NCBI GenBank assembly: GCA_036510155.1 | Contig: DATCEK010000161.1 | Span: 5,347-69,346 of the forward strand | DNA: 64,000 nucleotides | Reading direction: 5' to 3' | From: Solirubrobacteraceae bacterium | GTDB lineage: Bacteria > Actinomycetota > Thermoleophilia > Solirubrobacterales > Solirubrobacteraceae | Shown here: piece by piece, positions 1 to 64,000 of the stretch | Layout: the number at the start of each line of letters is the position of its first letter | How positions within the stretch are numbered: position 1 is the first letter of the stretch | Translations under genes and position numbers: made by a program | Notes under the pieces: generated by a model | What the model was told of the DNA's origin: nothing | What the model saw: only the letters and a program-made list of their open reading frames with translations | Databases searched by the model: none

Positions 1-138
1 GACGGCCAGGACGCCGAGTATCACAAGTGTGCGCAGGCGCAGCCTCAAGAAGGTCGCGCGGGCGTGTTGACCTGGCAGGCGCGCCGCGGGGTCGGGCCGT
101 TTGGGCAGGCGCATGATGTGGCCGTGAACGGTCGGCAT
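1..138 (-). CDS. Partial membrane-associated hypothetical protein (N-terminus only, runs off window start); possibly NERD-domain family
   Basis: Open frame from ATG at 138 to the window edge: MPTVHGHIMRLPKRPDPAARLPGQHARATFLRLRLRTLVILGVLAV, ending in a hydrophobic stretch. The family guess is from recall only. Confidence 0.4.
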   Translation of the reverse strand, partial: MPTVHGHIMRLPKRPDPAARLPGQHARATFLRLRLRTLVILGVLAV

Positions 139-500
139 CTACTCAAGCATCGGCCCATGGCGGGGGCCATCTTTAGGAGAGGGGAGCGCATGGCGAGCCG
201 CTGGACAGCGTCCGACCAGCTTGGCTGCTCGCGTCAGGACTCGCTTGCACGAGATCGCCCAGGCGCCTGTCCAACTGGGTGACGCAAGTTGGCAAGAGTT
301 GGCCGAGTGTTTGAGCATAGGCCCCGCCCAAGCGCGGTCGCGGAGAAAAACGTGGAATGTGCGGCCATCTCCCTAAAGCCGGACCGACCCCAAGTCGAAG
401 GCATGGATAGGCCAGACTACTGCCGGCGATTGAGGGGCTTCGGACGCGGGCGGCTGGTAAAGCGAGAGGTTCGATAGCCCTCGATACGGCCGAAACGCTC

Positions 501-935
501 ATGCCCAGATCATTCGATTCTTTCCTACCATCAGACATTCGCCTGCTGCTCCGCGCGGACGCCGAGCAGCGCTGGCTTCACCATGAGGTGCTCCCGGTAC
601 TACGCCATCTGGAAACCCCAGAGGAGCTCCAGGAGCAAGAGGTCGGGGCGGCGCTTGCCTACCTAGAGGCAATGTGGGGGGAGGCAACAGCACGTGCTGT
701 GCAGACCGACGCGGCTCATAGTTCTCTGTCCGGGCGCCCGGAACAGGACGAAAAGCTGGCGGGGCCGGCAGGGCGCTACCACGCCGCCGTCACGACGCTC
801 CGAGGAGGAGTTGCGAGACGCATCGCGCCGTTCGTCGAGCCGTCGCTGGAGCCCGACATGCGCGACGCGGCCAGCGGAGACCGAGGACTGCGCCTCGAGG
901 ACGCGCGGCCTGACGGTTGCCCCCGCGCGGCGTAG
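501..935 (+). CDS. Hypothetical alpha-helical protein
   Basis: 144-aa ORF with protein-like composition and GC-rich codon pattern; no recognisable motif. Confidence 0.65.
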   Translation: MPRSFDSFLPSDIRLLLRADAEQRWLHHEVLPVLRHLETPEELQEQEVGAALAYLEAMWGEATARAVQTDAAHSSLSGRPEQDEKLAGPAGRYHAAVTTLRGGVARRIAPFVEPSLEPDMRDAASGDRGLRLEDARPDGCPRAA

Positions 936-958
936 GCCGATCGCGTACGCTCTTGCGC

Positions 959-1888
959 GTGCCCGACCAAGTTCACGCACCGACACCGAGCTTCGACCTG
1001 CAGTCGCACTCCACGCGCTCCGACGGCGTGCTCGAGCCGGCCGAGGTAGTGGCAAGGGCCGCGCTGGCCGGCGTGCAGCTGCTTGCGCTCAGCGACCACG
1101 ACACGGTTGCGGGCGTGGACGAGGCGCTTCTCGCCGGCGCCGAGCATGGCGTCACCGTCGTGCCGGCGATCGAGATCTCCGCGATCGACCACCCATCGCG
1201 CGGACCAAGCGACGGCGGTGAGCACGGGGTGGCGCGCGAACTGCACATCCTCGGCTACCTGATCGACCATCACGATCCCCAGCTAACCAAGACGCTTGGC
1301 GGCTTTCTCGCTGACCGCGAGCAGCGCACGCTACGCATGGCCGAGAATCTGCGCGGCCTGGGCATCGAGCTCGACCAGCAGGCGATCGACGTGCGCGTGA
1401 AGGCCGGCGAGCCAATCGGGCGACCTCACCTTGCAGAAGCGGCGCTGGGCCATCCCGCCAACGCAGAGCGCCTGCGCGAGGAGCAGATCGACGACATCGG
1501 CTCGTTCATCAAAGGCTATTTGATCGAGGGCCAGCCAGCCTTCGCCTTGCGCGTCACGCCGACCGTGCAAGAGGCGGTGGACGCGATCCACGCCGCCAAA
1601 GGAGTCGCGATCTGGGCGCACCCCTTCTGGGACGTGGAGGATCCAAAGGAAGCGCTGGCGATGGTCGAGCGCTTCCGCGCGCTCGGCATCGACGGGGTCG
1701 AGGCCTTCTACGTCACGCACACACAAGCCCAGACCGAGCTGCTGGCCCGACGCTGTGAGGAGCTCGACCTGCTGAGCACCGGCTCGGCCGATTTCCACGG
1801 CCCCGAGAACCGGCTGTTCTCGCGCTTCATGGCGTTTGAGACCTACGGCATGACGCCCAACCTCGGGCCGATAGCCGCCAGCCGGTAG
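959..1888 (+). CDS. PHP-domain phosphoesterase (YciV/TrpH-like)
   Basis: Motifs DLQSHSTRSDG, LSDHDT, IEIS, ELHILGY, AHP, GSADFHG. Start placed at GTG 959; the ORF track starts at 917. Confidence 0.9.
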   Translation: MPDQVHAPTPSFDLQSHSTRSDGVLEPAEVVARAALAGVQLLALSDHDTVAGVDEALLAGAEHGVTVVPAIEISAIDHPSRGPSDGGEHGVARELHILGYLIDHHDPQLTKTLGGFLADREQRTLRMAENLRGLGIELDQQAIDVRVKAGEPIGRPHLAEAALGHPANAERLREEQIDDIGSFIKGYLIEGQPAFALRVTPTVQEAVDAIHAAKGVAIWAHPFWDVEDPKEALAMVERFRALGIDGVEAFYVTHTQAQTELLARRCEELDLLSTGSADFHGPENRLFSRFMAFETYGMTPNLGPIAASR

Positions 1889-3027
1889 GCAAGCGCTTCC
1901 AGCGCCAGCTCCTCGGAGACGTTCAGATCCAGACGCAAGCGTGTGTCGCGTACGAGCTCGACGCCGCGCTGTAGCGACGCCGCGTCGCGCCCGGCCGCAT
2001 CGGCCGCCAGCTCGGCCGAGCGATCGCAGGCAAAAACCAGCTCGGGGACGCCGAGGAGCAGACACCAAATGTCGCGCAACCACAGCTCGGCGAGGCGCAG
2101 CCCAAGCTCGAGCGTGGCGGTGCGCTCGCGGCGCTCGGCGCGGCGCACGACGTCGGCGCCTTCGCGCTCGTACTTGCGCTGCTCCTTGCTGGGCAGGAAC
2201 CCGGCCTGCTCGTGCAGGCGCTCGCTGACCGCCGTCCCGGCCACGGCGCCCGCGGCCTTGGCGGCCTCGAGCAAGCCCATCCACAGACGCTGCTCGACGT
2301 TGTCCTGTAGCGCCGAGCGCACGAACTGCTCGGCGCACTCGCGCAGCGCGATGCCACGCTCGCCGGCCAACAGCTCGGCAAGCCGACCGTCGCCGGCTGC
2401 CATGCGCGCGCAGGCGGCAGCACGGTCGGGCTCGACGCCCGCCGCGCCCTCGCCGTCCCGTAGACGTGCGACGAGCAGCTCGTCAGAGAGCGGGTCGAAG
2501 CGCACCTGCTGGCAGCGCGAGGCGATTGTGGGCAGCACGTCGTCGCGGTGCTCGGCCAGCAGGATCAGGTGCGCAAACGGCGGTGGCTCCTCGAGGGTCT
2601 TGAGCAAGCGGTTGGCGGCCTGGTCGTTCATGCTGCCGGCCGCCTCGATCACGAACACGCGCCTGGCGGACTCAAAGGGCGTGTGCGCCGCCGCGGCCAC
2701 CACCGGCTCGTCGATATCGCTGACGAGCACTTCGCTGGCCCCGCTCGGAGTCACCCAGGTGAGGTCGGGGTGAGCGTCGTGCTGGACTCGCACGGCGACG
2801 GTGGAGGGCTCTCGCGCGCCATCGGCGAGCAAGGCAGCCGCGAACGCGCGCGCAACCGTGCGCTTGCCAGTGCCCGACGGGCCGTGGAACAGGTAGGCGT
2901 GCGAAGGGCTGCCGGTTGGGAGTAGCGCCGGCAGCAGCACGGCGCGCGCGTGCGGATGCGGCTCGATCCCGGCAAGCACCCCATCGACGGCGCCCGACTC
3001 AGCTGAGATTGGCAACACCGAGACCAT
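1843..3027 (-). CDS. holB: DNA polymerase III subunit delta-prime
   Basis: HAYLFHGPSGTGK, HPDL, VFVIEAA, NRLLKTLEEPP, LPTIASRCQ motifs. Start placed at ATG 3027. Confidence 0.92.
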   Translation of the reverse strand: MVSVLPISAESGAVDGVLAGIEPHPHARAVLLPALLPTGSPSHAYLFHGPSGTGKRTVARAFAAALLADGAREPSTVAVRVQHDAHPDLTWVTPSGASEVLVSDIDEPVVAAAAHTPFESARRVFVIEAAGSMNDQAANRLLKTLEEPPPFAHLILLAEHRDDVLPTIASRCQQVRFDPLSDELLVARLRDGEGAAGVEPDRAAACARMAAGDGRLAELLAGERGIALRECAEQFVRSALQDNVEQRLWMGLLEAAKAAGAVAGTAVSERLHEQAGFLPSKEQRKYEREGADVVRRAERRERTATLELGLRLAELWLRDIWCLLLGVPELVFACDRSAELAADAAGRDAASLQRGVELVRDTRLRLDLNVSEELALEALAYRLAAIGPRLGVMP

Positions 3028-3054
3028 CCTAGAGGCGGCCCGAAACGGAAGGCC

Positions 3055-3091
3055 GGGTGGATGGCGATGACAGGGGTGGATGGCGATGACA
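3055..3091. repeat. Exact 18-bp direct repeat x2 (GGGTGGATGGCGATGACA), period 19
   Basis: Copies at 3055-3072 and 3074-3091. Confidence 0.9.
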
Positions 3092-3109
3092 TATTCAAAA
3101 AGCACAATG

Positions 3110-3127
3110 CCCCCGCGCGCGCGGGGG
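3110..3127. repeat. Perfect 18-bp palindrome CCCCCGCGCGCGCGGGGG (REP-like), flanked by A-rich and T-rich tracts
   Basis: Read directly; the identical 18-mer occurs at 34930-34947, with variants at 25157-25180 and 57883-57905. Confidence 0.8.
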
Positions 3128-3254
3128 AGTTCTATTTTGGGACATAAGTGAGACATATGGCGCGACTAGTAGCGCATACCACGCGGAGATTTCGTATCCG
3201 CGGTCGCTTTGCAGCAGAGGCAAGGCCCCCACGCACGGGGCATGCCGCAAACGC

Positions 3255-3905
3255 ATGTACCGTGCAAACGTGAGCAGGGGCAAGTTGATCACGATCGAGG
3301 GTCTGGACGGCGCGGGCAAGTCGACGCTTGCGGGGGCGCTGGCGCAGGCGATCGAAGAGCGGGGTCCAGAGGTCGAGCTGTTGCGCGAGCCAGGCGGAGT
3401 CGTTCTGTCGGAGCGAATCAGGGAGCTGGTCAAGGACCCGGCGCTGAGAATCGAAGCTCGTGCCGAGTTGCTGCTGTACGCCGCCGCCCGCGCTGAGCTC
3501 GTGTACGAGCGAGTCGGGCCTGCGCTCGAGCAAGGCAGATGGGTGCTAGTCGACCGCTTCGTGGACTCCTCGCTCGCCTATCAGGGCGCCGCACGCGGAC
3601 TGGGCTATGAGGAGGTACGCGCAATCAACCTGTTCGCCACCGAAGGCCTTGTACCCGACCGCACGCTGCTGCTGCGCATCAGCCCCGCGACGGGGCGCGG
3701 GCGCCAGCGCATTCGGGGCGTCGAGGCTGATCGGATGGAGCGTGAGAGCGAGCCCTTCTTCCAAAAGATCGCGGAGGCCTACGAGCATCTCGCGAGAACC
3801 GAGCCACAGCGCGTCCGCCCGCTCGACGGCGAGCAAACCGCGACGCGCGTGCTCGAGCAGGCACTCTCGGAGATAGAGGATCTACTACCGGCGCCAAACG
3901 CATGA
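3255..3905 (+). CDS. tmk: Thymidylate (dTMP) kinase
   Basis: LITIEGLDGAGKST P-loop, LREPGG, DRFVDSSLAYQG, PDRTLLL. Confidence 0.95.
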   Translation: MYRANVSRGKLITIEGLDGAGKSTLAGALAQAIEERGPEVELLREPGGVVLSERIRELVKDPALRIEARAELLLYAAARAELVYERVGPALEQGRWVLVDRFVDSSLAYQGAARGLGYEEVRAINLFATEGLVPDRTLLLRISPATGRGRQRIRGVEADRMERESEPFFQKIAEAYEHLARTEPQRVRPLDGEQTATRVLEQALSEIEDLLPAPNA

Positions 3906-4067
3906 CGAGGCTTGTCGATCTGGGAAGATACTTTCGCGCGCCAGGTGAAGACGCGAGTGCACACGCAGAGAGGCTTGTCGAGGTGGGGAGAGGCGCGCTT
4001 GCGCGCGCCGACGTTCGTTCCGCCGGTGGCAAGCCGGCCCTGCCCGAATCAGAGAACTGCCGTTAGC

Positions 4068-4697
4068 ATGGCCAAAGCGATGACTGCCGAACCGGTCCGC
4101 ACCCGCCATCAAGCACGCACTACGTCAATCTTGGCGGCAGCGTGCGCGCTCGTCGTGCTGCTCCCAGCGAGCGCCCAAGCAGCCGGCGCCACGACCGACA
4201 AGGGTCTTGGCATCTCGATCCCGGCGTCGGCCAAGGTTCACACCGCCGCCACGACCACCACCCCGACCGCGTCCGTCCCGGCGAGCGCGACGACTCCCGG
4301 CACAACGCCGAGCTCAGCGACTACGAGCACTACCGCTCCTACGGGCGCGGCTCAACCTGGCACCGTGGCGCCCCCCACGACCACGCCCACCACTGCCGCC
4401 ACGCAGACGGCGAGCACCGCGACCTCGGCTGCACCAACCACGACGACGCCAGGCACGACGACCGTAACCGTGGCGCACAAGCCCAAGCCGAGCGCCAAAG
4501 GGCTGTCCGCCGGCGCGCTGGCGCTGGCGATCCTCGGTGCGCTGCTCGTGCTCGGCTGCATCGTGTGGGCGCTGGCGCGCTGGCTTGCGCTGGAACCGCG
4601 CTGGACGATCTCGCTGACGCACTCGCTGCGCGAGGCCGCATACCGTGCCTCGGAGACCTGGGCGGAGTTCTCAGACTGGGCAAGATTGGGACACTGA
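4068..4697 (+). CDS. Secreted/membrane-anchored Thr/Pro/Ala-rich protein
   Basis: Signal-peptide-like ILAAACALVVLLPASAQA, long T/P/A tract, C-terminal transmembrane segment ALALAILGALLVLGCIVWAL. Confidence 0.7.
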   Translation: MAKAMTAEPVRTRHQARTTSILAAACALVVLLPASAQAAGATTDKGLGISIPASAKVHTAATTTTPTASVPASATTPGTTPSSATTSTTAPTGAAQPGTVAPPTTTPTTAATQTASTATSAAPTTTTPGTTTVTVAHKPKPSAKGLSAGALALAILGALLVLGCIVWALARWLALEPRWTISLTHSLREAAYRASETWAEFSDWARLGH

Positions 4698-4864
4698 GGA
4701 CCTGCCGAAAGCACCGGCCGGACGCCCCGGGTCTTCTAAAATGAGGGATAGCAGGCATTTAACGCTCGAATGTCTTTCTGTCCGGTGTGCGCGCGAGGAT
4801 TCTCGGCCCAAGTGAACAGATTCGAGTGGGCGTCGCGAGTGTCGGCGCAGAGGAGGCAAGGCCG

Positions 4865-7800
4865 ATGGATTTCACACCGCACCCCACGATCGCAGAGGAC
4901 ACGAGCGCCGGTGAGGCGCTGTCGGTCAAGCGCCTGTTCACCTCCCCGGAGAAGCACCCGTTCGAGACGGTTGAGTGGGAGCGGCGCGACGCCCGCATCG
5001 GCCACGGCGACCGCGTCGCTTTCGAGCAGGAGAACGTAGAGTTTCCCAAGAGCTGGAGCCAAAACGCGACGAACATCGTTGCTCAGAAGTACTTCCGCGG
5101 ACAGATCGGTCACCCCGAGCGCGAGCGCTCTGTCAAGCAGATGATCGGCCGCGTGGCGGGCACGATCGCGGGTTGGGGCCGCGAGCGCGCCTACTTCGCA
5201 AGCGAGGAAGACGCTGAGGCTTTCGAGGCCGAGCTGACGCACATCCTCCTGCACCAGCTGGCGGCGTTCAACAGCCCGGTGTGGTTCAACGTCGGCTTCG
5301 AGGAGAGCCCGCAGTGCTCGGCGTGCCAGCCCTACCACAAACTCGTCTCGACACCGCGTGGCATGGTGCCGATCGGTGAGCTCGTCAAGGACGATCAAGT
5401 CGGGAGCGAGGTGTACGACGCCCACGGCGTGACACGTATCGTCGCCACCAAGGCCAACGGTCGCAAGCGCGTCCTTCGTGCTTGCTTGCGCAACGGTAGC
5501 TTCGTCGAAGCTACGCCCGACCATGTCGTGAAGGCCGTGTCCGAGCGACGTTCCAAGCCAGCATGGCTACGCATGGACCAGCTCGAGGTGGGCATGCGGA
5601 TGCACTTGCATCCGCATCGCGCGAAGGTCAGCGATCCAATTCGTGTCGCGGTCGGAATGGACTCATATGAGGGGTCCGTACTCGAGGATCTCGCAGAGGA
5701 GGTAGACAGCGTCGCGATCGCCGAGGCCGCGCTCGCCGGCTGGCTACAGGCCGATGGCTTCGTCGGTCAGTACACAGGCACAAATCGATCGTTGACAATG
5801 GAGTTCCAGGTGGCCACCGACGAGGAGTACGAGTGGGTCATGGGTCATCTCGATGTCGCCTTCCCGCACGTCCACCGCAAGGTACGCGAGGCCGACACCC
5901 AACATCTCCGTGTGCGGCGGATTCGTCTTTACGGTGAGGTCTTGCGAGAGTTCGTCGAGTCGTGGGGCCTATCGGCGCGCGGCACCGATATTCGTGTTCC
6001 GACTCGACTCTTCACCGCCTCTCATGACGAGATCGTCTCCTACCTGCGCAGCATCTATCAGGCCGACGGTTACGTCACGGTGCAGCGTCGCAACGAGCTT
6101 GAGAACGCGCGCGTCGGCTTTGCGGTAATCGGCGAGCAGTGGACCGAGGATGTGCAGCTACTGCTCGGTGCGCTGGGCATTTACTCGCGGCGGACCCGCA
6201 AGGCCGAGAGCAGAGAGGACCGCCATGACATGCATGAGGTGTCAATCTCAATCGGTTCGGAGCGCGCGCGCTTCTCGGAGTTGATCGGCTTCATCTCTAA
6301 GGAGAAGTCGGATAAGTTGCTCGATTCGCTGAATCTACGCAATCCCAAGCGTTGCCCTGACTTGCGTGAGGAGGAGATAGTCGCGATCGAGGTTCTCGGT
6401 GAGATGGAGGTCTATGACATCCAGACGGAATCCGGCGAGTACCTTTCGAACAACATCGCCGTTCACAACTGCTTCATCCTCTCCGTCGAGGACACGATGG
6501 AGTCGATCCTCGAGTGGAACACCAAGGAGGGCAACATCTTCCGCGGCGGCTCCGGCTCGGGCATCAACTTGTCGAACATCCGCGGCTCGATGGAGCCACT
6601 GGCCAAGGGCGGCACCGCCTCAGGCCCTGTCTCCTTCATGCGCGGCGCCGACTCCTGGGCAGGCACGATCAAGTCCGGCGGCAAGACCCGCCGCGCGGCC
6701 AAGATGGTCGTTTTGGACGTCGACCACCCGGACATCCGCGAGTTCATCTGGTGCAAGGCCAAGGAGGAGAACAAGGCCGAGGCATTGCGCGACGCGGGCT
6801 TTGACATGTCGATCGACGGCGAGGGCTTCAAGTCGATCCAGTACCAGAACGCCAACAACTCGGTGCGTGTCACTGACGAGTTCATGCGCGCGGTCGAGGC
6901 AGACGAGGATTGGCACCTGACCGCACGCGCCACGGGCAAGCCGGTCGGCGAGCCGATTCGCGCACGCGACTTGATGCGCGAGATCTCAGAGGCCGCATGG
7001 CGCTGCGCGGACCCGGGCGTGCAGTACGACACGACCATCAACCAGTGGCACACGAGCCCGAAAAGCGGCCGTATCAACGCGTCGAATCCGTGCTCTGAGT
7101 ACATGCACGTCGACGACTCGGCCTGCAACCTGGCCTCCTTGAACCTGATGAAGTTCCGCCGCCCCGACGGCAGCCTCGATGTGCGCTCCTTCGAGCACAC
7201 GGTCGACATCGTGCTGCTGGCCCAAGAGATTGTCGTCGGCCCCTCCAGCTACCCCACTGAGCAGATCGGCGTCAACGCCCGTGCTTTCCGCCAGCTGGGG
7301 CTCGGCTACGCCAACCTCGGCGCCTACCTGATGAGCAACGGCATGCCCTATGACTCTGACGCCGGCAGGGGCACGGCGGCAGCGATCACGGCTTTGATGA
7401 CCGGACGCGCCTACCGCGAGTCCGCGCGCGTGGCGGCTGTGCTCGGCCCCTACGAGCACTACGAGGAGAACCGCCAAGAGCACAACAACGTGATGCAGAT
7501 GCACCGCGACTCCTCCTACGCGATTCCCGACTCGATCTGCCAGGACATGGAGCTGCTGGAGGCCGCGCGCCGCTCCTGGGACGAGGCGGTCGAGCTGGGC
7601 GAGCGCTTCGGCTACCGCAACGCCCAAGCAACGGTCTTGGCGCCGACAGGCACGATCTCCTTCCTGATGGACTGCGACACGACCGGAGTGGAGCCAGACT
7701 TCTCCTTGGTCAAGTTCAAGGAGCTGGTCGGCGGCGGCCAAATGACGATCGTCAACCGCACCGTCCCCTTGGCCTTGCAGACGCTCGGCTACTCAGAGCA

Positions 7801-8842
7801 GCAGGTCGAGCAGATCGAGGCGCACCTGGCCGAGCACGGCACGATCATCGGCGCGCCGGGACTTGCAACAGAGCACCTGCCGGTGTTCGACGTGGCCGTA
7901 GGCGAGCGAGCGATCAGCCACATGGGCCACTTGAAGATGATGGGGGCGGTGCAGCCGTTCATCTCCGGAGCGATCTCAAAGACCGTCAACCTGCCCCAGA
8001 CAGCGACCGTCGAGGACATCGCCGATGCCTACACCCAGGCTTGGCGCCTCGGCATCAAGGCTTTGGCGATCTACCGCGACGGCTCGAAGACAGCACAGGC
8101 CCTGCGCACAGATGCCCAGAAGGACGCACCGGCCCCGGCCGACGTCGACGCGATCGTCGAGCAGGCCGTCGCCAAGGCGCTGTCCGAGGCGGGCCCCAGG
8201 CGCAAGCGCATGCCGCGCGAGCGCCAATCGATCACCCACAAGTTCTCGATCGGCGGCCACGAGGGCTACATCACAGCCGGAATGTACGAGGACGGCACGG
8301 TAGGGGAGATCTTCCTGACCGACATCGGCAAGGAGGGCTCGACGATCAAAGGCATGATGAACTCGTTCGCGACGGCGATCTCGATCGCGCTCCAATACGG
8401 GGTGCCGCTGGAGACGCTGGTGGAGAAGTTCAGCTACATGCGCTTCGAGCCGGAGGGGATCACCGGCAACCCGGAGATCCCGTTCGCCAAGTCGATGCCC
8501 GACTACATCCTGCGCTGGGTCGCCTCCCGCTTCCTGGACACCGACGCCCAGGAGGAACTGGGCATCCTCACGCCGGCAGTGCGAGCCCGCAAGATGGCCG
8601 AAGAGGTCGCCCAGTCGGTGGCCTCCTCAGACACGGCGGGCCCAGCCGGCCCAGAGGCAAGCGCCGGCGGCGCCGACAGCGTCCCGGCGGCGGCGGCGTT
8701 GACAGACTCTCCGCCAGTCGTCCCAGCCCGCATGCAAGGCCTCGACCTCGGCCCGGCGTGCAGCCAGTGCGGAGGCATGATGCAGCGCACGGGCTCTTGC
8801 TACACGTGCAGCAGCTGCGGCAATAACACCGGGTGTGGTTGA
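4865..8842 (+). CDS. nrdJ: Adenosylcobalamin-dependent (class II) ribonucleotide reductase containing an intein
   Basis: SD GAGGAGG then ATG 4865; FNSPVWFN, SA/CFI, GGSGSG, NASNPCSEY (thiyl Cys), APTGTIS, TSCPD-like domain and C-terminal Cys-rich zinc ribbon CSQCGG...CYTCSSCG...GCG. Confidence 0.96.
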   Translation: MDFTPHPTIAEDTSAGEALSVKRLFTSPEKHPFETVEWERRDARIGHGDRVAFEQENVEFPKSWSQNATNIVAQKYFRGQIGHPERERSVKQMIGRVAGTIAGWGRERAYFASEEDAEAFEAELTHILLHQLAAFNSPVWFNVGFEESPQCSACQPYHKLVSTPRGMVPIGELVKDDQVGSEVYDAHGVTRIVATKANGRKRVLRACLRNGSFVEATPDHVVKAVSERRSKPAWLRMDQLEVGMRMHLHPHRAKVSDPIRVAVGMDSYEGSVLEDLAEEVDSVAIAEAALAGWLQADGFVGQYTGTNRSLTMEFQVATDEEYEWVMGHLDVAFPHVHRKVREADTQHLRVRRIRLYGEVLREFVESWGLSARGTDIRVPTRLFTASHDEIVSYLRSIYQADGYVTVQRRNELENARVGFAVIGEQWTEDVQLLLGALGIYSRRTRKAESREDRHDMHEVSISIGSERARFSELIGFISKEKSDKLLDSLNLRNPKRCPDLREEEIVAIEVLGEMEVYDIQTESGEYLSNNIAVHNCFILSVEDTMESILEWNTKEGNIFRGGSGSGINLSNIRGSMEPLAKGGTASGPVSFMRGADSWAGTIKSGGKTRRAAKMVVLDVDHPDIREFIWCKAKEENKAEALRDAGFDMSIDGEGFKSIQYQNANNSVRVTDEFMRAVEADEDWHLTARATGKPVGEPIRARDLMREISEAAWRCADPGVQYDTTINQWHTSPKSGRINASNPCSEYMHVDDSACNLASLNLMKFRRPDGSLDVRSFEHTVDIVLLAQEIVVGPSSYPTEQIGVNARAFRQLGLGYANLGAYLMSNGMPYDSDAGRGTAAAITALMTGRAYRESARVAAVLGPYEHYEENRQEHNNVMQMHRDSSYAIPDSICQDMELLEAARRSWDEAVELGERFGYRNAQATVLAPTGTISFLMDCDTTGVEPDFSLVKFKELVGGGQMTIVNRTVPLALQTLGYSEQQVEQIEAHLAEHGTIIGAPGLATEHLPVFDVAVGERAISHMGHLKMMGAVQPFISGAISKTVNLPQTATVEDIADAYTQAWRLGIKALAIYRDGSKTAQALRTDAQKDAPAPADVDAIVEQAVAKALSEAGPRRKRMPRERQSITHKFSIGGHEGYITAGMYEDGTVGEIFLTDIGKEGSTIKGMMNSFATAISIALQYGVPLETLVEKFSYMRFEPEGITGNPEIPFAKSMPDYILRWVASRFLDTDAQEELGILTPAVRARKMAEEVAQSVASSDTAGPAGPEASAGGADSVPAAAALTDSPPVVPARMQGLDLGPACSQCGGMMQRTGSCYTCSSCGNNTGCG
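5324..6469 (+). mobile_element. Intein with LAGLIDADG homing endonuclease (382 aa) in nrdJ
   Basis: Begins at Cys (CQPYHKLVSTPRG), block B TPDH, endonuclease motifs LAGWLQADG and LRSIYQADG, ends VYDIQT...NIAVHN followed by +1 Cys. Removing it restores QCSACFIL. Confidence 0.95.
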
Positions 8843-8843
8843 G

Positions 8844-8856
8844 ATTACGCTGTAAT
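8844..8856. promoter_or_regulatory. Small inverted repeat ATTAC-N3-GTAAT upstream of the TA operon; putative antitoxin operator
   Basis: Palindrome seen 22 bp before the antitoxin ATG; function inferred from typical TA autoregulation. Confidence 0.35.
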
Positions 8857-8878
8857 GCGCGTGATACACTAGGAGTTG

Positions 8879-9301
8879 ATGTCGACCAAGTCTGCTCCCT
8901 TCAGCATGCGCCTATCAGAGCGGATGGAGGCCTTGGTTCAATCGGAGGCACAGCGCACAGGCCGCAGCAAGGGGGCCATAGTCGAAGGGCTCGCCGAGGA
9001 GGCGATGCGGATGAGGCTTTTCCCTGGAGTCTCCTTCCGGGGCGCAGACTGGGAACGGCGAGCTTGGGTTATCGGTACGGCCCTCGATGTCTGGCAGATT
9101 GTCGATGCTTACCGTGACATCGGCTCCATCGAGGGCATGGTGGACGGTGGCTCTGCCGGCGAGCGCCACATTCGGTTGGCCCTTGACTACTACAAGCGGT
9201 TCCCGGAGGAGATCGACGCGGCAATAACCGAAAACCGGCGTCCGATCGAGCAACTCGAAGAGGAATTCCCCTTCATCGAGGTCAGCCGGATAGACATCTG
9301 A
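8879..9301 (+). CDS. Antitoxin: ribbon-helix-helix plus DUF433-like domain (VapB45-like)
   Basis: N-terminal FSMRLSERMEALVQSEAQRTGRSKGAIVE (RHH-like), then FPGVSFRG...RAWVIGTALDVWQIV...LALDYY..FPEEID; directly upstream of a PIN-like gene. Confidence 0.8.
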   Translation: MSTKSAPFSMRLSERMEALVQSEAQRTGRSKGAIVEGLAEEAMRMRLFPGVSFRGADWERRAWVIGTALDVWQIVDAYRDIGSIEGMVDGGSAGERHIRLALDYYKRFPEEIDAAITENRRPIEQLEEEFPFIEVSRIDI

Positions 9302-9318
9302 GCTGAGCGCACGCTTCC

Positions 9319-9681
9319 GTGAAGCTTTTTCTCGACGCTCACATCTCGAGACGGCGAGTTGCCATCCAACTTCGCGATCGAGGCCACGACGTCCGATCCG
9401 CAGACGAAGAGCGCGAACTCGACGGATCGAGCGACGAACAACTGCTCTCGCTCTCGGGGGAGGAAAAGCGAATATTCGTCACGTTCGACGTCAAGGACTT
9501 CCCGCTCATTGCCCGCCGCTGGGCCGAGGCGGGACGACATCACACAGGGTGCGCCATTGTGGTGGGCGTAGACCATGGCGAGTTCGGCGCGATCGTCAGC
9601 GCGATCGAGCGCGAGCTTCAGGCTCGACCCGATCCCGCAGACTGGATCGACCGGACGCTCTTCGTCGCACGAGCCCGGTGA
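9319..9681 (+). CDS. DUF5615 PIN-like toxin (VapC45-like)
   Basis: MKLFLDAHIS...LRDRGHDV...SDEQLL...RIFVTFDVKDF pattern. Confidence 0.82.
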   Translation: MKLFLDAHISRRRVAIQLRDRGHDVRSADEERELDGSSDEQLLSLSGEEKRIFVTFDVKDFPLIARRWAEAGRHHTGCAIVVGVDHGEFGAIVSAIERELQARPDPADWIDRTLFVARAR

Positions 9682-9741
9682 GGAGCCGATAATCACCCGA
9701 GTGAGCGTCCCCAACGGCAGCACTCACGCCAGTCGACGAGT

Positions 9742-10593
9742 CTAGTGACCAGCAGCAGCAGCCTGCTCGGCCACCGCGACACGCGAATCGTCGCGGCTCA
9801 GCATGCTGATGAAGACCGCAGCGAAGGCGATGCCGAAGACGAGGAACTCGACGAAGCACATGCCGGCGCCGGCGACCTGCTGATCGGCGATCGCGCTGAG
9901 GCCAAAAGCGCGAGGAGCTGAGGCGTAGAGCGGGTACTGCGTGGTGGTGATCCAGGTCAGAGGCAGGCAGACCGCCGCGGAGGCGATGCGGCTGAAGCCG
10001 AGTAGCGCCAGGCGCTGACCGTCTGGGCGAGGCCGCACGCGCGGCATCGGATCGATGATCAGCCACCAAAGGGCAAGACCTGTGTAGAACAGGGTCGCGT
10101 GCTCGAATGCGTGCACCACGCTGTGCTGAGCGGCGAAGTCGAAGACCGCCGGGATCGCCCATACCCAGGTGGCGAGCGCCCACAGCGGGATAGCCACCCA
10201 TGGCGAGGTCGCCACCGCCAGCGTTTTGCCCCAGCGTCCGCCGGGAGCGACGGCACGCAGCGCCGGCCGGGCGAGACCGAGGGACAGGACCGGGGAGCGC
10301 AGACCGAGCACCAACAGCGCAGGAGCGATGTCCGAGAGCAAAACGTGCTGGGCCATGTGCGCGGATAGCAGCCAACCGTCGCCGATCGCATCCAAGGGCG
10401 AGAGCAAAGCGACCGCGATCGCAACCAGACCGGCCGTGTAAGGGATCCAGTGGCTGGCGCCGACCGTCTGCGAGCGCGATGCTGCACGCCTGTACATACG
10501 CATGTAAAGGACGGCTGCAGCAAGCAGCGCAAGGATCGCGAGAGGATCGAGGCTCCATGAGCCCCAGCCGGGCACGGAAGTCATCGGCGGCAT
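9742..10593 (-). CDS. ctaG: Cytochrome c oxidase assembly protein (Caa3_CtaG family)
   Basis: LLSPLD...LSAHMAQHVLL..IAPALLVLG, HAFEH..LFYTGLALWW, DQQVAGAGM; multi-transmembrane. Confidence 0.88.
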   Translation of the reverse strand: MPPMTSVPGWGSWSLDPLAILALLAAAVLYMRMYRRAASRSQTVGASHWIPYTAGLVAIAVALLSPLDAIGDGWLLSAHMAQHVLLSDIAPALLVLGLRSPVLSLGLARPALRAVAPGGRWGKTLAVATSPWVAIPLWALATWVWAIPAVFDFAAQHSVVHAFEHATLFYTGLALWWLIIDPMPRVRPRPDGQRLALLGFSRIASAAVCLPLTWITTTQYPLYASAPRAFGLSAIADQQVAGAGMCFVEFLVFGIAFAAVFISMLSRDDSRVAVAEQAAAAGH

Positions 10594-10701
10594 CCTATCG
10601 ATCCGCCCATCGGACGTGTCCCGAGCTCGCCACGAAGCTCGTCCTGCAGCCCGACCGGCGGGAGTGGCGGCCTGCGCCAAAGGGTCCTAGGTCGAGCAAA
10701 G

Positions 10702-11772
10702 TCATTCGCCGCCTCCATAGGACGCGGGCGGGGCCGGGTTCGAGCGGATCGCTGCCAACTGCGCCAGCAGCTCAGCAGGGCTCGTGCCACCCAGCACACG
10801 CAAGCGCGGCAGACGATAAGAGTCGCCGCTGGGCGAGGCCCAGCCGGGGACGACCGTGGTGGAGCCCACATATCCCGCAGCCTTGACGGCGTTTATAACC
10901 GTTGAGTTGTAGTGCCCCGAGGGGTAGCAAAACCAGTTGACCGGCACCTGGTAGCGACGCTGCACCTCAGCCCGCGCGACGGCGACCTGTTCGTGCAGGG
11001 CAGTCGGGCTGAGCGTGATCAGGTCGGCGTGGCTGATCCCCTGCGTGTCGAGCTCCCAGCCGGCGGCCACCAGGCCACGGATCTGCGCATCGCTCAAACC
11101 TCCCTGCGAAGGGGGGAGGCCCGTCAGCTGCATGTTCTCGACACCCACCCAGCCGAGCCGCCGCAACACCGGCAACGCCTGGGTGTACTGGGACTGGTAG
11201 CCGTTGTCGAAGCTCAGCACGATCGGCTTGCCGGCAGGAAGGGGAGTGCCGCGCGTCCAGTTGGCACGCATCTGATCCATCGTCACGGCATGAAAGCCGG
11301 CGCCGGCAAGCGCGCGCGCCTGCGCAGAGAATTCTTCAGGAGAGACGTAGAGCCCAGGAAATTTCGCGCCGGCGGGCGGCGGGTTTATGACGTGGTACAT
11401 CAGGATCGGCACGGACTCGTGACCAAGCGGGCCGGTGCCTGTGCCGGCGGTGCCGGCACTCGAAGGATGGCCAGTCGAGGCGAGGATCGGCCCGGAAGCG
11501 CCTGCGCCACCGCCAGCCTCATTCACGGCATTTGAGCCCTGCCGGCCGGACTGACTGACCGCGTCACTGCCGCCCGAGCCACCAGCGCCAGCAGAACTGG
11601 GCGAGGCCCCCCGCGAGCGGCCTTTCGAGGATTCGCCGCTCGAGCCGAGGACGACGACGGCAGCGATCGTCAGGACGACGATCGCTGCTACGGCGGCGAG
11701 CCCCCGTGTACGTCTGCGCGCAACTTCACGCCGACGTGCCTCACGACGGGCTCGCCGCTGCTCGACGTCCAT
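10702..11772 (-). CDS. Membrane-anchored polysaccharide deacetylase (NodB/CE4)
   Basis: N-terminal transmembrane segment plus Ser/Gly linker; VPILMYH, LSFDNGY, SHADL, FCYPSG, LPRLRV. Confidence 0.88.
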   Translation of the reverse strand: MDVEQRRARREARRREVARRRTRGLAAVAAIVVLTIAAVVVLGSSGESSKGRSRGASPSSAGAGGSGGSDAVSQSGRQGSNAVNEAGGGAGASGPILASTGHPSSAGTAGTGTGPLGHESVPILMYHVINPPPAGAKFPGLYVSPEEFSAQARALAGAGFHAVTMDQMRANWTRGTPLPAGKPIVLSFDNGYQSQYTQALPVLRRLGWVGVENMQLTGLPPSQGGLSDAQIRGLVAAGWELDTQGISHADLITLSPTALHEQVAVARAEVQRRYQVPVNWFCYPSGHYNSTVINAVKAAGYVGSTTVVPGWASPSGDSYRLPRLRVLGGTSPAELLAQLAAIRSNPAPPASYGGGE

Positions 11773-11799
11773 CTGCTCCGTTGCTCGGGCTGGTGGGTG

Positions 11800-12072
11800 C
11801 TAGTTCAGACGCTTCTTCAGCGCGCTCGCCGCTGAGAATTTCGCGGCCTTGCTTGCTGCGATGTTGATCGTCTCCCCCGTCGAGGGATTGCGTCCCTGCC
11901 GGGCCGCGCGATTGCTGACGCTGAACTTGCCGAAACCGGCGAGAGCAACCTCGCCGCCGCCAGCCAGCTCGTCGGAGATCAACTCGATCGCCGTCTCCAG
12001 CGCCTCTCGTGCTTGCGTTCCCGCCAAGCCCGTCCGCTGCGCGACCCCATCAGCCAGCTCGTTCTTTGTCAT
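11800..12072 (-). CDS. hup: HU histone-like DNA-binding protein (90 aa)
   Basis: MTKNELAD...GEVALAGFGKFSVSNRAARQGRNPSTGETINIAASKAAKFSAASALK. Confidence 0.96.
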   Translation of the reverse strand: MTKNELADGVAQRTGLAGTQAREALETAIELISDELAGGGEVALAGFGKFSVSNRAARQGRNPSTGETINIAASKAAKFSAASALKKRLN

Positions 12073-12268
12073 GGCAGTCCCTTCTCGAGTTTCGTTACTG
12101 CGGCCCAGGCTAACGGGTGGCAAGGACGTCCGCACGCCCAGAGCGGCCTCCCTGGCCCGTTCCAGGCCCTAATTTCCGGGGAATATGCCCCATCTACGGG
12201 GCTCGCGACGCCACTTCCCGGCTCATGGCGGCAGGAGGCGAGCTGAGGCCAGGGATGCGCAAGGCGCG

Positions 12269-13282
12269 CTACGCAGAGACACGTGCGCGCGAGGCGGGAT
12301 GCGGCTCGCCCACACCCACGGCACGCGGCTGCAGACGCCCGACCGCGCAAGCGGTCCATAGCACCGAAAGCCATGTGAGCGCCGCGAGGCTGACGTGCAC
12401 CCAAACCAGCTCTGTGGGCAGGTGTGTCTCGTACTGGTCGAGCCCGACCGCCCCTTGCAGGGCGATCAGCACGCACGTGACAGTCGAGAAGCGGCGTACG
12501 AGCGGATCCGCGGGGCCGTCAGGGCCGGGTCGGCGGGCCAGCCACCAGACCAGGAGCGCCACCAGGCCAAACACGAGGGCGATCTCGCCGTGGCGGTGGA
12601 TCACGAAGTCCATCGTGCCCGTGCCGTCGAAGTCCAGGCGGTTGATCTTCTGGCCGGGCGAGCCGCCGGCGTGAGGGCCCGCGGCCGTGGCGGCCGTGCC
12701 GGCAAAGATCGTCAGCGCGCCCAGCACCACGGCGGCACGCGCCCACAGGGTCAGCGTCCTGTCAGTGGAAAGAGGGCGCACGCCAGGCTCATAGGTCGCA
12801 CGCCAGGCAAGCGCGACGGCCGCCACGAGCACCAGCATCGAGAGCGCGAAGTGGGCCATGACCCAGCCATAGTCGAGCGCCCCGCGCACCGTCAAGCCGC
12901 CAAGCACGGCCTGGGCGAGGACCCCGAGCGGCAAAAGCAAGCTCAAACGCATCAGATCGCGGCGGTAGGGCAGGCGGCGGAAGGCCAGCACGAAGGCAGC
13001 GATCGCCGCGATCGAGACCGGGATGGTGATCATCCGGTTTGAGAACTCGATCACCGCATGGGTTTGCAGCGGCGGATAGACCTTGCCGTAGCAGCGTGGC
13101 CACGTCGGGCAACCGAGCCCGGAGTCGGTGAGTCGCACAGCGGCTCCGCTCATGACGATCACGGTGAGCGCCGCCAGCGCGACATATGCCACAAGCGCAT
13201 ACTGCTCAGGTGTGAGCACGAATTCGCCGGCACGACGGCGCAGGAGACTGATACGGCCGGACATCGGGCATAAGCATTGCAT
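12269..13282 (-). CDS. ctaA: Heme A synthase (COX15/CtaA)
   Basis: GAAVRLTDSGLGCPTWPRC, IEFSNR, QAVLGGLTV, HFALS, IHR, QGAVG, VHVSLA. Confidence 0.92.
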   Translation of the reverse strand: MQCLCPMSGRISLLRRRAGEFVLTPEQYALVAYVALAALTVIVMSGAAVRLTDSGLGCPTWPRCYGKVYPPLQTHAVIEFSNRMITIPVSIAAIAAFVLAFRRLPYRRDLMRLSLLLPLGVLAQAVLGGLTVRGALDYGWVMAHFALSMLVLVAAVALAWRATYEPGVRPLSTDRTLTLWARAAVVLGALTIFAGTAATAAGPHAGGSPGQKINRLDFDGTGTMDFVIHRHGEIALVFGLVALLVWWLARRPGPDGPADPLVRRFSTVTCVLIALQGAVGLDQYETHLPTELVWVHVSLAALTWLSVLWTACAVGRLQPRAVGVGEPHPASRARVSA

Positions 13283-13399
13283 TCATGGCCATCGCGCGCG
13301 CCCCCAACGACGTGCTCCAATCACGCCGAATCACACGTTTCCAAATAGTGGGGTTTGCAGGAGATCCCGGTTCGATGCGAAAACATTTGTTTACTTCTT

Positions 13400-14176
13400 A
13401 TGAGCAACATTTACGAACATAACGGAGGCGCCCACCCGCACCTCGAGGATGAGCATGAGCATCCGGTCCTGCGCCCGGCTGACCCCAGGATCGCCAAACA
13501 GGTCCACGAAGCGCTCGGGGATGCTCGCTCAGTCGCCAACGTCGGCGCCGGTGCAGCGGAGTACGAGCCGGTGGATCGCTGGGTCCTCGCGATCGAGCCG
13601 ACCGAGCACAGGGTCACGAGCACCGCCAAAGGCCTGACGACCCCGATCAGGGGCCACGCCGAGGGCCTGCCGATCCCCTCCAACAGCGTGGACGCCGCGA
13701 TGGCGTGTCTGACGCTCCATCAGTGGGCTGACTGGCGCGTAGGCGTGCATGAGCTATTGCGGGTCGCCCGCAAGCGCGTAGTCATCTTCACCTATGACCC
13801 TGCCCATGCCGATCGCTTCTGGCTACTGCGCGACTACCTGCCGAAGCTCGGGCGCCTGCACAGCCGTCGCTTCCCGCCGATCGAGCAGCAGCGTGTCGGC
13901 ATCGGCGACGAGGTACAGGTCAAGACGGTGAACATCCCCCACGATTGCGAGAACGGTTTGCTGGCAGCCCATTGGCGCCGTCCACGGGCATACCTGGACA
14001 AGCGGGTGCGAGCCGGCATACCTACGTTTCAACTGCCGGGCGCTGGATCGCTGCTTGACGGTCTGGAGCAGCTGGCGGAGGATCTCGAGACCGGCCGCTG
14101 GCGCCAACGCAATCGCGAGCTTTTGTCAGTCGAGCAGCTGGATCTCGGCTATCGCCTGCTCGTGACCGAGCTGTAG
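13400..14176 (+). CDS. Class I SAM-dependent methyltransferase-like protein
   Basis: ADPRIA...VANVGAGAAEYEP...AEGLP...VDAAMACLTLHQW; motif I reads GAGAA rather than GAGTG. Confidence 0.75.
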   Translation: MSNIYEHNGGAHPHLEDEHEHPVLRPADPRIAKQVHEALGDARSVANVGAGAAEYEPVDRWVLAIEPTEHRVTSTAKGLTTPIRGHAEGLPIPSNSVDAAMACLTLHQWADWRVGVHELLRVARKRVVIFTYDPAHADRFWLLRDYLPKLGRLHSRRFPPIEQQRVGIGDEVQVKTVNIPHDCENGLLAAHWRRPRAYLDKRVRAGIPTFQLPGAGSLLDGLEQLAEDLETGRWRQRNRELLSVEQLDLGYRLLVTEL

Positions 14177-14177
14177 C

Positions 14178-14747
14178 TCAGCCGGCATACTCGAACGGCA
14201 GCTCTTGCGCGACCTCGCTCAAGAGCGGGGCCTCGCTGTCGCGCGCGGAGACGATCAACTCGTCGGCGGACAGCGGCCAGTCGATCGCGACGTCGGGGTC
14301 GTTCCAGGCGATGCCGCGCTCTATCGCCGGGTCGTAATAGGCGCTTTGCTTGTAGTTGACGTCGGCCACCTCGCTGAGCACGCAGAAGCCGTGGCCGAAG
14401 CCGACCGGTACGTAGAGGACGCCCATGCTCTCGTCGTCTAGCTCGAAGCCCTCCCACTGGCCATAGGTGGGCGAGCCACGGCGCAGATCGACGATCACGT
14501 CGAGTATCCTGCCGCGCGCACAGCGCACGAGCTTGGCCACACCCTCGCCGACGTGGAAGTGCATACCGCGCACGACCCCCCGGCTGGAGCGCGAATGGTT
14601 GTCCTGGATGAACAGCTCGTCCTCAGGAATGCCGGCTGCCGAGTGCCACTGCTGCCGATAGGTCTCGGCGAAGAAGCCGCGCTCATCACCGAATACAGAC
14701 GGCAAGATCAGAGCGGGACCCAAGATGCGCGCTGGGAGTATCTCCAT
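14178..14747 (-). CDS. rfbC: dTDP-4-dehydrorhamnose 3,5-epimerase
   Basis: FGDERGFFAETY, QDNHSRS..GVVRGMHF, KLVRC..G.ILDV.VDLRRGSPTYGQW, GFGHGF, WNDPDV.IDWP. Confidence 0.95.
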   Translation of the reverse strand: MEILPARILGPALILPSVFGDERGFFAETYRQQWHSAAGIPEDELFIQDNHSRSSRGVVRGMHFHVGEGVAKLVRCARGRILDVIVDLRRGSPTYGQWEGFELDDESMGVLYVPVGFGHGFCVLSEVADVNYKQSAYYDPAIERGIAWNDPDVAIDWPLSADELIVSARDSEAPLLSEVAQELPFEYAG

Positions 14748-15040
14748 TGGGGGCATGATCCCAGATGAACGACAGGCCCGCCCACATGCGCGCGCGCTCA
14801 GCGCCCTGTGGACGGGCCGGCCAGCCCCCCTTGGGGGCACGGGACCGAATGGGCATCGGCTCGTGACTTGACCATAGTGCTTCATCCCAAGGGCTTTGAA
14901 TAGGGGAAAATCAGGTAGATGAGAGCTACCGGACGGTCGGCGAACCAACCTCATCGGAGCACCGCTCGGACAAGCGGTTCGCGGAGGCCGTCCAGGCAGA
15001 GAAGCCAAACCCGAATTGCAACGATCGAGAAGGAGCAACG

Positions 15041-15799
15041 ATGACCGATCGCAAGACCGCAACACCCCAGGAGTGGCTGACGGCGCGGCTCGAGCTGCTC
15101 GACGCCGAGAAGGAACTCACGCGTCGCGGCGACGAGCTGGCCCGCATGCGACGGGAACTGCCCTGGGTCCCGATCGAGAAGGAGTACCGCTTCGAGACCG
15201 ATCAGGGCACCGCGTCCCTCGCCGATCTCTTCGGGGGGCGCTCGCAACTGATCGTCTACCACTTCATGTTCGGGCCAGATTTCACGGCGGGCTGCCCATC
15301 TTGCTCGGCGATCGCCGACGGCTTCGCCGGGTCGGTGGTGCATCTCGCCAATCACGATGTCGCCTTCACAGCAGTGTCGCGAGCGCCGCTGGAGAAGCTG
15401 CAGGCCTACAAGCGGCGGATGGACTGGAGTTTCCCGTGGGCCTCCTCGTTTGGGAGCGACTTCAACCACGACTTCCATGTCTCGCACACCCAGCAGGAAT
15501 GGGAGTCTGGAGCCGTCGACTACAACTTCCGCACCTCGGACTTCCGGCCCTCCGAGAAGAGCCCGGCGCTGATCGAGATCGCACGAGGCGTTGGGACCGA
15601 CCCGGTGACCTACCGGCAGGAGGGTCCAGGCATGAGCGCATTCGCACTCGAGGATGGCGTCGTGTTCCACACCTACTCGGCATATGGACGAGGCGTCGAC
15701 GGCCTCTGGGGTATGTACTCGTGGCTCGACCGCGCACCACTGGGCCGCAACGAGAGCGGCGTCTGGTGGCGCCGCCACGACGAGTACGAGGAGGTCTGA
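15041..15799 (+). CDS. DUF899 family thioredoxin-like protein
   Basis: EWLTARLELLDAEKELTR, RRELPWV, LADLFGGRSQLIVYHFM, CPSCS, WLDRAPLGRNE. Confidence 0.9.
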   Translation: MTDRKTATPQEWLTARLELLDAEKELTRRGDELARMRRELPWVPIEKEYRFETDQGTASLADLFGGRSQLIVYHFMFGPDFTAGCPSCSAIADGFAGSVVHLANHDVAFTAVSRAPLEKLQAYKRRMDWSFPWASSFGSDFNHDFHVSHTQQEWESGAVDYNFRTSDFRPSEKSPALIEIARGVGTDPVTYRQEGPGMSAFALEDGVVFHTYSAYGRGVDGLWGMYSWLDRAPLGRNESGVWWRRHDEYEEV

Positions 15800-17233
15800 C
15801 TACTCGGGGCGCTCGCCTGCAGGCAGTCGCACGGTCGCGCTCCCGACCACCACCGGGATTGCCCCCTGGTACTTGCTGTAGAGAACTTCGATGAGCACCG
15901 AGCGCCTGCTGACGCTTTGCAAGTGTCGGCGGAGCAGGTGAATCTTCGCAAGGTCAGCGCCGATCGCCTTGCCTACACACTGGCCGCGGAACAGTTCGGG
16001 GGCGGTGAACCTGTGTGTCACCGTCGAGCCGCGCGTCACGTTGCGCCCGAGCGACCAGCCGCTATAGCCACGGGCCACACCACTCTGACCTGGCACGAGT
16101 TCTCGCTTGCAAGCAATCGCCGGAATACGCACGAGATAATCTTCTTTGGCGCTGGTGACAGCAAACGGCGCCGTGAAACTCAACAGGACTCCGCTCACCC
16201 GACGACCAGCCAGCTGGAGCCGCACGTGCAGCGGGCGGTGCAGGTTGCGCGGCGCCACGTCGCGGACAGCCGGCCAGTGCGGCCCGGGACAGGCGTCGGC
16301 AAGATGCCCCCCGCCGGCGCCGGGCGGAATGACCGGCCCACGCCGGCAGAGCTTTCCATTCAGCCGATAGGTGATCGCAGTGAGCGGCGCTGAGGGGTGC
16401 AGGTCGCCTTCGCTGCCGAGACTTTCTCGGCCCGATCCCTCGAGCTCTTTGGGCGCAGCCCTTCGCACGATCAGGTAGGCGCCGAGCGGTTGCAGCACCG
16501 CGAGGGTGCGACCAATCTTGCCGGCCTTGTAACTGACGCTGACAGCGGGCGCTCCGAGCATCCCGTAGTAGATGTTGCGCAGCTCGCCGAGAGGACGCTT
16601 CCCTTCCCCTCCATCCGCGGCGCCTGCGCTACGGTCGACGCCGATGTATTCCCCGGCGATGACCTGGCCGGCAAAGTGACAGCTGACGGCCTCTGTCGCG
16701 TCTTCGTCATTCACCTTCACCCCTACTCTGCTCGTTTCCGGCAGCACGTCCGCCGGCAGCGGGTGAAAGCGTCCGTCGTCGTGAAATACCCCGTCGATGC
16801 CAAGCTCGCCGAGCTGCCCGTTCTCCACGCGGCCGATCTGCAAGCAGACCTCCCCGCGCGTGGTGCGAACGACCCGCATACCCCAAGGCAACCCGCCTTC
16901 GGGGTCGGGCACTCGCAGGCCCAGCAGCTTTGATGCGCCGGCTGCTGGGACGCCCTCGCCGACGTTCGGGTTCAACCGGCCTTCGGGGCGCACCGGCGCA
17001 CCGCTGAGAATCACCCCGCTCGCCGCCAAGGCGATCGTCGCACTCGCGAGCAGGCAGCCAAAGGCGATCAACGGCAAGCGCAGCCTGCGTAGCCGCAAGC
17101 GCTCAGCGAGCCGCCATACCGACGCATCGACGCCGCTTTCGGTACCGGCTGCGTTGCTCGCGGCTGCGTTGCTCGCGTTCCTGCGATTTGCTGCCTCGAG
17201 AAGGTCATGCTCCAATTGTCCAAGGACGCTCAT
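15800..17233 (-). CDS. Hypothetical membrane-anchored protein, probable anti-sigma partner of the adjacent ECF sigma
   Basis: Starts overlapping the sigma stop (ATGA); short cytoplasmic N-terminus, one transmembrane segment, large extracytoplasmic region. Confidence 0.65.
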   Translation of the reverse strand: MSVLGQLEHDLLEAANRRNASNAAASNAAGTESGVDASVWRLAERLRLRRLRLPLIAFGCLLASATIALAASGVILSGAPVRPEGRLNPNVGEGVPAAGASKLLGLRVPDPEGGLPWGMRVVRTTRGEVCLQIGRVENGQLGELGIDGVFHDDGRFHPLPADVLPETSRVGVKVNDEDATEAVSCHFAGQVIAGEYIGVDRSAGAADGGEGKRPLGELRNIYYGMLGAPAVSVSYKAGKIGRTLAVLQPLGAYLIVRRAAPKELEGSGRESLGSEGDLHPSAPLTAITYRLNGKLCRRGPVIPPGAGGGHLADACPGPHWPAVRDVAPRNLHRPLHVRLQLAGRRVSGVLLSFTAPFAVTSAKEDYLVRIPAIACKRELVPGQSGVARGYSGWSLGRNVTRGSTVTHRFTAPELFRGQCVGKAIGADLAKIHLLRRHLQSVSRRSVLIEVLYSKYQGAIPVVVGSATVRLPAGERPE

Positions 17234-17793
17234 CGCTCACCAGCCAATCTTGCTCGTAGTGTGCCCAGCCCACGGCTGACCCGTTGCCGCACCACAGCCT
17301 CCGAGCAGCGCAGCTCCCCGGCGATCTCGGAGTAGTCGCGACCCTCGAGCACGCGCGCTTGAATCGCGTGTCGCTGCTCTTCGGGAAGACATGCCAGCGC
17401 GAGCGCCACCTGATCCTCGCGCTCGCTCAGCCGTGCGATCGTCTCAACCGCATGGTCGTCGAGGACCAGCCGCGGTAGGCCGAGCCGCTCGCGCGCGGCC
17501 GACTCGACTCGACCCTGGCGATAGCTCGAGCCAAGGACGTTGCGAGCGATCCCGAACAGCCACTGGTCGGCACGCCCCTTGGCAGGATCGTAGGCCGCGA
17601 GCGACTCGAGCGCACGAGCGAATGTCTCGGCCGTGAGATCCGCGGCCAGCTCTGGGCGAGCTGTCGCCCGCATGAAGAAGCCAAGGACCCGACGCTCGAA
17701 AAGCCGATAGAAGGCGGCGAACGCCTCCCCATCCTTGCCGGCGGCGACCAGCAAGGCAGCCTCGTTGCGCGTGTCCCGCTCCATCGTCCACAT
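17230..17793 (-). CDS. ECF RNA polymerase sigma-70 factor
   Basis: DGEAFAAFY...AADLTAETF...WLFGIARN region 2; LPEEQR.AI...YSEIA...VRQRVSRGL region 4. Confidence 0.92.
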   Translation of the reverse strand: MWTMERDTRNEAALLVAAGKDGEAFAAFYRLFERRVLGFFMRATARPELAADLTAETFARALESLAAYDPAKGRADQWLFGIARNVLGSSYRQGRVESAARERLGLPRLVLDDHAVETIARLSEREDQVALALACLPEEQRHAIQARVLEGRDYSEIAGELRCSEAVVRQRVSRGLGTLRARLAGER

Positions 17794-17822
17794 CTATTAG
17801 CCCATACACCCTGCTTTGTGAC
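17794..17822 (-). promoter_or_regulatory. Putative ECF autoregulatory promoter GTCACA-N17-TAATAG
   Basis: Bipartite motif immediately before the sigma start codon; assignment is inferred. Confidence 0.3.
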
Positions 17823-17950
17823 GGCGACAGCAGTGCTCCGCGCGGGCATGCCCCACTTGCTGAGGCGATGTAAAAAACCAGAGTTCTAATATTGCGGCAA
17901 AGTATGTTTCCTGGCGTCTGCGCGCGCATACAACCGGCAAACCCACAGCG

Positions 17951-17990
17951 AATTCACGGGATGGACCGCTAATTCACGGGATGGACCGCT
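17951..17990. repeat. Exact tandem duplication of 20 bp (AATTCACGGGATGGACCGCT x2) at the csrA 3' end
   Basis: Copies at 17951-17970 and 17971-17990. Confidence 0.92.
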
Positions 17991-18315
17991 AGGTCCCCGG
18001 CTCGGCCGGCGGCGAACTCCTTGGCGACGACCCCTCCTGCTCGGGCGACTCCTCCGGCGATGGCGATACCTCCCCGGCGGGCGACGCCACATCCATCTCC
18101 TCGATCGGCGCCGACGGAAGCGCGTCGGCCTGCGCCTCTGCCGCCGCCCGGTTCTCCTCCTTGACGGCTAGCCATATCTCCTCGCGGAAGATCGACACGC
18201 CCTTCGGCGCCTCGATCCCTAGGCGCACCGTGCTGGCGCTGACCTCCATTACGGTCACGAGAATCTCGTCGCCGATCACGACGCGCTCTCCCGGACGTCG
18301 CGCCAGTATTAGCAT
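17989..18315 (-). CDS. csrA: Carbon storage regulator CsrA with extended C-terminus
   Basis: MLILARRPGERVVIGDEILVTVMEV....VRLGIEAPKGVSIFREEIWLAVKEEN (FliW-type C-terminal extension) followed by a Ser/Pro/Glu-rich tail. Confidence 0.95.
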   Translation of the reverse strand: MLILARRPGERVVIGDEILVTVMEVSASTVRLGIEAPKGVSIFREEIWLAVKEENRAAAEAQADALPSAPIEEMDVASPAGEVSPSPEESPEQEGSSPRSSPPAEPGT

Positions 18316-18319
18316 CGCT

Positions 18320-18483
18320 GAAGGTCTTTCAAGATTATCTGTGCGTTCGGGGCGTTCATGGACCAAGCTGGGCGCCGCGGGGCGTCGCAGCGCGTGCTGG
18401 TTGCACGTGCAAGACGTCACGTGGCGATCCAGCGCCGCGTCCAGGGACGTATCCGAGCGTGCAGATCATCTTGAAAGACCTTC
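18320..18483 (+). ncRNA. Candidate structured element: 164-nt rod-like fold-back between fliW and csrA
   Basis: 31-bp terminal inverted repeat (18320-18350 / 18453-18483, 27/31 Watson-Crick) plus nested inner stems and two apical mini-hairpins; most mismatches are G-U on the + strand. Confidence 0.5.
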
Positions 18484-18492
18484 TTCCAAAGA

Positions 18493-18945
18493 TTATGAAG
18501 CTATTCGTGTCGTCTCGTCTGAGAGCACGAACAGTGGGGCCTGCAACAGGGCCTCCGGGTTGGCGTTGATGACCTGATAGCCGCGGCCCTCGTGGACGAC
18601 GAGCGGCGCGCGCAGGTTGGCGGTGATATCGAGTGGATTTGGTGTGGCGCGCACGGTCACGTATAGCTCTACCTCCTCTGTCCCCGCCCCGATCCCGGTT
18701 CGCTCGACGTCCTCCGGGGCCATGTGCAGCGAGAAGTCTGAGAAGAACGGTTCGGGGCGCACCACCGGCAATGCGAGCGCCGGCTCGTCGACCGAGTGCA
18801 GCCACAAGAAGCCGGTGCCGGGGTTGCGGTCGAGCAGCGTGTAGCGGGCGCCCCCCAGTCCGATCAGACCGAAGGGGAACTCGATCACATCCTCCTCGGC
18901 GACCTGCACCTCTCCGAAACGGATGCTCTGAAATGTCACAGACAA
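18493..18945 (-). CDS. fliW: Flagellar assembly factor FliW
   Basis: RFGEVQV.EEDVIEFPFGLIG, FLWLHSVDEP.LALPVV.P, TANLRAPLVV; next to csrA. Confidence 0.93.
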   Translation of the reverse strand: MSVTFQSIRFGEVQVAEEDVIEFPFGLIGLGGARYTLLDRNPGTGFLWLHSVDEPALALPVVRPEPFFSDFSLHMAPEDVERTGIGAGTEEVELYVTVRATPNPLDITANLRAPLVVHEGRGYQVINANPEALLQAPLFVLSDETTRIAS

Positions 18946-18966
18946 ATTTTGCTCTCCCCTCAGCGC

Positions 18967-19881
18967 CTACTGCAAGAACTGCAGTAGGGATTCTTGGACG
19001 ATGCTGGCGCCCGCGCGAAGTGCGGCCTCATAAGCGGCCTGCTCGGTGGAATAGGCGATCGACGTCTGGGCGATGTTCGCGTCCTCGGTGTTGGACAGGC
19101 TCGCGGTGATCGAGCTCTGCAGCGATTCGATGCGGCTCGTGGCCGTCTGCAACTGGTCGGTCACGCTTCCCGCCGTGGCTTGCAGCTGACTGAGGGTGTC
19201 GATGCTCGTTTCCAGACTTTTCAGATCGGTCGAGCCGAGAGCGCTGACGTCTTCGGCGCTGCCGCCGCGTAGGTGTTCTGAGATCGTGCGCAGCGTGTCG
19301 AGCAGCTTGCCGTCAGCCGAGCCCTGCCCGTTACCGAGCAGCGAGGAGATGTCCGTGCTGACGTTGATCGACACGCCGGGCCCCACCGCGCGCGTGATGA
19401 TGCCGTTGTTGCCCTGGTAGGCGTCTTCGGCTCCCTGTGTATATGGGGCGGTCGTGGTCGCGGTTCCAGAGAACACGTACTGTCCGGCGTACTGCGTGTT
19501 TGCGTCTTGCTTGACGGCTTCGGTCAGCTGCTGCACCTCGGTGGCGATGCTTTCGCGGTCGCTCTGGTTGTTGGTGCCGGTCGAGCTCCGTACCAAGAGC
19601 TCGCGCACGGTCTGCAAAACGTTTGAAACGTTTGCCATCGCACCGCTGGCCGTGTTCTCCCAGGAGATCCCTTCCTGAGCGTTGGCCGCATAGGAGCTCA
19701 GCCCGTCGAGCTGGCTCTGCAGTTCGACTACCTGGCTTGCGCCGTAGGGATTGTCTGAGGGCTCGAGGATCGTCTTGCCTGAAGACAATTCGTTCGAGGT
19801 ACGCTCCAGGTTCGCCAGCGAGGAATTGATGTCGTTGAGCGTCGTGGAGCGGACCATCGCCGGCGTGATGCGTTCGGTCAT
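18967..19881 (-). CDS. flgL: Flagellar hook-associated protein 3
   Basis: ELSSGKTILEPSDNP, GQYVFSG, EDANIAQT; follows flgK. Confidence 0.93.
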   Translation of the reverse strand: MTERITPAMVRSTTLNDINSSLANLERTSNELSSGKTILEPSDNPYGASQVVELQSQLDGLSSYAANAQEGISWENTASGAMANVSNVLQTVRELLVRSSTGTNNQSDRESIATEVQQLTEAVKQDANTQYAGQYVFSGTATTTAPYTQGAEDAYQGNNGIITRAVGPGVSINVSTDISSLLGNGQGSADGKLLDTLRTISEHLRGGSAEDVSALGSTDLKSLETSIDTLSQLQATAGSVTDQLQTATSRIESLQSSITASLSNTEDANIAQTSIAYSTEQAAYEAALRAGASIVQESLLQFLQ

Positions 19882-19922
19882 GGTCGAGCCTCCGCGCGAG
19901 AGATGCTGGCGTCCACGGCCAT
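19878..19922 (-). CDS. Putative relay mini-ORF flgK to flgL (MAVDASISRAEARP, 14 aa)
   Basis: ATG 2 nt after the flgK stop; its TGA overlaps the flgL ATG (ATGA). Confidence 0.4.
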   Translation of the reverse strand: MAVDASISRAEARP

Positions 19923-19924
19923 CG

Positions 19925-21235
19925 CTAGAACCCCGTTCCGGTGTGCTCGATCAGCGTTTCGAGCATGCTGTCCATCGCGTTGAGCGTGCGCGCCGAGGCC
20001 TGGTAGCCGCGCTGGAAGCTGATCAGGTTGGTCATTTCTTCATCGAGCGACACGCCCGAGACGCTCTGGCGCTGGTTGCCGATCGCGGTCACCGTCGTCT
20101 GTAGGTTGGCCTGCTCGTCCTTGGCCGCCTGCACACCTGCGCCGACCTGCTCGACAAGCGCGGCATAGCCCTGTTCAGCGGCGCCACCGCGCAACGCCGC
20201 GATTGCCTGGGCGACGTCGTTGCCGCCCTTGGCTTCGGTCGAGGAGGTTTGCACCTGGGCAGCCGTGACCGCCACCTCGAGCGTGGCGGCAGTTGCGCCG
20301 GAGAAGAACGGCGTGCTCGTGTGCAGCGCGTTGACGGTGCCCGCAAGCGCAGCGGCCACGTTGTCCAACGCCGTCTGGTAGTTGCTCAGCGCTCCGGTTG
20401 GGGAGGTCAGGCCCAGCAGCGCGCCGAGCTTCCCACCGGCGGCCGGCGTGAGCGCCTGGGGCCAGTTGACCTTCGTGCCTTCGACCAGCGGCTTGGCCGC
20501 ATCGCCGAAGCTGACGGTGTCGGTGCCGTCGGCCTGCTGGCTGACGGTGACCTTGGCGAGACTCGAGAGCTTGTCGAGCAGGAGGTCGCGCCGGTCGAGC
20601 ATTTCGTTTGGCTTCTGGCCGGCTTCTTCGGCAAGCTTGATTTGGCCGTTGAGCTGAGCGATCTGGTTGGCGTCGTTTTGCACTTCGCCCGATGGTCCGG
20701 TAAGGGCCGTGTACTGCGCGCCGGCCTGGGTTGAGATCGTCGAGAGTTGTGCGCTCAGTTCGTGAAAGGTGTTCGCCAGCGATACGCCGGCGGCGACCAC
20801 TCCCTGCTTGGCCGCGAGGCTTGTCGGGGCGTTGGCGAGATCGCTCCAGGCGCTCCAGAAAGCCGAGATTCGACTGGCAAGGCCTGAGCTCGAGGGTTCG
20901 TTGAACGCCGCCTGGGCCTGGGTGAGCTCTTCAGACTGGGTACTTGCTTCGCTCAGCGAGCTTGTCTGCGTGCGGTACTGGGCGTCCAGGTAGATGTTGC
21001 GCACGCGCGTGATCGTCTCGGCGCTGACGCCGGTGCCGAGCTGTGCGCCGCGGCCGGTCAGCGGCGAGATCGCCGGGATGACGATCGGTTCCTTGGTCTC
21101 GAGGACCGCCCGCTGGCGCGAATAGCCTTCGGTGTCGGAGTTGGTGATGTTGTTGCCGGTAACGTCAAGCGCCGCCTGCTCGGCGACGAGTCCGCTAAGT
21201 GCGGTTTGCAGTCCTTGCAGGGTCGGGATCGACAT
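19925..21235 (-). CDS. flgK: Flagellar hook-associated protein 1
   Basis: LDVTGNNITNSDTEGYSRQR, GTGV, LLDRRD, SVSGVSLDEEMTNLISFQRGYQASAR. Confidence 0.96.
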   Translation of the reverse strand: MSIPTLQGLQTALSGLVAEQAALDVTGNNITNSDTEGYSRQRAVLETKEPIVIPAISPLTGRGAQLGTGVSAETITRVRNIYLDAQYRTQTSSLSEASTQSEELTQAQAAFNEPSSSGLASRISAFWSAWSDLANAPTSLAAKQGVVAAGVSLANTFHELSAQLSTISTQAGAQYTALTGPSGEVQNDANQIAQLNGQIKLAEEAGQKPNEMLDRRDLLLDKLSSLAKVTVSQQADGTDTVSFGDAAKPLVEGTKVNWPQALTPAAGGKLGALLGLTSPTGALSNYQTALDNVAAALAGTVNALHTSTPFFSGATAATLEVAVTAAQVQTSSTEAKGGNDVAQAIAALRGGAAEQGYAALVEQVGAGVQAAKDEQANLQTTVTAIGNQRQSVSGVSLDEEMTNLISFQRGYQASARTLNAMDSMLETLIEHTGTGF

Positions 21236-21239
21236 CGGC

Positions 21240-21791
21240 TCAGGCGTGCAGGTCGAGGACGTGCAGGTTGCCGTTAGGGCGAGCTCGCGTGATCGGCGTC
21301 GAGGAGCCGTGCGTGTCGTAGCCGGTAACTCCGTCGAGCGCGAGCACGCCCATCAGATGGTCGAGAAAACCCAGTTCGATTTGCATCAGGGCGCGGTTGC
21401 AGGAGTGCTCGCGCTGTAGCTCGCGCAACAGCCCGCGCAACTCGGCGCTCAGAGTTGCCGCGCGCTCGGCGACGGCGTCCTCCATCAACGTGCACAAGCG
21501 CTCGAGCGTGACAGCCTCGGCGGCGATCCCGAGCCGCTCGCCGCTGCGAGCGAGCAGACGCGAGCGCTCCTCCTCGAGCAACTGGCGGCGACTCATCTCC
21601 CCGCGCAGAATCCCGGCCAAGCGCACGACCGTGTCCACGTCCCGTGCCCGGATCGCCTTGCCTTGCGCGAGTACGACCTCGAGCAAGCTGCGGGCCGAGG
21701 CGATCTGCGCGTCCAGGTGTGCGAGCACTTCTACGCCGAGCGCCCGATCCTGGGCGAACCGGTCGGGCTGAGCCAGCGCGGCCAAGCTCAT
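21240..21791 (-). CDS. flgN: Flagellar export chaperone FlgN-like
   Basis: Helical protein before flgK: LLEEER..LL, LQREH..NRALM..ELGFLD. Confidence 0.8.
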   Translation of the reverse strand: MSLAALAQPDRFAQDRALGVEVLAHLDAQIASARSLLEVVLAQGKAIRARDVDTVVRLAGILRGEMSRRQLLEEERSRLLARSGERLGIAAEAVTLERLCTLMEDAVAERAATLSAELRGLLRELQREHSCNRALMQIELGFLDHLMGVLALDGVTGYDTHGSSTPITRARPNGNLHVLDLHA

Positions 21792-22336
21792 GCCGCAGTG
21801 CCCCCGGTGGCGGCGGGACCGTCTGCAGGCGTGGTGACAGACGGGTTTCCATTTTTGGGGATTGGCGTGCTCGCGCCTGTACTAGCGCTTGTACCACCTG
21901 TCGTTGGCGCAACTTTCCCGTCGCTCTGCGTGCCTGCTCCCGCCAGATGGCGGGTCATCTGAGCGGCCAGCCCGAGGCCGCCCGCGCTCATCACGCCGCT
22001 GGTCAGTGCTTGCGGCAACATCGAGGAAAGCGGACCACCTGCGCCACCGCTGCTTTCCCCGCCGACTACAGAGCCTTCTGAGGATTCGCCTTCCGCACCG
22101 CTTTCGCCGCCGAGGCCACTGCTGGCGGTCAGCGACTGCGAGAGCTCTTCGACCAGCATCTGTTCGAAGGCAAGCGCCGTCTCGTAGGCCTTTTGCGTGG
22201 CGGGGGAGCCTTTGCGCACCCAGGCGGGCTCGAGCGTCTGGTTGACGGCCGGCGCGCCGCTTGAGGACGTTGGCGAGCCGGCGGAGAGTGGCAAACCCAA
22301 CGACGCGGGCGAGCCCGAGGGCAGCGGGATGCTCAC
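21788..22336 (-). CDS. Rod-binding (FlgJ N-terminal-like) protein without muramidase domain
   Basis: GTG 22336 overlaps the flgG stop; ALAFEQMLVEEL and MLPQAL...GGLGLAAQM resemble FlgJ rod-cap motifs. Confidence 0.7.
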   Translation of the reverse strand: MSIPLPSGSPASLGLPLSAGSPTSSSGAPAVNQTLEPAWVRKGSPATQKAYETALAFEQMLVEELSQSLTASSGLGGESGAEGESSEGSVVGGESSGGAGGPLSSMLPQALTSGVMSAGGLGLAAQMTRHLAGAGTQSDGKVAPTTGGTSASTGASTPIPKNGNPSVTTPADGPAATGGTAA

Positions 22337-23073
22337 GCCGGGCGCAGCTGGTTGGCGATCGACATCATCTGACTCTCGGTCTGGATCGCCGAGCTGCTCA
22401 TCTGGTAGTCGCGTTGGGTGCTCACCATCAGCGCCATCTCCTTCGACATATCCACATTGGAGCCCTCCAACGCGCCTTGACGAATTTTCACCGCGCTCGC
22501 TCCCAGCGGCGTGATCGTGCCGCTGGCCGTCGTCGGCGTCAGCGTGCCGCCACCGCCTGCGAGCAGGTGGTCCGGTGAGGGGACATTGACGAGCTTGATC
22601 TGGCCGAGCGTCTTCTTGCCGGCGCTCACGCTGCCGTCGACACCAATTTTCACGTCGCCGGGTGAGACCCCTGGCGGCAGCTTGATCGGCGGTTCCAGCG
22701 GGTTGCCTTCCGCATCGACGATCGTGCCGGCGGCGTCTACGCCAAAGCTGCCGTCGCGTGTGAGCACCGGTCGGCCGCCGCTGCCCTTGACCTGGAAGTA
22801 GCCTTCGCCTTCGATCGCCAGGTCGAGCGGATTCCCAGTTTCCTGGATCGAGCCCTGAGCATGGCTGCGCCCGATCGTTTGCGCGCTTGCCCCTGCGCCG
22901 ATGCTCGATTCGGTGCCGGCCTCGTCCACAGCGTTGTAGAGCAGGTCGCTGAAGGCGACACGCTCGGATTGGTAGCCGCTTGTGGAGATGTTGGCGAGGT
23001 CGTTTGAGACCGCGTCGAGCTGTTCTTGCTGCGCGGCCATGCCCGCCGCCGCAGAGTAGAGGCCTTCGAGCAT
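22333..23073 (-). CDS. flgG: Flagellar distal rod protein FlgG
   Basis: SNDLANISTSGYQSERVAFSDLLY, TGNPLDLAIEGEGYFQV, TRDGSF, LEGSNVD..KEM. Confidence 0.9.
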   Translation of the reverse strand: MLEGLYSAAAGMAAQQEQLDAVSNDLANISTSGYQSERVAFSDLLYNAVDEAGTESSIGAGASAQTIGRSHAQGSIQETGNPLDLAIEGEGYFQVKGSGGRPVLTRDGSFGVDAAGTIVDAEGNPLEPPIKLPPGVSPGDVKIGVDGSVSAGKKTLGQIKLVNVPSPDHLLAGGGGTLTPTTASGTITPLGASAVKIRQGALEGSNVDMSKEMALMVSTQRDYQMSSSAIQTESQMMSIANQLRPA

Positions 23074-23099
23074 CAGTCGCCACCGTTCGCTTCAAGCAT
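23073..23099 (-). CDS. Putative relay mini-ORF flgF to flgG (MLEANGGD, 8 aa), arising from a duplicated TGATG junction
   Basis: ATG overlaps the flgF stop (TGATG) and its TGA overlaps the flgG ATG (TGATG); 20-bp imperfect direct repeat at 23069-23088 / 23095-23114. Confidence 0.55.
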   Translation of the reverse strand: MLEANGGD

Positions 23100-23794
23100 C
23101 AGCCGCCGCCATTCAACGAGCCGACTTGCGATGCAGACTCCTGCAGGGTCTGCCCGATCGACTGGATCGCCTGCTGGCCAGACTGGAAACTGCGCAGCGA
23201 AGTGATCATTTCGACCATGATCTTCGCTGCGTCTACGCCGGAACCCTCCAATGAGCCCTGGCGCACGGTGCCGGTTGGCTTGCCCGAGGGGCTGCCGGTA
23301 TAGAGGTTTTCTCCCTGCTTGACGGCTCCCGGCACTTCGAAGACACCGAGCGCACCCGGCGCGACTTTGCCGCCAGCGCCGACCCTGACCGGCGCTCCGC
23401 TCTGATCGAGCACAGGGTCGCCGCTCGCATCGGTCAGCACCCCTTCCGCGGAGCTAGTGAACTGCCCGTCGCGGGTGTAGCGCACGCCCTGAGCTGTCTT
23501 GACAGCAAAGAAGCCGCTGCCTGCGATCGCGAAGTCGAGCGGTTCGCCTGTTTCCTGTAGCGATCCTTGTGTCATGTCGGTGTAGGTCTTGCCGAGCGCC
23601 ACGCCGCCATCGACCGATCCGACCGCCGGGCCGCCCTCGCTGTTGGCGAGCAGCACGTCGCCAAAACTGTGCTGGGAGGACTCGTCGGGCTTGTAGCCGG
23701 GGGTCGAGGCGTTGGCCAGATCGTTTGAGAGCTGGTCCTGACGGACCTGCTCGGCGACCATCCCCGAAGCGGCGATATACAGGCCAAGATCCAT
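23099..23794 (-). CDS. flgF: Flagellar proximal rod protein FlgF
   Basis: MDLGLYIAASGM...SNDLANASTPGYK, TGEPLDFAI.G.GFF, RYTRDGQF, LEGSGVD. Confidence 0.88.
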   Translation of the reverse strand: MDLGLYIAASGMVAEQVRQDQLSNDLANASTPGYKPDESSQHSFGDVLLANSEGGPAVGSVDGGVALGKTYTDMTQGSLQETGEPLDFAIAGSGFFAVKTAQGVRYTRDGQFTSSAEGVLTDASGDPVLDQSGAPVRVGAGGKVAPGALGVFEVPGAVKQGENLYTGSPSGKPTGTVRQGSLEGSGVDAAKIMVEMITSLRSFQSGQQAIQSIGQTLQESASQVGSLNGGG

Positions 23795-23805
23795 GTCCCC
23801 CTGGG

Positions 23806-23832
23806 TGTTCGACCGCGAGCGGCGATTCTTTA
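23806..23832 (-). promoter_or_regulatory. Sigma-28-type promoter for the flgF-csrA operon (TAAA-N15-GTCGAACA)
   Basis: Matches the TAAA-N15-GCCGATAA consensus spacing. Confidence 0.65.
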
Positions 23833-23835
23833 GGT

Positions 23836-24648
23836 TCAGCCGACGGCGCTGAACAGCGACAGCTCGTCGGAGAGCTTGTCGTACAGGCGCCGGCGCAACT
23901 GGGTGTGGATCTGGGAGACCCTGCTCTCCGACACGCCCAGCCGGGCGCCGATATCGCGCAGCGTCCAGTGCTCCAGGTAGAGCAGCACGGCCACTTCGCG
24001 CTCGACCGGCGGCAACAGCGCGAACTCGGCACGAAAGCGCTCCTTGGCTTCGCGACGCTCCGCGCATACGATCGGGTCGCAATCCGTGTCGGGGCTCTCC
24101 AGCGTGTCGATCCGCTCGATCGTGGCGTTCTCATCGGAGCGCACCGTGCGGTTGAGCGAGCCGACCTCCGCCAGCGCCACCTCGTCGAGGCGACCCACGA
24201 GCTCTCGCGGATCCATGTCGAGCATCGCGGCAAGCTCCTCGCGGCTCGGTGCGCGGTCGTGGTTTGAGAGGAACAGCTCGCGAGCATGGTTGATCGCGCG
24301 CTCGTCGCGCCTGAGCGAGCGCGGCGCCCAGTCGTGGCGGCGCAGCTCGTCGAGCACGGCACCGTGGATGCGCGTCCATGCGTACTGCTCGAGCGTGGCG
24401 CCCTTCTCGGGGTCATAGCGCTCGATCGAGCGGATCAGCGCCTCGAGCCCGCAGGAGAGGAAGTCCTCGACGTCGCACTGGGCCGGTACCTCGCGCACCT
24501 TGCGGTAGACGATGTAGCGCACCATCGGCGTGAAGATGAAGATCAGCTGATCGCGCAGGCGCAGATCGCCGCTTTGGCGGTATTCGCGCCACGTCCTGAG
24601 GGCCTCCGCCGCGGAAATCCTCGAGGTCCCTTTTGCGATCGTTTCCAT
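23836..24648 (-). CDS. fliA: RNA polymerase sigma factor, FliA/WhiG (sigma-28) family
   Basis: LRDQLI, EDFLSCG...AIERYDP-like IERYDPEKG, RIHGAVLDELRRHDW.PRS, LRDIGARLGVSESRVSQIH; embedded in the flagellar cluster. Confidence 0.9.
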   Translation of the reverse strand: METIAKGTSRISAAEALRTWREYRQSGDLRLRDQLIFIFTPMVRYIVYRKVREVPAQCDVEDFLSCGLEALIRSIERYDPEKGATLEQYAWTRIHGAVLDELRRHDWAPRSLRRDERAINHARELFLSNHDRAPSREELAAMLDMDPRELVGRLDEVALAEVGSLNRTVRSDENATIERIDTLESPDTDCDPIVCAERREAKERFRAEFALLPPVEREVAVLLYLEHWTLRDIGARLGVSESRVSQIHTQLRRRLYDKLSDELSLFSAVG

Positions 24649-24915
24649 TTTGCGACTCCGATTTCGAGGGAACTGCGAACAGGGTGCCCCCGCGTGCGCC
24701 AATCTTGCCCGCGGTCCGATGTGCGCTATTTGCGAAGTTTCCGGGCGCGGACCGTACCGGCCGTACCGGTCGTAATCGTTTGATTGGCTCAACCGGGACC
24801 AGTTAGCCAACTCTGCGCATAGCTACGCATAATCAGCACATTTGCAACCTGTTAAATGAGGTATACGAGTTGCCGGGCGCGTCGGTCCCGGCGCGCAAAT
24901 GCTCGAGCGAAGCAC

Positions 24916-24942
24916 TCAGATATCGGCGCACCCGGTCGATGA
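24916..24942 (+). promoter_or_regulatory. Sigma-28-type promoter for the glycosyltransferase (TCAG-N15-GTCGATGA)
   Basis: Consensus-like motif 12 bp before ATG 24955. Confidence 0.55.
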
Positions 24943-24954
24943 CCATGCGTGTAG

Positions 24955-27483
24955 ATGGCCGCCCCACGCAATCCGAGCCCTGACGAGAGCGCCACTCTGG
25001 CCGCCGATCTCTCCGCGCGCGCCCAGCAACTGCTCGCCGCCGGCGAACTCGACGGCTACCGCCGGCTGTTTGGCGAGCTCGAGACGATCGCCGACCCCCA
25101 CCGCCGCTACCAGGCCGGCGTCGGCCTGATCGAGCAGGGCTTCACCGCAAGCGGCGATGCCCCCCGCGCGCGCGTGGGAGGCCTGTTTTCGGCAATCGCC
25201 ACCGGGGCAGTCGAACAGCTAGAGCGACAGCCAAGCGAGCCCAAGCTGCTCAACTACGCCGGCGTAGCCCTCTATGAGCTGTGGAGCCTCGACGCCGCGC
25301 GCGCGCTGTTCAAGGCCGCCAAGCGTCTGGACCCGCGCTCCGAGCAGGTGGACGGCAACCTGGCCGCACTCGCGGGGAGGCGGCGCCAGCTACGCAGCGC
25401 CGGGGCCGCGGCGCCACAGCACGCCGCCCTCGCCGACCTGGCCAAGCGAGCGCTCAAAGTCGCCAAGCGCGCCCGTCCCGCCACCGGCATGCGCCTCAGT
25501 CTCTGCATGATCGTCCGCGACGAGCAGGAGATGCTGCCGCGCTGCTTGGCCTCCGTGGCCGAGGCGGTCGACGAGATGGTGATCGTGGACACCGGCTCAA
25601 CCGACGCGACGGTCGAGATCGCGCACTCATTTGGCGCGCGCGTGCTCTTCCACGAGTGGACCGGCTCCTTCGCCGAGGCGCGCAACGTGTCCTTCGACGC
25701 GGCCGAGGGCGACTGGCTGCTGTGCCTGGACGCCGACGAGGTGCTGGTGGAGGAGGACGCGCCGCTGCTGCGCTCGCTCACCGGACGCACCTGGCGGGAG
25801 GCGTTCTACCTCTCGGAGACCAACCACACCGGCGACCTCGAGGACGGCACCGCCGTCACCCACAACGCGCTGCGCGTATTTCGCAACCGGCCCGAGTATC
25901 GCTTCGAGGGACGCCTGCACGAGCAGATCGCCCACTGTCTGCCGGGCTACCTACCCGAGCGCATGGAGGCGAGCGGCGTGCGCATCGAGCACTACGGCTA
26001 TCTCGGCGCGGTGCGCGACAGCCGCGAGAAGTCGCGCCGCAACATCGAGCTGCTGCGCTTGCAGCAGAAGGAAAGCCCGCCCACGCCATTCCTGCACTAC
26101 AACCTCGGCTCCGAGTACGCAGCAGCCAACGAACCGCAGGCTGCGCTCGCCGAGTTCGAGCGCGCCTGGAAGTTGCTGCAGAGCCTCCCCGATCGCGACA
26201 GCTACCAGTTCGCGCCGGCCCTGATCAGCCGCATGGTCAAGGCGCTGCGGGCGTGTGGGCGTCCAAGCGACGCGATCGCACGCGCCGAGGAGGGGCTACT
26301 GCGCTTCCAGGGCTTCACCGACCTCGTGCTGGAGCAGGCGATCGCCGCGATCGCGCTGGAGCAAAAGGAGCGCGCAAGCGAGCTGCTCGAACGCTGCATC
26401 GAGATGGGCGACGCGCCGCGCCGTTACACCGCCACACAGGGCAGCGGCAGCTACCTGCCGAGGCTTCAGCTCGCAGAGCTCAGACGCCAGGCCGGCGACT
26501 ACCCAGAGGCGACCCGGCTGCTCGAGTACTGCCTGCGCGAGTACCCCCGCTTCATCGGCTCGGTGCTGCCTTACGCGAGCGTGCTGCTGGCAAGCGGCGT
26601 CGAAGCGGGCGAGGTTGTGGCGCGCGTGGAGCAGCACCTGCCAGACCCGCCACCCGCGGCTCGCTTCATGCTCGGCACCGCTCTCTATGAGTCCGGCGCC
26701 ACCGTCGCCGGTGAGCTTCAGTTCAGGGCGGTGCTGGAACGCCAGCCACATTCCAGTCGGGCGCGCGTGGCGCTCGGCGAGGCGCTGCTTGCACAGCGAC
26801 GCTACGGCGAGGCGGCCGATGTGGCGTGCGAGCTCGCAAACGACGACACGCTGGCGGTGATCGCCCGCCGGACAGAGCTGTTCGCACGTATCGCCGGCGG
26901 CGACACCGAGAACACGGGTCGTGCGCTTGACAGAGCGCGTGTGGCAGGTATGCCGGCCGATGAGCTCGAGCTGTTCTCGATCTGGCGCCAGCTCGCGGAG
27001 GCCGAGATCGACACAACCGCACGCCACGGCGTTGTTCTCACCGAAACGCGCGATCCGGTAACACCCCCCCTTTCCGGACACCCTCTATCGGCAATCCACA
27101 CGCGGTCCGAGCCACCACTCTCCGGACAAGCAGTGGCTCCGCTTCGGCTGATGCTCGAAGCGCTGTTGCGCGTACACGACTTCAAGGCCTTTGAAGTGCT
27201 GCTCGGCGCGCTCGAGCACACGCCGCTACAGCCACGCGAGCGCCGCGAGCTGCTCGCCGATATCTATCTACGGCGCGGGTTCCTGGCATCCGCGGCCGAG
27301 GAATGGATGGCCGTCTGCGAGCAAGAGCCGGACGTGCCGGCGCTGCTTGGCCTGGCCCGCGTGGCGGCCGCGCGAGGGATGGCCGAGGAGATGAGCGACT
27401 TCGCGGCGGAGGCACTTGCACGCGACCCCGACAACGAGGTGGCGAGGACGCTGCTCGCTCGAGCGCATGCGCCAGCCGCATAG
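24955..27483 (+). CDS. TPR-containing GT2 glycosyltransferase, probable flagellin glycosyltransferase
   Basis: LSLCMIVRDEQEMLPRCL, DTGSTD, WTGSFAEARN, LDADE, GRLHEQ, HYGY; TPR-like helices on both sides; flagellar context. Confidence 0.88.
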   Translation: MAAPRNPSPDESATLAADLSARAQQLLAAGELDGYRRLFGELETIADPHRRYQAGVGLIEQGFTASGDAPRARVGGLFSAIATGAVEQLERQPSEPKLLNYAGVALYELWSLDAARALFKAAKRLDPRSEQVDGNLAALAGRRRQLRSAGAAAPQHAALADLAKRALKVAKRARPATGMRLSLCMIVRDEQEMLPRCLASVAEAVDEMVIVDTGSTDATVEIAHSFGARVLFHEWTGSFAEARNVSFDAAEGDWLLCLDADEVLVEEDAPLLRSLTGRTWREAFYLSETNHTGDLEDGTAVTHNALRVFRNRPEYRFEGRLHEQIAHCLPGYLPERMEASGVRIEHYGYLGAVRDSREKSRRNIELLRLQQKESPPTPFLHYNLGSEYAAANEPQAALAEFERAWKLLQSLPDRDSYQFAPALISRMVKALRACGRPSDAIARAEEGLLRFQGFTDLVLEQAIAAIALEQKERASELLERCIEMGDAPRRYTATQGSGSYLPRLQLAELRRQAGDYPEATRLLEYCLREYPRFIGSVLPYASVLLASGVEAGEVVARVEQHLPDPPPAARFMLGTALYESGATVAGELQFRAVLERQPHSSRARVALGEALLAQRRYGEAADVACELANDDTLAVIARRTELFARIAGGDTENTGRALDRARVAGMPADELELFSIWRQLAEAEIDTTARHGVVLTETRDPVTPPLSGHPLSAIHTRSEPPLSGQAVAPLRLMLEALLRVHDFKAFEVLLGALEHTPLQPRERRELLADIYLRRGFLASAAEEWMAVCEQEPDVPALLGLARVAAARGMAEEMSDFAAEALARDPDNEVARTLLARAHAPAA

Positions 27484-27612
27484 ACGCTGGAGCCCCTGCG
27501 AACGCCGGCCTCCTCTTCCGGCCGGCCAGCAAGCGACACATACTCGCCGGGACAGGAGGGTAGACCCGCTTGAGGAAAGGGCGAGCCCGCGCGCCAGATG
27601 GGCGTGCCCGAA

Positions 27613-27639
27613 TAAAGTTTTCGCGAGAGACGCCGATCA
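27613..27639 (+). promoter_or_regulatory. Sigma-28-type promoter for flaG-fliDST (TAAA-N15-GCCGATCA)
   Basis: Near-perfect consensus. Confidence 0.8.
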
Positions 27640-27712
27640 CTTGAAGAGATATCAATCGCGAGGCGGCCCAGGGAACGGGTCGTCGCACACGTTTTCAGGG
27701 AGAAAACGCCAT

Positions 27713-28090
27713 ATGACCTCGCCGATCCTGCCATTCAATGGCCCGTCTTCGCTTGCGGGCTTCAATCCGACCTCGACGTCCAGAGACGCCGACGGGTCAG
27801 ACACGTTTCAACCCGGGCACAGCGCGGGCGAACGCCTGCTTGCAAGCCAAGACGGCAGCGGAACGCCGCCGCCGGAGGTGCTCGACCAGGTCGCTGCCGC
27901 GGGGAGGATAAGCCGCGAAATGCGCGAAAGCGGACATGAACTTCGCTTCTCCGACGGGGCGGGGGGGCGGGTCACCGTCGAGCTTTCAGACCGCGAGGGC
28001 AAAACCGTGAAGAACATGTTGATTTCAGAGGCGCTGGAGATTGCCGCGGGGTCACCGGTGCACGGCCTCAGCGGAAAGCGCTCGGCCTAG
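27713..28090 (+). CDS. flaG: FlaG-like flagellar protein
   Basis: ELRFS...RVTVELSDREGKTVKNM..SEALEIA; sits immediately before fliD as FlaG usually does. Confidence 0.65.
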   Translation: MTSPILPFNGPSSLAGFNPTSTSRDADGSDTFQPGHSAGERLLASQDGSGTPPPEVLDQVAAAGRISREMRESGHELRFSDGAGGRVTVELSDREGKTVKNMLISEALEIAAGSPVHGLSGKRSA

Positions 28091-28097
28091 ACCTCCC

Positions 28098-29492
28098 ATG
28101 TCATCGCTCGCCGTTAGCTCGCCGGTCGGCTCGCCGATCTCCATCTCAGGCCTGGCCTCAGGGCTCAATACGAGCTCGATCATCTCGGCCTTGATGGCCG
28201 TCGAACGCCAGCCCGTCACACACCTGACCGACGCCCAGGAAAAGCTTCAAGGTCAACAGAAAGAGCTGACAAGCGTCAAGAGCAGCCTCCAGCAGCTGGC
28301 GCTGCTCGCCTCGGAATTCAGTATGCCGTCGTTGTTCGAAACCTCGCAGGCCGTGGTCTCGAGCGAACCGTTGCGCGTCAGCGCGGCCACTAGCGCGGGC
28401 GCCGGCATCGGTGGCTATGAGCTTGAAGTAACGCAGCTGGCCAACTCCGCCCAGCGCACCTTTACTTTCGCCAGTCCCGCCGCGGAAGAAACGTTGACAA
28501 TCGACGGCAACAGCTTCACCGTCAAAGCGGGCGAGACCGCCAAGGAATTTGCCAACACGATCAACTCCACGAGCAGCTCGACGGTATACGCCGCCGTGCT
28601 CGAAGGCAACACTTTGGTGCTGTCCAACCGGGCAACCGGGAACACCGGCGCGGAATTCATCAAAGTCAGCGACCCGGGCGCGACGCTCGTCGAAAAGGCC
28701 GGTAGCGCCAAGGAAGGCAAGAACGCGGAATATTCCGTTGACGGGGTTGCCGGGACTTCGACCTCCAACACGGTCACAAACGCGATCGCCGGCGTCACCC
28801 TGACGCTCAACGGCCTGACCACCACCGGGCCGGTGACGATCGACGTGCAGGCTCCCGGCGCGAGCGTAAGCGCTGTCGAAGCGCAGGTTCAGTCTTTCGT
28901 CAAGCTCTACAACTCGACTGTGGAAACGATTCAGAAGCAGCTTTCCACCAAGCCGGTTGCCAAGCCCACGAACGCCAGCGAATTTGCCACCGGGACTCTG
29001 TTTGGCGACGTCGAACTCGAGGGGTTGCTGGGCGACATGCGCCAGAGCATGTACGAACCGATCGCCGGGCTAGCCGCAGAAATGTCCAATCCCAGCGCTC
29101 TCGGGATCAGCACCGGTGCAGCATCGGGCGGCGGCGCGTCTCAGGGCTCGATCGAAGGGCTGCTGACGCTCAACTCGACCAAGCTCGCCGAAGCGGTCAA
29201 GACCAATCCGGCGGGCGTGCAACAGATGCTCGAGAAGTGGTCGCAGGGCTTGCAGAGCAAACTCGAACAGGTATCCGGGCCGGGCGGCTCGCTCGAAGCG
29301 AGGGCAAACGGCGACAGCGCACAAATCACCCAGTTGACCAGCCAGATCTCGACGATGAACGAAATGCTTGCAGTGCGCGAAAAGGCGCTGCAGGCCACTT
29401 ATGCGGCGCTTGAAAGCGCGATCTCGCGCAATACCTCGCAGGCCAACTGGCTTACAAGCCAGGAAGCTTCCTTGGTGGCCAACCACCCATGA
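28098..29492 (+). CDS. fliD: Flagellar filament cap protein
   Basis: ISGLASGLNTSSIISALM, EVTQLA, AIAGVTLTL, FVKLYNS, ALGIS, YAALESAIS. Confidence 0.95.
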   Translation: MSSLAVSSPVGSPISISGLASGLNTSSIISALMAVERQPVTHLTDAQEKLQGQQKELTSVKSSLQQLALLASEFSMPSLFETSQAVVSSEPLRVSAATSAGAGIGGYELEVTQLANSAQRTFTFASPAAEETLTIDGNSFTVKAGETAKEFANTINSTSSSTVYAAVLEGNTLVLSNRATGNTGAEFIKVSDPGATLVEKAGSAKEGKNAEYSVDGVAGTSTSNTVTNAIAGVTLTLNGLTTTGPVTIDVQAPGASVSAVEAQVQSFVKLYNSTVETIQKQLSTKPVAKPTNASEFATGTLFGDVELEGLLGDMRQSMYEPIAGLAAEMSNPSALGISTGAASGGGASQGSIEGLLTLNSTKLAEAVKTNPAGVQQMLEKWSQGLQSKLEQVSGPGGSLEARANGDSAQITQLTSQISTMNEMLAVREKALQATYAALESAISRNTSQANWLTSQEASLVANHP

Positions 29493-29872
29493 GCAACCTG
29501 ACAGCGACGCCAAACGCCTACCGCCAAGGGGCGGTGCTTGCCGCCACGCCCGCGGAGCTTGTCGTGATGCTCTACGACGGCGCGCGGCGTTTTCTGCGCC
29601 AGGCGAATGTCGCAATGCGCGAGGGGCAGGTCGAGCGCGCGCACAATATGCTGCGCCGAGCGGAGCTGATCGTCGCGCACCTCGACGGCATCCTCGACTT
29701 CGAACAAGGCGAAGTCGCCGAGCGTTTGCACGCGATCTACCAATTCTGTCTGGCCCACCTCAACCGCGCTCGCCACAACCAGGATGCGGGCAAGCTCGAA
29801 GAGGTCAGCGACATGCTCGGCGAGCTGCGCGAGGCTTGGGCGCAGGTAGCCGAGGAGATCGCCCGCGGGTGA
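29489..29872 (+). CDS. fliS: Flagellin chaperone FliS
   Basis: AYRQGAVLAATPAELVVMLYDGA, GEVAERLHAIYQF, ELREAW. Confidence 0.95.
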   Translation: MSNLTATPNAYRQGAVLAATPAELVVMLYDGARRFLRQANVAMREGQVERAHNMLRRAELIVAHLDGILDFEQGEVAERLHAIYQFCLAHLNRARHNQDAGKLEEVSDMLGELREAWAQVAEEIARG

Positions 29873-30210
29873 CCCAACTGTCGGACCAGCACTTGCTGGC
29901 ATCCTATGAAGCGCTCCATGAGCACGCCGAGCTCGAACTGGAGCTGGTCGGCCGCGGCGAGATAGACCGCCTGGCCGAGCTGGGCGAACGCTGGGAGCAG
30001 CTCACGCGAGAGCTCCCGGCCAGCCCGCCGACCGAGGCGGCGCCACTGCTGCGCCAAGCTCGGCTGATCCACGAGCGCACACGCATCGAGCTGATTCGCT
30101 TGCGCGAGTCGCTGTTGGCTGAGATCGGTACCAGCGCGCGCGCCAGGCGCGCGGCCGACGGCTACGCGGGACAGGTTGCGCGTCTTCCCCACCTGGATCG
30201 CAGCGCCTGA
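29869..30210 (+). CDS. FliT-like chaperone
   Basis: GTG overlaps the fliS stop; 113-aa helical protein in the fliD-fliS-fliT position. Confidence 0.6.
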   Translation: MTQLSDQHLLASYEALHEHAELELELVGRGEIDRLAELGERWEQLTRELPASPPTEAAPLLRQARLIHERTRIELIRLRESLLAEIGTSARARRAADGYAGQVARLPHLDRSA

Positions 30211-30259
30211 CCGAAAAGCACCCCTCGCGTTTGTCACGTCCGGCTACGGGGGCAGACAC

Positions 30260-30286
30260 TAAAGACCGGGGCAGGCCTGCCGATCA
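30260..30286 (+). promoter_or_regulatory. Sigma-28-type promoter for the flgB-fliI operon (TAAA-N15-GCCGATCA)
   Basis: Near-perfect consensus 13 bp before flgB ATG 30300. Confidence 0.8.
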
Positions 30287-30299
30287 CCAGGGACGGTAT

Positions 30300-30653
30300 A
30301 TGGCTCCGATCGACTCGACCCAGCAGCTGCTCGAGACCGCGATGCGCGGCTCGTGGGAGCGCCAGACCGCCCTGACGAGCAACATCGCGAACGCCGACAC
30401 CCCCGGCTACAAACGCCAGGAAGTCAACTTCGAGTCTGAGCTGCAAAGCGCGATGAACGGCGGCGAGGCGCTTGACCAAGTCCAGTTTCAACCCGAAATC
30501 CAGCCCGAAGAGGACGGCCCCAACGGCGCCAGCATCAGCGTCGATCAGGAATCCGCAAAGCTCGCCGAAAACGGGCTCGACTACCAAGCCCTCACAGAGG
30601 TCATGAGCACGCGCAACAGCATCGTCAGAGCCGCGATCGGGCTCGGCGGCTGA
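30300..30653 (+). CDS. flgB: Flagellar basal-body rod protein FlgB
   Basis: RQTALTSNIANADTPGYK..EVNFE, VDQESAKLAENGLDYQAL. Confidence 0.95.
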   Translation: MAPIDSTQQLLETAMRGSWERQTALTSNIANADTPGYKRQEVNFESELQSAMNGGEALDQVQFQPEIQPEEDGPNGASISVDQESAKLAENGLDYQALTEVMSTRNSIVRAAIGLGG

Positions 30654-31102
30654 TGGGGCTGTTCGAAGCCATCGGCATCGCCGGCAGCGGGCTTACCGCC
30701 GAGCGCCTGCGCATGGATGTGACGGCAGAGAACCTGGCCAACGCCGACACCACCAAGGCGGCGGGTGGAGCGCCCTATCAACGCCAGGAGGTGGAGCTGG
30801 GGCAGGCGGGTCAAGGCGGCTTCAGCGGCGCGCTGTCCGGGGCGATCAAGCAGGCAGAAAGCGCACCGCCCGCCGGTGGGGTCGAAGTAACCGGAATCGT
30901 CAGCGACGCGACTCCCGACCAGCAGGTCTATGACCCCGGCAACCCCGAAGCCGACGCGCAGGGCTACGTGAAGATGCCGAACATCAGCACTGTCACCGAA
31001 ATGAGCGACCTGATCTCCGAGTCGCAGTCCTACCAGTCCGACGTGACGGCGATGCAGACAGCCAAGTCGATGTTCAGCGCGACGCTCGGGGTGCTCAAAT
31101 GA
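30653..31102 (+). CDS. flgC: Flagellar basal-body rod protein FlgC
   Basis: GSGLTAERLRMDVTAENLANADTT, YDPGNPEAD.QGYVKMPN. Confidence 0.96.
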   Translation: MGLFEAIGIAGSGLTAERLRMDVTAENLANADTTKAAGGAPYQRQEVELGQAGQGGFSGALSGAIKQAESAPPAGGVEVTGIVSDATPDQQVYDPGNPEADAQGYVKMPNISTVTEMSDLISESQSYQSDVTAMQTAKSMFSATLGVLK

Positions 31103-31563
31103 TCGTCCCCGCCGTCAGCGGGCTGGCGGGCAAACTCTCCGAAGGCCTGTCCAACAGCGCCTCGCCACAGACCGCCGGCGCTCTGGCCGGAAACGGGGAA
31201 ACGCTCGCCGGCGGTCTGGGTAGCGGCGGCCCGGGCGCAAGCAACGCGCTTACCGGCAGCGGCGGCATCGGAGGGGCCGGCGGGGTCGAAGGAGTCGGTG
31301 GGGCCGGTGGAGTCGAAGGGGCCGGCGGCGCCGGCAGCGGGTCGAGCAGCTTCGGCAGCGAACTCTCAGAAGCGATCTCATCGCTTGAAGGCAGTCAGAC
31401 GAGCGCCAACAGCGCGGCCCAGTCGCTTGCCACCGGCACCGCCAAGGATCCCGAGAGCGCGGTCGTCACCGTCGAGGATGCACAGATGGCGATGGACCTG
31501 GCCTCACAGCTGCGCACCAAGGTCACCGAAGCCGCCCAGAACCTTCTCCAGACACAGGTCTGA
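31099..31563 (+). CDS. fliE: Hook-basal body protein FliE with Gly-rich N-terminal expansion
   Basis: C-terminal SFGSEL...VEDAQMAMDLASQLRTKVTEAAQNLLQTQV; GGAGGVEG repeats. Confidence 0.9.
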   Translation: MIVPAVSGLAGKLSEGLSNSASPQTAGALAGNGETLAGGLGSGGPGASNALTGSGGIGGAGGVEGVGGAGGVEGAGGAGSGSSSFGSELSEAISSLEGSQTSANSAAQSLATGTAKDPESAVVTVEDAQMAMDLASQLRTKVTEAAQNLLQTQV

Positions 31564-31566
31564 TCG

Positions 31567-31629
31567 GTGGCGCCCGCACGACGTTTCTCGCAGCTCACGA
31601 CTTGCGAACCGCAGGGTTTCGGACACTAG
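31567..31629 (+). CDS. Putative relay mini-ORF fliE to fliF (20 aa)
   Basis: GTG 3 nt after the fliE stop; TAG ends 3 nt before the fliF GTG; all three in the same frame. Confidence 0.4.
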   Translation: MAPARRFSQLTTCEPQGFGH

Positions 31630-31632
31630 CCC

Positions 31633-33180
31633 GTGCCTCTCTCCCAGCTCGCCTCACGACTCACAACTCGCGGATGGCTGATCCTCGGCGGGGCGGCGGT
31701 CGGCGCGATCCTGTTCATCTACCTGTTTCTGCACATGGTTTCCGCGCCGAGCTACACGACGCTCGTCAGCGGCATCGATCCCTCCCAGACCGGCAAGATG
31801 ACGAGCACGCTCAGCGAACACGGCGTCAAATACGAGCTGCAGAACAACGGCACCGCGCTTGCCGTACAGGCCAACCAGACCGCCGAAGCGCGCGTAGCCC
31901 TCGCCGGCGCGGGCTTGCTCGGCAACGCACAGCCTGACTTCAAACTGTTTGAAAAACAGAACCTTGGCGAAAGCAACTTCCAGCAGGAGGTCACCTACCA
32001 GCGCGCACTGCAAGGGCAGCTGGCGGAGACGATCGACTCGGTGCAGGGCGTGTCCGGCGCCCAGGTGGAGCTGGTGCTGCCCAGCTCCCAAAGCCAGATC
32101 TTTGGCGAAAATCAGGGGATCTCCTCGGCTGCCGTACTCCTCTCCGGGACCACTTCGATGCCGCAGAGCTCAGTGCAGGGGATAGCCCAGCTGGTCGCCT
32201 CGAGCGTACCGGGCCTGCAGTTGAACAAGGTCACGATCACCGATGCCTCGGGACAGCTCCTGTGGCCGCAGGCTGCCGGCAGTTCGGGCGGCGGTGGCAA
32301 CGGCGTGCAGGAAGCCGAGCAGCGCTATGACCAGAGCACGGCCGCGAGCCTTGACGCGATGCTTGCCCAAACCCTTGGCCCAGGCAAGGCGCAGGTGTTG
32401 GTGTACGCCAACATGAACGTCAACTCGACCACCCAGGAACAGCTCACCTACGGCAAGGCCGGCGTGCCGCTGCAGCAGAGCAAGAACATCGAGACGCTCA
32501 CGGGCAACGGCTCAGGCGGCGGCGGCGCTACCGGCACCGCGAACCTACCGGCCGGAACGAGCACAGGTGGCAAGTCCAATTACAAGCACGAAACGACGAG
32601 CAGCACGCTTGGTGTCAACAAGACCGTGTCCCACACCACGGTCGCACCCGGCACGGTCGAAAGCCAACATGTATCGGTGCTGCTCGATCACTCCGTTCCG
32701 GCGGCCGCGCTGCCCGCGATCCGCGAAGCGATCACCAACGCCGCCGGCGTCCAGACCAAGCGCGGCGACACGATCTCAATCGGACAAGTTGCCTTTGCCA
32801 GCCCGACCGCGAGCGCCGCGAGCTCTACCAGCAGCATGCTCGGCTACGCCAAGTACGCGCTGCTTGGCATCGCTTCGCTCCTCTTCCTGTTCTTCATGAC
32901 GCGCTCGCTGCGTCGCCGCGAATCGGACACGATCGACGAGCCCGTCTGGCTGCGCGAGCTCGAGACGCCGATGCGCCTCTCCGAGTTGCAACGCGAAACT
33001 GCGCCAAGGCCGGTACCGGCGATGGCCGGCGTCGCGCCCCCCAATGGGAACGGGAACGGAAATGGCGGTGGGAACGGGAACACCAGCGGCGACCACCTGC
33101 GCCGCCAGGTCGAGCAGCTCGCCGACAGCGACCCCGACCGCGTCGCCCAGCAGCTGCGTAACTGGATGCAAGAGGACTAG
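31633..33180 (+). CDS. fliF: Flagellar MS-ring protein
   Basis: Two transmembrane segments, YQRALQGQLAETI, SAAVLL, LVASSVPGL..KVTITD, QQLRNW. Confidence 0.95.
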   Translation: MPLSQLASRLTTRGWLILGGAAVGAILFIYLFLHMVSAPSYTTLVSGIDPSQTGKMTSTLSEHGVKYELQNNGTALAVQANQTAEARVALAGAGLLGNAQPDFKLFEKQNLGESNFQQEVTYQRALQGQLAETIDSVQGVSGAQVELVLPSSQSQIFGENQGISSAAVLLSGTTSMPQSSVQGIAQLVASSVPGLQLNKVTITDASGQLLWPQAAGSSGGGGNGVQEAEQRYDQSTAASLDAMLAQTLGPGKAQVLVYANMNVNSTTQEQLTYGKAGVPLQQSKNIETLTGNGSGGGGATGTANLPAGTSTGGKSNYKHETTSSTLGVNKTVSHTTVAPGTVESQHVSVLLDHSVPAAALPAIREAITNAAGVQTKRGDTISIGQVAFASPTASAASSTSSMLGYAKYALLGIASLLFLFFMTRSLRRRESDTIDEPVWLRELETPMRLSELQRETAPRPVPAMAGVAPPNGNGNGNGGGNGNTSGDHLRRQVEQLADSDPDRVAQQLRNWMQED

Positions 33181-33186
33181 ACAGCG

Positions 33187-34290
33187 GTGGCCGATTCACC
33201 CTCAAAGACGGCGCCAACGGCGCCGGGCGCCCTGACCGAGCGTTCGGCGGCCAGCTCGTCCGCGCCTCTACCCGCCGTCCCAAGCGAGCGCTTGCCCGGT
33301 GCTCGCCGAGCGGCCGTGCTGATGGCTGCGCTCGGACCCGAGCGCGCGGCGAACGTCATGCAGCGCATGGACGAGGAGGCGATCGAGAGCCTCTCGATGG
33401 AGATGGCGCGTCTCTCCTCTGTCGGCGCCGAGACGACCGAGTCCGTCTTCGGCGAACTGGCCGCAGAGGCCGGCGAGGGCCAGGGGGCTGTCAGCGGTGG
33501 GCTGGACTTTGCGCGCGGAGTCATTGAGCGCGCGCTCGATCCCGAGCGCGCAACCGATCTGCTAGGGCGTCTGGAGAGCGCCAGCGAAACGCGACCGTTC
33601 GAGTTTCTGCGACGGGTACCACCCGAGCGGATTGCGACCCTGTTGCGCGGCGAGTCGCCCCAGACGGTCGCGCTCGTGCTCGCCAGCCTGCATACAAATC
33701 TCGCCGCCGCCGTGCTCGCGCGGCTGCCCGAGTCAGAGCAGCCGGATATCGCATTGCGCATCGCGCGCATGGGTAACGCCGGTACTCGTGTCATCCAACA
33801 GGTCGAGCAGATGATTCGTCACAAGCTTGGGGCTACCGTGGAGCGCAAGTATTCGGCCAGCGGTGGGGCCAAGGCGCTTGCCGGGATCCTCAACCATGCC
33901 GACCGCACCACGGAGCGCAATGTGCTCGAGCGCCTTGCCGGAACCGACAAGGCGCTTGCTGAGGAGGTGCGCGGGATGCTGTTCGTGTTCGAGGACATTG
34001 TCAAGCTCGACGAGCGCGCGATTCAACAAGTGTTGCGCGAGGTCGACCAGAAGGACCTCGTGCTCGCCCTGCGCGGAGTGCCCGAGAACGTGCTCGAGAT
34101 CGTCCTGACGAACATGTCAGAGCGCGGCGCGGCGATGCTCAAGGAGGAGATGGAGATCCAGCAACCCCAGCGCCAGCGCGACGTGGACGAGGCACAGAGC
34201 CGCGTGGTTGCGGTCGTGCGCAAGCTGGACGAGGCCGGCACGATCGTGATTGCCGGCGGCGAGGAGGAGGAAGGCGAAGCGGTTGTCTGA
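33187..34290 (+). CDS. fliG: Flagellar motor switch protein FliG
   Basis: RAAVLMAALG, GGLDFA, PFEFL, ESPQTVALVL, LAEEVRGMLFVFEDI, LVLALRG, MSERGA.ML. Confidence 0.96.
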   Translation: MADSPSKTAPTAPGALTERSAASSSAPLPAVPSERLPGARRAAVLMAALGPERAANVMQRMDEEAIESLSMEMARLSSVGAETTESVFGELAAEAGEGQGAVSGGLDFARGVIERALDPERATDLLGRLESASETRPFEFLRRVPPERIATLLRGESPQTVALVLASLHTNLAAAVLARLPESEQPDIALRIARMGNAGTRVIQQVEQMIRHKLGATVERKYSASGGAKALAGILNHADRTTERNVLERLAGTDKALAEEVRGMLFVFEDIVKLDERAIQQVLREVDQKDLVLALRGVPENVLEIVLTNMSERGAAMLKEEMEIQQPQRQRDVDEAQSRVVAVVRKLDEAGTIVIAGGEEEEGEAVV

Positions 34291-34906
34291 GACAGCTGTC
34301 AGCTACGCCTTCGAGCAACTCGAGCCTTCCGAGCCCTCGCCGCGCGACGCACCCGCACGCGCGCTTGCCCAGGCGCAACTCGAAGCCGAAGAGATCCGCG
34401 AGCAAACCCGTTCCGAAGGCTATGCCGACGGGCGCAACGCCGGCTACAAAGACGGTGCGACTGAGATCGCCCTCGCGGCGCAGGCGCTGGGCGAGGCAAT
34501 GGAGGGCATCGAATCCCTGCGCGTCGAGCTGGTGCAGGCGATCGAACACGACGCGATCCAGCTCGGGATGCAGCTGGCTGAGAAGATCCTCGGCGGCGTC
34601 CGGCAGCTGCCCAGCGAACGCATACTCGAGAGCGTGCAAGGCGGGTTGCGACGCGTGACGGACCGGCGCAAGATCGCTGTGCTCGTCAATCCAGCCGAGT
34701 TCGAGGCGGTGAACTCGGCCATCGCCGGGCTGGCCGGGCCGGGGAGTGGCGTGGAGCAGTGCGAAATACAACCCGACGAGCGTGTCGCACCCGGCGGGGC
34801 GATCGTGCGCACGACCGAGGGCGAGGTGGACGCCGGCGTAGAGACACAGCTGGAGCGCGCCCGCGAGGTCGTCGAAGCCTCGCTGGCGGCCGAGCGCGCC
34901 GCGTGA
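34283..34906 (+). CDS. fliH: Flagellar assembly protein FliH
   Basis: GxxxG repeats (SEGYADGRNAGY), LVNPAE, PGGAIVRTTEGEVDA; start placed at TTG 34283. Confidence 0.9.
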   Translation: MSETAVSYAFEQLEPSEPSPRDAPARALAQAQLEAEEIREQTRSEGYADGRNAGYKDGATEIALAAQALGEAMEGIESLRVELVQAIEHDAIQLGMQLAEKILGGVRQLPSERILESVQGGLRRVTDRRKIAVLVNPAEFEAVNSAIAGLAGPGSGVEQCEIQPDERVAPGGAIVRTTEGEVDAGVETQLERAREVVEASLAAERAA

Positions 34907-36483
34907 GCGAATCCTCCGATTTGGATGCACCCCCGCGCGCGCGGGGGGCGTCCCCGTTTCAGAGCTCTCCACCAGGGACGAAGGAGGCATCCGCGTTTCA
35001 GGGCACCCCATCGGGCGCAGGTGACGCATCGCGCCCACAGGGCACCACAACAGGCGGGCTGCTGGCAAGCGCCACACAAGCCGTTCGCGATGCCGATCTT
35101 GCGCGCCGCCACGGCAACGTGTGCAACCTGATCGGTTTGATCATCGAGGTGACCGGCCTGCGTGCGGAGATCGGAGAGGTGTGCCTCGTCGATAACCGAA
35201 TTCCGGCTGAGGTTGTCGGGTTCCGCGACGGGCGCACGCTGCTGATGCCGCTGGGCGAGCTGCACGGCATCGGCCCAGGCACGCGGGTGCTGGCAACCGG
35301 AGCCCCGTTCCGCGTCGCAGTCGGTTCCGGTCTACTCGGTCGCGTCGTCGACGGACTCGGCATACCGCTGGACGAGCTTCCCGCGCCGGAAGGAGTCGAG
35401 CGCTCGACGATCGCCCCGCCCCCAAGCGCGCTCTCGAGGCCCCGCATCACAGAGCGCGTAGGGCTGGGCGTGCGCGCGCTCGACACGCTCGTCCCCTGCG
35501 GGCGTGGCCAGCGACTCGGCATCTTCGCCGGTTCCGGAGTCGGCAAGTCCTCGCTGATGGGGATGATCGCCCGCTCCACGAGCGCACAGGTAAACGTGAT
35601 CGCACTCGTCGGCGAGCGCGGACGCGAGGTGCGCGAGTTCATCGAGCGCGATCTCGGCGACGCGCTCGAGCGCTCGGTCGTCGTCGTAGCCACCTCCGAC
35701 CAACCGGCGCTGGTGCGCATCAAGGCCGCCTTCACTGCCACGACGATCGCCGAGCACTTTCGCGACCAGGGACATGACGTGCTCTTGATGATGGACTCGG
35801 TCACGCGCTTTGCGATGGCCCAGCGCGAGGTTGGTCTGGCGATCGGGGAGCCGCCCGCCACCCGCGGCTACACGCCCAGCGTCTTCGCTTTGCTTCCCCG
35901 CCTGCTCGAGCGCGCCGGTACCAGCACTAGTGGTTCGATCACGGGGCTGTACACGGTGCTCGTCGACGGCGACGACATGAACGAGCCAATCGCAGACGCG
36001 ACGCGCGCGATCCTCGACGGGCACGTCGTGCTTACGCGATCCCTGGCACACGCCGGCCATTACCCGGCGATCGACGTGCTGCAAAGCGTCTCGCGATTGG
36101 TCGGTGAGATCGTCCCGCCTGAGATTGCCGCGGCAGGTCAGCGCCTGCGCTCTGCCTTGGCCGTGCTGCACGAGAAGGAAGACCTGGTAGCGATCGGCGC
36201 CTACCAACCAGGCAGCGATTCTGCGCTTGACACGGCGCTGGCGCATCGCACCCAGATCGAGGGCTTCCTGCGCCAGAGCGTGAACGAGCGCAGCACGCCC
36301 GAGCAGGCCGATACACAACTGCTCGAACTGGCGGCATCGCTGACCGGCGAGGACGCCTCAGGCCCCGTGGATATTGCCGACGGCGAGGAGATCACTGCCG
36401 AGCACATCGATCCCGGGGCAACTCAGGCTGGGAACGTTGCGGCCGAGGTGCCGGCCATACCGGCGCTCGGGCTGAGCATCTAA
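34903..36483 (+). CDS. fliI: Flagellar export ATPase FliI with N- and C-terminal extensions
   Basis: GRGQRLGIFAGSGVGKS, LVGERGREV, MDSVTRFA, LLERAG, LDGHVVL, YPAID. Confidence 0.96.
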   Translation: MSESSDLDAPPRARGASPFQSSPPGTKEASAFQGTPSGAGDASRPQGTTTGGLLASATQAVRDADLARRHGNVCNLIGLIIEVTGLRAEIGEVCLVDNRIPAEVVGFRDGRTLLMPLGELHGIGPGTRVLATGAPFRVAVGSGLLGRVVDGLGIPLDELPAPEGVERSTIAPPPSALSRPRITERVGLGVRALDTLVPCGRGQRLGIFAGSGVGKSSLMGMIARSTSAQVNVIALVGERGREVREFIERDLGDALERSVVVVATSDQPALVRIKAAFTATTIAEHFRDQGHDVLLMMDSVTRFAMAQREVGLAIGEPPATRGYTPSVFALLPRLLERAGTSTSGSITGLYTVLVDGDDMNEPIADATRAILDGHVVLTRSLAHAGHYPAIDVLQSVSRLVGEIVPPEIAAAGQRLRSALAVLHEKEDLVAIGAYQPGSDSALDTALAHRTQIEGFLRQSVNERSTPEQADTQLLELAASLTGEDASGPVDIADGEEITAEHIDPGATQAGNVAAEVPAIPALGLSI

Positions 36484-36555
36484 AAAAAAATCGGCGATGC
36501 CCCCCGCTTGCTTGCCCCGCCATGGGGGCCCGTCATGGGTGTGCGCGCGCGGGGG
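36482..36555 (-). terminator. Possible intrinsic terminator for the antisense surface-protein gene: GC-rich composite hairpin followed by T9 on the minus strand
   Basis: A9 at 36482-36490 on the + strand; CCCCCGC (36500-36506) pairs with GCGGGGG (36549-36555), with inner GC stems. Confidence 0.4.
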
Positions 36556-36607
36556 ACGGTCCTTCGTGCAGAGAGCCATTCGAGCTGGGTCGATCTCGAC
36601 TGCTTGC

Positions 36608-39600
36608 TCAGCGGGCCACGATTGCAAGCGTGCGAGTGATCCTCTGCTGCTCGCCACTGGATGGAGTGACCGTTACTGTGATCGTCAACGTCAGATGTTT
36701 CCTGTGTTTGAGCACCCGTGCGCCCTTTGCGTCGAGCGCCAGGACGAACTTCAGCTGACCTGCCTCGACTTTGCTGCGCTTCGCTCTGGCGAGCACAACC
36801 AACGACAAAAGACTGCCCTTACGTTTGGAAACACCCAGCTGTCCGCCGGGCACGGCGGCGTCTACTTCCACCCGGACAGCAGGGGCATCAAGGCCGAGCA
36901 TTACCAACAGCGAGCTCCCATGCTGCGATACCTGGAGCGCCAGGCCTTCGTGCACAGGGCTGACCGGAGTCGGGGGCGGCGTCGGACCGGCAATTTTGAC
37001 AGGTGGGGCGAGCGGTGCAACAGGCGGCGCAGGACCGATCGGTTCGACAAGCAGCGCACGCGCCATGGTCGTAAACGTCATTTCGCTGCTGTATTGCTTG
37101 GCTGAGCCATCCACTCCCACCAGCCGGTAGTGGTAGGTGGTGCTCGGAGCCAGTCCGGTGACGCTCTGGTCAGCTTCCACGTCACCGTTGCCTGACCCGG
37201 CGCTCACCTGAGCAGTGTTCGTGCCGTAGCCAGACGTGAGGCCATATTCGAAGTAGTAGGCCACGTTCGTGCCGTGCGGGTTGACCGTCCCGCTGAACGT
37301 CGCTTCTTCGGTACCGACATCTGCGGGGGAGTTGGTCTGTACAGATGGCGCTACGCCGGTCGAGAATGTGCGATCAGCCCCGTAGGTGGTGCCGTATTCG
37401 GTCTTAGCCACTACGCGGAAATGGTAAGTGGTGTTTTCCGCCAGGTAATCGAGGGTCTGCACAGCTTGCACGTTGCCGGTACGCGAGCCGGCGGCGACTT
37501 CGGCTGTGCGTGCGCCGTAGCTCTGGCTGGCTCCATATTCGAAGTAGTAGCTCGTCTTCGTGCCATTTGGGTCGATCGTCCCGTTCAGTGTGGCATCGTC
37601 GTAGCCAACCGCTTCGGGTGCGCCTGTTTCCGCCAGAGGTTCATAGGGCGTCGAGAACCATTCTTCGGCCCCATAGCTCGTTCCGTAGCTGTTGCTTGCA
37701 ACGATCCGATAGTAATAGCGCGTGCCGGGCGTGAGGCCACTGATGGCTTCTTTCTCTTCTTCGCCCCTCACTCCCGCGACTTCTTGTTCGGCGGTGCGCT
37801 GCCCATAGGCTTCCGTGGTGCCATATTCGAAGTAGTATTTCGTGGTCTCGCCTTTTCCGTAGACGCCACTTTTGAGGGTGGCACTTGTGTAACCGCGGGT
37901 ATATATCGGTTCGCTGAACACTATCGGCTTGCCACCCAGCGTTTCGAATTCCTTGTCTTTCCCTATCGTTGTTCCGCGGCCGTTGGTCACGACGAGCCGG
38001 TAGTGGTAGCTGGTTCCCGGCGCGAGACCGGCGAGTGGAGCGCTTATTTTCACAAATTCATCGCCCGACCCAGCGCTTGCTTCAGGCGTTCTCGACCCGT
38101 ACGCCGTCGTGGTGCCGTATTCGAAGTAGTACTTGGTTTCGACCCCAACCGGTCGCACTTCGCCGTCAAGCGTGGCTTCGGTGAGCCCAACATTGCTCGT
38201 TCCTTCTTCCTTGATTTCCGCATAGTAGGGAGTGGTAAATTCGCGGTCCACGCCGTTGGCACTGCCGTTGCTAGTCTTGACCACCACCCGCCAGTGATAG
38301 GGGATGCTGTGTTGCAATCCGGTAATCGTGGCGCTCACTTTGACAGCTCCCCACGCGGCCGGAACAGATGCTTCGACAGTCTTGGCGCCGTAGGCTTCGC
38401 TCCTGCCGTATTCGAAGTAATAGTGAGCCTGGAGATCGCACGGGTGGATTGATGTTTCGATCTTCTCCGATTCGGGGGTCAGGTTCGTGGCGCCTTGTTC
38501 TTCGTAGGAGGTTTCGGCGTACGGGCCGATCGGGAGCGCTGGCCCAGGGTCGCTGTCTTCAACCTCACACGCGTCCTTGGAGTCATCCCAGAGGTATGCC
38601 ACCTCCACCCCGCCCAGTCGCCCGGAGCTCAGTCCATTGCAGATGTCGCCGATCTCATCGCCGCCCACTCCTTCGCCCGTATTCCACCCGGACGCGCCGT
38701 CCGCGTCAGTGACACTCTCGGCGTACTCGTGGGTGAGGGTCTTCGTCGTGTTACACCCGATCCGTTCTTCGGGGTCCATGACAACCGCGATCGAAGGGCC
38801 GGCTTTGCCACTGCCATACTCCTCGTGAAATCCGCACGTCCTGGCTTCCGCTTCGACCGTGCCTGGCGCGGGCACGACCATGTAGGTGGTGTCGGTTCTC
38901 TCCCAGCCTTCGGTCTGGTTGATCGCCTTTTCGCCAGCCTGCATGGCAGCGTAACTGTCGATCCTAGTCGTGATCGGCTGTTTGACGTAGTACTTTTCGA
39001 TCACAGGCGAGCCTGCGAGCGGCTGGGATATCGGACCATCCAGGCCGCTGTATTGCGTCAATATCTCCTCATAGGCCGATCCGGTCAGGTCTTCTGCGGT
39101 CGTTTCGAGCTTATGGCGCAGTGTGAGGTCAGATCCGTGTTCCCATTCTTCGCCGAGGAAGACGAGCATCAGGTGCGGTTCGTTCTGGATCGTGCCACCG
39201 TGGTATGTGAGCCGCGAGGGCGAGGAGGTGAGCGGACGCACTCCGGCGCTCAACGCCGCGGCCGCACCTCCCGCGACCGCTCCTGCTCCGGCGCCAACTC
39301 CTGCTCCTGCTCCTGCTCCAGCTCGGGCTTGGGCTCGGGCTCCCAACTCATCGTCCGCGAGCCGGGAGTTCTGCGGCTCGGTCGGGTCGAAATGCACCCT
39401 CTTGCCCTTCGCCCATGCAGGCACCGGCACGCCCGGGGGCAGGCCGTCGGCGGCAAACGCCGCAGATGTCCCATGGGCCGCCAGCAGCAAGATGAGCGCG
39501 AGCAACAGCGCAAACAGGCTCCAGCGCGCCGAGGGAAGCGATCGAGATGTCGCCAACACCGTTGCGTGGCGGTCTGACCCCCCGACGTCCCGCCCTTCCG

Positions 39601-39616
39601 CTTCAACCACGCCCAT
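36608..39616 (-). CDS. Large secreted protein: EXORDIUM/Phi-1-like domain plus five FnIII-like repeats and a Pro-rich linker
   Basis: Signal-like WSLFALLLALILLLAAHGTSAAFA; LTYHGG, CGFH, THEYAESVTD..GW....EIGDIC; five repeats with YYFEYG..AYG...GL.PGT.YHYR. Start placed at ATG 39616. Confidence 0.8.
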   Translation of the reverse strand: MGVVEAEGRDVGGSDRHATVLATSRSLPSARWSLFALLLALILLLAAHGTSAAFAADGLPPGVPVPAWAKGKRVHFDPTEPQNSRLADDELGARAQARAGAGAGAGVGAGAGAVAGGAAAALSAGVRPLTSSPSRLTYHGGTIQNEPHLMLVFLGEEWEHGSDLTLRHKLETTAEDLTGSAYEEILTQYSGLDGPISQPLAGSPVIEKYYVKQPITTRIDSYAAMQAGEKAINQTEGWERTDTTYMVVPAPGTVEAEARTCGFHEEYGSGKAGPSIAVVMDPEERIGCNTTKTLTHEYAESVTDADGASGWNTGEGVGGDEIGDICNGLSSGRLGGVEVAYLWDDSKDACEVEDSDPGPALPIGPYAETSYEEQGATNLTPESEKIETSIHPCDLQAHYYFEYGRSEAYGAKTVEASVPAAWGAVKVSATITGLQHSIPYHWRVVVKTSNGSANGVDREFTTPYYAEIKEEGTSNVGLTEATLDGEVRPVGVETKYYFEYGTTTAYGSRTPEASAGSGDEFVKISAPLAGLAPGTSYHYRLVVTNGRGTTIGKDKEFETLGGKPIVFSEPIYTRGYTSATLKSGVYGKGETTKYYFEYGTTEAYGQRTAEQEVAGVRGEEEKEAISGLTPGTRYYYRIVASNSYGTSYGAEEWFSTPYEPLAETGAPEAVGYDDATLNGTIDPNGTKTSYYFEYGASQSYGARTAEVAAGSRTGNVQAVQTLDYLAENTTYHFRVVAKTEYGTTYGADRTFSTGVAPSVQTNSPADVGTEEATFSGTVNPHGTNVAYYFEYGLTSGYGTNTAQVSAGSGNGDVEADQSVTGLAPSTTYHYRLVGVDGSAKQYSSEMTFTTMARALLVEPIGPAPPVAPLAPPVKIAGPTPPPTPVSPVHEGLALQVSQHGSSLLVMLGLDAPAVRVEVDAAVPGGQLGVSKRKGSLLSLVVLARAKRSKVEAGQLKFVLALDAKGARVLKHRKHLTLTITVTVTPSSGEQQRITRTLAIVAR

Positions 39617-39716
39617 CCCCCCGGATCCGCCACCAGTCACGTCGAACTCGCTTGCCCATAAGCGTACCCCTGGCGGCGCCCATTGACAATCTGGCCTTTT
39701 CCCGGCTGGACCGTCC

Positions 39717-39743
39717 TCAAGAAAGGCGCTCATCGACCGATAA
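39717..39743 (+). promoter_or_regulatory. Sigma-28-type promoter for the fliJ operon (TCAA-N15-ACCGATAA)
   Basis: Consensus match 7 bp before the fliJ GTG. Confidence 0.75.
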
Positions 39744-39750
39744 CCGGGCC

Positions 39751-40209
39751 GTGAACGGATCCGTTTTTCGCTTTCGCCTGGAGCGCGTGCGTGCGCTACG
39801 CGAGCGCAAAGAGCAGCAGGCCCAGCAAGAGTTGGCGCGTGCGATCTCGCTGCGCACCGGCGCCGAGGCAGGCCTTCGCGCTGCCGAGGCGGAGCTTGCG
39901 CGAGCGCATACCGAACACCGAGCGCTAGTGGGCGAGCCACAAGCGCTCGCGGCCAGTGAGCTCATGGCGCGCCAGGCATTTGCGGAGCGCGTCGAGGCGC
40001 ATCGGGGCGCACAGGCACAGGAGCTCGAGCAACGCAAGGCGACGGTTGCCGAACGCGATGCCACGCTCACCGTCGCCACGACCGAGCATGAGACGCTCAA
40101 GCGCCTCAGAGAGCGCCAACATGGTGAGCACGAGCGAGCGCGTGCGAGCCGCGAACAGAGCGAGCTCGACGAAATCGCAGCCGCCCGCTTCGGCCGGAGC
40201 GGCGCATGA
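39751..40209 (+). CDS. fliJ: Flagellar export protein FliJ
   Basis: FRFRLERVRALRERKEQQAQQELA...LKRLRERQ...EQSELDEIA. Confidence 0.92.
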   Translation: MNGSVFRFRLERVRALRERKEQQAQQELARAISLRTGAEAGLRAAEAELARAHTEHRALVGEPQALAASELMARQAFAERVEAHRGAQAQELEQRKATVAERDATLTVATTEHETLKRLRERQHGEHERARASREQSELDEIAAARFGRSGA

Positions 40210-40916
40210 GCGCGGGCGCGATTGCTCCCAGCGCCGGCATGCCCGCAGACGAGCTGGCGATCAGCCAACGCGTGCAACAGCTGCAGACACTGATCGAACA
40301 GACTCGCCAAGTCGGCTCGGGGAGCACGCCGATAAGCACGTCCTACGGGACCACCGCAACAGTCAGCCCAGCCGCGACGGACTCATCCGTACCAGCCGGG
40401 GGCTTCGCCGCCGCGCTCCAAGCCGCGACAATGGAGAACTCCCCCTCCTCAACCGCGGCGCAGAGCGAAAGCGCGGCAGGTGCCGGAGCTGGCGGCGGCG
40501 AATACGGCAGCGTGATCGAACAGGCAGCCGAGCGCTACGGCATCGACCCAGCCGTCTTGCACGGCCTGATCCAGCAGGAGTCGGGCTTTGACCCTGGCGC
40601 CCAAAGCAGCGCCGGCGCAAGCGGTTTGACACAGCTGATGCCCGGGACCGCTTCGTCGATGGGCGTTGCAAACCCACTCAACCCGACCGAATCGATCGAA
40701 GGCGGAGCGCGCTACCTCAGCCAGCTGATGAGCCAGTTCGGCGGCAACACCGAAGATGCCCTGGCCGCATACAACGCCGGGCCCGGCGCCGTCCAACAGT
40801 ACGGCGGCATACCGCCCTACGCCGAAACCCAGGGCTATGTCTCCAAGGTGCTCGGCTATGCCGAAACCTATCGTCAAACGCACCCCACCTCGATCTCTGC
40901 CGGGGGTCTGGCGTGA
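40206..40916 (+). CDS. Lytic transglycosylase (SLT domain)
   Basis: AAERYGIDP..L..LIQQESGFDP.AQS.AGASGLTQLMPGTA, ALAAYNAG, PPYAETQGYV. Confidence 0.93.
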   Translation: MSAGAIAPSAGMPADELAISQRVQQLQTLIEQTRQVGSGSTPISTSYGTTATVSPAATDSSVPAGGFAAALQAATMENSPSSTAAQSESAAGAGAGGGEYGSVIEQAAERYGIDPAVLHGLIQQESGFDPGAQSSAGASGLTQLMPGTASSMGVANPLNPTESIEGGARYLSQLMSQFGGNTEDALAAYNAGPGAVQQYGGIPPYAETQGYVSKVLGYAETYRQTHPTSISAGGLA

Positions 40917-43015
40917 ACGCCCCAGTCCCCCTGGCCGCACCCAGGACCTCGCTGCCCTCCACCTCGCCGCCACCGAGCGGTGTCAGCCGCTCGAGCCCGC
41001 GTTCAGGCGCTCCACCAGGAGCCTCCGAAGGAGCCCCGCCCGGGGCCCCTTCGGAGGCCCCGCCAGGTGCGCCGTTTCAAAGCGCGCTCGCTACACATTG
41101 GGCCCGGACCGCCACTGCGGAAGGCCATCCAAAGAGCAGCCCAAGAGGTCGGGGCGAGAGTTCGCGCCATACCCGCGCGACACGCGCCGGCGAAAGCGAC
41201 GCGAGCGCCGCCGGCCAACGTGGCGTCAACGGCGCTGACGGCGGGATCGCGACTTCCCGCGCGTCCGCGTCCGGGCTCTCTGCGCCAGACCTAGCGGCCG
41301 CCACAACCCGCGCTCAGGAAGGCGGACCAGAGGCAAGGACCCGAGCGGGCGGAACGGCCGCCTCCACGACGGTCGGCGTGCCGGTCGGCGCCACTCCGAC
41401 ATCGACATCTACCGATGACGCACACCTATCGACGTTCGCGCCCGACACGACGTCCATGCCACTGCCCGGGCTCCCATCGAGCACAGCAGTTGTGTCTGGC
41501 CCAACCACCGCCGCCGGTGCGCTTCCGGCTTCGCCGCACGCAGCTTCACCTGTCGGCCCCGGAGGCCCGACAGGGGCTGTTACCGCTTCTGCCGGGACAA
41601 GCCTCTCGTCTACCGTTGCGCCTCTGGTCATGCCGCTACCCAGCGGAGCCGACGGCTCGCTTGCGCCGACATCCACGCCGGTCGCGAGGTCCACCGCGGA
41701 TCCTGGCGTCGCATCCGGCGCGACTTCCTCGACGACAACCGCAGCGCCGGTATCCACGCCGGCTACAACGTCCCCACCCGCAGCGACAGCCTCCGCCGCT
41801 CCGAGCGTCACAGGCCCCGGCGTCTCGAGTGTCCCGTCCGTCGCTGACATTGGCACCTCATCCTCCGCCGACCCTCGCACCCCACCCTCCGTGACTCCTG
41901 GCTTTGACACACCACGCTCCGCTGCTGCCCTTGGCAGCGCACCCACAGCGGTCCCTGATGCCCCACGCTCCACTGCTCCTGGCAACCCATCCTCCAACCT
42001 CCCCCTCACCGCCCCCGCGGCTGCTCCGGGCAGCGCACCCAACGCGGTCCCTGATACCCCGTACTCCGCTGCTCCTGGCGCCTCATCCTCCGCCGCTGCT
42101 CCTGACTTTCCTTCAGTCTCCCCTTCAGTCGCCGGTGCATATGCAGCCGGCCAAGGTGGTGCGCGCATGAGTTCATCACCTCGGGACACCAACATCCCGC
42201 CCCCGGGGGCCTCCACCTCGCTGTCAGGCCCCGTGGCCGCAAGCGCGCCCACAGCCGGGGCGCCCGGCGCAACAGCGGCGCCCGCAACGGCTGGCGCTTC
42301 GACGATCGGTTCCCGCGGCGCGCTGCTGGCCTTGGGACCGCCGCTAGCGGAGCCAGCCGGCACAGCGACGGTGCGGAGCCGAGCGGGCGCAACGAATGTG
42401 TCCCCGCTCGGCCAAGCCGGCTTGCGCCCAACCCTCGCGGCAGTCACGACGCCGGCGGCCGAGAGCTCAAGCCTCGCAAACCTGGCAACCCTCGATGCTG
42501 GCACAAGTCCCAACCCTGGAATGAGCGTCGGCGGCACAGGTCCCGATAGCGGCGGAAACGGACTTCCGTTTGCTGGCCTGCAGATGCAGGAGACGATCGA
42601 CTCGATCGGCGCGACGATCGAGCTTGCCGCCCGTCAAGGCATCGTCAAGGCAAGAATCGAGCTTCAGCCTGAAGAGCTCGGCCACATCAGCATTCGTTTG
42701 AGCCAGACCAACGAAGGCCTGCGTGCGCGCGTGACCGCCGAGACTCCAGCTGGCGCACAAGCGCTTAACCAGGGCCGCTCTGAGCTGCGTCAGTCGCTCG
42801 ACTCGCTCGGCCTGTCGCTGTTGCAGCTCGATATCGGCTCCTCCGGCCAACCGCGCAGCGGCGAACGCGACCAAAACTTTGCCGGCAATGTCGAGGGGCC
42901 CAGCGCGCTCAGCGCAACAGACGCTGTTGAGGAGAGCAAAACGCTCGGGGACCACCCGGACGATGCACGTCCGGTCGGTAGCCCACTTGGCGAAATTGTG
43001 GACGTACTCGCATGA
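40913..43015 (+). CDS. fliK: Hook-length control protein FliK (700 aa)
   Basis: Long Pro/Ser/Thr/Ala region; C-terminal ARIELQPEELGHISIRL...LRQSLDSLGL. Confidence 0.9.
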   Translation: MNAPVPLAAPRTSLPSTSPPPSGVSRSSPRSGAPPGASEGAPPGAPSEAPPGAPFQSALATHWARTATAEGHPKSSPRGRGESSRHTRATRAGESDASAAGQRGVNGADGGIATSRASASGLSAPDLAAATTRAQEGGPEARTRAGGTAASTTVGVPVGATPTSTSTDDAHLSTFAPDTTSMPLPGLPSSTAVVSGPTTAAGALPASPHAASPVGPGGPTGAVTASAGTSLSSTVAPLVMPLPSGADGSLAPTSTPVARSTADPGVASGATSSTTTAAPVSTPATTSPPAATASAAPSVTGPGVSSVPSVADIGTSSSADPRTPPSVTPGFDTPRSAAALGSAPTAVPDAPRSTAPGNPSSNLPLTAPAAAPGSAPNAVPDTPYSAAPGASSSAAAPDFPSVSPSVAGAYAAGQGGARMSSSPRDTNIPPPGASTSLSGPVAASAPTAGAPGATAAPATAGASTIGSRGALLALGPPLAEPAGTATVRSRAGATNVSPLGQAGLRPTLAAVTTPAAESSSLANLATLDAGTSPNPGMSVGGTGPDSGGNGLPFAGLQMQETIDSIGATIELAARQGIVKARIELQPEELGHISIRLSQTNEGLRARVTAETPAGAQALNQGRSELRQSLDSLGLSLLQLDIGSSGQPRSGERDQNFAGNVEGPSALSATDAVEESKTLGDHPDDARPVGSPLGEIVDVLA

Positions 43016-43116
43016 GAGCCGCCCAACGGGCCCGCAGCCGCAGGTTGAGCTACACGCGGCCGAGCACCCGAACCACAGGTTGTCCAATGAGCGAACGGAA
43101 GGACAGAAACTCGTGA
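43012..43116 (+). CDS. Putative relay mini-ORF fliK to flgD (34 aa)
   Basis: ATG overlaps the fliK stop (ATGA); TGA overlaps the flgD GTG (GTGA). Sequence MRAAQRARSRRLSYTRPSTRTTGCPMSERKDRNS. Confidence 0.5.
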   Translation: MRAAQRARSRRLSYTRPSTRTTGCPMSERKDRNS

Positions 43117-43568
43117 CGTCTCCAGTTGCACAAGCAAGCGCCGCGCCTCCCGGCGCCTCCCCTTCCCCCGCCGCTTCCCCCGCCGCTTCCACCGCCGCGC
43201 CTGCTGCCGACTCCACCGCGGCAGCGAGCCCCCAAAACCCGAACAGCATTCTCGGGCAAAACGACTTCCTTAAGCTGATGATCGCCCAGCTGCAGGCACA
43301 AAATCCGCTGGAACCTGCAAATGGCAACGAATATGTGACCGAGCTGGCACAGTTCACCCAACTCGAGCAGACGACCAACCTCGCAAGCGCCAGCGAGCTT
43401 TCGAGCGCGGTTCAGCTGATCGGCCACAGCGTCAGCTACACCGATCCGACCACCGGCGCAGCAGCGACAGGCAAGGTCGAAAGCGTGCAGTCCACTACAG
43501 CCGGCCCGACGCTCACGATCGAAGGCGTACCAGGGGTGAAGATCGCGAGCGTCAGCGAAGTCAAATGA
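43113..43568 (+). CDS. flgD: Flagellar hook-capping protein FlgD
   Basis: LGQNDFLKLMIAQLQAQNPLEP...ELAQFTQLEQ; SD GGAAGGA before GTG 43113. Confidence 0.93.
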   Translation: MTSPVAQASAAPPGASPSPAASPAASTAAPAADSTAAASPQNPNSILGQNDFLKLMIAQLQAQNPLEPANGNEYVTELAQFTQLEQTTNLASASELSSAVQLIGHSVSYTDPTTGAAATGKVESVQSTTAGPTLTIEGVPGVKIASVSEVK

Positions 43569-44104
43569 ACCCGATTTCAAACCCAGCGCTGATCCCGCCG
43601 GGGGGGCTGGGCGGTCCTTCGGACCCAGCGACCCAGCCGAAGCCCGCGTCAGGCCCAAGGCCCACTACTGGCCCGAATCCCACTACCGGCCCGAATCCCG
43701 CGGCAAGCCCAAATCCAGCGACTGGCCCCGGTGCCCCTGGCGCGCCGATCCCCGCCGGGGCGCCCACTCGCAAGAGTGTCGCAAACGACACCGCAAACTC
43801 AGCTCCCGGGCAGTCCTTTGCCGCGGCGCTTCAGCAGGCCGGGGGCTCCCAGCCCCTCCAGTTCTCCCGCCACGCGCTCGCTCGCGTGCAGCGCCGCGGG
43901 ATCGAGCTCGACTCCGCCACGCTCGGGCGACTTTCAGAGGGAGTTGGACGCGCCGCAAGCAAGGGCTCGCGCGATTCCCTCGTACTTGTCGACGGCACCG
44001 CTTTCGTGGTGTCGGTCAGCAACCGCACGGTCATAACTGCCGTCGGATCAGGACAAATGAAAGACAACGTATTCACCAACATCGACAGTGCCGTCATCGC
44101 ATAA
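43565..44104 (+). CDS. Flagellar operon protein (TIGR02530-like) with Pro-rich repeats
   Basis: LQFSRHA..R...RGI, KGSRDSLVL...AFVVSV.NRTVITA, NVFTNIDSAVI. Confidence 0.88.
   Translation: MNPISNPALIPPGGLGGPSDPATQPKPASGPRPTTGPNPTTGPNPAASPNPATGPGAPGAPIPAGAPTRKSVANDTANSAPGQSFAAALQQAGGSQPLQFSRHALARVQRRGIELDSATLGRLSEGVGRAASKGSRDSLVLVDGTAFVVSVSNRTVITAVGSGQMKDNVFTNIDSAVIA
43661..43735 (+). repeat. Degenerate 18-bp tandem repeats encoding PTTGPN-like units
   Basis: CCCACTACTGGCCCGAAT / CCCACTACCGGCCCGAAT / CCCGCGGCAAGCCCAAAT / CCAGCGACTGGCCCCGGT; end coordinate approximate. Confidence 0.75.
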
Positions 44105-44170
44105 GGCGCGACGGCCACACGACAACGGCTGGACCTCACAGAGGGGGCCGCGAAAGGAAGGGCAGTCACG

Positions 44171-45070
44171 ATGATGACTGGAATGTATGCCGCGATCAGC
44201 GGCCTGGACGCAAACCAGGCGTTGCTGAACGATACGGCGAACGACCTGGCGAATGTCAACACTGCGGGCTTTAAGGCCTCCAGTGTCACGTTCTCCGAAT
44301 CGCTGACACAAGAGATGCGAGGAGCATCGGGGCCCACAGCCACCAACGGTGGCTCGAACCCCGTCCAAATCGGGCTCGGCGTGCAAGTCGCCGCCACCCG
44401 CAACGAAATGACCGAGGGCTCCTTCCAGACCACCAACAACCCGTTGGATGTCGCGATCGAGGGCAACGGCTTCCTGCGCGTGGGCGCCGGCACACCGCCG
44501 GCCAAGGAACCGTATACAACCGGTTTGCCGGCCAAAGTCAACTACACGCGCGCCGGTGACCTGACGACTAACTCGCAAGGATTCCTCACCACACAGGCCG
44601 GTGAATACGTGATCGGGCGCAACGCGGTGGCAGCCGAAACCGAAGCCGGCACCACCTACACCGCGGGTAAGGAAGAAAGCTACATCAGGATCCCCCCAGG
44701 CTCAAGCAACGTTGCTATCGGCCCCGACGGATCCGTCGCCTACACCGATGAGAATCCCGAATCCAAGACCTACCAACAGCGCGTAACCGCGGGTTACCTG
44801 ACGCTCGCGACGTTCCCCAACGAAGATGGACTGGAACGTATCGGCGGCTCGCTGTGGGGACAGACCGCCAACTCGGGCACGCCGATCGTCGGCACGCCAA
44901 ACACCCCGGGCTTCGGCTCAACCATAGGCGGAGAGCTGGAGATGTCAAACGTCGATCTTGCCACCGAGATGACCAACATGATCACAGCCGAGCGTGGCTT
45001 CCAAGCCAACTCGCGCGTGATCACCACGGCAAACGAAATGCTGGGGACGCTGGTCACGATGGTGCAGTAG
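44171..45070 (+). CDS. flgE: Flagellar hook protein FlgE (short, 299 aa)
   Basis: ANDLANVNTAGFK, GGSNPVQIGLGV, PLDVAIEGNGF, YTRAG, LEMSNVDLATEM..MI.A.RGFQANSR. Confidence 0.92.
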   Translation: MMTGMYAAISGLDANQALLNDTANDLANVNTAGFKASSVTFSESLTQEMRGASGPTATNGGSNPVQIGLGVQVAATRNEMTEGSFQTTNNPLDVAIEGNGFLRVGAGTPPAKEPYTTGLPAKVNYTRAGDLTTNSQGFLTTQAGEYVIGRNAVAAETEAGTTYTAGKEESYIRIPPGSSNVAIGPDGSVAYTDENPESKTYQQRVTAGYLTLATFPNEDGLERIGGSLWGQTANSGTPIVGTPNTPGFGSTIGGELEMSNVDLATEMTNMITAERGFQANSRVITTANEMLGTLVTMVQ

Positions 45071-45077
45071 CCGGACT

Positions 45078-45104
45078 TTAGGGCGCGACCAAGGAGGTCG
45101 ATAT
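45078..45104 (+). promoter_or_regulatory. Possible sigma-28-type promoter for flbD (TTAG-N15-GTCGATAT)
   Basis: Degenerate consensus just after the flgE stop. Confidence 0.45.
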
Positions 45105-45130
45105 AGAGAGGACAACTCCGAGGAGCATGG

Positions 45131-45179
45131 GATGGGATGGCGCGCCTGCGCTGTTCCATCCCATCGCTAAAGCTTTAGC
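45131..45179. promoter_or_regulatory. 10-bp-stem hairpin (GATGGGATGG / CCATCCCATC) plus perfect 14-bp palindrome GCTAAAGCTTTAGC in the flbD leader
   Basis: Stem arms at 45131-45140 and 45156-45165; palindrome at 45166-45179. Confidence 0.6.
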
Positions 45180-45222
45180 CACACATCCAAAAATTCTAGG
45201 TTTTCGTGCAAGGGAGTTGGAG

Positions 45223-45513
45223 ATGATCACACTCAACAGGCTCGGACACAGCGACGAGCCCTTCCAACTCAATCCCGACATGGTCGTGACCGTCGAATCC
45301 ACTCCGGACACCGTCATCACGCTCGCGACGGGAGCGAAGGTTGTGGTGGCCGAGACGCCTGAGGAGGTCGCGGCCGCCCTGCACGCGTATCGCGCCAGCG
45401 TGCTCAGCGAGGCTCTGCGCAACCGTCGCCCACCGCGCCAGCCGGGCAGTTCTACCGGCACGCGCGAGCCCGGCCGACTCAGCGCAGTAGAAGAAGAGGA
45501 CAACCCGGCCTAA
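45223..45513 (+). CDS. flbD: FlbD family flagellar protein
   Basis: MITLNRL...FQLNPDMVVTVESTPDTVITLATGAKVVV.E. Confidence 0.92.
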   Translation: MITLNRLGHSDEPFQLNPDMVVTVESTPDTVITLATGAKVVVAETPEEVAAALHAYRASVLSEALRNRRPPRQPGSSTGTREPGRLSAVEEEDNPA

Positions 45514-45623
45514 CCGCTGCCGTCGACGCAGAGCGGCACAGACAGGAGTCGACGAACAGGACCAGTCCCTTCGAGGCTTTTCGAGCGCTCGCGGCGGCCC
45601 CAAGCAGGCCCATCGGCCAACTG

Positions 45624-45650
45624 TCAAGGATTTTTCCGCAGCGCCGATGA
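45624..45650 (+). promoter_or_regulatory. Sigma-28-type promoter for motAB-fliL-fliN-fliM (TCAA-N15-GCCGATGA)
   Basis: Consensus match 9 bp before the motA ATG. Confidence 0.78.
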
Positions 45651-45659
45651 GTTGAGCAA

Positions 45660-46466
45660 ATGAAAGCTTCAACGGCCATCGGGATTGGCGCGGCCTTCGG
45701 CGCGCTCCTGCTCAGCTCGATGATGGACGGGACCAGTCCCACCTCCTTCATCAACATTCCAGCGCTGATCATCATCATCGGCGGCACCTTCGGCGTGACG
45801 CTGGCCAGTACCGGCATAGACGTCATGAAGCGCGTGCCGAGCCTCTACAAACTCGTCATCTCGGCCGACCCCCCCGACGTGCGCGGGCGACTCGACCAGC
45901 TCGTGGGTCTGGCCGATCAAGCTCGCCGCGAGGGCCTACTGGCACTGGACGCACAACTTCCCGAGGTCGAGGACCCCTTCACCCGTAACGCGCTGCAGTT
46001 GGTCGTCGACGGCACCGACCCGGAGATGGTGCACACGATCCTCGAGGCCGAGGTCGACGGCATGGCCGCGCGCCACGCTGTCGGCGCCTCACCGTTCGAG
46101 AAGGCCGGCGGCTTCGCGCCCACGATGGGGATCATCGGCACCGTTCTAGGCCTGGTGCACGTGCTCCAGAACCTGGCGGCGCCCTCGACGCTGGGGCCGT
46201 CGATCTCCGCGGCTTTCATCGCAACGCTGATGGGCGTCGGCTCGGCCAACGTCATCTTCCTGCCGATCGCCAACCGCCTGAAGGCGATCTCCGCCGAAGA
46301 GGTCGAGCTGCGCATGATGACCGTCGAGGGGATCCTCTCGATCCAGGCCGGCGACAACCCGCGTCTGGTCTCTGAGAAGCTGATGTCCTACGTGCCGCCG
46401 GGGGAGCGCTCCGAGGAGGACGAACAGTCCGTCGCGCCGCTGGGCATTGAATCCAAGGCGGCCTGA
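45660..46466 (+). CDS. motA: Flagellar stator protein MotA
   Basis: ARREGLLALD, FAPTMGIIGTVLGL, AFIATL.GV, EGILSIQAG.NP. Confidence 0.96.
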   Translation: MKASTAIGIGAAFGALLLSSMMDGTSPTSFINIPALIIIIGGTFGVTLASTGIDVMKRVPSLYKLVISADPPDVRGRLDQLVGLADQARREGLLALDAQLPEVEDPFTRNALQLVVDGTDPEMVHTILEAEVDGMAARHAVGASPFEKAGGFAPTMGIIGTVLGLVHVLQNLAAPSTLGPSISAAFIATLMGVGSANVIFLPIANRLKAISAEEVELRMMTVEGILSIQAGDNPRLVSEKLMSYVPPGERSEEDEQSVAPLGIESKAA

Positions 46467-46468
46467 GC

Positions 46469-47347
46469 ATGGCTCGCAGGCGCGGGCGCCACCGCGGCGG
46501 AGCCCATGGCGAGGAGAGCGAGGAGCGCTGGCTTCTGACCTATGCCGACATGATCACGCTGCTGATGGCCCTGTTCATGGTCCTGTTCTCGATCTCCTCG
46601 GTCAACATCTCCAAGTATCAGACGCTGCAGCAGTCGCTGAAGGCGGCCTTCTCGGGCAACATCCTGCCCGGCGGCAAGGCGATTGCCCAACAGGGCTCGA
46701 CCGCCAACGCCAGCCACGTCCCGGCCACATTCGAATTGCAGGCTGTCGAGCCGGTCGTGAGCGAAGGCTCGAGCAGCTTGCAGAACAGCACCGCTCACGG
46801 TCCACAGAGCGCCTCCGCGGTTGCCCACCAGCAAACACCCTCCCAACGCGAGAGCAGCGAGTTCGCGCAGATCAAGCACGAGCTCGACGCTTTCGCGAAG
46901 TCGCACGGCTTCAGCCGGAGCGTGCAGACCTCGATCGAACAGCGCGGCCTGGTCATCAAGGTGCTGACCGACGACCTCCTATTTCCCTCGGGGCAAGCGA
47001 CGCTCGACGCTCGATCCTATGCGCTCCTCGGAGAGATCGGACAGCTTCTGAACATCGACGAAACCCACCCGATCAGCGTCGAAGGCAACACCGACAATAT
47101 CCCGATCCACAGCTCGCAATTCTCGAGCAACTGGCAACTCTCTACCGCACGCGCGAGCGCCGTCGTCGAATTCCTGGCCGAACACGGGGTCGCCCCGCAC
47201 CGACTGACAGCGAGCGGCAACGCAGACCAGCAGCCGGTCGCCGCCAACGCCACCGAAGCCGGCCGTGCGCGCAACCGGCGTGTGGAGATCGTGATGCGCC
47301 GCATCTACGGGGGAGAAGGCGAAAGCCACTCCGGCAACGAACCATAG
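46469..47347 (+). CDS. motB: Flagellar stator protein MotB
   Basis: ERWLLTYADMITLLMALF.VLFSIS; OmpA-like VEGNTD, NWQLS.ARA, RARNRRVEI. Confidence 0.96.
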   Translation: MARRRGRHRGGAHGEESEERWLLTYADMITLLMALFMVLFSISSVNISKYQTLQQSLKAAFSGNILPGGKAIAQQGSTANASHVPATFELQAVEPVVSEGSSSLQNSTAHGPQSASAVAHQQTPSQRESSEFAQIKHELDAFAKSHGFSRSVQTSIEQRGLVIKVLTDDLLFPSGQATLDARSYALLGEIGQLLNIDETHPISVEGNTDNIPIHSSQFSSNWQLSTARASAVVEFLAEHGVAPHRLTASGNADQQPVAANATEAGRARNRRVEIVMRRIYGGEGESHSGNEP

Positions 47348-47358
47348 GAACAACGACC

Positions 47359-47796
47359 ATGCTCAAAAACAAGAAGATCCTGCTCGTAGCGATCGTGCCG
47401 ATCCTGCTATTCGGTGGCTACACGATGACTAAGGCAAAGCCTGTGGTCAAGGAGAAGGTCAAGGGCACGATCTACGTGATGCCGCAATCGTTCCTGCTGA
47501 ACCTCAGCGACGGCCGCTACGCCAAGATCAGCGTGGCCCTGCAGCTGGCTCCCGGTCAGAGCGATGGCGCCAGCGCGGACGGAACCTCCTCCGGTTCCGA
47601 AAGTGGTCCCGGTACTCTGCCCGAGGAAGCGATCGTGCGTGAAATCATCACCAACTCTGTGACCGGCCAAAGCGGCGAAACGCTCATAAGCAGCCGTGGC
47701 CGAGAGGCGATCAAGCGCCTGATCCTGCACACGATTCAGCAAAAGACGGACGTCAAGGTAGAAGAAGTGCTTTTTCCGGATTTCACAGTTCAATAG
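47359..47796 (+). CDS. fliL: Flagellar basal-body protein FliL
   Basis: N-terminal transmembrane segment; FLLNLSDGRYAK, VEEVLFPDFTVQ. Confidence 0.9.
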   Translation: MLKNKKILLVAIVPILLFGGYTMTKAKPVVKEKVKGTIYVMPQSFLLNLSDGRYAKISVALQLAPGQSDGASADGTSSGSESGPGTLPEEAIVREIITNSVTGQSGETLISSRGREAIKRLILHTIQQKTDVKVEEVLFPDFTVQ

Positions 47797-47804
47797 GAGG
47801 CAAA

Positions 47805-48173
47805 GTGGCTGAGGCAATCGAGTACGAGCAGTTCGACCAGAATCCAACCTCAGATGGAGTCTCGGCCCCCGACCCCGACCTGAGCCGCCTCAGCGACATA
47901 CCGATGGAGTTGAGCGTGGAGATCGGGCGCACGCACATGACCGTCGGCGAGACGCTCGATTTGCGTGTCGGCTCCGTCGTTGCGCTCGAGCGCCAAGCCG
48001 GCGAGGCTGCCGACCTACTGGTCAACGGCACGGCGATCGCGCGGGGCGAGGTGATCGTCATGGACGAGCGCTACGGTCTGCGCGTCACCGAGATTCTCGA
48101 GAGCAACCAGATTTCAGCATCGACGGGAACCGGCGAGCCCACGGCGAACGAGACCCTGGCCGCCAACAGCTGA
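47805..48173 (+). CDS. fliN: Flagellar motor switch protein FliN
   Basis: LSDIPMELSVEIGRT...L..GSVVALE..AGE..DLLVNG..IARGEVIV...YGLRVTEI. Confidence 0.93.
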   Translation: MAEAIEYEQFDQNPTSDGVSAPDPDLSRLSDIPMELSVEIGRTHMTVGETLDLRVGSVVALERQAGEAADLLVNGTAIARGEVIVMDERYGLRVTEILESNQISASTGTGEPTANETLAANS

Positions 48174-48209
48174 CCTAGTCAACCCCGCGGCCACCAACAA
48201 CTGACCTAG
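48158..48209. repeat. 21-bp imperfect direct repeat (19/21) duplicating the fliN stop region
   Basis: GGCCGCCAACAGCTGACCTAG at 48158-48178 and GGCCACCAACAACTGACCTAG at 48189-48209. Confidence 0.8.
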
Positions 48210-48226
48210 AACGCAGAGGAGCACAG

Positions 48227-49522
48227 TTGAGCCCGAAGAGCCGCGCCGGCGCTTCAAAGGACGAGCCACAAAGCGCCAAGAAGCGCGCGAAGAAGCCTGC
48301 GTCAGCCGCCACAGATGAGCAGGACGGCCCCGCGGACGAGCGCATCCGCACGCTCGACTTCTCCCAGCCGACCAAGTTCACGACCGAGATCAGACGCCGC
48401 ATCTCTGGCGCGATCGAGCAGTTCTGCGAAGCGCTCTCGGGCCGCTTGACAAACGAGCTGGCCGTGGAAGTCGAGTTCAGCGTCGCCGAAGTCGACCAGC
48501 ACACCTGGGCCGCCGCCAAGGCAAGGTTGGCCGCCGACGCCGTCGCGGTCGCGATCGACGCCAAGGCGATCGAGCGCCAGATGCTGCTCAGTGTCGAGCA
48601 GCCACTGCTGCTGCAAGCGCTTGAATGTCTGCTCGGCGGCCAGGCGTCGCAAGCGCCGTCGGAGCGCCATCTGACCGATATCGACTGGGTGCTCGCACGA
48701 GGGTTCCTCGACGGTATCGTCGCTGAGCTGTCAAGCGCTTGGAACGAGCTAGGCGGCCCCCAGTTGACGCGCGGTGAGGTCGATTTGGAGGCCGACGCGG
48801 GCGTCTTCGCGCCGGTCGGCGAGCCCACTTTCGCGGTCACGCTTTCGAGCAGGATCGATGGCAGGACTGGCACCATGTCCCTGCTGATCCCCTGGTCGGC
48901 GGTCGAGCCGGTCGCCGAGAGCATCCGCGGCGGCGGCGGGCCGCCGCTCGCGGGAGACGTGCGCGATCCTGATGCGCTGCGGCGTGGCCTGGGCCGCGCC
49001 CAGGTACTGCTACGCGCCGAGGTCGGCTCGGCACAAATGCCGATCGAGCAGATGCTGGGGCTCGTGCCGGGCGCGCTTGCCGAGCTTCAAGGTCGCGCCG
49101 AGGACGGCGTGTGGCTGTTCGCCGAGGGCGTGCTGATCGGACGCGGACAACCAGGACGCTCCGGCACGCGCCGGGCCATCAAGCTGCACTCGACAAGCCA
49201 AACGCCAACCCGCGCCGACACCTATGCCAAGCTGGGCCGGGCCGAGCTCGAGCGTGCGCGAGCGCATGTGGACGGTAGGAGTGAGAGCCCCGAGGGCCGA
49301 GCGATCTTGCGCAGCATCTTCGTGCGCGTGTGGGCCGAGCTCGGACGAACACACCTTTCGCTGAAGGACGCCGTCGAACTGGCGCCAGGCGCCCTCGTGG
49401 AGCTCGATCAGGCGGCGGACACGCCGGTCGAGCTGTTCGTAAACGGACTGTGCTTTGCCAACGGCACGCTCGTGGTCACGCCAGACGGCGGCTGGGGCGT
49501 GCAGGTCTCTGAGCTGGTCTAG
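48227..49522 (+). CDS. fliM: FliM with two C-terminal SpoA domains (FliM-FliN-like fusion), lacking the N-terminal CheY-binding motif
   Basis: IRTLDFSQPTKF, LTDIDW..A, LLIPW; SpoA1 LRAEVG..., SpoA2 VWAELGRT.LSL...L.PG.LVELDQ....VELFVNG. Confidence 0.85.
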   Translation: MSPKSRAGASKDEPQSAKKRAKKPASAATDEQDGPADERIRTLDFSQPTKFTTEIRRRISGAIEQFCEALSGRLTNELAVEVEFSVAEVDQHTWAAAKARLAADAVAVAIDAKAIERQMLLSVEQPLLLQALECLLGGQASQAPSERHLTDIDWVLARGFLDGIVAELSSAWNELGGPQLTRGEVDLEADAGVFAPVGEPTFAVTLSSRIDGRTGTMSLLIPWSAVEPVAESIRGGGGPPLAGDVRDPDALRRGLGRAQVLLRAEVGSAQMPIEQMLGLVPGALAELQGRAEDGVWLFAEGVLIGRGQPGRSGTRRAIKLHSTSQTPTRADTYAKLGRAELERARAHVDGRSESPEGRAILRSIFVRVWAELGRTHLSLKDAVELAPGALVELDQAADTPVELFVNGLCFANGTLVVTPDGGWGVQVSELV

Positions 49523-49523
49523 C

Positions 49524-49550
49524 TCAAGACCTGCCTCCTCGGGCCGATAA
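49524..49550 (+). promoter_or_regulatory. Sigma-28-type promoter for fliOPQR-flhBAF (TCAA-N15-GCCGATAA)
   Basis: Perfect -10 box and correct spacing. Confidence 0.85.
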
Positions 49551-49583
49551 CCGGGGGCGACTCTTCCTCGGAGTCGTCCCTCG

Positions 49584-50291
49584 ATGACCAAGTTGACCCT
49601 TCCCCGTGCGGCCACGCAAGTGGCCGCCTTGCTGTGTTGCAGCCTGCTTGTGTGGGCCAGTTCCGCGTCGGCGTTCACTGCGGCAAACACCAAGAAGGGC
49701 AGCGGCGAACAGACGCCGCTGAACCTCGGCTCCCCCAGCACCGGCACGCATACGAGCTCGGGGGGGGCCAGCATCGTGCGCACGATCGTCGGCCTGGCGA
49801 TCGTGCTTGGCGTGATCTGGGGACTGGCGTGGGTCTTGCGCCAGGTCAAGGCAAAACGCGATCCACAGGTGGCCGCGACCGGCCTGACGAGCGTTGCCGC
49901 GCTTTCACTCAGCTCCGGGCGCTCTGTGCACCTGGTCAGGGCCGGCAAGGACTACCTGTTGCTCGGGAGCGCCGAGCACGGCTTGATGCCAATCCATCGC
50001 TACACCGAGCAGCAGGCGCTCGAAGCGGGCTTGCTCTCGCCCGATGAGCCCCTGCAACCCCGCAAACGCCGCATAAACCTCGGCCTACTCGCGCCGCCGG
50101 CGCGCGAAGACGACCACATGGTGCGACCGGTGAGCGCGCCGAGGGCGGCACTGCCACCTGGTAATCCACCAAGCAGACCCCGCCCAACGAGGACGCTCGA
50201 CTCCGGCGAGCGCCAGAGCGACCCGATGCACATGCCCACCGTGTCCTCCAGCCTGATCGAGCGTCTGCGCGAACTGACGGTGCGTCGTTGA
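49584..50291 (+). CDS. fliO: Flagellar biosynthetic protein FliO with extensions
   Basis: IVRTIVGLAIVLGVIWGLAWVL, LSLSSGRSVHLVRAG..YLLLG; precedes fliP. Confidence 0.85.
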   Translation: MTKLTLPRAATQVAALLCCSLLVWASSASAFTAANTKKGSGEQTPLNLGSPSTGTHTSSGGASIVRTIVGLAIVLGVIWGLAWVLRQVKAKRDPQVAATGLTSVAALSLSSGRSVHLVRAGKDYLLLGSAEHGLMPIHRYTEQQALEAGLLSPDEPLQPRKRRINLGLLAPPAREDDHMVRPVSAPRAALPPGNPPSRPRPTRTLDSGERQSDPMHMPTVSSSLIERLRELTVRR

Positions 50292-50926
50292 ACCTCACCT
50301 CGGGCAACTCCGTCCAAATCCTGCTGCTCGTCGCCGGCCTGACGTTGGTGCCGGCGATCCTCTTTACCGTCACAGGGTTCAGCCGCATCATCATCGTGCT
50401 CGGCTTCATCCGCTCCGCGATCGGCACGACCACCGAGCCGCCCAACCAGGTGCTCGTCGGGATCGCACTGTTCCTGACGATCTTCGTGATGGCGCCAACC
50501 GTCGCAGCGATCAAGAAGGACGCGGTTCAGCCGCTGATGGCCCACCAGATCACGACGATCACCGCACTAGAGCGCGCCGAGGAACCGATGCGCGAATTCA
50601 TGTTCCGCCAGACACGCCCACAGGACATCGCGCTGTTCGTAACCCTCGCCAAAGCAAAGACGCCGCACACGCGAGCCGAAGTGCCGACCGAGGTGCTGAT
50701 CCCGGCCTTCATCGTCTCCGAGCTCAACATCGCCTTTCAAATCGGCTTCTTGATCTTCCTGCCGTTCCTGATCATCGACCTGATCGTCTCGGCGACGCTC
50801 ATGAGCATGGGGATGATCATGCTGCCGCCGACCTTCATCTCCCTGCCTTTCAAGATCCTCCTGTTCGTGCTCGTGGACGGCTGGGATCTGGTCATCAGAG
50901 CACTCGTCCAAAGCTTTCACACCTAA
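50288..50926 (+). CDS. fliP: Flagellar export gate protein FliP
   Basis: FSRIIIVLGFIRSAIGT...PPNQVLVGIALFLT.FVM.P, LIPAFIVSEL..AFQIGF, SLPFKILLFVLVDGW. Confidence 0.97.
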   Translation: MNLTSGNSVQILLLVAGLTLVPAILFTVTGFSRIIIVLGFIRSAIGTTTEPPNQVLVGIALFLTIFVMAPTVAAIKKDAVQPLMAHQITTITALERAEEPMREFMFRQTRPQDIALFVTLAKAKTPHTRAEVPTEVLIPAFIVSELNIAFQIGFLIFLPFLIIDLIVSATLMSMGMIMLPPTFISLPFKILLFVLVDGWDLVIRALVQSFHT

Positions 50927-50936
50927 GGATCCGCCA

Positions 50937-51074
50937 ATGCCCAAAAAGACACCTCCCAAAAAAGCACCCCATTATCTGAACAGGCCAAACCAGAACATCC
51001 CCAGCCCAACGATGCTCCCCAGCCCAACGATGCTCCCCACCCCAACGATGCTCCCCACCCCAACGATGCCATGA
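50937..51074 (+). CDS. Putative relay mini-ORF fliP to fliQ (45 aa; MPKKTPPKKAPHYLNRPNQNIPSPTMLPSPTMLPTPTMLPTPTMP)
   Basis: SD AAGGA, ATG 10 nt after the fliP stop; TGA overlaps the fliQ ATG (ATGA); fliQ has no SD of its own. Confidence 0.5.
   Translation: MPKKTPPKKAPHYLNRPNQNIPSPTMLPSPTMLPTPTMLPTPTMP
50999..51070. repeat. 4 x 18-bp tandem repeat CCCCA(G/C)CCCAACGATGC(T/C) abutting the fliQ start
   Basis: Units begin at 50999, 51017, 51035 and 51053. Confidence 0.95.
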
Positions 51075-51340
51075 ACCAGGACACCGTCGTCAACCTCGCC
51101 TCCCAAGCCATGAGCCTCGCGCTGAAGATCGCCGGCCCCCTGCTGATCGTCGCGCTCGTCGCCGGGCTTGCGGTCAGCATCTTCCAAGCGGTCACACAGA
51201 TCCAGGAGCAAAGCCTCACGTTGATCCCGAAGATCATCGGTGTGGCCGCCGTGATGATCGTGCTCGGGCCATGGATGCTGGGCCAGCTGGTCGCCTACAC
51301 GACGGCCCTGTTCACCTCGATCCCGTCAATGGTGGGCTAG
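51071..51340 (+). CDS. fliQ: Flagellar export gate protein FliQ
   Basis: PLLIVALVAGLAVSIFQAVTQIQEQSLTLIPK..GPWML. Confidence 0.97.
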   Translation: MNQDTVVNLASQAMSLALKIAGPLLIVALVAGLAVSIFQAVTQIQEQSLTLIPKIIGVAAVMIVLGPWMLGQLVAYTTALFTSIPSMVG

Positions 51341-52119
51341 TGAACGAACTACTCAGAAAACTGGCCGCCGGCGAGCTGGTCGGCTTCATGCTCGTACTTG
51401 CGCGCGTCACGCCCCTGTTCATGATCGCGCCGCTGTTCTCCTCCTCGCTGGTCCCACCCCGGGTACGCGGCATCATCGCGGTGGGCATATCGGTCGGGCT
51501 GACACCGATTGCACTGCACGGCCAGCACATACCTAGCCAGCCGCTGGTTGTCGTAGAGCTCGTGATCGAGGGGCTGCTGGTCGGCTTCGGCTTTGCCTTC
51601 ACGCTTGCGATCCTGCTGGCGGCGGTAGAAACCGCCGGCGCGATGATCGACGTTGTCTCAGGCTTCTCATATGGAGAATTGATCAACCCGATGACCGGCC
51701 AGAACGGCGCGGTCATCTCGCGCTTCTACTCGTTGGTGGGGACGATGGTCTTCCTGGTCATCGGCGGCGAAGCGTGGACGTTGCGCGGGCTCGGGCGAAC
51801 CTTCCAGCTCGTCCCGCTGACGAGCGGCCCGCGCATGTCCTCGCTGATCGGCGGCGCCGAGCAGGCCTTCGCAGGCCTCTTCACCTCGGCACTTGAGATC
51901 GCCGGACCCGTGCTGGTCGCGTTGCTGATAACCGACGTGGCTTTCGGCGTCGTCTCGCGCGTCGTGCCGCAGTTGAACGTCTTCGCCGTCGGCTTCCCGG
52001 TAAAGGTGGCCGTCTCTTTGCTGGTCGTCGCGGCGGCACTGCCATTTACGGCCAACTGGATCTCAAACCAGATGTCGGTGAGCGTGAGCGCGGCGCTCGG
52101 CGCGCTGCACGTGGCCTAA
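51340..52119 (+). CDS. fliR: Flagellar export gate protein FliR
   Basis: LARV.PLFMIAPLFSS, AGAMIDVVSGF, PQLNVFAVGFPVK; GTG at 51340. Confidence 0.95.
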   Translation: MNELLRKLAAGELVGFMLVLARVTPLFMIAPLFSSSLVPPRVRGIIAVGISVGLTPIALHGQHIPSQPLVVVELVIEGLLVGFGFAFTLAILLAAVETAGAMIDVVSGFSYGELINPMTGQNGAVISRFYSLVGTMVFLVIGGEAWTLRGLGRTFQLVPLTSGPRMSSLIGGAEQAFAGLFTSALEIAGPVLVALLITDVAFGVVSRVVPQLNVFAVGFPVKVAVSLLVVAAALPFTANWISNQMSVSVSAALGALHVA

Positions 52120-52122
52120 AGC

Positions 52123-53193
52123 ATGGCTCGCGACGAACGCACCGAGAAGGCCACACCCAAGCATCGCCAGCGCGCGCGCGAGAAGGGACAGGTGGCGCGC
52201 AGCCCCGACCTCAGCGGCTCGCTCGTGCTGATCGCCGGCCTGCTCGCGATCAGTCTGATGGGCCCCAAGATCGTCGAAGCGGGGGCCACGACCTTTCGCG
52301 AAATGCTGCGCGAGGTCGCCAACCCTGCCCGTGCCACCGGTGCCGCGGGCCTGAGCGAACTGATGCACACCGCGCTCTCGACGATCGCGCTCGCAGTCGC
52401 CCCGGTAGCGGGCGCGTGCTTCCTCGCCGGCCTGCTTGGCGGCGTCGCACAGGTCGGCTTCAAGCCCACCGCGCACGCGCTGAAACTCGACTTTCGCCGC
52501 ATCAGCCCAGCCGCGGGAGCCCGCAACCTCTTCGGCCCAAACGCGATCTTCGAAGCCCTCAAGGCGATCGCCAAGGTCGCCGTCGTTGGACTGGTCGCCG
52601 GGCTGGCCGTGCTACCGGGCCTGACCACGCTCGCCTCAAAGGTCGGCATGCAGCCGACTGCGGTTGGCGCCCTCATGGGCGCTAGCGCCTTGGCAGTGGC
52701 CCAGCGTGCCGCGACGGCCTACCTCGTGATCGGCTTGCTCGACTACGGCTGGCGACGCTATCGCCACGAGAAGCAGCTGAGGATGACCAAGGAGGAGGTC
52801 AAGGAGGAGACACGCCAGTACGGCATCTCGGCAGAGGTCAAAACGGCTCAACGACGCCGCCAGATGCAGGCCGCGCGCGCGCGCATGATGGCCGCCGTAC
52901 CCAAAGCCGACGTGGTCGTGACCAACCCGACCCACTACGCCGTCGCACTGGTCTACGACGGCGCCTATACAGCGCCACTAGTGGTAGCCAAGGGCAAGGA
53001 CCTGATCGCGGCCCAGATCAGACGTGTCGCCGAGGAAAACGACGTGCCCGTGATCGGCGATCCACCGCTTGCCAGGGCGCTTCACTCCTCAACCGAGATC
53101 GGCCAGATGATTCCCCAAGAACTCTATGCCGCGGTAGCGCAGGTGCTCGCCTTCGTCTACCGCATGGCCGGGCGCAGGAAGCTGGCCTCGTGA
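52123..53193 (+). CDS. flhB: Flagellar export protein FlhB
   Basis: RTEKATPK, GQVARSPDL, VVTNPTHYAVAL (NPTH cleavage site), PPLARAL. Confidence 0.97.
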   Translation: MARDERTEKATPKHRQRAREKGQVARSPDLSGSLVLIAGLLAISLMGPKIVEAGATTFREMLREVANPARATGAAGLSELMHTALSTIALAVAPVAGACFLAGLLGGVAQVGFKPTAHALKLDFRRISPAAGARNLFGPNAIFEALKAIAKVAVVGLVAGLAVLPGLTTLASKVGMQPTAVGALMGASALAVAQRAATAYLVIGLLDYGWRRYRHEKQLRMTKEEVKEETRQYGISAEVKTAQRRRQMQAARARMMAAVPKADVVVTNPTHYAVALVYDGAYTAPLVVAKGKDLIAAQIRRVAEENDVPVIGDPPLARALHSSTEIGQMIPQELYAAVAQVLAFVYRMAGRRKLAS

Positions 53194-53309
53194 GCACCCG
53201 CGACATCGGGCCACACCGGCGCGGGCAACATCGCCTTGGGCTGCATCGCGAACAGACCATCCCTGCCAACGATGGCGTGCGCACTGGCGCCGGGAGGTTC
53301 CGCCCGTGA
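53190..53309 (+). CDS. Putative relay mini-ORF flhB to flhA (39 aa)
   Basis: GTG overlaps the flhB stop (GTGA); TGA overlaps the flhA GTG (GTGA); open for 40 codons. Confidence 0.5.
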   Translation: MSTRDIGPHRRGQHRLGLHREQTIPANDGVRTGAGRFRP

Positions 53310-55363
53310 ACAGCGCCACCGTCAAGCGCCTGCTGCGCCACACCGACCTGCTCGCCGCGGTCGCCGTCGTCTGCGTGGTGACGATGCTGGTCGTGCCGCT
53401 ACCGCCGGCGCTCCTTGACCTGCTGATCACGCTCAACATCTCCGCGGCGCTGACAATCGTCGTGGCCACCATGTACTTGGGCAAGGCGCTCGATTTCGCC
53501 TCTTTCCCGAGCCTCTTGCTCCTGACGACGATGTTTCGCCTGGCGATCAACGTTTCCGTCACACGCCTGATCCTCACCACCGGCGACGCCGGCAGCGTAG
53601 TGAAGGCCTTCGGCTCGTTCGTGGTGGGGGGAAACGTCGTCGTCGGCCTCGTCATCTTCCTAATCCTCGTCGTGATCCAGTTCGTGGTCGTCACCAACGG
53701 CGCCGGGCGAGTGGCCGAGGTGGGCGCGCGCTTCACGCTCGACGCGATGCCGGGCAAGCAGATGGCGATCGACGCCGACCTGAACGCCGGCTTGATCTCA
53801 GACGACCAGGCGCGCGCAAGGCGCCAGGAAATATCGCGCGAGGCCGACTTCTACGGGGCGATGGACGGCGCCTCGAAGTTCGTCAAGGGCGACGCGATGG
53901 CGGCGCTCATCATCACAGCGATCAACCTCGTCGGCGGGATCGTCGTGGGCATGCTGCAAATGAATCTCGGCTTCGGCGAAGCCACCCAGAAGTACTCGCT
54001 GCTGACGGTCGGCGATGGGCTCGCCGCCCAGATCCCGGCGCTGCTGATTTCGGTCGCCGCAGGCATCATCGTCACACGCGCCGCTTCTAACCGCGACCTC
54101 GGCAGCGACATCGCCGGGCAGATCCTCTCCCAGAAGCGCGCGCCGATGGTGGCGGCCGGCGCGATCGGCCTGTTCGCGCTGATCCCCGGGCTGCCGAAGC
54201 TGCCGTTCCTGTTGATCGCGGCGATCTTCGGCGCGATCGGCTGGGCGGTACGCAACGGCATGCCCGAGGCGCAAGAGGCGGCCGCGGCCCAAGCGAAGGC
54301 CAAGGCCGCGGAGCTGGCCGCAGCGGCGCCCACCCCAGAGCCGTTGTCGGAGGTCGGCGTCGACGCCCTGGAGCTGGCGATCGGCTTCGGCCTCGTGCCG
54401 CTCGTCAATGGCGGCTCGCTCTTGCGCCGCGTGAGCATGATCCGCCGCCAGATAGCCGGCGACCTCGGCCTTGTGATCCCGCCGGTGCGCATCCACGACG
54501 AGCTCGGCATGGAATCGCACGAGTATGTACTGAAGGTGCGCGGCTCGGAGGTGACGCGCGGGCGCATCATGCCGGGGCACCTGCTGGCGATGGACCCGGG
54601 CGACGCGAGCGCCACCCTGCAAGGCATCCCCACGCGCGAGCCGGCCTTTGGCTTGGACGCGATGTGGGTGCACGACTCCGGGCGCGCCGAGGCCGAGGCG
54701 CTCGGCTACACCGTCGTCGATTCCGAGTCGGTGATCGTCACACACCTGACCGAGACGATCCGCTCGCACGCCGCCGAGCTACTGACGCGCCAGGACGTGC
54801 GCGCGCTGCTCGACAAGCTCAAGGAGTCAAACGCCGCGGTCGTCGAGGAGGTCGTGCCCGACACGCTGTCGCTCGGAGAGATCCAGCGCGTCCTACAGCT
54901 GCTGCTCTCAGAGGGCGTGCCGATCCGCGACCTGGGCACGATCGTGGAGGCAATCGGCGACAAGGCGCGAATAACGCGAGACACGAATCTATTGTCCGAG
55001 TACGCGCGCCAAGCGCTCGGCCGCGCGATCACAGCGCCTCACTTGGACGAGGAGCTGCGTTTGCGCGCGATCACCCTGGACCCGGCGATCGAGCAGGAGG
55101 TTGCGACCTCAATAACCCAGACGGCAGACGGAGAGTATTTGGCGATGGACCCACCAAGAGCACAGGCAATCGTCGGCGCCTTGCGAGCGCAGGTAGAGCA
55201 CGCAAGCGGACGCGGCGTCAGACCTGTACTGCTGTGCTCAGCGCGCGTGCGTCGCCACCTGCGTAGGCTGATCGCCCAAGCCCAGCCGCACCTGCCAGTC
55301 TGCTCCTACAACGAGATCGCACCGGGAATCAATGTTGAGACCATCGGCGTCATCCACGCATGA
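53306..55363 (+). CDS. flhA: Flagellar export protein FlhA
   Basis: FPSLLLLTTMFRLAINVS.TRLIL, GAGRVAEVGARFTLDAMPGKQMAIDADL, DFYGAMDGASKFVKGDA. Confidence 0.98.
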   Translation: MNSATVKRLLRHTDLLAAVAVVCVVTMLVVPLPPALLDLLITLNISAALTIVVATMYLGKALDFASFPSLLLLTTMFRLAINVSVTRLILTTGDAGSVVKAFGSFVVGGNVVVGLVIFLILVVIQFVVVTNGAGRVAEVGARFTLDAMPGKQMAIDADLNAGLISDDQARARRQEISREADFYGAMDGASKFVKGDAMAALIITAINLVGGIVVGMLQMNLGFGEATQKYSLLTVGDGLAAQIPALLISVAAGIIVTRAASNRDLGSDIAGQILSQKRAPMVAAGAIGLFALIPGLPKLPFLLIAAIFGAIGWAVRNGMPEAQEAAAAQAKAKAAELAAAAPTPEPLSEVGVDALELAIGFGLVPLVNGGSLLRRVSMIRRQIAGDLGLVIPPVRIHDELGMESHEYVLKVRGSEVTRGRIMPGHLLAMDPGDASATLQGIPTREPAFGLDAMWVHDSGRAEAEALGYTVVDSESVIVTHLTETIRSHAAELLTRQDVRALLDKLKESNAAVVEEVVPDTLSLGEIQRVLQLLLSEGVPIRDLGTIVEAIGDKARITRDTNLLSEYARQALGRAITAPHLDEELRLRAITLDPAIEQEVATSITQTADGEYLAMDPPRAQAIVGALRAQVEHASGRGVRPVLLCSARVRRHLRRLIAQAQPHLPVCSYNEIAPGINVETIGVIHA

Positions 55364-56748
55364 GTAACGCCCCGGCAGCCGAGGCGGGTCCAGTTCACAC
55401 CTACCGCGGGCGCACCGTCGAGGAGCTGCTCCCCCAGATCCAGGACGAGCTGGGCGCGAATGCAATCATCGTGCGCCGCCGCGAGGGCCTGAGCGGCGGT
55501 ATCGCCGGCTTCTTTCAGCGGCGCTTCGTCGAGCTGGACGCGACCGAGGGCGGACCGCAGATCGACGTTTATGACGAACCGCATCCGGGCGCGGCAGCGA
55601 CCTTTACGCCCCAGCGCGAACCTTCGCTCCACCGACGCCCTGCGCCGCAAGCAGAGGCGTTGAGCCCCCTCAATACCGCCTATGTCACCGAGCGCCTGGC
55701 TGCCCTCGCGCGAGCGGGGCCACTGGAGCCGGCACGCCTGCCGCAAGCCGAATCGACCGCGCGCATACCCCAATCGGTGGCGGACGTCGCGAAGCCGAGC
55801 GATCCGTTCGCGCTCATGCTGGAGCAGGCTTCCTCGCACGAGGAGCACATGTCGCCGCCGTGGTCTGGCTCGAGGGCAACACCAGGGCAGAGTCGGCACT
55901 CCGGCCAAGCCCCAGCCTCCAGCCAAGGTGCGACCCCCAGCTCGGGCGCCAGAGCCTCGGCACCCGCTTCAGCGCAAGCCCCGCTGCCCTCCCGCGCACG
56001 GACCAAGATCCAGGAGGGCCTGCTGGCACTCGGAGGCGGGGAGCAGTTTGCCGAAGAACTGATCGAAGGCGCCGCCGTCCACATCCGTCCGTTCGCGCCG
56101 CGAGCCAGCCTCAGCCAGGCCGTGCGATCGGCGCTCACGAGCCGCATCCCGGTGGCGCCACCGCTACCGGCGCAGGGTGCGGCGATCGTGCTCGTGGGCC
56201 CCGGCGGCGCCGGCAAGACGAGCTGCTGCGCCGCGCTGCTCGGCGCCTATCGCAAGGGCTCAGCGCTGCCGGCGAGCTGCGCCACACTGACCAGGACACA
56301 GGCAACCGGCGAGTTGCGCATGCTGCTCAGCCCGTACGTGATGAAGCCGACGGCAATCGACACCACCCGCGCCGTGCGCGCGCTGCGCAAGACCAAGAGC
56401 GAGGGCTTGCTCGTGATCGACACGCCCCCCCTCTCCCCGGGAGACCGCTCTGGGATACGCAAGTTGGCAAGCCTGCTCGCGGGGCTCGAGCCCGAGCGCA
56501 TTGTCGTGGTACTCCCCACCACGTTGAGCGCGGTTGCCGCCGAGCAACTGCTGAAGGCATTGGGACCCCTGAAGGCAAACGCGCTGGCGCTGACGCACAC
56601 CGACGACACCAACCAGATCGGTATGGCGATCGAGGCCGCATGCAAGTTCGGCCTGGCCCCCGAGTACACGCTTGGCCGTGCGCGCACCGGCGGCTGGACG
56701 GTCGGTCGGCTCGACCCGGCCGGACTGGCGGCCAAGCTCGTGCGGTGA
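55360..56748 (+). CDS. flhF: FlhF-like SRP-family GTPase with degenerate G motifs
   Basis: N-terminal TYRGRTVEELL.QIQDELG.NAII; G1 GPGGAGKTS; G3 DTPP; G4 THTD; follows flhA. Confidence 0.8.
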   Translation: MSNAPAAEAGPVHTYRGRTVEELLPQIQDELGANAIIVRRREGLSGGIAGFFQRRFVELDATEGGPQIDVYDEPHPGAAATFTPQREPSLHRRPAPQAEALSPLNTAYVTERLAALARAGPLEPARLPQAESTARIPQSVADVAKPSDPFALMLEQASSHEEHMSPPWSGSRATPGQSRHSGQAPASSQGATPSSGARASAPASAQAPLPSRARTKIQEGLLALGGGEQFAEELIEGAAVHIRPFAPRASLSQAVRSALTSRIPVAPPLPAQGAAIVLVGPGGAGKTSCCAALLGAYRKGSALPASCATLTRTQATGELRMLLSPYVMKPTAIDTTRAVRALRKTKSEGLLVIDTPPLSPGDRSGIRKLASLLAGLEPERIVVVLPTTLSAVAAEQLLKALGPLKANALALTHTDDTNQIGMAIEAACKFGLAPEYTLGRARTGGWTVGRLDPAGLAAKLVR

Positions 56749-57107
56749 GCCAGCAACGCGAGAACGTCCGTCTCCAGGCCGACCGGCCTGTGCTCGTCTA
56801 TATGGGCAAAGACCGCCAGCCAGTTCACACATACGCGGTCGACCTCTCCGGCGGCGGCCTGCTGCTCGCGGGTCCGCATGTATTGGAGATCGACGAGGAG
56901 ATCGAGTTCAAGCTGACTTTGGCGGCGGATCGCGAGCCGATTGTGGGGATGGGCAGGGTCGTGCGTAACGATTCCAGGGGGCGTCGTGCCATCACCTTCA
57001 GCCAGATGAGCGACGGCAATCGTCGCCGTCTGGTGCGCTTCATCTTCGAGCGCGAACGCGCCGAGCGGCGGCGTATGCTGGAAGCCGATGAGCGCAATGG
57101 CAACTGA
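56745..57107 (+). CDS. Stand-alone PilZ-domain c-di-GMP receptor
   Basis: RxxxR (QRENVR) and DxSxxG (DLSGGG) both intact; GTG overlaps the flhF stop. Confidence 0.88.
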   Translation: MSQQRENVRLQADRPVLVYMGKDRQPVHTYAVDLSGGGLLLAGPHVLEIDEEIEFKLTLAADREPIVGMGRVVRNDSRGRRAITFSQMSDGNRRRLVRFIFERERAERRRMLEADERNGN

Positions 57108-57633
57108 GGCGCAGGCCCTCGTCGAGCAGCCGCCGGTCAGCGAGACGGCCACGCCGGTAGCGGCACCGCCGACTGCGCCACCGCAAAAGCCGGCTGAGAA
57201 GCAGGCGAAGGGAAAGAGCAAGCAGTCCAAAGGCAAGGACGCCGCTGGAAAGGACAAGAAGGCCAAGGGCGAGAAAGCCGGGAGCAAGGCGGAGGAGGGC
57301 TCGCCCAGCGTGGCCGCCCACCCGCGCGCAGCACGCGCCGTGGCACAAGCGAAGGGCTGGGGAGGGCTCGCAGGTTTCTTCATCGCCGGCTACCTCTCAC
57401 TGCCAACGGGCACGCTCGCCCAAGCGGCTCTGCGAGCACTGATCGCCGGCAGCGTCTGCTACCTCGCAGCCTGGGCCGGGGCGGTGTTCGTATGGCGCAG
57501 ACTCGTGATCGTCGAGATCAAGGGCCGCGAACAGGCTTTGCTCTCAGGCGCCCAGGCAGCACTCGTGCCAGGCGAGCCCGCAGGCGCTACCGCCGAGCCT
57601 CCACGCGCGGGGACTGCCTCGCCGGGACGCTAG
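57088..57633 (+). CDS. Hypothetical membrane protein with Lys-rich N-terminus and two transmembrane segments
   Basis: Overlaps the PilZ gene end; hydrophobic GWGGLAGFFIAGYLS and ALIAGSVCYLAAWAGAVFVW. Confidence 0.72.
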   Translation: MSAMATEAQALVEQPPVSETATPVAAPPTAPPQKPAEKQAKGKSKQSKGKDAAGKDKKAKGEKAGSKAEEGSPSVAAHPRAARAVAQAKGWGGLAGFFIAGYLSLPTGTLAQAALRALIAGSVCYLAAWAGAVFVWRRLVIVEIKGREQALLSGAQAALVPGEPAGATAEPPRAGTASPGR

Positions 57634-57639
57634 CCGGAG

Positions 57640-57852
57640 ATGGACGCGGTCCCGCCAATTTCTCGCGGCCTGCCGCCGGTCATACGCGCGACCAGGCCAC
57701 CGGTGAAGCGGGTCGAGCGCATCTCACGCGATGAGGAGCGCCCGGAGAAGGACGAGCGTAAGCGCGAACAAGAAGAGCAGGCGGCCACAGCGCGTTTCGA
57801 GCAGGACAGTCCAGAGGAGGACGAGCGTCCACACATCGACATCCGCGTTTGA
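57640..57852 (+). CDS. Small charged hypothetical protein (70 aa)
   Basis: SD GGAG, ATG 6 nt after the previous stop; ends HIDIRV. Confidence 0.6.
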   Translation: MDAVPPISRGLPPVIRATRPPVKRVERISRDEERPEKDERKREQEEQAATARFEQDSPEEDERPHIDIRV

Positions 57853-57996
57853 ACCGGCACGCGAGGCTATGTCCGAAAGGCGATGCTTCCCGCGCGCGCG
57901 GGGAGCCATGTCGGGTTTTGGTCGCGTATGGGGCGGCCCCGCAGTGCAGGAAATCTTGCGCACAGAGGGAATCGTGCCGGCCGCGATGAATCCAGC

Positions 57997-58023
57997 TCAA
58001 GTTTCGTCGCTTGTCGGCGATAA
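57997..58023 (+). promoter_or_regulatory. Sigma-28-type promoter for fliC (TCAA-N15-GGCGATAA)
   Basis: Consensus match upstream of the flagellin leader. Confidence 0.8.
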
Positions 58024-58031
58024 CGAGATAT

Positions 58032-58085
58032 GAGCCGACACGGAGTGGGCTCGGGACCGACCAACAAATCGTCATCAAGGAGATG
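58032..58085 (+). promoter_or_regulatory. CsrA-binding-like sites in the fliC leader
   Basis: Hairpin GAGCC-GA-CAC-GGA-GTG-GGCTC (58032-58052) with GGA at the apex; second GGA in the SD (CAAGGAGATG). Confidence 0.65.
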
Positions 58086-58090
58086 AACGC

Positions 58091-58888
58091 ATGTCCCTCA
58101 TGATCAACACCAACCTGGCGGCGATGGACGCCAACAGGAACCTCAATGGCACCGAGAGCTCGCTCTCGACCGCCATGCAGCGCCTTTCCTCGGGTCTGAA
58201 GATCAACTCGGCCGCCGACGACGTCGCCGGCTACGCGATCAGCCAGAACCTGCAGGGCCAGGTCAACGGCCTCAACCAGGCCACCCAGAACAGCCAGGAC
58301 GCCGTTTCGCTTGCGCAGACGGCTCAGGGTTCGTTGAACGATGTCGAGCAGATGCTTCAGCGCGTCCGCGAGCTCGCGGTGCAGTACGCCAACGGCACGA
58401 CTTCAGAAGCCGACAAGGAAGCGATCAACTCCGAGGTCACGCAGTTGACGTCTGAGATTGAACGCGTCGGTGAAACGACTCAGTTCAACGGCATCGACCT
58501 GCTCAGCAAAGAAGCGACGATCTCCTTCCAGGTCGGCGCCAACGACAAAGAAGTGATCGGTGTCAAGACCGCTGATCTGAAGACAGCGATCGAAAAAAAG
58601 ATCGAACTCAAAGGTGCGGAACCGATCAAGGGCATCGATGAAGCGATCGACAAGGTCTCCGCTCTCGCCGGTGAATTCGGCGCGGTGCAGGATCGTATCC
58701 AGTACACCGAGTCCAACCTGGAAACTTACAGCCAGAATCTCTCTTCGGCTGTCAGTGGCATCACCGACGTGAACATGGCAGCGGAAATGACGAATTTCAC
58801 CAAGCTGCAGGTTCTCGAGCAGGCCGGCGTGTCAGTTCTGGCACAGGCCAACGCACAGCCCCAGGCTGTCCTGAAGCTGCTCGGCTAG
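58091..58888 (+). CDS. fliC: Flagellin, minimal (265 aa)
   Basis: MINTNLAAM, QRLSSGLKINSAADDVAG, LQRVRELAVQ.ANGT, TQFNGIDLL, ITDVNMAAEM, LAQANAQPQAVLKLL. Confidence 0.97.
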   Translation: MSLMINTNLAAMDANRNLNGTESSLSTAMQRLSSGLKINSAADDVAGYAISQNLQGQVNGLNQATQNSQDAVSLAQTAQGSLNDVEQMLQRVRELAVQYANGTTSEADKEAINSEVTQLTSEIERVGETTQFNGIDLLSKEATISFQVGANDKEVIGVKTADLKTAIEKKIELKGAEPIKGIDEAIDKVSALAGEFGAVQDRIQYTESNLETYSQNLSSAVSGITDVNMAAEMTNFTKLQVLEQAGVSVLAQANAQPQAVLKLLG

Positions 58889-58903
58889 TCCTCATCTCTT
58901 CCT

Positions 58904-58934
58904 CAGCGGTGGCGTTCTAAAGACGCCACCGCTG
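58904..58934 (+). terminator. Strong 12-bp stem-loop after fliC
   Basis: CAGCGGTGGCGT-N7-ACGCCACCGCTG; no U-tract. Confidence 0.7.
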
Positions 58935-59097
58935 CAGCGAAGCTCACCTGACAGGTGGTCGCTCAGGCGCGCCGGGTCAGGCGGGTCATATCGCTTCGGC
59001 GGTCCTGTGGGACCGCCGCGGCCACATACCGCCGCTTCATCGAGGGAACGGTGGTGGAAACGGGCGGCTTCGGCTGCCCGTTTCCCGTTTTTCGAGC

Positions 59098-59124
59098 TCA
59101 ACAGCGGACCCAAGCTGCCGATTA
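59098..59124 (+). promoter_or_regulatory. Sigma-28-type promoter for the CHAP gene (TCAA-N15-GCCGATTA)
   Basis: Consensus match 8 bp before ATG 59133. Confidence 0.78.
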
Positions 59125-59132
59125 CACGGGCG

Positions 59133-59915
59133 ATGTCCGTCGAATCTACGCTTTCGCAGGTCAGCGCGATCAGGCAGGCGCTCGCAGACCCGGCGGCATT
59201 GATCAGCTCGAGCGCCGCGATCAGCGGCGGCACCGAAGCGCCCAAGAGCGGCGGCACGCCCGGCACGACCAGCGCTGGCCAAGAATCCTCGTTTGCGGAC
59301 GCACTCACGCAGGCAAACGACAGCTACCAGAGCAGCGCCGCGCCGACCTCGCCATTCGCTGAGTCAGACGTATACAGCCCCACCCGGCCGGTGGGAATCC
59401 TGGGTCTCGGCTACTCGAGCCAGCCGCGGAATCCAGATGGCATCGTCGGCTCCTCGCTTGGCGCACCGGGCGAAAACGCTGGCGCGCGCATCGTGGCGAT
59501 CGCCGAAAGTCAGCTCGGCCAGACCGAGCAGCCGCCAGGCTCCAACGACTCTCCCGCGATCGCCGAATACCGCACCGCGACCGAAGGCGCGATCCCAGGC
59601 GCGCCGTGGTGCGCCTACTTCGCCTCGTGGGCAGCGCGCCAGGCCGGCGAGCCGCTGGGCACGCAAGGCCAGGGAATCGGCGACGTCTCAGAGATCTGGT
59701 CGTGGGCGCAGAGCAACGGCCGCGCGATAACCAACGGGCCGGGCGTCCTGCCCAAGCCGGGCGATCTGATCGTCTTCGGCGGAGAGCACGTTGGCATCGT
59801 CAGAGGTGTCCTGCCGGACGGCCAGATTGCGACGATCGAGGGCAACTACGAAAACAAGGTCGCCGCCAACGTACGTAGCCCCACCGAAGCGACGGGGTAT
59901 GTGAGCATGAGCTGA
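59133..59915 (+). CDS. CHAP-domain peptidoglycan hydrolase
   Basis: IAESQLG..EQPPGSND, PWCAYFASW, PGDLIVF..EHVGIV, TIEGN. Confidence 0.88.
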   Translation: MSVESTLSQVSAIRQALADPAALISSSAAISGGTEAPKSGGTPGTTSAGQESSFADALTQANDSYQSSAAPTSPFAESDVYSPTRPVGILGLGYSSQPRNPDGIVGSSLGAPGENAGARIVAIAESQLGQTEQPPGSNDSPAIAEYRTATEGAIPGAPWCAYFASWAARQAGEPLGTQGQGIGDVSEIWSWAQSNGRAITNGPGVLPKPGDLIVFGGEHVGIVRGVLPDGQIATIEGNYENKVAANVRSPTEATGYVSMS

Positions 59916-60668
59916 GTGCGCTTCACAGAGATCATCGCCATCGCCGCCGCCGGCCTGGCGGCGGGCATGATCAACACCGTCGTCGGCAGCGGCACGCTGA
60001 TCACATTCCCGGTGCTGCTGGCCTTCGGCTATGCACCGGTGACAGCCAACGTGTCGAACACGATCGGGCTGGTCCCGGGCTCGGTCTCGGGCGCGATCGG
60101 CTATCGGCGCGAGCTGATCGGCCAACGCAAACAGGCGATCCGCCTCGGCAGCGCCTCGGTGCTCGGCGGCGTCAGCGGCGCGGTGCTGTTGTTGGCGCTG
60201 CCGGCCGCTGCCTTCGAGGCGATTGTGCCCGTCTTCATCGGACTGGCGCTCGTCCTGATCGTGCTGCAACCACGCCTGACCTGCCTGCTCGCCGAGCATG
60301 CCGCCCATTCCGCGCACACCGGGCGCATCTTGCTGGCGGCGCTGTACGCGACCGGTGTCTACGGCGGCTATTTCGGCGCCGCCCAAGGGATTCTGCTGCT
60401 CGGCATTCTCGGCCTCGCGCTCCCCCAGGACCTGCATCGCACAAACGCGCTGAAGAACGTACTGGCCGGTCTCGTCAACGGCGTCGCCGGCGCGTTCTTC
60501 GTCTTCGCCGCGCACGTCGAGTGGGCGCCGGCGGCGATCATCGCCTGCAGCTCGATCGTCGGTGCGCAGATCGGAGCGAGATATGGGCGGCGCCTGAACC
60601 CGGTGGCCTTGCGCGCCTTGATAGTGGTGGTGGGCATCGCGGCAATCGTGCATTTCCTGGCGACCTGA
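59916..60668 (+). CDS. TauE/SafE family (sulfite exporter) membrane protein
   Basis: AGMINTVVGSGTLITFP, YGGYFGAAQG, NALKN, GAQIGARYGRRL. Confidence 0.9.
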   Translation: MRFTEIIAIAAAGLAAGMINTVVGSGTLITFPVLLAFGYAPVTANVSNTIGLVPGSVSGAIGYRRELIGQRKQAIRLGSASVLGGVSGAVLLLALPAAAFEAIVPVFIGLALVLIVLQPRLTCLLAEHAAHSAHTGRILLAALYATGVYGGYFGAAQGILLLGILGLALPQDLHRTNALKNVLAGLVNGVAGAFFVFAAHVEWAPAAIIACSSIVGAQIGARYGRRLNPVALRALIVVVGIAAIVHFLAT

Positions 60669-60838
60669 GCTTTAGAGCGCAAACGCATCCTGTGCTTGCG
60701 CCGTCATCTGGACGACTCCGCATAGGCAAGCCACAAACGAAGTGGGAAACACTCCTGGCAATGCCCGTCAGCCACCCTAGACTTGGATATCGCCACGCAG
60801 TAACGTTCCGAAGGTTCAGAGTAGATGGGCGGATTGTG

Positions 60839-61426
60839 ATGGTGGGAGAGAGCGAACGTTGGGTCAGCTGGCTGAAGGGCGGGTCTCCGTGGAAGGGACC
60901 TTTGCTTGCGCTGCTGCTCGAGCGTCCGGGCCACCCGTATGACTTTGCCAATCGGCTGGTGCATCGCGTCGGCCCGGCCTGGCGGCTGGACACCAACGAC
61001 GCCGGTCGCGTGCTTCGGCGGGCTGAGGAGCTCGGCTTGGCCTCCTCGGACATGGTCGACTCAAAACGCTCGCACCATCGCGTTCGCATGTATCAACCGA
61101 CCGAGCTGACCTCCAAGGCTGTCGAGCATTGGATGAGCAGCCCCGTACCCGCCGAGCCTGTGCGGGCCGAGCTGTGGACTCGGATGGTGGTCTCCGCCCC
61201 CGAGCACGCCCCGGCCTTGCTGGAGGCGCTCGACCATTTCGAGCGCCAGCTGTTCGAGCTGCTCCACGAGCACGGGGCGCCGTTTCCCACCAAGACATGG
61301 AAGGGCCTGGAGTTGGAGCTGGCACGGCGAGGCGTGGTGACGCGGGTAGAAGGAGACCTGGCGTGGATCGAACTGGCCCGCGGTCACATCCTCGAGTTCA
61401 CCGGCGCGCTCCGTGCCCCTGCTTGA
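60839..61426 (+). CDS. PadR-family transcriptional regulator
   Basis: LLALLLERPGHPYDFA..L wHTH, RMYQPTE...AVEHW, C-terminal RVEGDLAWIE; directly before the ABC genes. Confidence 0.75.
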   Translation: MVGESERWVSWLKGGSPWKGPLLALLLERPGHPYDFANRLVHRVGPAWRLDTNDAGRVLRRAEELGLASSDMVDSKRSHHRVRMYQPTELTSKAVEHWMSSPVPAEPVRAELWTRMVVSAPEHAPALLEALDHFERQLFELLHEHGAPFPTKTWKGLELELARRGVVTRVEGDLAWIELARGHILEFTGALRAPA

Positions 61427-62144
61427 GGTCACAGGCCTCTGCAAGCGCTACCCCGACGGCTCACGCGAGCTGGTCGTGCTCAACGACGCCTCCTTTGAGA
61501 TATTCGAGGATGACTTCGTCGGCCTGTGGGGCCTGCGTCGCGCCGGCAAGTCCACGCTGCTGAGAATTCTGGCCGGCCTGGAGGCGCCCGACAGCGGTAG
61601 CGTGCGCTTCGACGGCATCGAGCTGACCACGCTCTCCTCCGACGCCCGCGTGCGCCTGCTGCGCAACCAGCTGGCGCTGGCGTCGTTTGGCTGGGCGACG
61701 CATCGCAACCGCTCCGTGTGCGAACACGTCGCCCTGGCGGCCTGCGCCGATCATCGCATGACCGGGCGCAGCGCACGAGTGCTCGCCCGCCGAGCGCTAC
61801 ACCGATTGGCCGTGGTCGAGTGTGCCGAGCGACCGCTCGACCGACTCTCGCTCGACGAGCAGATACGCGTCGAGTTGGCCCGCGCTATCGTGCGCGGCCC
61901 GCGCCTCTTGCTGATAGACGATCCTCCAGTGCTGCAAAGCCCAACCGAGAACACCGAGCTGCACGAGCTGTTGCGCTCGCTGGGCGAGGAAGCTGGCCGA
62001 GCCGTGATGCTGAGCGCCTGTGACACCGCTCCGATTCAGCATGTAAAGCGGACGATGGCGCTCGGAAGGGGCCGCCTGCGCACAATGGATGCTCCGGGCA
62101 CAGTCCTACCGTTCCCGGATCGCACCGGGACCGGCGGGCCGTGA
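61413..62144 (+). CDS. Degenerate ABC ATPase (probably catalytically impaired)
   Basis: Walker A GLRRAGKST present; signature LSLDE, Walker B LLLIDDP, and no H-loop His. Confidence 0.8.
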   Translation: MPLLEVTGLCKRYPDGSRELVVLNDASFEIFEDDFVGLWGLRRAGKSTLLRILAGLEAPDSGSVRFDGIELTTLSSDARVRLLRNQLALASFGWATHRNRSVCEHVALAACADHRMTGRSARVLARRALHRLAVVECAERPLDRLSLDEQIRVELARAIVRGPRLLLIDDPPVLQSPTENTELHELLRSLGEEAGRAVMLSACDTAPIQHVKRTMALGRGRLRTMDAPGTVLPFPDRTGTGGP

Positions 62145-62839
62145 GCCGCCTGCAACTGTGTGAGCTCGTCAAGTACTACGGGAGCGAGGGTGAGACCGTC
62201 AGAGCTGTGGATGGTGTCTCGCTGAGCCTCGCTCCAGGAGAGTTTGTAGCGCTATATGGACCTAGCGGTTCGGGCAAGACGACACTCTTGCTGCTGGCGG
62301 CCGGCCTGCTGAGTCCCGAGAGCGGTCAAGTGCTCTTCGAAGGGCGTGACATCGACGATTACTCGCCGGCGGAGCGAGCCTCCTACCGCCGCCGCGACGT
62401 GGGCATCGTCTTTCAGTCCTTCCATCTGATGGCGGGAGCCTCGGTGTTGAACAACGCCGCGATCAAGCCGCTCGCGGATGGCATGAGCCCCAAGAAGGCA
62501 CGCGAGCTGGCGCGCCCGTGGCTCGACCGGGTCGGCTTGGTGGACCGTCACGACCATCGCCCACGACAGCTCTCCATGGGCGAGCGTCAGCGGGTGGCGA
62601 TCGCCCGCGCACTTGTCAACGAGCCGCTGGTGCTGCTCTGCGACGAGCCGACCGGCAACCTCGATTCCAAGCGCAGCCGCGAAATCCTCACCCTGCTCAG
62701 AGACATCTGCCATGACCGCGACATCCCTGGCCTGCTGGTGACCCACGATCCGCAGGCGGTCGAATACGTCGACCAGGCCTACACACTCAGCGACGGAAAG
62801 CTTCAGGAGGGCGTCAGCCCAGAGCTCGTCCTGCCATGA
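62141..62839 (+). CDS. ABC transporter ATP-binding protein (LolD/MacB type)
   Basis: GPSGSGKTT, LSMGERQRVAIARAL, LLCDEPTGNLD, VTHD. Confidence 0.95.
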   Translation: MSRLQLCELVKYYGSEGETVRAVDGVSLSLAPGEFVALYGPSGSGKTTLLLLAAGLLSPESGQVLFEGRDIDDYSPAERASYRRRDVGIVFQSFHLMAGASVLNNAAIKPLADGMSPKKARELARPWLDRVGLVDRHDHRPRQLSMGERQRVAIARALVNEPLVLLCDEPTGNLDSKRSREILTLLRDICHDRDIPGLLVTHDPQAVEYVDQAYTLSDGKLQEGVSPELVLP

Positions 62840-64000
62840 GCGGACGTCTACAGAGCGTCAAACAGCTCCCGGCTCGACTGCGGGCGCTCTGGGACCTGTA
62901 TGGATGGAGAGTCCGCCAGCATCCAACTCAAGAGCTGATGGGGGTCGTGGGGATCGCCGTCGGAGTGGCACTGCTCTTTGGTGTGCTGCTGGCAAACGTG
63001 GGCGTCACCGGACCAAGCGCCCAACTCGTGCACGAGCTCACGGGCACAGCTCGCTACACGCTGTCGGCACGCTCCTCCGATGGCTTCGACGAGGGGCTCA
63101 TCGCCGCCGTCAGAGAGCTGCCGGATGTGCAGATCGCCTCTCCGATCCTGCGCGAGACTGCGACCGTGGTGGGACCGAAGGGCCGCGAACCGGTCGAGCT
63201 GATCGGCCTCACCCCGACGATAGTCGCGCTTGAAGGCGAAGCGACACGCAATCTCGGCGCCGGCGCACAGCTGCTGGCGGGAGGAGTCGGGCTGCCCGAA
63301 GAAGTGGCCCGCCGGGTGGGCGCCCGCGCCGGGCACGCCATCACGATCCTGACTGACGGCAACGCCAACAGGGTGCAGCTGCGAGCGACGCTCGGATCGC
63401 AGACGATCGGTGCGGTGGCGAGGAGCTCTGTCGCGGTCGGGCTGCTGTCCACGATCCAGCAGATCAGCGGCGTGGGAAATCGGGTCAGCTCGATCTTCGT
63501 CAGGCCGGCGCCCGGCACAGACCTGATGGTGCGCGCAGAGCTCGAGAAGATCGCAGGCGGACGCCTGGACGTGACGGGCGCCGACCACGAGACCCAGCTC
63601 TTGCAACAAGCTGCCAGGCCGAGCGATCAGTCGACCAGGCTGTTCGCCGCGATCGGCGCGATGGTGGGCTTTCTGCTCGCGCTCAACGCCGCGCTCATAA
63701 CGACCCCCGAGCGTCGACGCTTCACCGCCGAGATGCGAACGCTTGGCTTCACGCGCCGCTACATCCTCACGATCCTCGCTTTCCAAGCGGCGATCCTCGG
63801 AGCGGTTGGATCGGCGATCGGGATCGGCGTCGGCTACGTGCTGTTTCAGACGGTTTTTCACAACACCCCCGGCTTTCTCACCTCGGCGTTTCTCGTCGGC
63901 TCCCAACAGCCCTTTCAAACCGGGCTCGTGCTATTGGCGCTCGCGTGCGGCGTGCTCGCCGCGATGGCGGCCTCGATCCCATGTGTCCTTGATCTGCGCT
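62836..64000 (+). CDS. MacB/FtsX-type ABC transporter permease (partial, runs off window end)
   Basis: ATG overlaps the ATPase stop; frame open to the window edge; TM1 GIAVGVALLFGVLL, periplasmic domain, then LFAAIGAMVGFLLALNA...RTLGFT..ILT..AFQA. Confidence 0.85.
   Translation, partial: MSGRLQSVKQLPARLRALWDLYGWRVRQHPTQELMGVVGIAVGVALLFGVLLANVGVTGPSAQLVHELTGTARYTLSARSSDGFDEGLIAAVRELPDVQIASPILRETATVVGPKGREPVELIGLTPTIVALEGEATRNLGAGAQLLAGGVGLPEEVARRVGARAGHAITILTDGNANRVQLRATLGSQTIGAVARSSVAVGLLSTIQQISGVGNRVSSIFVRPAPGTDLMVRAELEKIAGGRLDVTGADHETQLLQQAARPSDQSTRLFAAIGAMVGFLLALNAALITTPERRRFTAEMRTLGFTRRYILTILAFQAAILGAVGSAIGIGVGYVLFQTVFHNTPGFLTSAFLVGSQQPFQTGLVLLALACGVLAAMAASIPCVLDLR

Follow-up and report, generated by a model that had tools for sequence, protein, structure and literature searches.

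The 64,000-nucleotide stretch of DNA analysed here (the window) comes from a contig of a metagenome-derived MAG assigned to the Solirubrobacteraceae. The genes flgK, flgL, fliW, csrA and an ECF-type sigma factor gene follow one another on its - strand, and fliW and csrA are separated by a 177-nt spacer. A palindromic element fills 164 nt of this spacer; it lies 9 nt from the fliW stop codon (TAA, 18493-18495) and 4 nt from the csrA start codon (ATG, 18313-18315, - strand), the latter distance in agreement with a preliminary description of the locus. The features referred to below are:

19925-21235, - strand: flgK
18967-19881, - strand: flgL
18493-18945, - strand: fliW, 150 aa (Pfam FliW)
18490-18502, - strand: box GCTTCATAATCT, comprising the last fliW codons, the stop codon and the start of the spacer
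18484-18489, no strand assigned: six extra bases at the right junction, TTCCAA on the + strand, outside the repeated unit and missing from the empty-site allele
18320-18483, + strand: 164-nt palindromic, MITE-like element, identified by its fold, inverted repeat, other copies and covariation; this is the best-folding strand of all family members and is antisense to fliW-csrA
18468-18483, no strand assigned: right terminal inverted repeat, ATCTTGAAAGACCTTC
18352-18450, + strand: conserved, slightly asymmetric family core (alignment A3, columns 34-132)
18320-18335, no strand assigned: left terminal inverted repeat, GAAGGTCTTTCAAGAT, the perfect complement of 18468-18483
17989-18315, - strand: csrA, 108 aa, start MLILARRPGERVVIGDEILV (Pfam CsrA)
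17230-17793, - strand: ECF-type sigma factor gene

Several smaller features surround csrA. Just 3' of its stop codon and upstream of the ECF sigma factor gene, positions 17945-17984 hold tandem 20-nt direct repeats (ACAGCGAATTCACGGGATGG and ACCGCTAATTCACGGGATGG, 90% identical) that could be an operator or promoter element. Within the 3' part of the gene (18028-18088), an 18-nt periodic repeat present in three copies codes for a proline/glutamate/serine-rich C-terminal tail, which lengthens CsrA to 108 aa. The promoter scan found a single sigma-70-like site, at 18305-18332 on the - strand and facing outward, in which TTGAAA of the element's terminal repeat is followed after 16 nt by AATACT in csrA codons 2-4. 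This site is not regarded as the csrA promoter because transcription from it would begin inside csrA.

Both the repeat finder and folding confirm the 164-nt fold-back reported in the preliminary description, with arms at 18320-18350 and 18453-18483. The outer 16 bp of the arms are perfectly paired according to the repeat finder, and the arms constitute the longest-range strong inverted repeat within the 64-kb window. Folding of the 177-nt spacer as RNA gave -117.7 kcal/mol for the + strand (z -11.0; none of 200 shuffles as good) and -86.9 kcal/mol for the - strand, which is the mRNA sense (z -7.5). Both strands are thus far better than shuffles, and the antisense strand is indeed the favoured one, as had been claimed, with an advantage of ~30 kcal/mol. 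The asymmetry is kept with DNA parameters (-60.8 kcal/mol for the + strand and -48.2 kcal/mol for the - strand). The excess of G-U wobbles on the + strand is likewise real, A-C occurring at two positions at most, but the hand count of six wobbles was too low: the minimum free energy (MFE) structure contains 10 G-U pairs. The apex, earlier drawn as a fork of two mini-hairpins, is a single helix both in the MFE structure and in the alignment fold, and one of its pairs covaries. A search of the whole window against Rfam 15 at gathering thresholds returned no match, and a permissive scan gave nothing beyond sub-threshold hits to miRNA hairpin models of plants and animals, at 36 bits where 268 would be required.

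A fold-back of this kind might be produced by an assembler as a chimera, and the Logan contigs do break at the apex of the palindrome. The element sequence is, however, identical in the three independent assemblies compared, namely L001, L003, and L002 together with the Logan contigs of peat runs X1 and X2. The sources with the identical sequence include an ENA contig and a JGI contig, overlapping Logan contigs from the two runs span both junctions, and related copies are present in dozens of other assemblies. Because of the identity between independent assemblies we exclude an assembly artefact, for which we see practically no chance.

For comparison, 80 fliW loci were taken from species-representative genomes of Solirubrobacterales, and fliW and csrA were located in each. 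The spacer between the two genes measures 8-9 nt in 54 of the 80 loci, including all 19 loci with at least 79% FliW identity, and one short-spacer example, GCTTCATAA TCTGAAGCG ATGCTGATACTG, aligns base for base with the flanks of the element in the window. The remaining 26 loci have spacers of 23-128 nt, with one of 604 nt, which are unrelated to the element. A contig from peat run X4, representing a near-identical strain, provides the empty site itself: position 18319 is joined to 18490 via 'TC', and of 182 flanking bases one deviates from the window. This junction is the ancestral TCTGAAGCG junction of 9 nt (TAA-TCTGAAGCG-ATG). The short spacers of the relatives and the X4 empty site, compared base by base, therefore show a lineage-specific 170-bp insertion into the ancestral 9-nt fliW-csrA junction, which is recent and polymorphic among near-identical strains. 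The inserted 170 bp (the 164-nt unit and TTCCAA) replace 'GA' of the empty site, so that the window junction has no clean target duplication; no canonical junction is obtained for this copy under any placement of a 2-5 bp duplication, and it has no T-N-A on either side.

Every Solirubrobacterales locus examined has an (A/T)TTGCTTCATAATC box 6-9 nt before the csrA ATG. In the clade with short spacers this box codes for the last FliW residues and the stop codon; in the 26 long-spacer loci fliW terminates earlier and the box is non-coding, yet conserved. It may be a translation-initiation or coupling signal for csrA. In the window, the insertion moves the GCTTCATAATCT box 170 nt away from the csrA ATG. 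The csrA frame continues without a stop upstream across half of the element, as far as a GTG at 18418-18420, which makes an ORF of 143 aa (17989-18420, - strand), and the gene caller applied to the source contig had set the csrA start 36 nt after the conserved ATG, for a product of 96 aa. Each of these versions is probably an artefact of the insertion.

A profile of the repeat family was run against the 80 related fliW loci (430 kb) and found no intact copy. One degraded relic is present in L033, the locus of a different species. This relic covers the fliW 3' end and the spacer (~2903-3002; ACGCCCCGGTGGCACCGCCTATTTGAAACAGGTCC followed by TTAG) in the orientation opposite to the window copy. 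It is a second, independent insertion at the fliW-csrA junction and appears to supply the last FliW codons there. The junction is a recurrent target, since a member of the same family has also reached the fliW 3' end in L033.

The copies that define this family came from metagenomes. In run X1, depth over the element rises to ~350, peaking over the core, against 9-15 in the flanks, and more than 20 contigs match the element only, with 80-95% identity. The loose ends of other metagenome copies begin at 18320 and 18484, which places the boundaries of the unit at 18320 and 18483/18484. The search for further copies that the preliminary description had recommended was made with a 20-mer from the best-covered part of the core, ACGTCACGTGGCGATCCAGC. 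It retrieved 38 soil and peat metagenome contigs from JGI, each with one full or contig-truncated copy, 82-94% identical to the window copy (about 35 other copies). The flanks are unrelated between the 38 loci, except for two contigs that duplicate another locus. The adjoining genes belong to the usual chromosomal repertoire, among them priA, ftsW/rodA, rne and dnaX, one gene for an MFS transporter and one for a glyoxalase; two of the flanking proteins have the same length but share no relationship, and the DnaX beside one copy is of the Solirubrobacterales type. Full copies (n = 29) measure 163-182 bp, with the consensus GAACGTGTTTCAAAATAGGCGGTGCGGTCGGGGCGTTCATGGACCAAGCTGGGCGCCGCGGGGCGTCGCAGCGCGTGCTGGTGGCACGTGCAAGACGTCACGTGGCGATCCAGCGCCGTGTCCAGGGACGCATCCGGACGTGCCGATCnTTTTGAnACACGTTC and the left-end pattern GAR-NNNN-T-N-TCAAAA. 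Nine copies with at least six different flanks form a young subfamily and are 98-100% identical; the family has been recently active, because one subfamily is near-identical at at least six loci.

There is no second copy in the 64-kb window, and BLAST of the family consensus against plasmid and phage collections gave no match. A scan of a viral collection with the 16-nt terminal repeat gave 38 single matches, about the number expected by chance, none of them two-armed. A literature search on MITEs in Thermoleophilia returned nothing relevant, and the repeat family is apparently undescribed. A protein-coding reading of the element was rejected, as no frame is open in all copies and the variation has no codon periodicity.

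Individual copies show further variation. Contig L122 carries a full copy at 293-456 and, between convergent genes, a half copy (left arm only, 2231-2285) immediately following the TAA that ends a ParA/ArsA-like ATPase gene. Small insertions occur in the right arm of L126, L127/L124 and L146, as an 8-9 nt block, CCCACCCAC, with an altered adjacent segment, and in the left arm of L158, as a 17-nt insertion; together they account for the elements of 172-182 nt. In L134 a copy (5885-6049) lies ~150 nt upstream of an RNase E/G gene. Since this copy recurs with its flanks in soil metatranscriptome contigs of several studies (RNA runs X16-X19), it is suggested to be part of a transcribed rne leader. 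Soil metatranscriptome assemblies hold other family members with flanks as well, in contigs that are unstranded and may include DNA carry-over; among the likewise unstranded Logan contigs of RNA runs, none covers the window copy.

Most copies read C-TNA-[GAAC...GTTC]-TNA-G, that is, they have T-N-A on both sides in a CTNAG-like target, which often contains a stop codon. The T-N-A is the stop codon of the gene ending at the element in L155, L137, L136, L150 and the truncated L122 copy; in L145 and L146 the stop is a TAG straddling the junction, and the element of L155 marks the end of two convergent genes. Left and right triplets agree in 10 of 26 copies, approximately the chance expectation for two independent T-N-A flanks, and are complementary in three of 26. 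The flanks of the young subfamily are TAA/TAA, TAA/TAA and TTG/TTA (two of three identical, one differing at one base). In the orthologous dnaX upstream regions of three relatives the element is absent; the empty sites have one TTAG, and the filled site has TAG on each side. These data favour, without proving, that a 3-bp T-N-A is duplicated within a target of the CTNAG type.

Each of the 29 full copies is more stable on the strand that matches the + strand of the window, by 23 kcal/mol on average and by 12-37 kcal/mol in every case except a degraded copy in L125 (2.7 kcal/mol). RNAalifold on 22 full copies gave 63 pairs, with 96.7% of cells paired, and the outer helix is 96% paired across these copies. 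Compensatory double changes occur at 18 of the 63 pairs; shuffles reach 8.1 +/- 1.7 (none of 500 attains 18) and slid controls 3-8. In the outer helix, 12 of 16 pairs vary among copies in this compensatory way. The core, with the retrieval 20-mer left out, averages 0.876 in pairwise identity and the outer helix 0.689, core conservation being somewhat inflated by the position of the retrieval 20-mer within the core. Over all full copies there are 176 G-U cells against nine A-C cells; the pair positions showing them number 25 and nine, respectively (p = 0.009), and G-U is the majority state at eight pairs, A-C at none. When only derived changes are counted (majority state Watson-Crick), the difference falls to 17 against eight positions (p = 0.11), and the bias may for this reason be in part, possibly much, inherited from one founder. 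Relative to the genes reading into the element, ~9-10 copies present the stable strand and five or six the other, according to crude gene calls. The preliminary description took the asymmetry to reflect selection on a single-stranded structure. A history of such selection is plausible because the asymmetry is common to all 29 full-length members.

Several known systems share properties with the family. ERIC/IRU of enterobacteria and the Correia elements (CREE/NEMIS) of Neisseria are long-hairpin intergenic MITEs of bacteria, 100-200 bp in size and polymorphic, with duplication of an AT-rich target. The element resembles them in being a non-coding, imperfect palindrome over its whole length of 100-200 bp, in its intergenic position near gene ends, in its presence/absence polymorphism, in what looks like a short duplication of an AT-rich target, and in forming a hairpin that, when co-transcribed, would be able to alter the fate of the mRNA. 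Among the differences, it has no sequence similarity to them, is hosted by Solirubrobacterales (Actinomycetota), is flanked by T-N-A within CTNAG instead of TA, varies less in the centre than at the termini, and prefers one strand to the extent given above. T-N-A on both sides and GAG/GAA ends are also shared with IS5-family (IS1031-type) MITEs, which make 3-bp duplications, and PIF/Harbinger-Tourist elements, the latter being the eukaryotic relatives of IS5-family-derived MITEs, and we take the termini of the element to resemble those of both groups. IS1031-group elements, which belong to the IS5 family, have been described in an actinobacterium with a 3-nt insertion site (PMC2516522), and IS427-group elements make mostly 2-bp duplications (PMC3281130). 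The difference from these systems is that no IS5-family partner was found for the element: matching ends spaced 0.1-3 kb apart in ~1.1 Mb of loci delimited only the short elements themselves, with no autonomous partner or transposase. The IS5-like assignment is accordingly a lead rather than a result.

REPINs are REP doublets mobilised by RAYT, with conserved REP ends and a variable middle. The element is similar to REPIN/RAYT systems as an extragenic long hairpin, often just after stop codons or between convergent genes, in which compensatory changes preserve the hairpin and a single-stranded intermediate is suspected. Its pattern of conservation is the opposite, with the ends most variable and the centre most conserved, its flanks look like a target duplication, and the family alignment has no GTAG-type flanking tetranucleotide of the kind that marks REPIN ends. 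With CsrB/RsmZ-type sRNAs and csrA autoregulatory leaders the element has in common its position directly upstream of csrA and the predicted occlusion of initiation; it is distinguished from them by being dispersed across loci, not conserved with csrA and without a match in Rfam.

In our view the fold-back is, with high probability, one copy of a dispersed, non-coding mobile palindrome of ~164 bp, MITE-like in type, from uncultured soil and peat Solirubrobacterales. In keeping with this, the element is short (<~600 bp), non-coding and bounded by terminal inverted repeats, it occurs in unrelated contexts as counted across the metagenome loci, and its presence or absence is documented by intact empty sites at fliW-csrA and dnaX. 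The proposal of an 'ssDNA palindromic element' came close to this as regards the palindromic element; for the single-strand part, the strand bias and the conserved core leave room for a single-strand stage, as ssDNA or RNA, without establishing it. The family would owe its mobility to a transposase acting in trans and leaving a 3-bp TNA duplication, the lead candidate being an IS5/IS1031-like DDE enzyme. The fliW-csrA junction may have been hit because AT-rich, CTNAG-like sites such as this one are rare in a genome of ~65% G+C. Some features sit less easily with a MITE-like element. The window copy has no clean duplication and carries six unexplained extra bases at 18484-18489. In a classical MITE the terminal repeats are expected to be the best-conserved part; the core here is better conserved than the compensatorily varying termini, the reverse of that pattern. 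A predicted fold preference for the same strand in all copies would not be required by a purely double-stranded DDE mechanism. Finally, there is one copy in the 64-kb window and no intact copy in the 430 kb of fliW loci.

A different view of the family is that it is mobilised or selected as a single strand, either as a REPIN-like/HUH (Y1/RAYT-type) ssDNA hairpin or as a structured RNA on a mobile unit, with the conserved core as the recognised part and an outer stem that need only pair. The common stable strand of all full copies, which persists with DNA parameters, the excess of G-U cells and positions, the number of compensatory double changes, the difference in identity between core and outer helix and the family members in soil metatranscriptome contigs all point in this direction. 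Against this, the T-N-A flanks and the comparison of empty and filled dnaX sites suggest a target duplication, which HUH elements are not known to make. Moreover, the asymmetry may largely be the founder's, judging from the derived changes, the conservation pattern is the reverse of that in REPINs, the orientation relative to neighbouring genes is mixed, the retrieval 20-mer raises the apparent conservation of the core, and the RNA contigs are unstranded and may contain DNA. We consider mobilisation or selection as a single strand quite unlikely. A regulatory RNA evolved for csrA, whether as a cis-antisense sRNA on the + strand or as a dedicated RBS-sequestering leader, is far less probable still. 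It was suggested by the stable strand being antisense to csrA, by the element abutting the AUG, by the lower predicted accessibility of the initiation region and by a TANNNT-like hexamer just upstream on the + strand. That hexamer, TAGCAT at 18310-18315, simply corresponds to csrA codons 1 and 2 read on the other strand, and it is also found in the element-free L006. The preliminary description further had the left arm covering the Shine-Dalgarno region, where no recognisable Shine-Dalgarno sequence is found. Apart from the degraded relic in L033, the element is absent from the junction in the 80 relatives and from that of the near-identical strain, it is carried by many unrelated loci, no Rfam family fits beyond chance matches to miRNA-precursor hairpins, and none of the unstranded RNA-run contigs covers the window copy. 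A cis-antisense sRNA evolved for csrA is contradicted by this distribution. The idea of RNA control of a FliW-type CsrA falls with it: many dispersed copies, as of a MITE/REP unrelated to csrA, had been named beforehand as the finding that would count against it, and this is what was found. For the RBS-sequestering leader, occlusion of the initiation region is predicted, but as a side effect; a dedicated leader does not agree with an element that is not conserved with csrA.

Compatible with a mobile repeat is the further possibility of exaptation, in which the insertion was kept as useful and resets the FliW:CsrA ratio through uncoupling, an RNase III site or a terminator. Three assemblies from different samples agree exactly in the filled allele, in which csrA is intact; the L033 lineage has retained at its fliW end a relic from this family; the old fliW terminal box survives upstream of csrA in the long spacers of 26 of the 80 lineages; and the predicted shift in initiation-site accessibility is large. 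On the other hand, a near-identical strain has the empty allele, which makes the insertion young and selection unnecessary, and the scarcity of AT-rich CTNAG-like sites, of which the junction is one, accounts equally well for recurrent insertion. We give exaptation only a slim chance. A view that combines both ideas is rather unlikely too: here a mobile hairpin would have a 100-nt asymmetric core acting on one strand (HUH ssDNA or RNA) and an outer stem free to vary if paired, and its insertions would have been repeatedly tolerated or exploited at fliW-csrA to reset FliW:CsrA in Solirubrobacterales.

As a copy of a MITE-like mobile palindrome, the fold-back is not a dedicated csrA device, because it is absent from this junction in relatives and in the near-identical strain and present at many unrelated loci; it probably disturbs csrA translation as a side effect. 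The 8-9 nt between the fliW stop and csrA in relatives suggests translational coupling, and coupling would probably be lost in the filled allele, where the 8-9 nt junction has become a 177-nt spacer. The operon mRNA would carry a hairpin of about -87 kcal/mol whose 3' arm (last 16 nt) ends 4 nt before the csrA AUG, and the element is predicted to bury the 20 nt upstream of this AUG. In the partition function, the mean unpaired probability from -20 to -1 is 0.10 in the filled and 0.29 in the empty allele. Opening of positions -20 to +13 is predicted to cost 13.4 kcal/mol in the empty and 24.7 kcal/mol in the filled allele, so that the filled allele probably yields less CsrA relative to FliW. 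The hairpin could also be a substrate for double-strand-specific RNases or an impediment to transcription. Coupling loss and occlusion would then be side effects of a selfish insertion and not an evolved control.

The analysis removes a tempting false lead, as the data hold no evidence that a FliW-type CsrA is under dedicated RNA control, and documents in its place an apparently undescribed mobile repeat family in uncultured Solirubrobacterales. These Actinomycetota are abundant in soil and peat and sparsely represented in culture. The consensus, structure and target preference of the family are well supported, so that they can serve in the annotation of these MAGs and account for breaks in contigs. 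The strand bias of the fold and the conservation of the core pose modest puzzles on how such elements move, and the junction, with its filled and its empty allele, offers a ready-made comparison for the dependence of csrA expression on the 8-9 nt coupling.

Follow-up and report, generated by a model that had tools for sequence, protein, structure and literature searches.

Flagellar operons and intergenic mini-ORFs

The window, that is, the whole 64-kb stretch of DNA analysed here, derives from a peat soil bacterium and carries one minus-strand and two plus-strand flagellar operons, whose gene identities were confirmed with Pfam (Table 1). Promoter consensus scans stayed at chance level everywhere, and no match reached the Rfam gathering threshold in the whole window. 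Six gaps between neighbouring genes (written below as upstream>downstream gene) are spanned by a mini-ORF. These had been reported in a preliminary description, and their coordinates, strands and start and stop geometry all held up, as did the overlap with both neighbours in three cases (flgF>flgG, fliK>flgD and flhB>flhA) and the lack of a bridge at fliN>fliM. The same description counted nine gaps and regarded most widened gaps as bridged. There are instead 14 same-strand flagellar gaps of at least 20 nt, six of them bridged; the other eight contain neither a bridge nor an ORF chain in the window.

The upstream hand-over takes the form of GTGA (flhB), ATGA (fliK), TGATG (flgF), or a start 2 nt (flgK) or 3 nt (fliE) past the stop codon. 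The exception is fliP, where the mini-ORF starts at +10 nt with a Shine-Dalgarno sequence (SD) of its own. Downstream, five mini-ORFs end in ATGA, GTGA or TGATG, and the one ahead of fliF in TAG plus 3 nt. The stop/start spacing of the window mini-ORFs is that of ORF pairs coupled by termination-reinitiation.

Table 1. Flagellar operons, genes, mini-ORFs and unbridged gaps of at least 20 nt in the window.
Feature	Position	Strand	Size	Basis or remarks
Minus-strand flagellar operon	17989..24648	-		Pfam; start-codon choice
sigma	24648-23836	-		Pfam
flgF	23794-23099	-		Pfam
flgG	23073-22333	-		Pfam
rod-binding protein gene	22336-21788	-		Pfam
flgN	21791-21240	-		Pfam
flgK	21235-19925	-		Pfam
flgL	19881-18967	-		Pfam
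fliW	18945-18493	-		Pfam
csrA	18315-17989	-		Pfam
Operon flgB, flgC, fliE, fliF, fliG, fliH, fliI	30300..36483	+		Pfam
flgC	30653 (single coordinate given)	+		Pfam
fliE	31099-31563	+		Pfam
fliF	31633-33180	+		Pfam
Operon SLT, fliK, flgD, Flagellar_put, flgE, flbD, motA, motB, fliL, fliN, fliM, fliO, fliP, fliQ, fliR, flhB, flhA, flhF	40206..56748	+		Pfam
fliK	40913-43015	+		Pfam
flgD	43113-43568	+		Pfam
fliL	47359-47796	+		Pfam
fliP	50288-50926	+		Pfam
fliQ	51071-51340	+		Pfam
fliR	51340-52119	+		Pfam
flhB	52123-53193	+		Pfam
flhA	53306-55363	+		Pfam
Mini-ORF flgK>flgL	19878..19922	-	14 codons	MAVDASISRAEARP; TAGcgATG ... ATGA (ATG 2 nt past flgK TAG, TGA overlaps flgL ATG); shuffle P 0.07
Mini-ORF flgF>flgG	23073..23099	-	8 codons	MLEANGGD; TGATG at both ends; shuffle P 0.29
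Mini-ORF fliE>fliF	31567..31629	+	20 codons	In frame with fliF; GTG 3 nt past fliE TGA, TAG 3 nt ahead of fliF GTG 31633; shuffle P 0.004
Mini-ORF fliK>flgD	43012..43116	+	34 codons	ATGA over fliK stop, GTGA over flgD start; shuffle P 0.60
Mini-ORF fliP>fliQ	50937..51074	+	45 codons	ATG 10 nt after fliP TAA; ends ATGA on fliQ start; shuffle P 0.045
Mini-ORF flhB>flhA	53190..53309	+	39 codons	GTGA at both ends; shuffle P 0.77
Unbridged gap sigma>flgF			41 nt	
Unbridged gap flgL>fliW			21 nt	
Unbridged gap fliW>csrA			177 nt	
Unbridged gap put>flgE			66 nt	
Unbridged gap flgE>flbD			152 nt	
Unbridged gap flbD>motA			146 nt	
Unbridged gap fliN>fliM			53 nt	
Unbridged gap fliM>fliO			61 nt	

Bridges in the window compared with chance

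Gap interiors were randomised with dinucleotides preserved and boundaries held fixed. At the loosest tolerance, the six bridges exceeded the 1.86 expected (P = 0.0006), whereas the excess of strict double overlaps was slight (3 versus 1.54, P = 0.09). Each of the three double-overlap bridges is expected by chance once its boundaries are fixed (P 0.2-0.77), and given boundaries and length, bridges at flhB>flhA, fliK>flgD and put>flgE arise in 60-77% of shuffles. Since the tolerance in the window was set post hoc and fitted to the data, the evidence from the window alone remains suggestive, and the real test lies in the relatives.

The window counts would suit a neutral origin, in which the start codon and NTGA were inherited and the frame stands open by default, with neither selection nor function. 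Stop codons are few in DNA of 60-70% GC, so open frames come cheaply. The strict bridge count and the shuffle probabilities of the two long double-overlap bridges (0.60-0.77) and of the 8-codon flgF>flgG mini-ORF agree with such an origin.

Expanded junctions in related loci

We compared the flagellar operons of 171 related loci, mostly from Solirubrobacterales (individual loci are given as L numbers). At five of the six bridged junctions, a tight form (GTGA, TGATG or 2-3 nt) occurs among the relatives, which bears out the earlier view of the window spacers as expansions. With independent events counted by crude sequence clustering of metagenome contigs and downstream gene starts assigned from homology, expansions of ancestrally tight junctions were bridged in 40 of 43 events (window excluded), against 16.4 expected with length fixed and 9.5 with phase randomised (P < 5e-6). 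Junctions with a wide ancestral state were bridged at chance level, in 3 of 59 events versus 2.4 expected. Expansions of ancestrally tight junctions thus nearly always retain an ORF from the former start site to the present one, in keeping with the proposal that spacers expand in ways that would hand the ribosome on; wide junctions do not follow it. L017 has two expansions without a bridge, and fliW>csrA is unbridged at its window length (median 24 nt in relatives). Bridges at put>flgE in relatives fit the neutral expectation (9 versus 8.0).

Relatives also have bridged expansions at junctions where the window itself is tight, namely fliQ>fliR (9/10), fliR>flhB (6/6), and flgB>flgC, flgC>fliE and motA>motB (1/1 each). 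Their tightness in the window is why such junctions were missing from the preliminary description.

Gap length is locked in phase. For the NTGA-type junctions flhB>flhA and fliQ>fliR (n = 22), gaps with remainders of 1, 0 and 2 modulo 3 numbered 19, 3 and 0, whereas eight wide junction types used as control gave a uniform 54, 52 and 57. Homologous spacers differ by in-frame lengths of 9, 33 or 36 nt. Together, the phase-locked gap length and the in-frame indels are a signature of constraint on translation, not on the peptide. The neutral origin explains neither of them, nor the 40 bridged events, nor why ATG and SD were kept in 12 of 13 fliP>fliQ spacers of otherwise unrelated sequence. The clade-wide data speak against it, and we consider it rather unlikely.

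The peptides are unconserved, as first noted: no sequence is common to lineages, and spacer ORFs range from 4 to 107 codons, the longest being open over all 107 codons in L164. Gene calling in L168 placed a 78-aa ORF in the fliP>fliQ gap, as might be expected if the flagellar export apparatus included functional micro-proteins encoded by the mini-ORFs. Their variable length, lack of shared sequence, low-complexity or tandem-repeat composition and complete absence from compact relatives make this most improbable.

Spacer ORFs cover 90-100% of bridged gaps up to 316 nt. This would be compatible with spacer ORFs being kept because their ribosomes shield the long operon mRNA, against decay or against termination by Rho, and not for any hand-over to the next start; in M. 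tuberculosis tight coupling (1- and 4-nt overlaps) has been tied to suppressed Rho-dependent termination (bioRxiv 10.1101/2022.06.01.494293). For such cover, a stop right at the downstream start is unnecessary, but that is where almost all of the stops lie. These operons also have gaps of 146-177 nt that are uncovered in every relative, and the SD-less fliQ points to delivery. We therefore regard protection from polarity as an unlikely explanation.

Bridges at individual junctions

The fliP>fliQ mini-ORF follows an AAGGA (50925-50929) that overlaps the fliP TAA, and contains in-frame tandem repeats of 18 nt x 4 (50998-51069) and 15 nt x 1.9 (50940-50968). SD energies in the window are +0.3 kcal/mol for fliQ (no SD) versus -4.9 for its mini-ORF. 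Displaced fliQ starts have a median of -2.1 kcal/mol, which is background level; the mini-ORFs at this junction keep -6.5 kcal/mol, equal to the fliQ ribosome-binding site (RBS) in compact relatives. Among expanded fliP>fliQ junctions in Solirubrobacterales, 12 of 13 (window included) hold an ORF, of 4-84 codons, sitting behind the ancestral 'TAGGAG-N7-11-ATG' RBS that serves fliQ directly in compact relatives. The fliQ start is SD-poor in 7 of the 12 bridged cases.

At fliE>fliF, nine of 12 loci have a 3-nt gap, 'TGATCG[A/G]TGCC', which identifies the mini-ORF GTG as the former start of fliF. The spacer itself aligns colinearly with the 5' end of fliF (P = 0.015-0.02), and the spacer peptide of L083, VPLPQRALQRTTRGSQA, is similar to FliF VPLSQLASRLTTRGW. 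The homologous spacers of L081 and L083 are one 9-nt indel apart, with GTG and TAG both kept. No SD is found at the start of either the mini-ORF or fliF (about -3.7 kcal/mol). Because fliQ and fliF have no SD of their own, a relay is plausible at both, and in the window it is probably required there.

For flhB>flhA, 14 of 26 loci have a direct GTGA overlap, including L001, the closest relative at this junction. All 12 expanded cases are bridged, 11 of them with a gap of remainder 1 modulo 3; since a bridge arises in most shuffles given boundaries and length, this phase is the informative part. In L167 the bridge is a chain of two 59-nt GTGA...GTGA units, and the homologous spacers of L161 and L163 are one 33-nt indel from that of the window. 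A relic RBS (AGGAAG, 53176-53181) remains within flhB, and flhA has a new SD (GGGAGG, 53292-53297). The flgK>flgL junction is tight in 20 of 22 relatives, mostly as 'TAGCGATGA' with a 2-nt gap, so the mini-ORF ATG occupies the ancestral flgL start position. The closest relative here, L081, has an identical 43-nt gap, bridged from a GTG that overlaps the stop. An SD (GGAGG, 19889-19893) also precedes flgL.

Most relatives have a 20-29 nt fliK>flgD spacer with a conserved GAAAGGA SD, retained in the window as GGAAGGA (43097-43103, -7.9 kcal/mol). The homologous spacer of L001 is 61 nt long, 36 nt shorter than in the window, and bridged. By its shuffle probability, chance alone would give a bridge within the fliK>flgD boundaries, and the one seen is likely incidental. 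With strong SDs of their own, flhA, flgL and flgD do not need a relay, which is probably merely tolerated or harmless for flhA and flgL.

The flgF>flgG mini-ORF lies within a 26-nt, two-copy tandem duplication of the junction (23064-23114; CTGATGCTTGAAG versus CTGATGCTCGAAG, P < 0.003; TRF: period 26, 2.0 copies, 84% matches). Relatives have a TGATG overlap, gaps of 5-19 nt or an insert of 113-173 nt. None of their 44 gaps of at least 20 nt is bridged, leaving the window as the only bridged case, and the duplication is a one-off with a counterpart in 0/45 relatives. This bridge, too, is likely incidental.

Origin of the spacers and relation to known systems

Duplication of the junction is detectable in 15 of 51 expanded spacers, and these copies of adjacent gene ends indicate a local origin. 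In L165, for example, GGGAGGCTCGCTTCatgaac at the end of the spacer is a copy of AGGAGGCTCGCGTCGTGAAC at the end of flhB, and the L002 spacer holds the relic VNSTSVKH. Within the window, duplication is seen at flgF>flgG, fliE>fliF and the unbridged fliN>fliM spacer. At the DNA level it was undetected in most spacers, including those of flhB>flhA, fliP>fliQ, flgK>flgL and fliK>flgD in the window. For the spacers of the window itself, no variation in copy number between strains was seen.

[quoted passage not shown] According to PMC12548453, which cites Supply et al. 1997, these are short insertions that sit at the start codons of operon genes, as here. In that account the insert ORF is coupled to the displaced gene at a spacing of -4 (NTGA), its peptide does not matter, and the number of tandem copies varies. 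Inserts at operon start codons with an ORF overlapping the flanking genes are likewise found in our loci, and tandem units recur in the two-unit chain of L167 (2 x 59 nt), in the 18 nt x 4 repeat of the window and in the spacers of L164 and L168, in frame. Mobile or repeat elements of this kind, inserting at start codons with their own coupling ORF, could thus be considered. MIRUs are, however, described there as a dispersed, recognisable repeat family that is thought to be mobile, whereas the spacers here are unique and lineage-specific, and several are plain local junction duplications. Queried with blastn-short against the window and 160 related loci, the six spacers matched only themselves and one homologous L001 spacer, and no dispersed repeat family with a consensus emerged from this set. 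Same-junction spacers of different genomes are unrelated, and the clade is Thermoleophilia, not Mycobacterium. On the window and the loci compared, MIRU-like insertion is very unlikely as an explanation.

The overlap motifs are those of termination-reinitiation at ATGA/TGATG gene pairs (Huber et al. 2019, PMC6728339; 2023, PMC10666635). As in such pairs, the products are subunits of a heteromeric machine, and this coupling is the ancestral state of these junctions. Known pairs couple two real genes directly and collapse at about 20 nt, whereas here a non-coding-like ORF would restore contact over 25-316 nt. An untranslated gap of about 20 nt abolishes coupling experimentally (PMC10666635), so a bridge would matter.

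That uORFs may merely deliver ribosomes is an accepted idea (PMC12548453). Mycobacterial NUGA-overlap uORFs (Shell 2015 via PMC12548453; bioRxiv 10.1101/2022.06.01.494293) are short ORFs with an unconserved peptide whose stop overlaps an SD-less gene start. Translation counts in them, not the product. The best fit here is fliP>fliQ, the only junction where a mini-ORF with its own RBS and an unconserved peptide ends over an SD-poor start; flhA, flgL and flgD, with their strong SDs, lack this combination. Delivering uORFs lie in 5' leaders, usually as regulatory entry points, whereas our ORFs lie between two cistrons and would themselves be coupled to the upstream stop, in a two-step hand-over. 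Plasmid R1 offers a further ribosome-delivering uORF in the tap leader peptide of repA. On the polycistronic RNA of cauliflower mosaic virus, closely abutting ORFs, small ones included, are translated in relay-race fashion. This is a eukaryotic virus that needs a viral transactivator, and its relay shares neither homology nor mechanism with the mini-ORFs.

A model for junction expansion

We think it fairly probable that the bridging mini-ORFs were left behind as junctions expanded, that they are translated, and that selection has kept their frame. In the ancestor, the stop codon of one gene would have overlapped the start of the next or lain close beside it (GTGA, TGATG or a distance of 2-3 nt). 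Ribosomes would have reached the downstream start either on finishing the upstream gene or through an RBS in its last codons. An insertion just past the old start, such as a tandem copy of the junction, would then displace the real gene downstream and leave the old RBS and start codon beside the upstream stop. Ribosomes would keep initiating at this relic start and translate the spacer. Expansions and later indels would survive only where the relic frame ends on or beside the new start, at the duplicated upstream stop in duplication cases and otherwise at the TGA of an NTGA start, and a ribosome terminating there could reinitiate. In either of the other two phases, the protein would gain a junk N-terminal extension or the ribosome would pass the start in the wrong frame. 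We infer translation, reinitiation and selection via expression from the sequence patterns above. Rather than the dedicated relay system first proposed, the bridges would be a by-product of how the gaps arose (relic start and RBS, junction duplications), followed by selection on frame.

Tentatively, there may be an evolutionary rule in Solirubrobacterales, possibly in high-GC Actinomycetota at large, that a tight junction widens, whether by duplication, insertion or VNTR growth, only if the relic frame reaches the new start, giving one- or multi-step relays of up to about 100 codons. Genes that lack an SD, fliQ and fliF among them, would depend on these relays. If true, translational coupling could be read from the genome alone, as gap length modulo 3.

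Flagellar genes and bridged gaps in the window

The window (GC ~66%) carries a complete flagellar cluster, whose genes were identified by Pfam. Its homologues with 70–91% identity are named Solirubrobacteraceae or Solirubrobacterales, and the window sequence is present in peat metagenome runs. The FN3-repeat gene on the opposite strand encodes a secreted-looking product with repeated FN3/purple-acid-phosphatase-N-like domains. A 457-nt motB>fliN gap was rejected, as it is filled by fliL, which is nested in a longer alternative-frame ORF and hence easily overlooked.

Features of the flagellar region and of selected spacers (window coordinates unless a related locus is named)
Feature	Position	Strand	Description
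Flagellar run 1	24648-17989	minus	sigma, flgF, flgG, rod-binding protein, flgN, flgK, flgL, fliW, csrA (Pfam)
Flagellar run 2		plus	flgB, flgC, fliE, fliF, fliG, fliH, fliI (Pfam)
Flagellar run 3, first half		plus	fliJ, SLT, fliK, flgD, Flagellar_put, flgE, flbD, motA, motB, fliL (Pfam)
Flagellar run 3, second half		plus	fliN, fliM, fliO, fliP, fliQ, fliR, flhB, flhA, flhF (Pfam)
FN3-repeat gene	36608-39940	minus	3.3 kb, 1110 aa; separates fliI from fliJ
fliL	47359-47796	plus	145 aa, between motB and fliN; PF03748, E = 6e-12
Small ORFs	57088-57633, 57634-57852		Between flhF and flagellin; no Pfam match
Flagellin gene	58034-58888	plus	Flagellin_N + Flagellin_C; 3' of flhF and the two small ORFs
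fliW>csrA gap	18316-18492	minus	177 nt, unbridged
flgF>flgG spacer	23074-23098		Conserved insert of relatives absent
flgF>flgG tandem repeat	23064-23114		TRF: period 26, 2.0 copies, 84% matches
Flagellar_put>flgE spacer	44105-44170		Conserved element upstream of flgE
fliN>fliM spacer	48158-48212	plus	Unbridged
L164 flhB>flhA spacer	4406-4721		316 nt
L168 fliP>fliQ spacer	2526-2772		247 nt
L168 fliQ>fliR spacer	3046-3217		172 nt

Six tiny unannotated ORFs (mini-ORFs) had been reported to bridge the gap from an upstream stop to a downstream start, at flgK>flgL, flgF>flgG, fliE>fliF, fliK>flgD, fliP>fliQ and flhB>flhA. All six were present exactly as described, and those at flgF>flgG, fliK>flgD and flhB>flhA indeed overlap both neighbours (TGATG, ATGA or GTGA). 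The claim that most widened gaps are bridged, which was based on nine gaps, was not borne out. With gene calls from Pfam plus homology-anchored starts, there are 14 same-strand gaps of at least 20 nt, eight of which contain neither a bridge nor a chain of ORFs. Scans of both operon regions for sigma-70 promoters and intrinsic terminators gave counts at or below the shuffle level, with none inside the six gaps; these consensus scans were at chance level throughout and have no bearing either way on the claim that the gaps lack an internal promoter. Rfam had no match anywhere in the window, and a search for RNA evidence returned a single metatranscriptome match, sharing 5% of words and originating from a different organism.

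Dinucleotide-preserving shuffling of the gap interiors, with boundaries fixed, yielded 1.86 expected bridges versus six observed at the loosest tolerance (P = 0.0006). For strict double overlaps, 1.54 were expected and three observed (P = 0.09). Stop codons are scarce at the GC content of the window. Per-gap shuffle probabilities of a bridge were 0.77 for flhB>flhA and 0.60 for fliK>flgD; these two bridges are the default outcome given their boundary motifs and length. The boundaries of the fliK>flgD bridge suffice as its explanation; the ancestral junction is itself a 20–29 nt spacer with a conserved Shine-Dalgarno sequence (SD). The tolerance for ORF ends lying beside a gene boundary was generous, and because it was fitted after the fact the window evidence by itself is only suggestive.

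The unbridged fliW>csrA gap is far longer than in relatives, where the median is 24 nt. Upstream of csrA its frame stays open, with in-frame GTG 18420 and TTG 18366. The gap may have expanded in frame, or CsrA may have an N-terminal extension.

Expansion of ancestrally tight junctions in related loci

The comparison set comprised 80 loci around flhB, taken from one-genome-per-species contigs, a further 80 around flgG, taken from metagenomes, and 11 around close FlhB homologues (loci are numbered with the prefix L). Window proteins were mapped onto these by tblastn, upstream genes were extended to their stops, and downstream starts were homology-assigned as the start codon aligned with residue 1 of the window protein. 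These alignments indicate that four of the bridged junctions are ancestrally tight. The flgK>flgL junction is tight in 20/22 loci, mainly as TAGCGATGA with a 2-nt gap, and fliE>fliF reads TGATCG[A/G]TGCC with a 3-nt gap in 9/12. At flhB>flhA, 14/26 loci, including the closest relative L001, have a direct GTGA overlap, while fliP>fliQ in compact relatives is TGATGA or TAGGAG-N7-11-ATG. Compact fliP/fliQ and flhB/flhA junctions also occur in relatives sharing the window's peat samples. In each case the mini-ORF starts exactly where the downstream gene starts in compact relatives, and its start codon is a relic of that gene's former start.

The bridging test was widened to 28 junction types within flagellar operons. 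Types with a wide gap in every relative were bridged at chance level, with gap length mod 3 uniform (54/52/57), and nearly every expansion of ancestrally tight types was bridged. In L167, the twelfth expanded flhB>flhA case, two 59-nt GTGA...GTGA units form a chain.

Bridging by junction type (wide: bridged/gaps of at least 20 nt; tight: bridged/expanded)
Junction	Ancestral state	Bridged	Remark
sigma>flgF	wide	0/23	
flgF>flgG	wide	1/45	
flgL>fliW	wide	0/14	
fliW>csrA	wide	0/15	
flgE>flbD	wide	1/17	
flbD>motA	wide	0/11	
fliM>fliO	wide	0/21	
fliD>fliS	wide	3/17	1.1 expected
flhB>flhA	tight	11/12	
fliQ>fliR	tight	9/10	
fliR>flhB	tight	6/6	0.2 expected
fliP>fliQ	tight	15/24	12/13 within Solirubrobacterales
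fliE>fliF	tight	3/3	
flgK>flgL	tight	2/2	
flgB>flgC	tight	1/1	
flgC>fliE	tight	1/1	
motA>motB	tight	1/1	

Counting events as spacers clustered by sequence from MAG and metagenome contigs, whose independence is approximate, and excluding the window, 40/43 tight-junction expansions were bridged versus 16.4 expected with length fixed or 9.5 with phase randomised (P < 5e-6). For ancestrally wide junctions this was 3/59 versus 2.4 expected. The fliQ>fliR, fliR>flhB, flgB>flgC and motA>motB junctions are tight in the window and constitute an unbiased replication, since the preliminary description had not picked them.

Expansion is also locked in phase. At the two NTGA-type junctions, flhB>flhA and fliQ>fliR, gap length mod 3 was 1 in 19/22 cases and 2 in none. 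Homologous spacers differ by a single 33-nt indel at flhB>flhA (window versus L161/L163), a single 9-nt indel at fliE>fliF and 36 nt in length at fliK>flgD. The window fliP>fliQ spacer contains internal tandem repeats with 18- and 15-nt units. Pure chance or neutral inheritance fails as an account of the bridges, as it explains neither the phase nor the in-frame indels. Cover against polarity, with mini-ORFs shielding operon gaps, would not require a stop placed exactly on the downstream start, and other long gaps stay uncovered.

As previously proposed, the peptides are unconserved: across relatives they are low-complexity, range from 4 to 107 codons and show no conservation of any kind, which contradicts a role as functional micropeptides. 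Together with the bridging and phase pattern, this matches a constraint on the act of translation, not on a protein product. Long spacers with in-frame tandem repeats occur at flhB>flhA in L164, which has a 107-codon open ORF, and at fliP>fliQ in L168, where a public gene caller places a 78-aa protein. The fliQ>fliR spacer of L168 consists of 30-nt repeats.

Origin of the spacers

The window flgF>flgG spacer is a 26-nt two-copy repeat (CTGATGCTTGAAG versus CTGATGCTCGAAG, permutation P < 0.003), and as a duplication of the junction it explains why its peptide MLEANGGD echoes FlgG MLEGLY. This bridge is a recent and unique duplication. At fliE>fliF, the spacer and the fliF 5' end are colinear (P = 0.015–0.02), and the corresponding peptide of L083, VPLPQRALQRTTRGSQA, resembles FliF VPLSQLASRLTTRGW. 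In relatives, flhB>flhA spacers begin with copies of the flhA 5' end (e.g., VNSTSVKH in L002) and end with copies of the flhB 3' end together with the SD embedded in it. Overall, similarity to a flanking gene end reached P ≤ 0.05 for 15/51 expanded spacers, with ~5 expected by chance (102 tests). The window spacers at flhB>flhA, fliP>fliQ, flgK>flgL and fliK>flgD have no significant DNA similarity to flanking gene ends; a resemblance seen by eye at flhB>flhA was rejected by permutation.

Within the unbridged fliN>fliM spacer, 31 nt of the fliN 3' end including its stop are duplicated in tandem (CTGACCTAG at 48170 and 48201; GGCCGCCAACAGCTGA matches GGCCACCAACAACTGA, P = 0.007). This shows duplication of the junction to be a general route of spacer growth. 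Under a duplication model, the stop beside the new start would simply be the second copy of the upstream stop, and a bridge would close only if the duplication length were in the right phase. The six window spacers are not a repeat family or element in the window and the related loci searched. Their derivation from a mobile element resembling mycobacterial interspersed repetitive units (MIRUs) is unlikely, being contradicted by their uniqueness within these sequences and by the local duplication.

Other spacers carry conserved elements. Most relatives have a conserved 113–173 nt flgF>flgG insert (including L083, L087, L088, L090, L092-L095, L097-L101 and L103-L105), none of which is bridged. 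It opens with a sigma-28/WhiG-like motif, CTCAAGTCC-N13-16-GCCGATCAC, which was not found in the window gaps, followed by a conserved stretch, GGCTGGACCGCCATGCGGAAAGCCCGGCTCG...CACAGGACGGGCTG-ATG; the insert looks like an internal flagellar promoter and leader. The element upstream of flgE consists of (G)GCTGGACCTC-N4-6-GAGG(A/G)GGCC, then GCGAAAGGAAGGG and an ATGATG start. It is also found in L001-L017 and in Lachnospiraceae loci (e.g., L020, L030, L041, L058), and its core, CCGGACCT...GGAGGC, can be discerned as far away as Firmicutes. The element resembles a hairpin and has no Rfam match, and the length of this spacer is biased to mod 3 = 1 (13/4/2).

Shine-Dalgarno sequences and the proposed relay

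Relic starts retain their ribosome-binding site (RBS), which for flhA lies within the last codons of flhB (AGGAGGCTCGCCTCGTGA) and for fliQ is a TAGGAG overlapping the fliP stop. The fliP>fliQ mini-ORF has an SD energy of -6.5 kcal/mol, the same value as for the fliQ RBS in compact relatives. No SD precedes the displaced fliQ start (median -2.1 kcal/mol, window +0.3, background -2.8), and fliF lacks one in the compact and expanded state alike. Strong SDs of their own are found at flhA (-11.5 kcal/mol), flgL (-9.5) and flgD (-7.9). On this pattern, fliQ and fliF probably depend on a relay, whereas flhA and flgL can probably do without one.

Overlaps of 4 nt or 1 nt are the usual basis for inferring translational coupling, which is deemed lost at ~20 nt separation. 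The mini-ORFs are relics of junction expansion and are probably still translated. Selection would have filtered expansions and later indels in favour of relic frames that close at the new start, allowing termination-reinitiation, which in experiments fails over a ~20 nt untranslated gap (PMC10666635). The same arrangement would spare the downstream protein a junk extension at its N-terminus and keep ribosomes from reading through the start out of frame. For the export-gate junctions, the comparison supports the core of the earlier proposal, namely that spacers could widen only where the ribosome was still passed along; neither the label of a system nor the preservation of stoichiometry is supported.

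The mechanism is not new, because short ORFs whose sole role is ribosome delivery are an accepted idea (PMC12548453), MIRUs are cited in the same source as inserts at start codons with an ORF coupled at -4 nt, and M. tuberculosis commonly has uORFs with a NUGA overlap 5' of SD-less genes (bioRxiv 10.1101/2022.06.01.494293). Three aspects appear to be new: that such ORFs arise repeatedly and lineage by lineage through ordinary duplication of junctions, that ribosomes would be handed over in two steps between cistrons, and that a phase-locking signal extends over a clade of uncultured Thermoleophilia. Nature has separated coupled junctions dozens of times in these flagellar operons, each case serving as an experiment, and the surviving expansions follow a clear rule: the frame is phase-locked, indels are in-frame and the old RBS is kept. 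If the mini-ORFs are translated, this would suggest that no mobile element is required for MIRU-like behaviour, which ordinary local duplication could produce. In that case, "intergenic" spacers of operons can be obligatorily translated, pipelines that ignore mini-ORFs would overlook how initiation really reaches genes such as fliQ, and spacer length mod 3 would provide a sequence-only test of coupling for uncultured organisms.

Follow-up and report, generated by a model that had tools for sequence, protein, structure and literature searches.

Gene organisation at the fliI–fliJ junction

The window, a 64-kb stretch of DNA from a peat Solirubrobacterales bacterium, carries an intact antisense gene (36608–39616, minus strand) that separates fliI from fliJ in the flagellar cluster. 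The open reading frame is real and spans 36608–39940 on that strand. Its start was taken as the ATG at 39616, which is kept in the orthologue of a related locus (L005), giving a protein of 1002 aa that ends at the stop codon at 36608–36610. Residue numbers below follow the numbering of the longer ORF, in which this ATG is residue 109. On one side lies fliI (PF00006, 9.5e-91; TIGR01026, 4e-172), with its TAA stop codon at 36481–36483 (plus strand), and on the other side fliJ (TIGR02473, 2e-16), starting with GTG and occupying 39751–40209 (plus strand). The initial annotation had described a gene of about 1000 aa separating fliI and fliJ on the opposite strand, and this is what was found. With a dN/dS of 0.28 against the L005 orthologue, the insert is a genuine gene under selection, encoding a secreted multidomain protein with FN3-like repeats. 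A search for RNA runs containing the locus returned none, the sole holders being peat metagenome DNA runs.

The protein opens with a signal-peptide-like N-terminus (ORF residues 109–163; 39452–39616, minus strand), recognised by inspection from its hydrophobic core and AFA/AD boundary and kept in homologues. The following stretch (39218–39451, minus strand) comprises a family-conserved segment, ADGLPPGVPVPAWAKGKRVHFDP, which may be a prosegment, and a variable Gly/Ala linker (39239–39343) reading ARAGAGAGAGVGAGAGAVAGG in translation. Next comes a conserved head domain of ∼235 aa (ORF residues 242–470; 38531–39217, minus strand), belonging to an uncharacterised family and containing the motifs LTYHGG, CGFH, HEYAESVTD, GW and EIGDIC. 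Five FN3-like beta-sandwich repeats (37067–38458, minus strand) lead to a Pro-rich linker read from the translation (ORF residues 966–996; 36953–37045, minus strand) and a C-terminal domain of ∼114 aa (36611–36952, minus strand), which has no Pfam match and is kept in close homologues (82% identity to L005). The signal peptide, (GA)n linker, head motif set and Pro-rich stalk listed in the initial annotation are thus all legible in the translation.

The five repeats, each ∼97 aa, are 31–39% identical when aligned with one another and share an invariant YYFEYG..YG core, the YxFEYG..YG form of which is common throughout the head-domain family. They matched FN3-type Pfam models above cutoff: Pur_ac_phosph_N at 54.5 bits (cutoff 30; 1.7e-14), fn3 at 38 bits (cutoff 25; 2e-9) and PhoD_N at 34.5 bits (cutoff 30), bearing out the FnIII-like assignment. 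All five match the PhoD_N/purple-acid-phosphatase-N models known from actinobacterial secreted proteins, but here no phosphatase catalytic domain follows the repeats, which appear instead to serve in tandem as spacers or for binding. Scanned against Pfam and NCBIfam, the whole protein and its isolated head and tail gave FN3-like matches only. The earlier label of "surface protein" is unproven: the C-terminus (...RITRTLAIVAR) has neither an LPXTG motif nor a hydrophobic tail, and no known wall-binding or other Pfam domain was found in the last 152 residues.

An ancestral operon boundary

Downstream of fliI lies a GC-rich hairpin (36499–36557) with arms GCCCCCCGC and GCGGGGGAC, carrying extra sequence in its loop here. 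Beside it, an A9 run on the plus strand (T9 on the minus strand; 36482–36490), opened by the A's of the fliI stop codon, surpasses all other A/T homopolymers of the window in length. These elements had been proposed to shield fliI from the convergent transcript. Both are present, but the hairpin folds no better than shuffled sequences (z −0.67), lies 8 nt away from the T run, and was not flagged together with it by a terminator scan. The corresponding run is A5 in a related locus without the insert (L004) and A8 in L005, which has it.

On the other side of the insert, a sigma-28 (FliA/WhiG)-type promoter, TCAA-N15-ACCGATAA, is located at 39717–39743 (plus strand), as the initial annotation had noted; matches to this pattern number two in the window against 0.1 expected. 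The FliA/WhiG consensus is TAAA-N15-GCCGATAA. The fliJ promoter departs from it in the −35 element, which is CTCAAG or CTAAAG in the Solirubrobacterales clade, and in a −10 element that ends just 7 nt before the GTG, from which we infer that the fliJ mRNA is probably leaderless. Within the window, fliO and flagellin have the same motif type upstream, and the cluster encodes a FliA/WhiG sigma factor (23836–24822). The arrangement CT(A/C)AAG..N..CCGAT(A/T)A, followed by 7 nt and GTG, is kept across Solirubrobacterales regardless of any insert, including relatives with a fliI–fliJ gap of 35–90 bp, while L004, which lacks the inserted gene, has a perfect and stronger version of the post-fliI hairpin. 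The promoter and hairpin are therefore ancestral features and no response to the insert, and the idea that they compensate for a split operon does not stand.

For the inserted gene itself, a putative housekeeping-type promoter was located by eye at 39661–39689 (minus strand), with −35 TTGTCA (39689–39684), a 17-nt spacer and −10 TACGCT (39666–39661). A 25-nt block identical in L005 (39648–39672) overlaps part of it. A simple promoter scan flagged no sigma-70 site, and the pattern T[AC]AA-N14-16-NCCGATA had no match on the minus strand of the whole window.

Synteny was compared across 30 Solirubrobacterales-type loci bearing both fliI and fliJ, in most of which the gap between them is 35–250 bp. 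The inserted gene was found at the junction, again in antisense, in one of ∼29 related loci (L005); the rest have unrelated genes or nothing at the site. Six loci carry an antisense HTH_IclR gene there (7.6e-12), one carries FliM and FliN (L028), and another an OCD gene, an ECF sigma factor gene and a WD40 gene (L031). L004, a close relative that is 86% identical over FliH/I/J/SLT, has an intact flagellar cluster without the gene, which points to the gene's dispensability. Identities between the three loci are 88.8% (L004–L005), 86.9% (window–L005) and 86.2% (window–L004), values that suit a loss from L004 as well as an original absence there. In the window and L005, ∼3.16 kb stand in place of a spacer of ∼93 bp, and the limits of this insertion or deletion fall exactly between the hairpin and the fliJ promoter. 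The borders were searched for remnants of the L004 spacer or repeats, and none were found. The fliI–fliJ junction is thus a natural operon boundary that has been reused by different genes in different lineages.

Homologues elsewhere sit among unrelated or mobile genes and have no flagellar neighbours. On two contigs, short family members come straight after ftsZ, where the cell-wall (dcw) cluster ends. Another homologue (L002), interrupted by an IS, is surrounded by transposase, relaxase and resolvase genes. The hint in the initial annotation of a role in motility or adhesion finds no backing here: unrelated genes occupy the site in relatives, the observation set beforehand as speaking against it, and neither synteny, promoter nor homologue context indicates a link to motility.

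Base composition and age of the gene

The inserted gene is A/T-richer than its neighbours, as had been suspected, with 61.4% GC and a GC3 of 0.70 against 65–69% GC and a GC3 of 0.80–0.85. Compared with the L005 orthologue, its dS is 0.74, close to the 0.54–0.65 of the flanks, which speaks for vertical descent and dates the gene to the divergence of these two lineages. In each family member examined, GC3 was low compared with the adjacent genes, even within the dcw cluster, which makes the composition a property of the family and no sign of recent arrival. Recent horizontal transfer was accordingly rejected as the cause of the low GC, the trait being common to all members in every context examined.

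The head domain family and plant EXORDIUM

The head domain defines a family of 1140 matches, counted as representative clusters. A word-indexed search for homologues using the family profile yielded only 24 "hypothetical" proteins with no informative names or Pfam labels. Other members are fused to lectin, TIG, Laminin_G or Big modules, a pattern frequent in secreted hydrolases.

The initial annotation had assigned this domain to the plant EXORDIUM/Phi-1 type. A direct comparison with PF04674 (Phi_1) did not bear this out for the window protein, which had no match at E ≤ 0.1 as a whole or at E ≤ 10 as an isolated head domain. Across the family, 5 of 31 members matched PF04674 weakly (best E 1.1e-5), and the one member whose score was displayed reached 13.2 bits against a gathering threshold of 25 bits. 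At profile level, hhalign aligned the bacterial family with plant EXO over 188 collinear columns (probability 64.7%, E 6.2e-5), and the family HMM matched plant EXO sequences with P between 2e-9 and 4e-6; the reverse search, plant HMM against bacterial sequences, gave P of only ∼5e-4. The similarity is weak yet consistent, and a remote kinship with EXORDIUM/Phi_1 appears plausible at the level of sequence profiles, although the assignment as a Pfam Phi_1 domain does not hold.

Both groups are secreted and similar in domain size, and share the collinear motifs L-x-Y-H-x-G, (I/L)(F/I)W(Y)G, C-G-x-H, T-(D/N)-P..G(W/Y) and E-x-x-x-x-C. The bacterial proteins differ in having an added segment at the N-terminus, FN3-like or other modules, and an invariant H-E-x-x-E where plants have S-L-L-A-G. 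In sequence searches of the PDB, no entry matched the single sequence, the family profile or the plant EXO profile, neither group having a solved structure, and a literature search returned no paper linking EXORDIUM to zincins.

Predicted fold and candidate metal site

The HExxE sequence, which the initial annotation had pointed out as a possible metal site, is a real conserved feature of the family. Among 142 representatives, H372, H404, E405 and E408 are invariant, and together with E429 and four Cys they form a set that is invariant or nearly so. His372, in the CGFH motif (38825–38827, minus strand), is placed by prediction on strand beta4, and H404-E405-x-x-E408 (38717–38731, minus strand) on a helix that would match the HExxH helix of zincins.

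An earlier AlphaFold model built from a 4-sequence alignment was unusable (pLDDT 51), whereas the AlphaFold2 model of the head domain was confident (pLDDT 86.9, pTM 0.86). Its elements are predicted to run b1-aA-b2-aB-b3-b4-b5-aC, HEYAE lying on aC, as they do in zincins. Forty-nine of the top 50 PDB matches returned by Foldseek were zincin/metzincin-type proteases or glycopeptidases, with the inactive ADAM22 as the remaining one; the neighbours include ADAM33/8, adamalysins, fragilysin, ulilysin and Amuc_1438/OgpA. Although probabilities reached 0.99, the match is weak in absolute terms (E ∼1e-3, TM 0.3–0.45) and is that of a predicted model. Foldseek against viral structures gave nothing significant, and sequence methods gave no match linking the head domain to any peptidase family.

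With metzincin/adamalysin domains (ADAM, snake-venom metalloproteinases, fragilysin, ulilysin), the head domain shares the predicted alpha/beta topology, including a helix after the fifth strand that would bear H-E-x-x in the corresponding position. Secretion and disulfide bonding would be common to both, as would, in many cases, a prosegment and C-terminal modules. Metzincins are marked by HExxHxxGxxH/D plus a Met-turn, and zincins generally by HExxH; the head domain lacks these motifs, H404-E405-Y-A-E408-S-V-T-D standing in their place, with HExxE in 142 of 142 representatives and no detectable sequence similarity. To our knowledge, HExxE is not an established zincin motif. The head domain is most likely a secreted metal-dependent hydrolase, probably a peptidase, judging from the modelled fold and the invariant residues.

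Origin and function of the inserted gene

We consider it likely that the inserted gene is an accessory gene lodged in a pre-existing operon boundary, outside the flagellar system, and that its product is a secreted zincin-like metal-dependent hydrolase. The fliFGHI unit in Solirubrobacterales would end in the hairpin, and fliJ would begin another unit, driven by a FliA/WhiG (sigma-28)-type promoter of its own that lies close to the GTG. With a hairpin before the insertion site and a promoter after it, inserted DNA would disturb nothing, and lineages differ in the genes they have at this spot. The insert holds a single gene, probably transcribed from a housekeeping-type promoter of its own and running toward the old fliI hairpin, after which comes a T run that is now longer. 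The product would be exported via the predicted Sec-type signal peptide, and its zincin-like head stabilised by disulfides. In the proposed metal site, His404 and Glu408 on the active-site helix would be joined by His372 on the neighbouring strand as third ligand, with Glu405 as general base. The conserved N-terminal segment is perhaps a prosegment, and the FN3-like repeats, Pro-rich linker and C-terminal domain may serve as spacer and binding modules.

A functional tie to the flagellum, for example as a peptidoglycan- or matrix-cleaving peptidase or an adhesin working with the nearby flagellar lytic transglycosylase, would make the position one of co-function. The position is kept under purifying selection in two lineages, the SLT transglycosylase gene lies two genes away, and the family members after ftsZ hint at envelope-related roles. 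We nevertheless regard such a tie as improbable: L004 and ∼28 other flagellated relatives have intact clusters without the gene, unrelated genes fill the same site in other lineages, close homologues occur in non-flagellar or mobile contexts, and the gene's strand shows a conserved, putative housekeeping-type promoter in place of a sigma-28 motif. Slightly less probable still is a recently acquired horizontal island of mobile-element cargo, its low GC reflecting foreign origin. The GC and GC3 contrast with the neighbours and the mobile, IS-split context of the L002 homologue would suit it, but no repeats, integrase or transposase were found flanking the insert, the dS against L005 is that of the flanking genes, and GC3-poorness recurs even in the dcw cluster.

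Alternatively, the head could be a non-catalytic binding module of a bona fide bacterial EXORDIUM/Phi_1 protein, its conserved His and Glu being structural or ligand-binding. The collinear hhalign similarity, the family-profile matches to plant EXO and the five members matching PF04674 are in keeping with this, and the papers retrieved, PMC2661892 among them, report no enzymatic activity for plant EXO. We judge it unlikely, since the window protein has no PF04674 match, the displayed family score is well short of the cutoff, H..HExxE..E is absolutely invariant in 142 diverged sequences in the manner of catalytic or metal sites, exactly the HExxE residues are replaced in plants, and the structural neighbours are active metalloproteases with the sole exception of ADAM22. 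More speculatively, the bacterial family may keep the ancestral, catalytically competent form of EXORDIUM/Phi-1, a zincin-fold metallohydrolase with a beta-strand His and HExxE, of which plant EXORDIUM proteins would be degenerate pseudo-enzymes that have lost the site; we hold this to be possible but rather doubtful.

For flagellar biology, these findings are mainly corrective: the fliI–fliJ split uses an ancestral boundary and is no compensated disruption. That boundary, made up of a hairpin and then a conserved, probably leaderless fliJ promoter of sigma-28 type, explains why so many different genes are tolerated at the junction in Thermoleophilia. The more useful lead is the protein, which represents a large family of secreted proteins from soil bacteria that lacks annotation and is absent from Pfam. 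This family has an invariant H/HExxE/E/Cys4 signature, a confidently predicted zincin-like fold and a remote EXORDIUM tie. If that tie and the catalytic site are both true, the biochemistry of EXORDIUM-like proteins becomes directly testable; the ancestral-metallohydrolase reading, if true, would offer a first biochemical way into a family of plant growth regulators whose mechanism is unknown. The retention of the gene at this site in two lineages, near the lytic transglycosylase, is compatible with a locally useful role.

An antisense gene between fliI and fliJ

The minus strand between fliI (stop codon 36481-36483) and fliJ holds a single long ORF, 36608-39940. Its gene starts at the ATG at 39616, conserved with the orthologue in L005 (a Solirubrobacterales chromosome in which the gene has the same place and orientation), which gives a product of 1002 residues; the ORF stretch upstream of this ATG is stop-free, high-GC sequence overlapping fliJ. 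The initial annotation had described an antisense gene of about 1000 aa, richer in A/T than its neighbours, and both points were borne out, with 61.4% GC and a GC3 of 0.70 in the gene compared to 65-69% and 0.80-0.85 in the flanking flagellar genes. The other annotated features, namely a signal peptide, a Gly/Ala linker, the motifs LTYHGG, CGFH, HEYAESVTD, GW and EIGDIC and a Pro-rich stretch, could all be read from the translation, where the signal-like N-terminus ends AFA|AD and a C-terminal domain of ∼114 aa is also seen. Mutual alignment recovered the five FnIII-like repeats as units of ∼97 aa that are 31-39% identical around an invariant YYFEYG..YG core, and they matched FN3-like Pfam models above threshold. 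Support for the label of surface protein was not found: sequence inspection and Pfam revealed neither an LPXTG motif nor a hydrophobic tail, nor any known wall-binding domain.

Identity of the L005 orthologue to the window protein is highest in the C-terminal domain (82%), followed by the head domain (ORF residues 242-470; 70%) and the repeats (65%). The dN/dS ratio between the two genes is 0.28 overall (0.23 in the head domain), and the inserted gene is therefore under purifying selection. Its dS of 0.74 is close to those of fliI (0.65) and fliJ (0.54), thus the gene has been at this site for approximately as long as the window and L005 lineages have been separate. L004, a close relative, has no insert and a fliI-fliJ gap of 160 bp; it is equally close, with 86-89% identity among the three genomes over FliH, FliI, FliJ and SLT. 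Its lack of the gene may reflect either loss there or movement of the gene between lineages by recombination. Whichever history applies, an intact flagellar cluster exists without the inserted gene. The low GC is no sign of recent acquisition here, because low GC3 is common to the family: 0.68-0.75, against 0.8-0.93 in neighbouring genes, in all seven contexts examined (36608-39616 in the window, L001, L002, L005, L084, L085 and L087), dcw-embedded copies included. As every examined member is markedly GC3-poor, the composition is a property of the gene family, a compositional oddity.

Hairpin and promoter at the fliI-fliJ junction

The split of fliI from fliJ had been proposed to be compensated by a sigma-28 promoter for fliJ and by a hairpin with T9 protecting fliI from the convergent transcript. 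Aligned to the window, the L004 gap is homologous on the left past the end of fliI and across the two hairpin arms, and on the right from the sigma-28 motif onwards; the window has ∼3.16 kb where L004 has a spacer of ∼93 bp. This places the insert exactly between the terminator-like hairpin and the promoter, two elements that are ancestral.

The promoter motif itself, TCAA-N15-ACCGATAA, was found exactly where it had been placed, at 39717-39743, with two such motifs in the window against 0.1 expected. Nearly all Solirubrobacterales loci have CT(A/C)AAG-N-CCGAT(A/T)A, followed by 7 nt and GTG, upstream of fliJ; this is kept also where fliI and fliJ are only 35-90 bp apart, and in the locus L009 the -35 element is partly formed by the fliI stop codon. 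Elsewhere in the window, CTCAAG-N-GCCGATAA directly follows the fliM/N stop codon, before fliO (49524-49550), and CTCAAG-N-GGCGATAA lies upstream of flagellin (about 57996-58023). Together with the fliJ site, these two, which share the CTCAAG -35 element, define a clade-specific FliA/WhiG promoter consensus. The conservation in relatives, the repetition before fliO and flagellin, and a FliA/WhiG sigma factor encoded in the cluster (23836-24822, minus strand) make the fliJ promoter credible. It is, however, older than the split and is no compensation for it.

Of the annotated features the hairpin is the weak one. Both it and T9 exist, but the fold of the window hairpin (36499-36557) is no more stable than those of shuffled sequence (z -0.67); the hairpin lies 8 nt from the T run and was not reported by a terminator scan. 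The L004 hairpin is perfect (ATGCCCCCCGCGCGCGCGGGGGGCAT, -31 kcal/mol, z -3.7), and it is degraded in both the window and L005. T9 (A9 on the plus strand, 36482-36490) is the longest A/T homopolymer of the 64-kb window. The run after fliI is A5 in L004 but A9 and A8, respectively, in the window and L005. No feature other than this length goes with the insert in the three genomes, and the pattern would fit a role for the lengthened run in stopping the convergent transcript.

Occupancy of the junction and context of homologues

The insertion is in itself ordinary. The two genes are adjacent in most of 30 related loci with both, and unrelated genes occupy the site in others, which is the outcome that the initial annotation had named as refuting a functional link. 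In six Solirubrobacterales loci (L015, L018, L020, L022, L023 and L040) the gap contains a conserved gene of ∼140-170 aa on the antisense strand, whose product has an IclR-type HTH (7.6e-12) and may be a lineage-specific regulator inside the flagellar cluster. In L028, a Thermoleophilaceae MAG, the gap is filled by fliM and fliN, co-oriented with the genes on either side (9361-10990), whereas fliM/N follows motB in the window; the L031 gap holds an ornithine cyclodeaminase, an ECF sigma factor and a WD40 protein.

One homologue of the inserted gene has copper-resistance, MFS and sugar genes around it (L001), and another is close to HipA and ABC genes (L003). A third is in a mobile region with relaxase and resolvase genes (L002), where an IS with rve and HTH_Tnp_1 transposase genes (10934-12087) splits the homologue (10001-13913) between head domain and FN3-like repeats. 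Short members of 424-433 aa lie directly downstream of ftsZ on independent contigs (L084 6001-7302, L087 6001-7275, L088 1824-3098), between the end of the dcw cluster and glycine-cleavage genes. No flagellar genes were found near any of these homologues which, with the unrelated occupants of the site, speaks against the role in motility or adhesion that the position had hinted at. The motif search of the window found no sigma-28 motif on the inserted gene's own strand. Upstream of the gene is TTGTCA-17-TACGCT (TTGGCA and TACGCT in L005), partly within a 25-nt block identical in L005, which suggests a housekeeping-type promoter.

Affinities and predicted function of the head domain

The head domain had no match among PDB sequences or in Pfam, even when isolated at E ≤ 10. 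A word-indexed search returned only three relatives, and an exhaustive profile search returned 1140 representative clusters at E ≤ 1e-3 (324 at E ≤ 1e-10). Family members usually comprise a signal peptide, a conserved segment of the type DGLPPGVPVPxWAxGKxIHF, a domain of ∼250 aa and at least one YxFEYG FN3-like module, and often more repeats, or modules of the lectin, TIG, Laminin_G or Big type. Across 142 representatives, in the numbering of the ORF, G263, Y297, H372, C396, H404, E405, E408, E429, C434 and C458 are invariant, and C369, W419 and D432 nearly so; the HExxE that had been flagged as a possible metal site is thus conserved.

The EXORDIUM/Phi-1-like assignment is supported as a probable remote link, although not as a Pfam match of the window domain. 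Five of 31 family members matched the Phi_1 model PF04674 on their own (best E 1.1e-5), and one inspected member reached 13 bits, with the cutoff at 25. When the family profile was compared with that of 25 bona fide plant EXO/PHI-1 proteins, each carrying the PF04674 annotation, the probability was 64.7% and the E-value 6.2e-5 over 188 collinear columns; the family HMM scored the plant proteins at P 2e-9 to 4e-6. The two groups share collinear LxYHxG, an (I/L)xW(Y)G strand, CGxH, T(D/N)P..G(W/Y) and ExxxxC; the plant proteins have S-L-L-A-G where the family has H-E-x-x-E. The relationship is probably one of superfamily, not membership.

An AlphaFold2 model of the head domain (31-sequence alignment) reached a pLDDT of 86.9 and a pTM of 0.86. 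Among its best 50 PDB neighbours by Foldseek, 49 were zincin-type metalloproteases or glycopeptidases and one was the catalytically inactive ADAM22; they include ADAM33, ADAM8, ADAMTS-4, snake-venom adamalysins, fragilysin/BFT, ulilysin, Amuc_1438 and OgpA. Foldseek probabilities were up to 0.99, yet E-values were ∼1e-3 and TM-scores only 0.3-0.45. The predicted order b1-aA-b2-aB-b3-b4-b5-aC is that of zincins, and HEYAE takes the place on aC of their HExxH. Predicted b4, which bears the invariant His372, may be the strand lining the zincin active-site cleft. The product is predicted to be secreted, stabilised by disulfides and active as a metal-dependent hydrolase, most likely a peptidase, with an unusual putative metal site of His plus HExxE. 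The conserved N-terminal segment possibly keeps the enzyme latent, and the FN3-like repeats, Pro-rich linker and C-terminal domain would provide reach or binding. A non-catalytic binding role of the head domain, as presumed for plant EXO, is possible.

The initial observation is thus confirmed and its interpretation partly supported: the gene, repeats, conserved HExxE and a probable remote EXORDIUM link stand, and the compensation and the motility or adhesion hint do not. The family is an unannotated variant within zincin-like/Phi_1 space that merits modest follow-up.

The surrounding flagellar cluster

The window is a large flagellar gene cluster of a high-GC bacterium. Pfam or NCBIfam also named flgK, a rod gene, fliD, fliS, flgB, fliF, fliG, fliH and fliI; fliJ, an SLT lytic transglycosylase, a fliK-like gene, flgD and flgE after fliI; and motA, motB, fliM/N, fliO, fliP, fliQ, flhB, flhA, flhF and flagellin. 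The closest FliI relatives are from Solirubrobacterales MAGs (83% identity), and the window DNA was found in peat metagenome runs. Divergent from the fliA/whiG sigma-factor gene is a gene at 24955-27483; its product of 842 aa combines TPR repeats with a glycosyltransferase family 2 domain and could be an enzyme of flagellin glycosylation or one associated with the cluster. The fliK-like ORF (40913-43015, 700 aa) is of low complexity and extremely Pro/Ala/Ser/Thr-rich over most of its length (GC2 0.72), and a folded hook-length-control domain seems likely only in the C-terminal part. The class II (B12-dependent) ribonucleotide reductase encoded at 4763-8842 (1359 aa) contains an interrupting intein, which has a LAGLIDADG homing-endonuclease domain.
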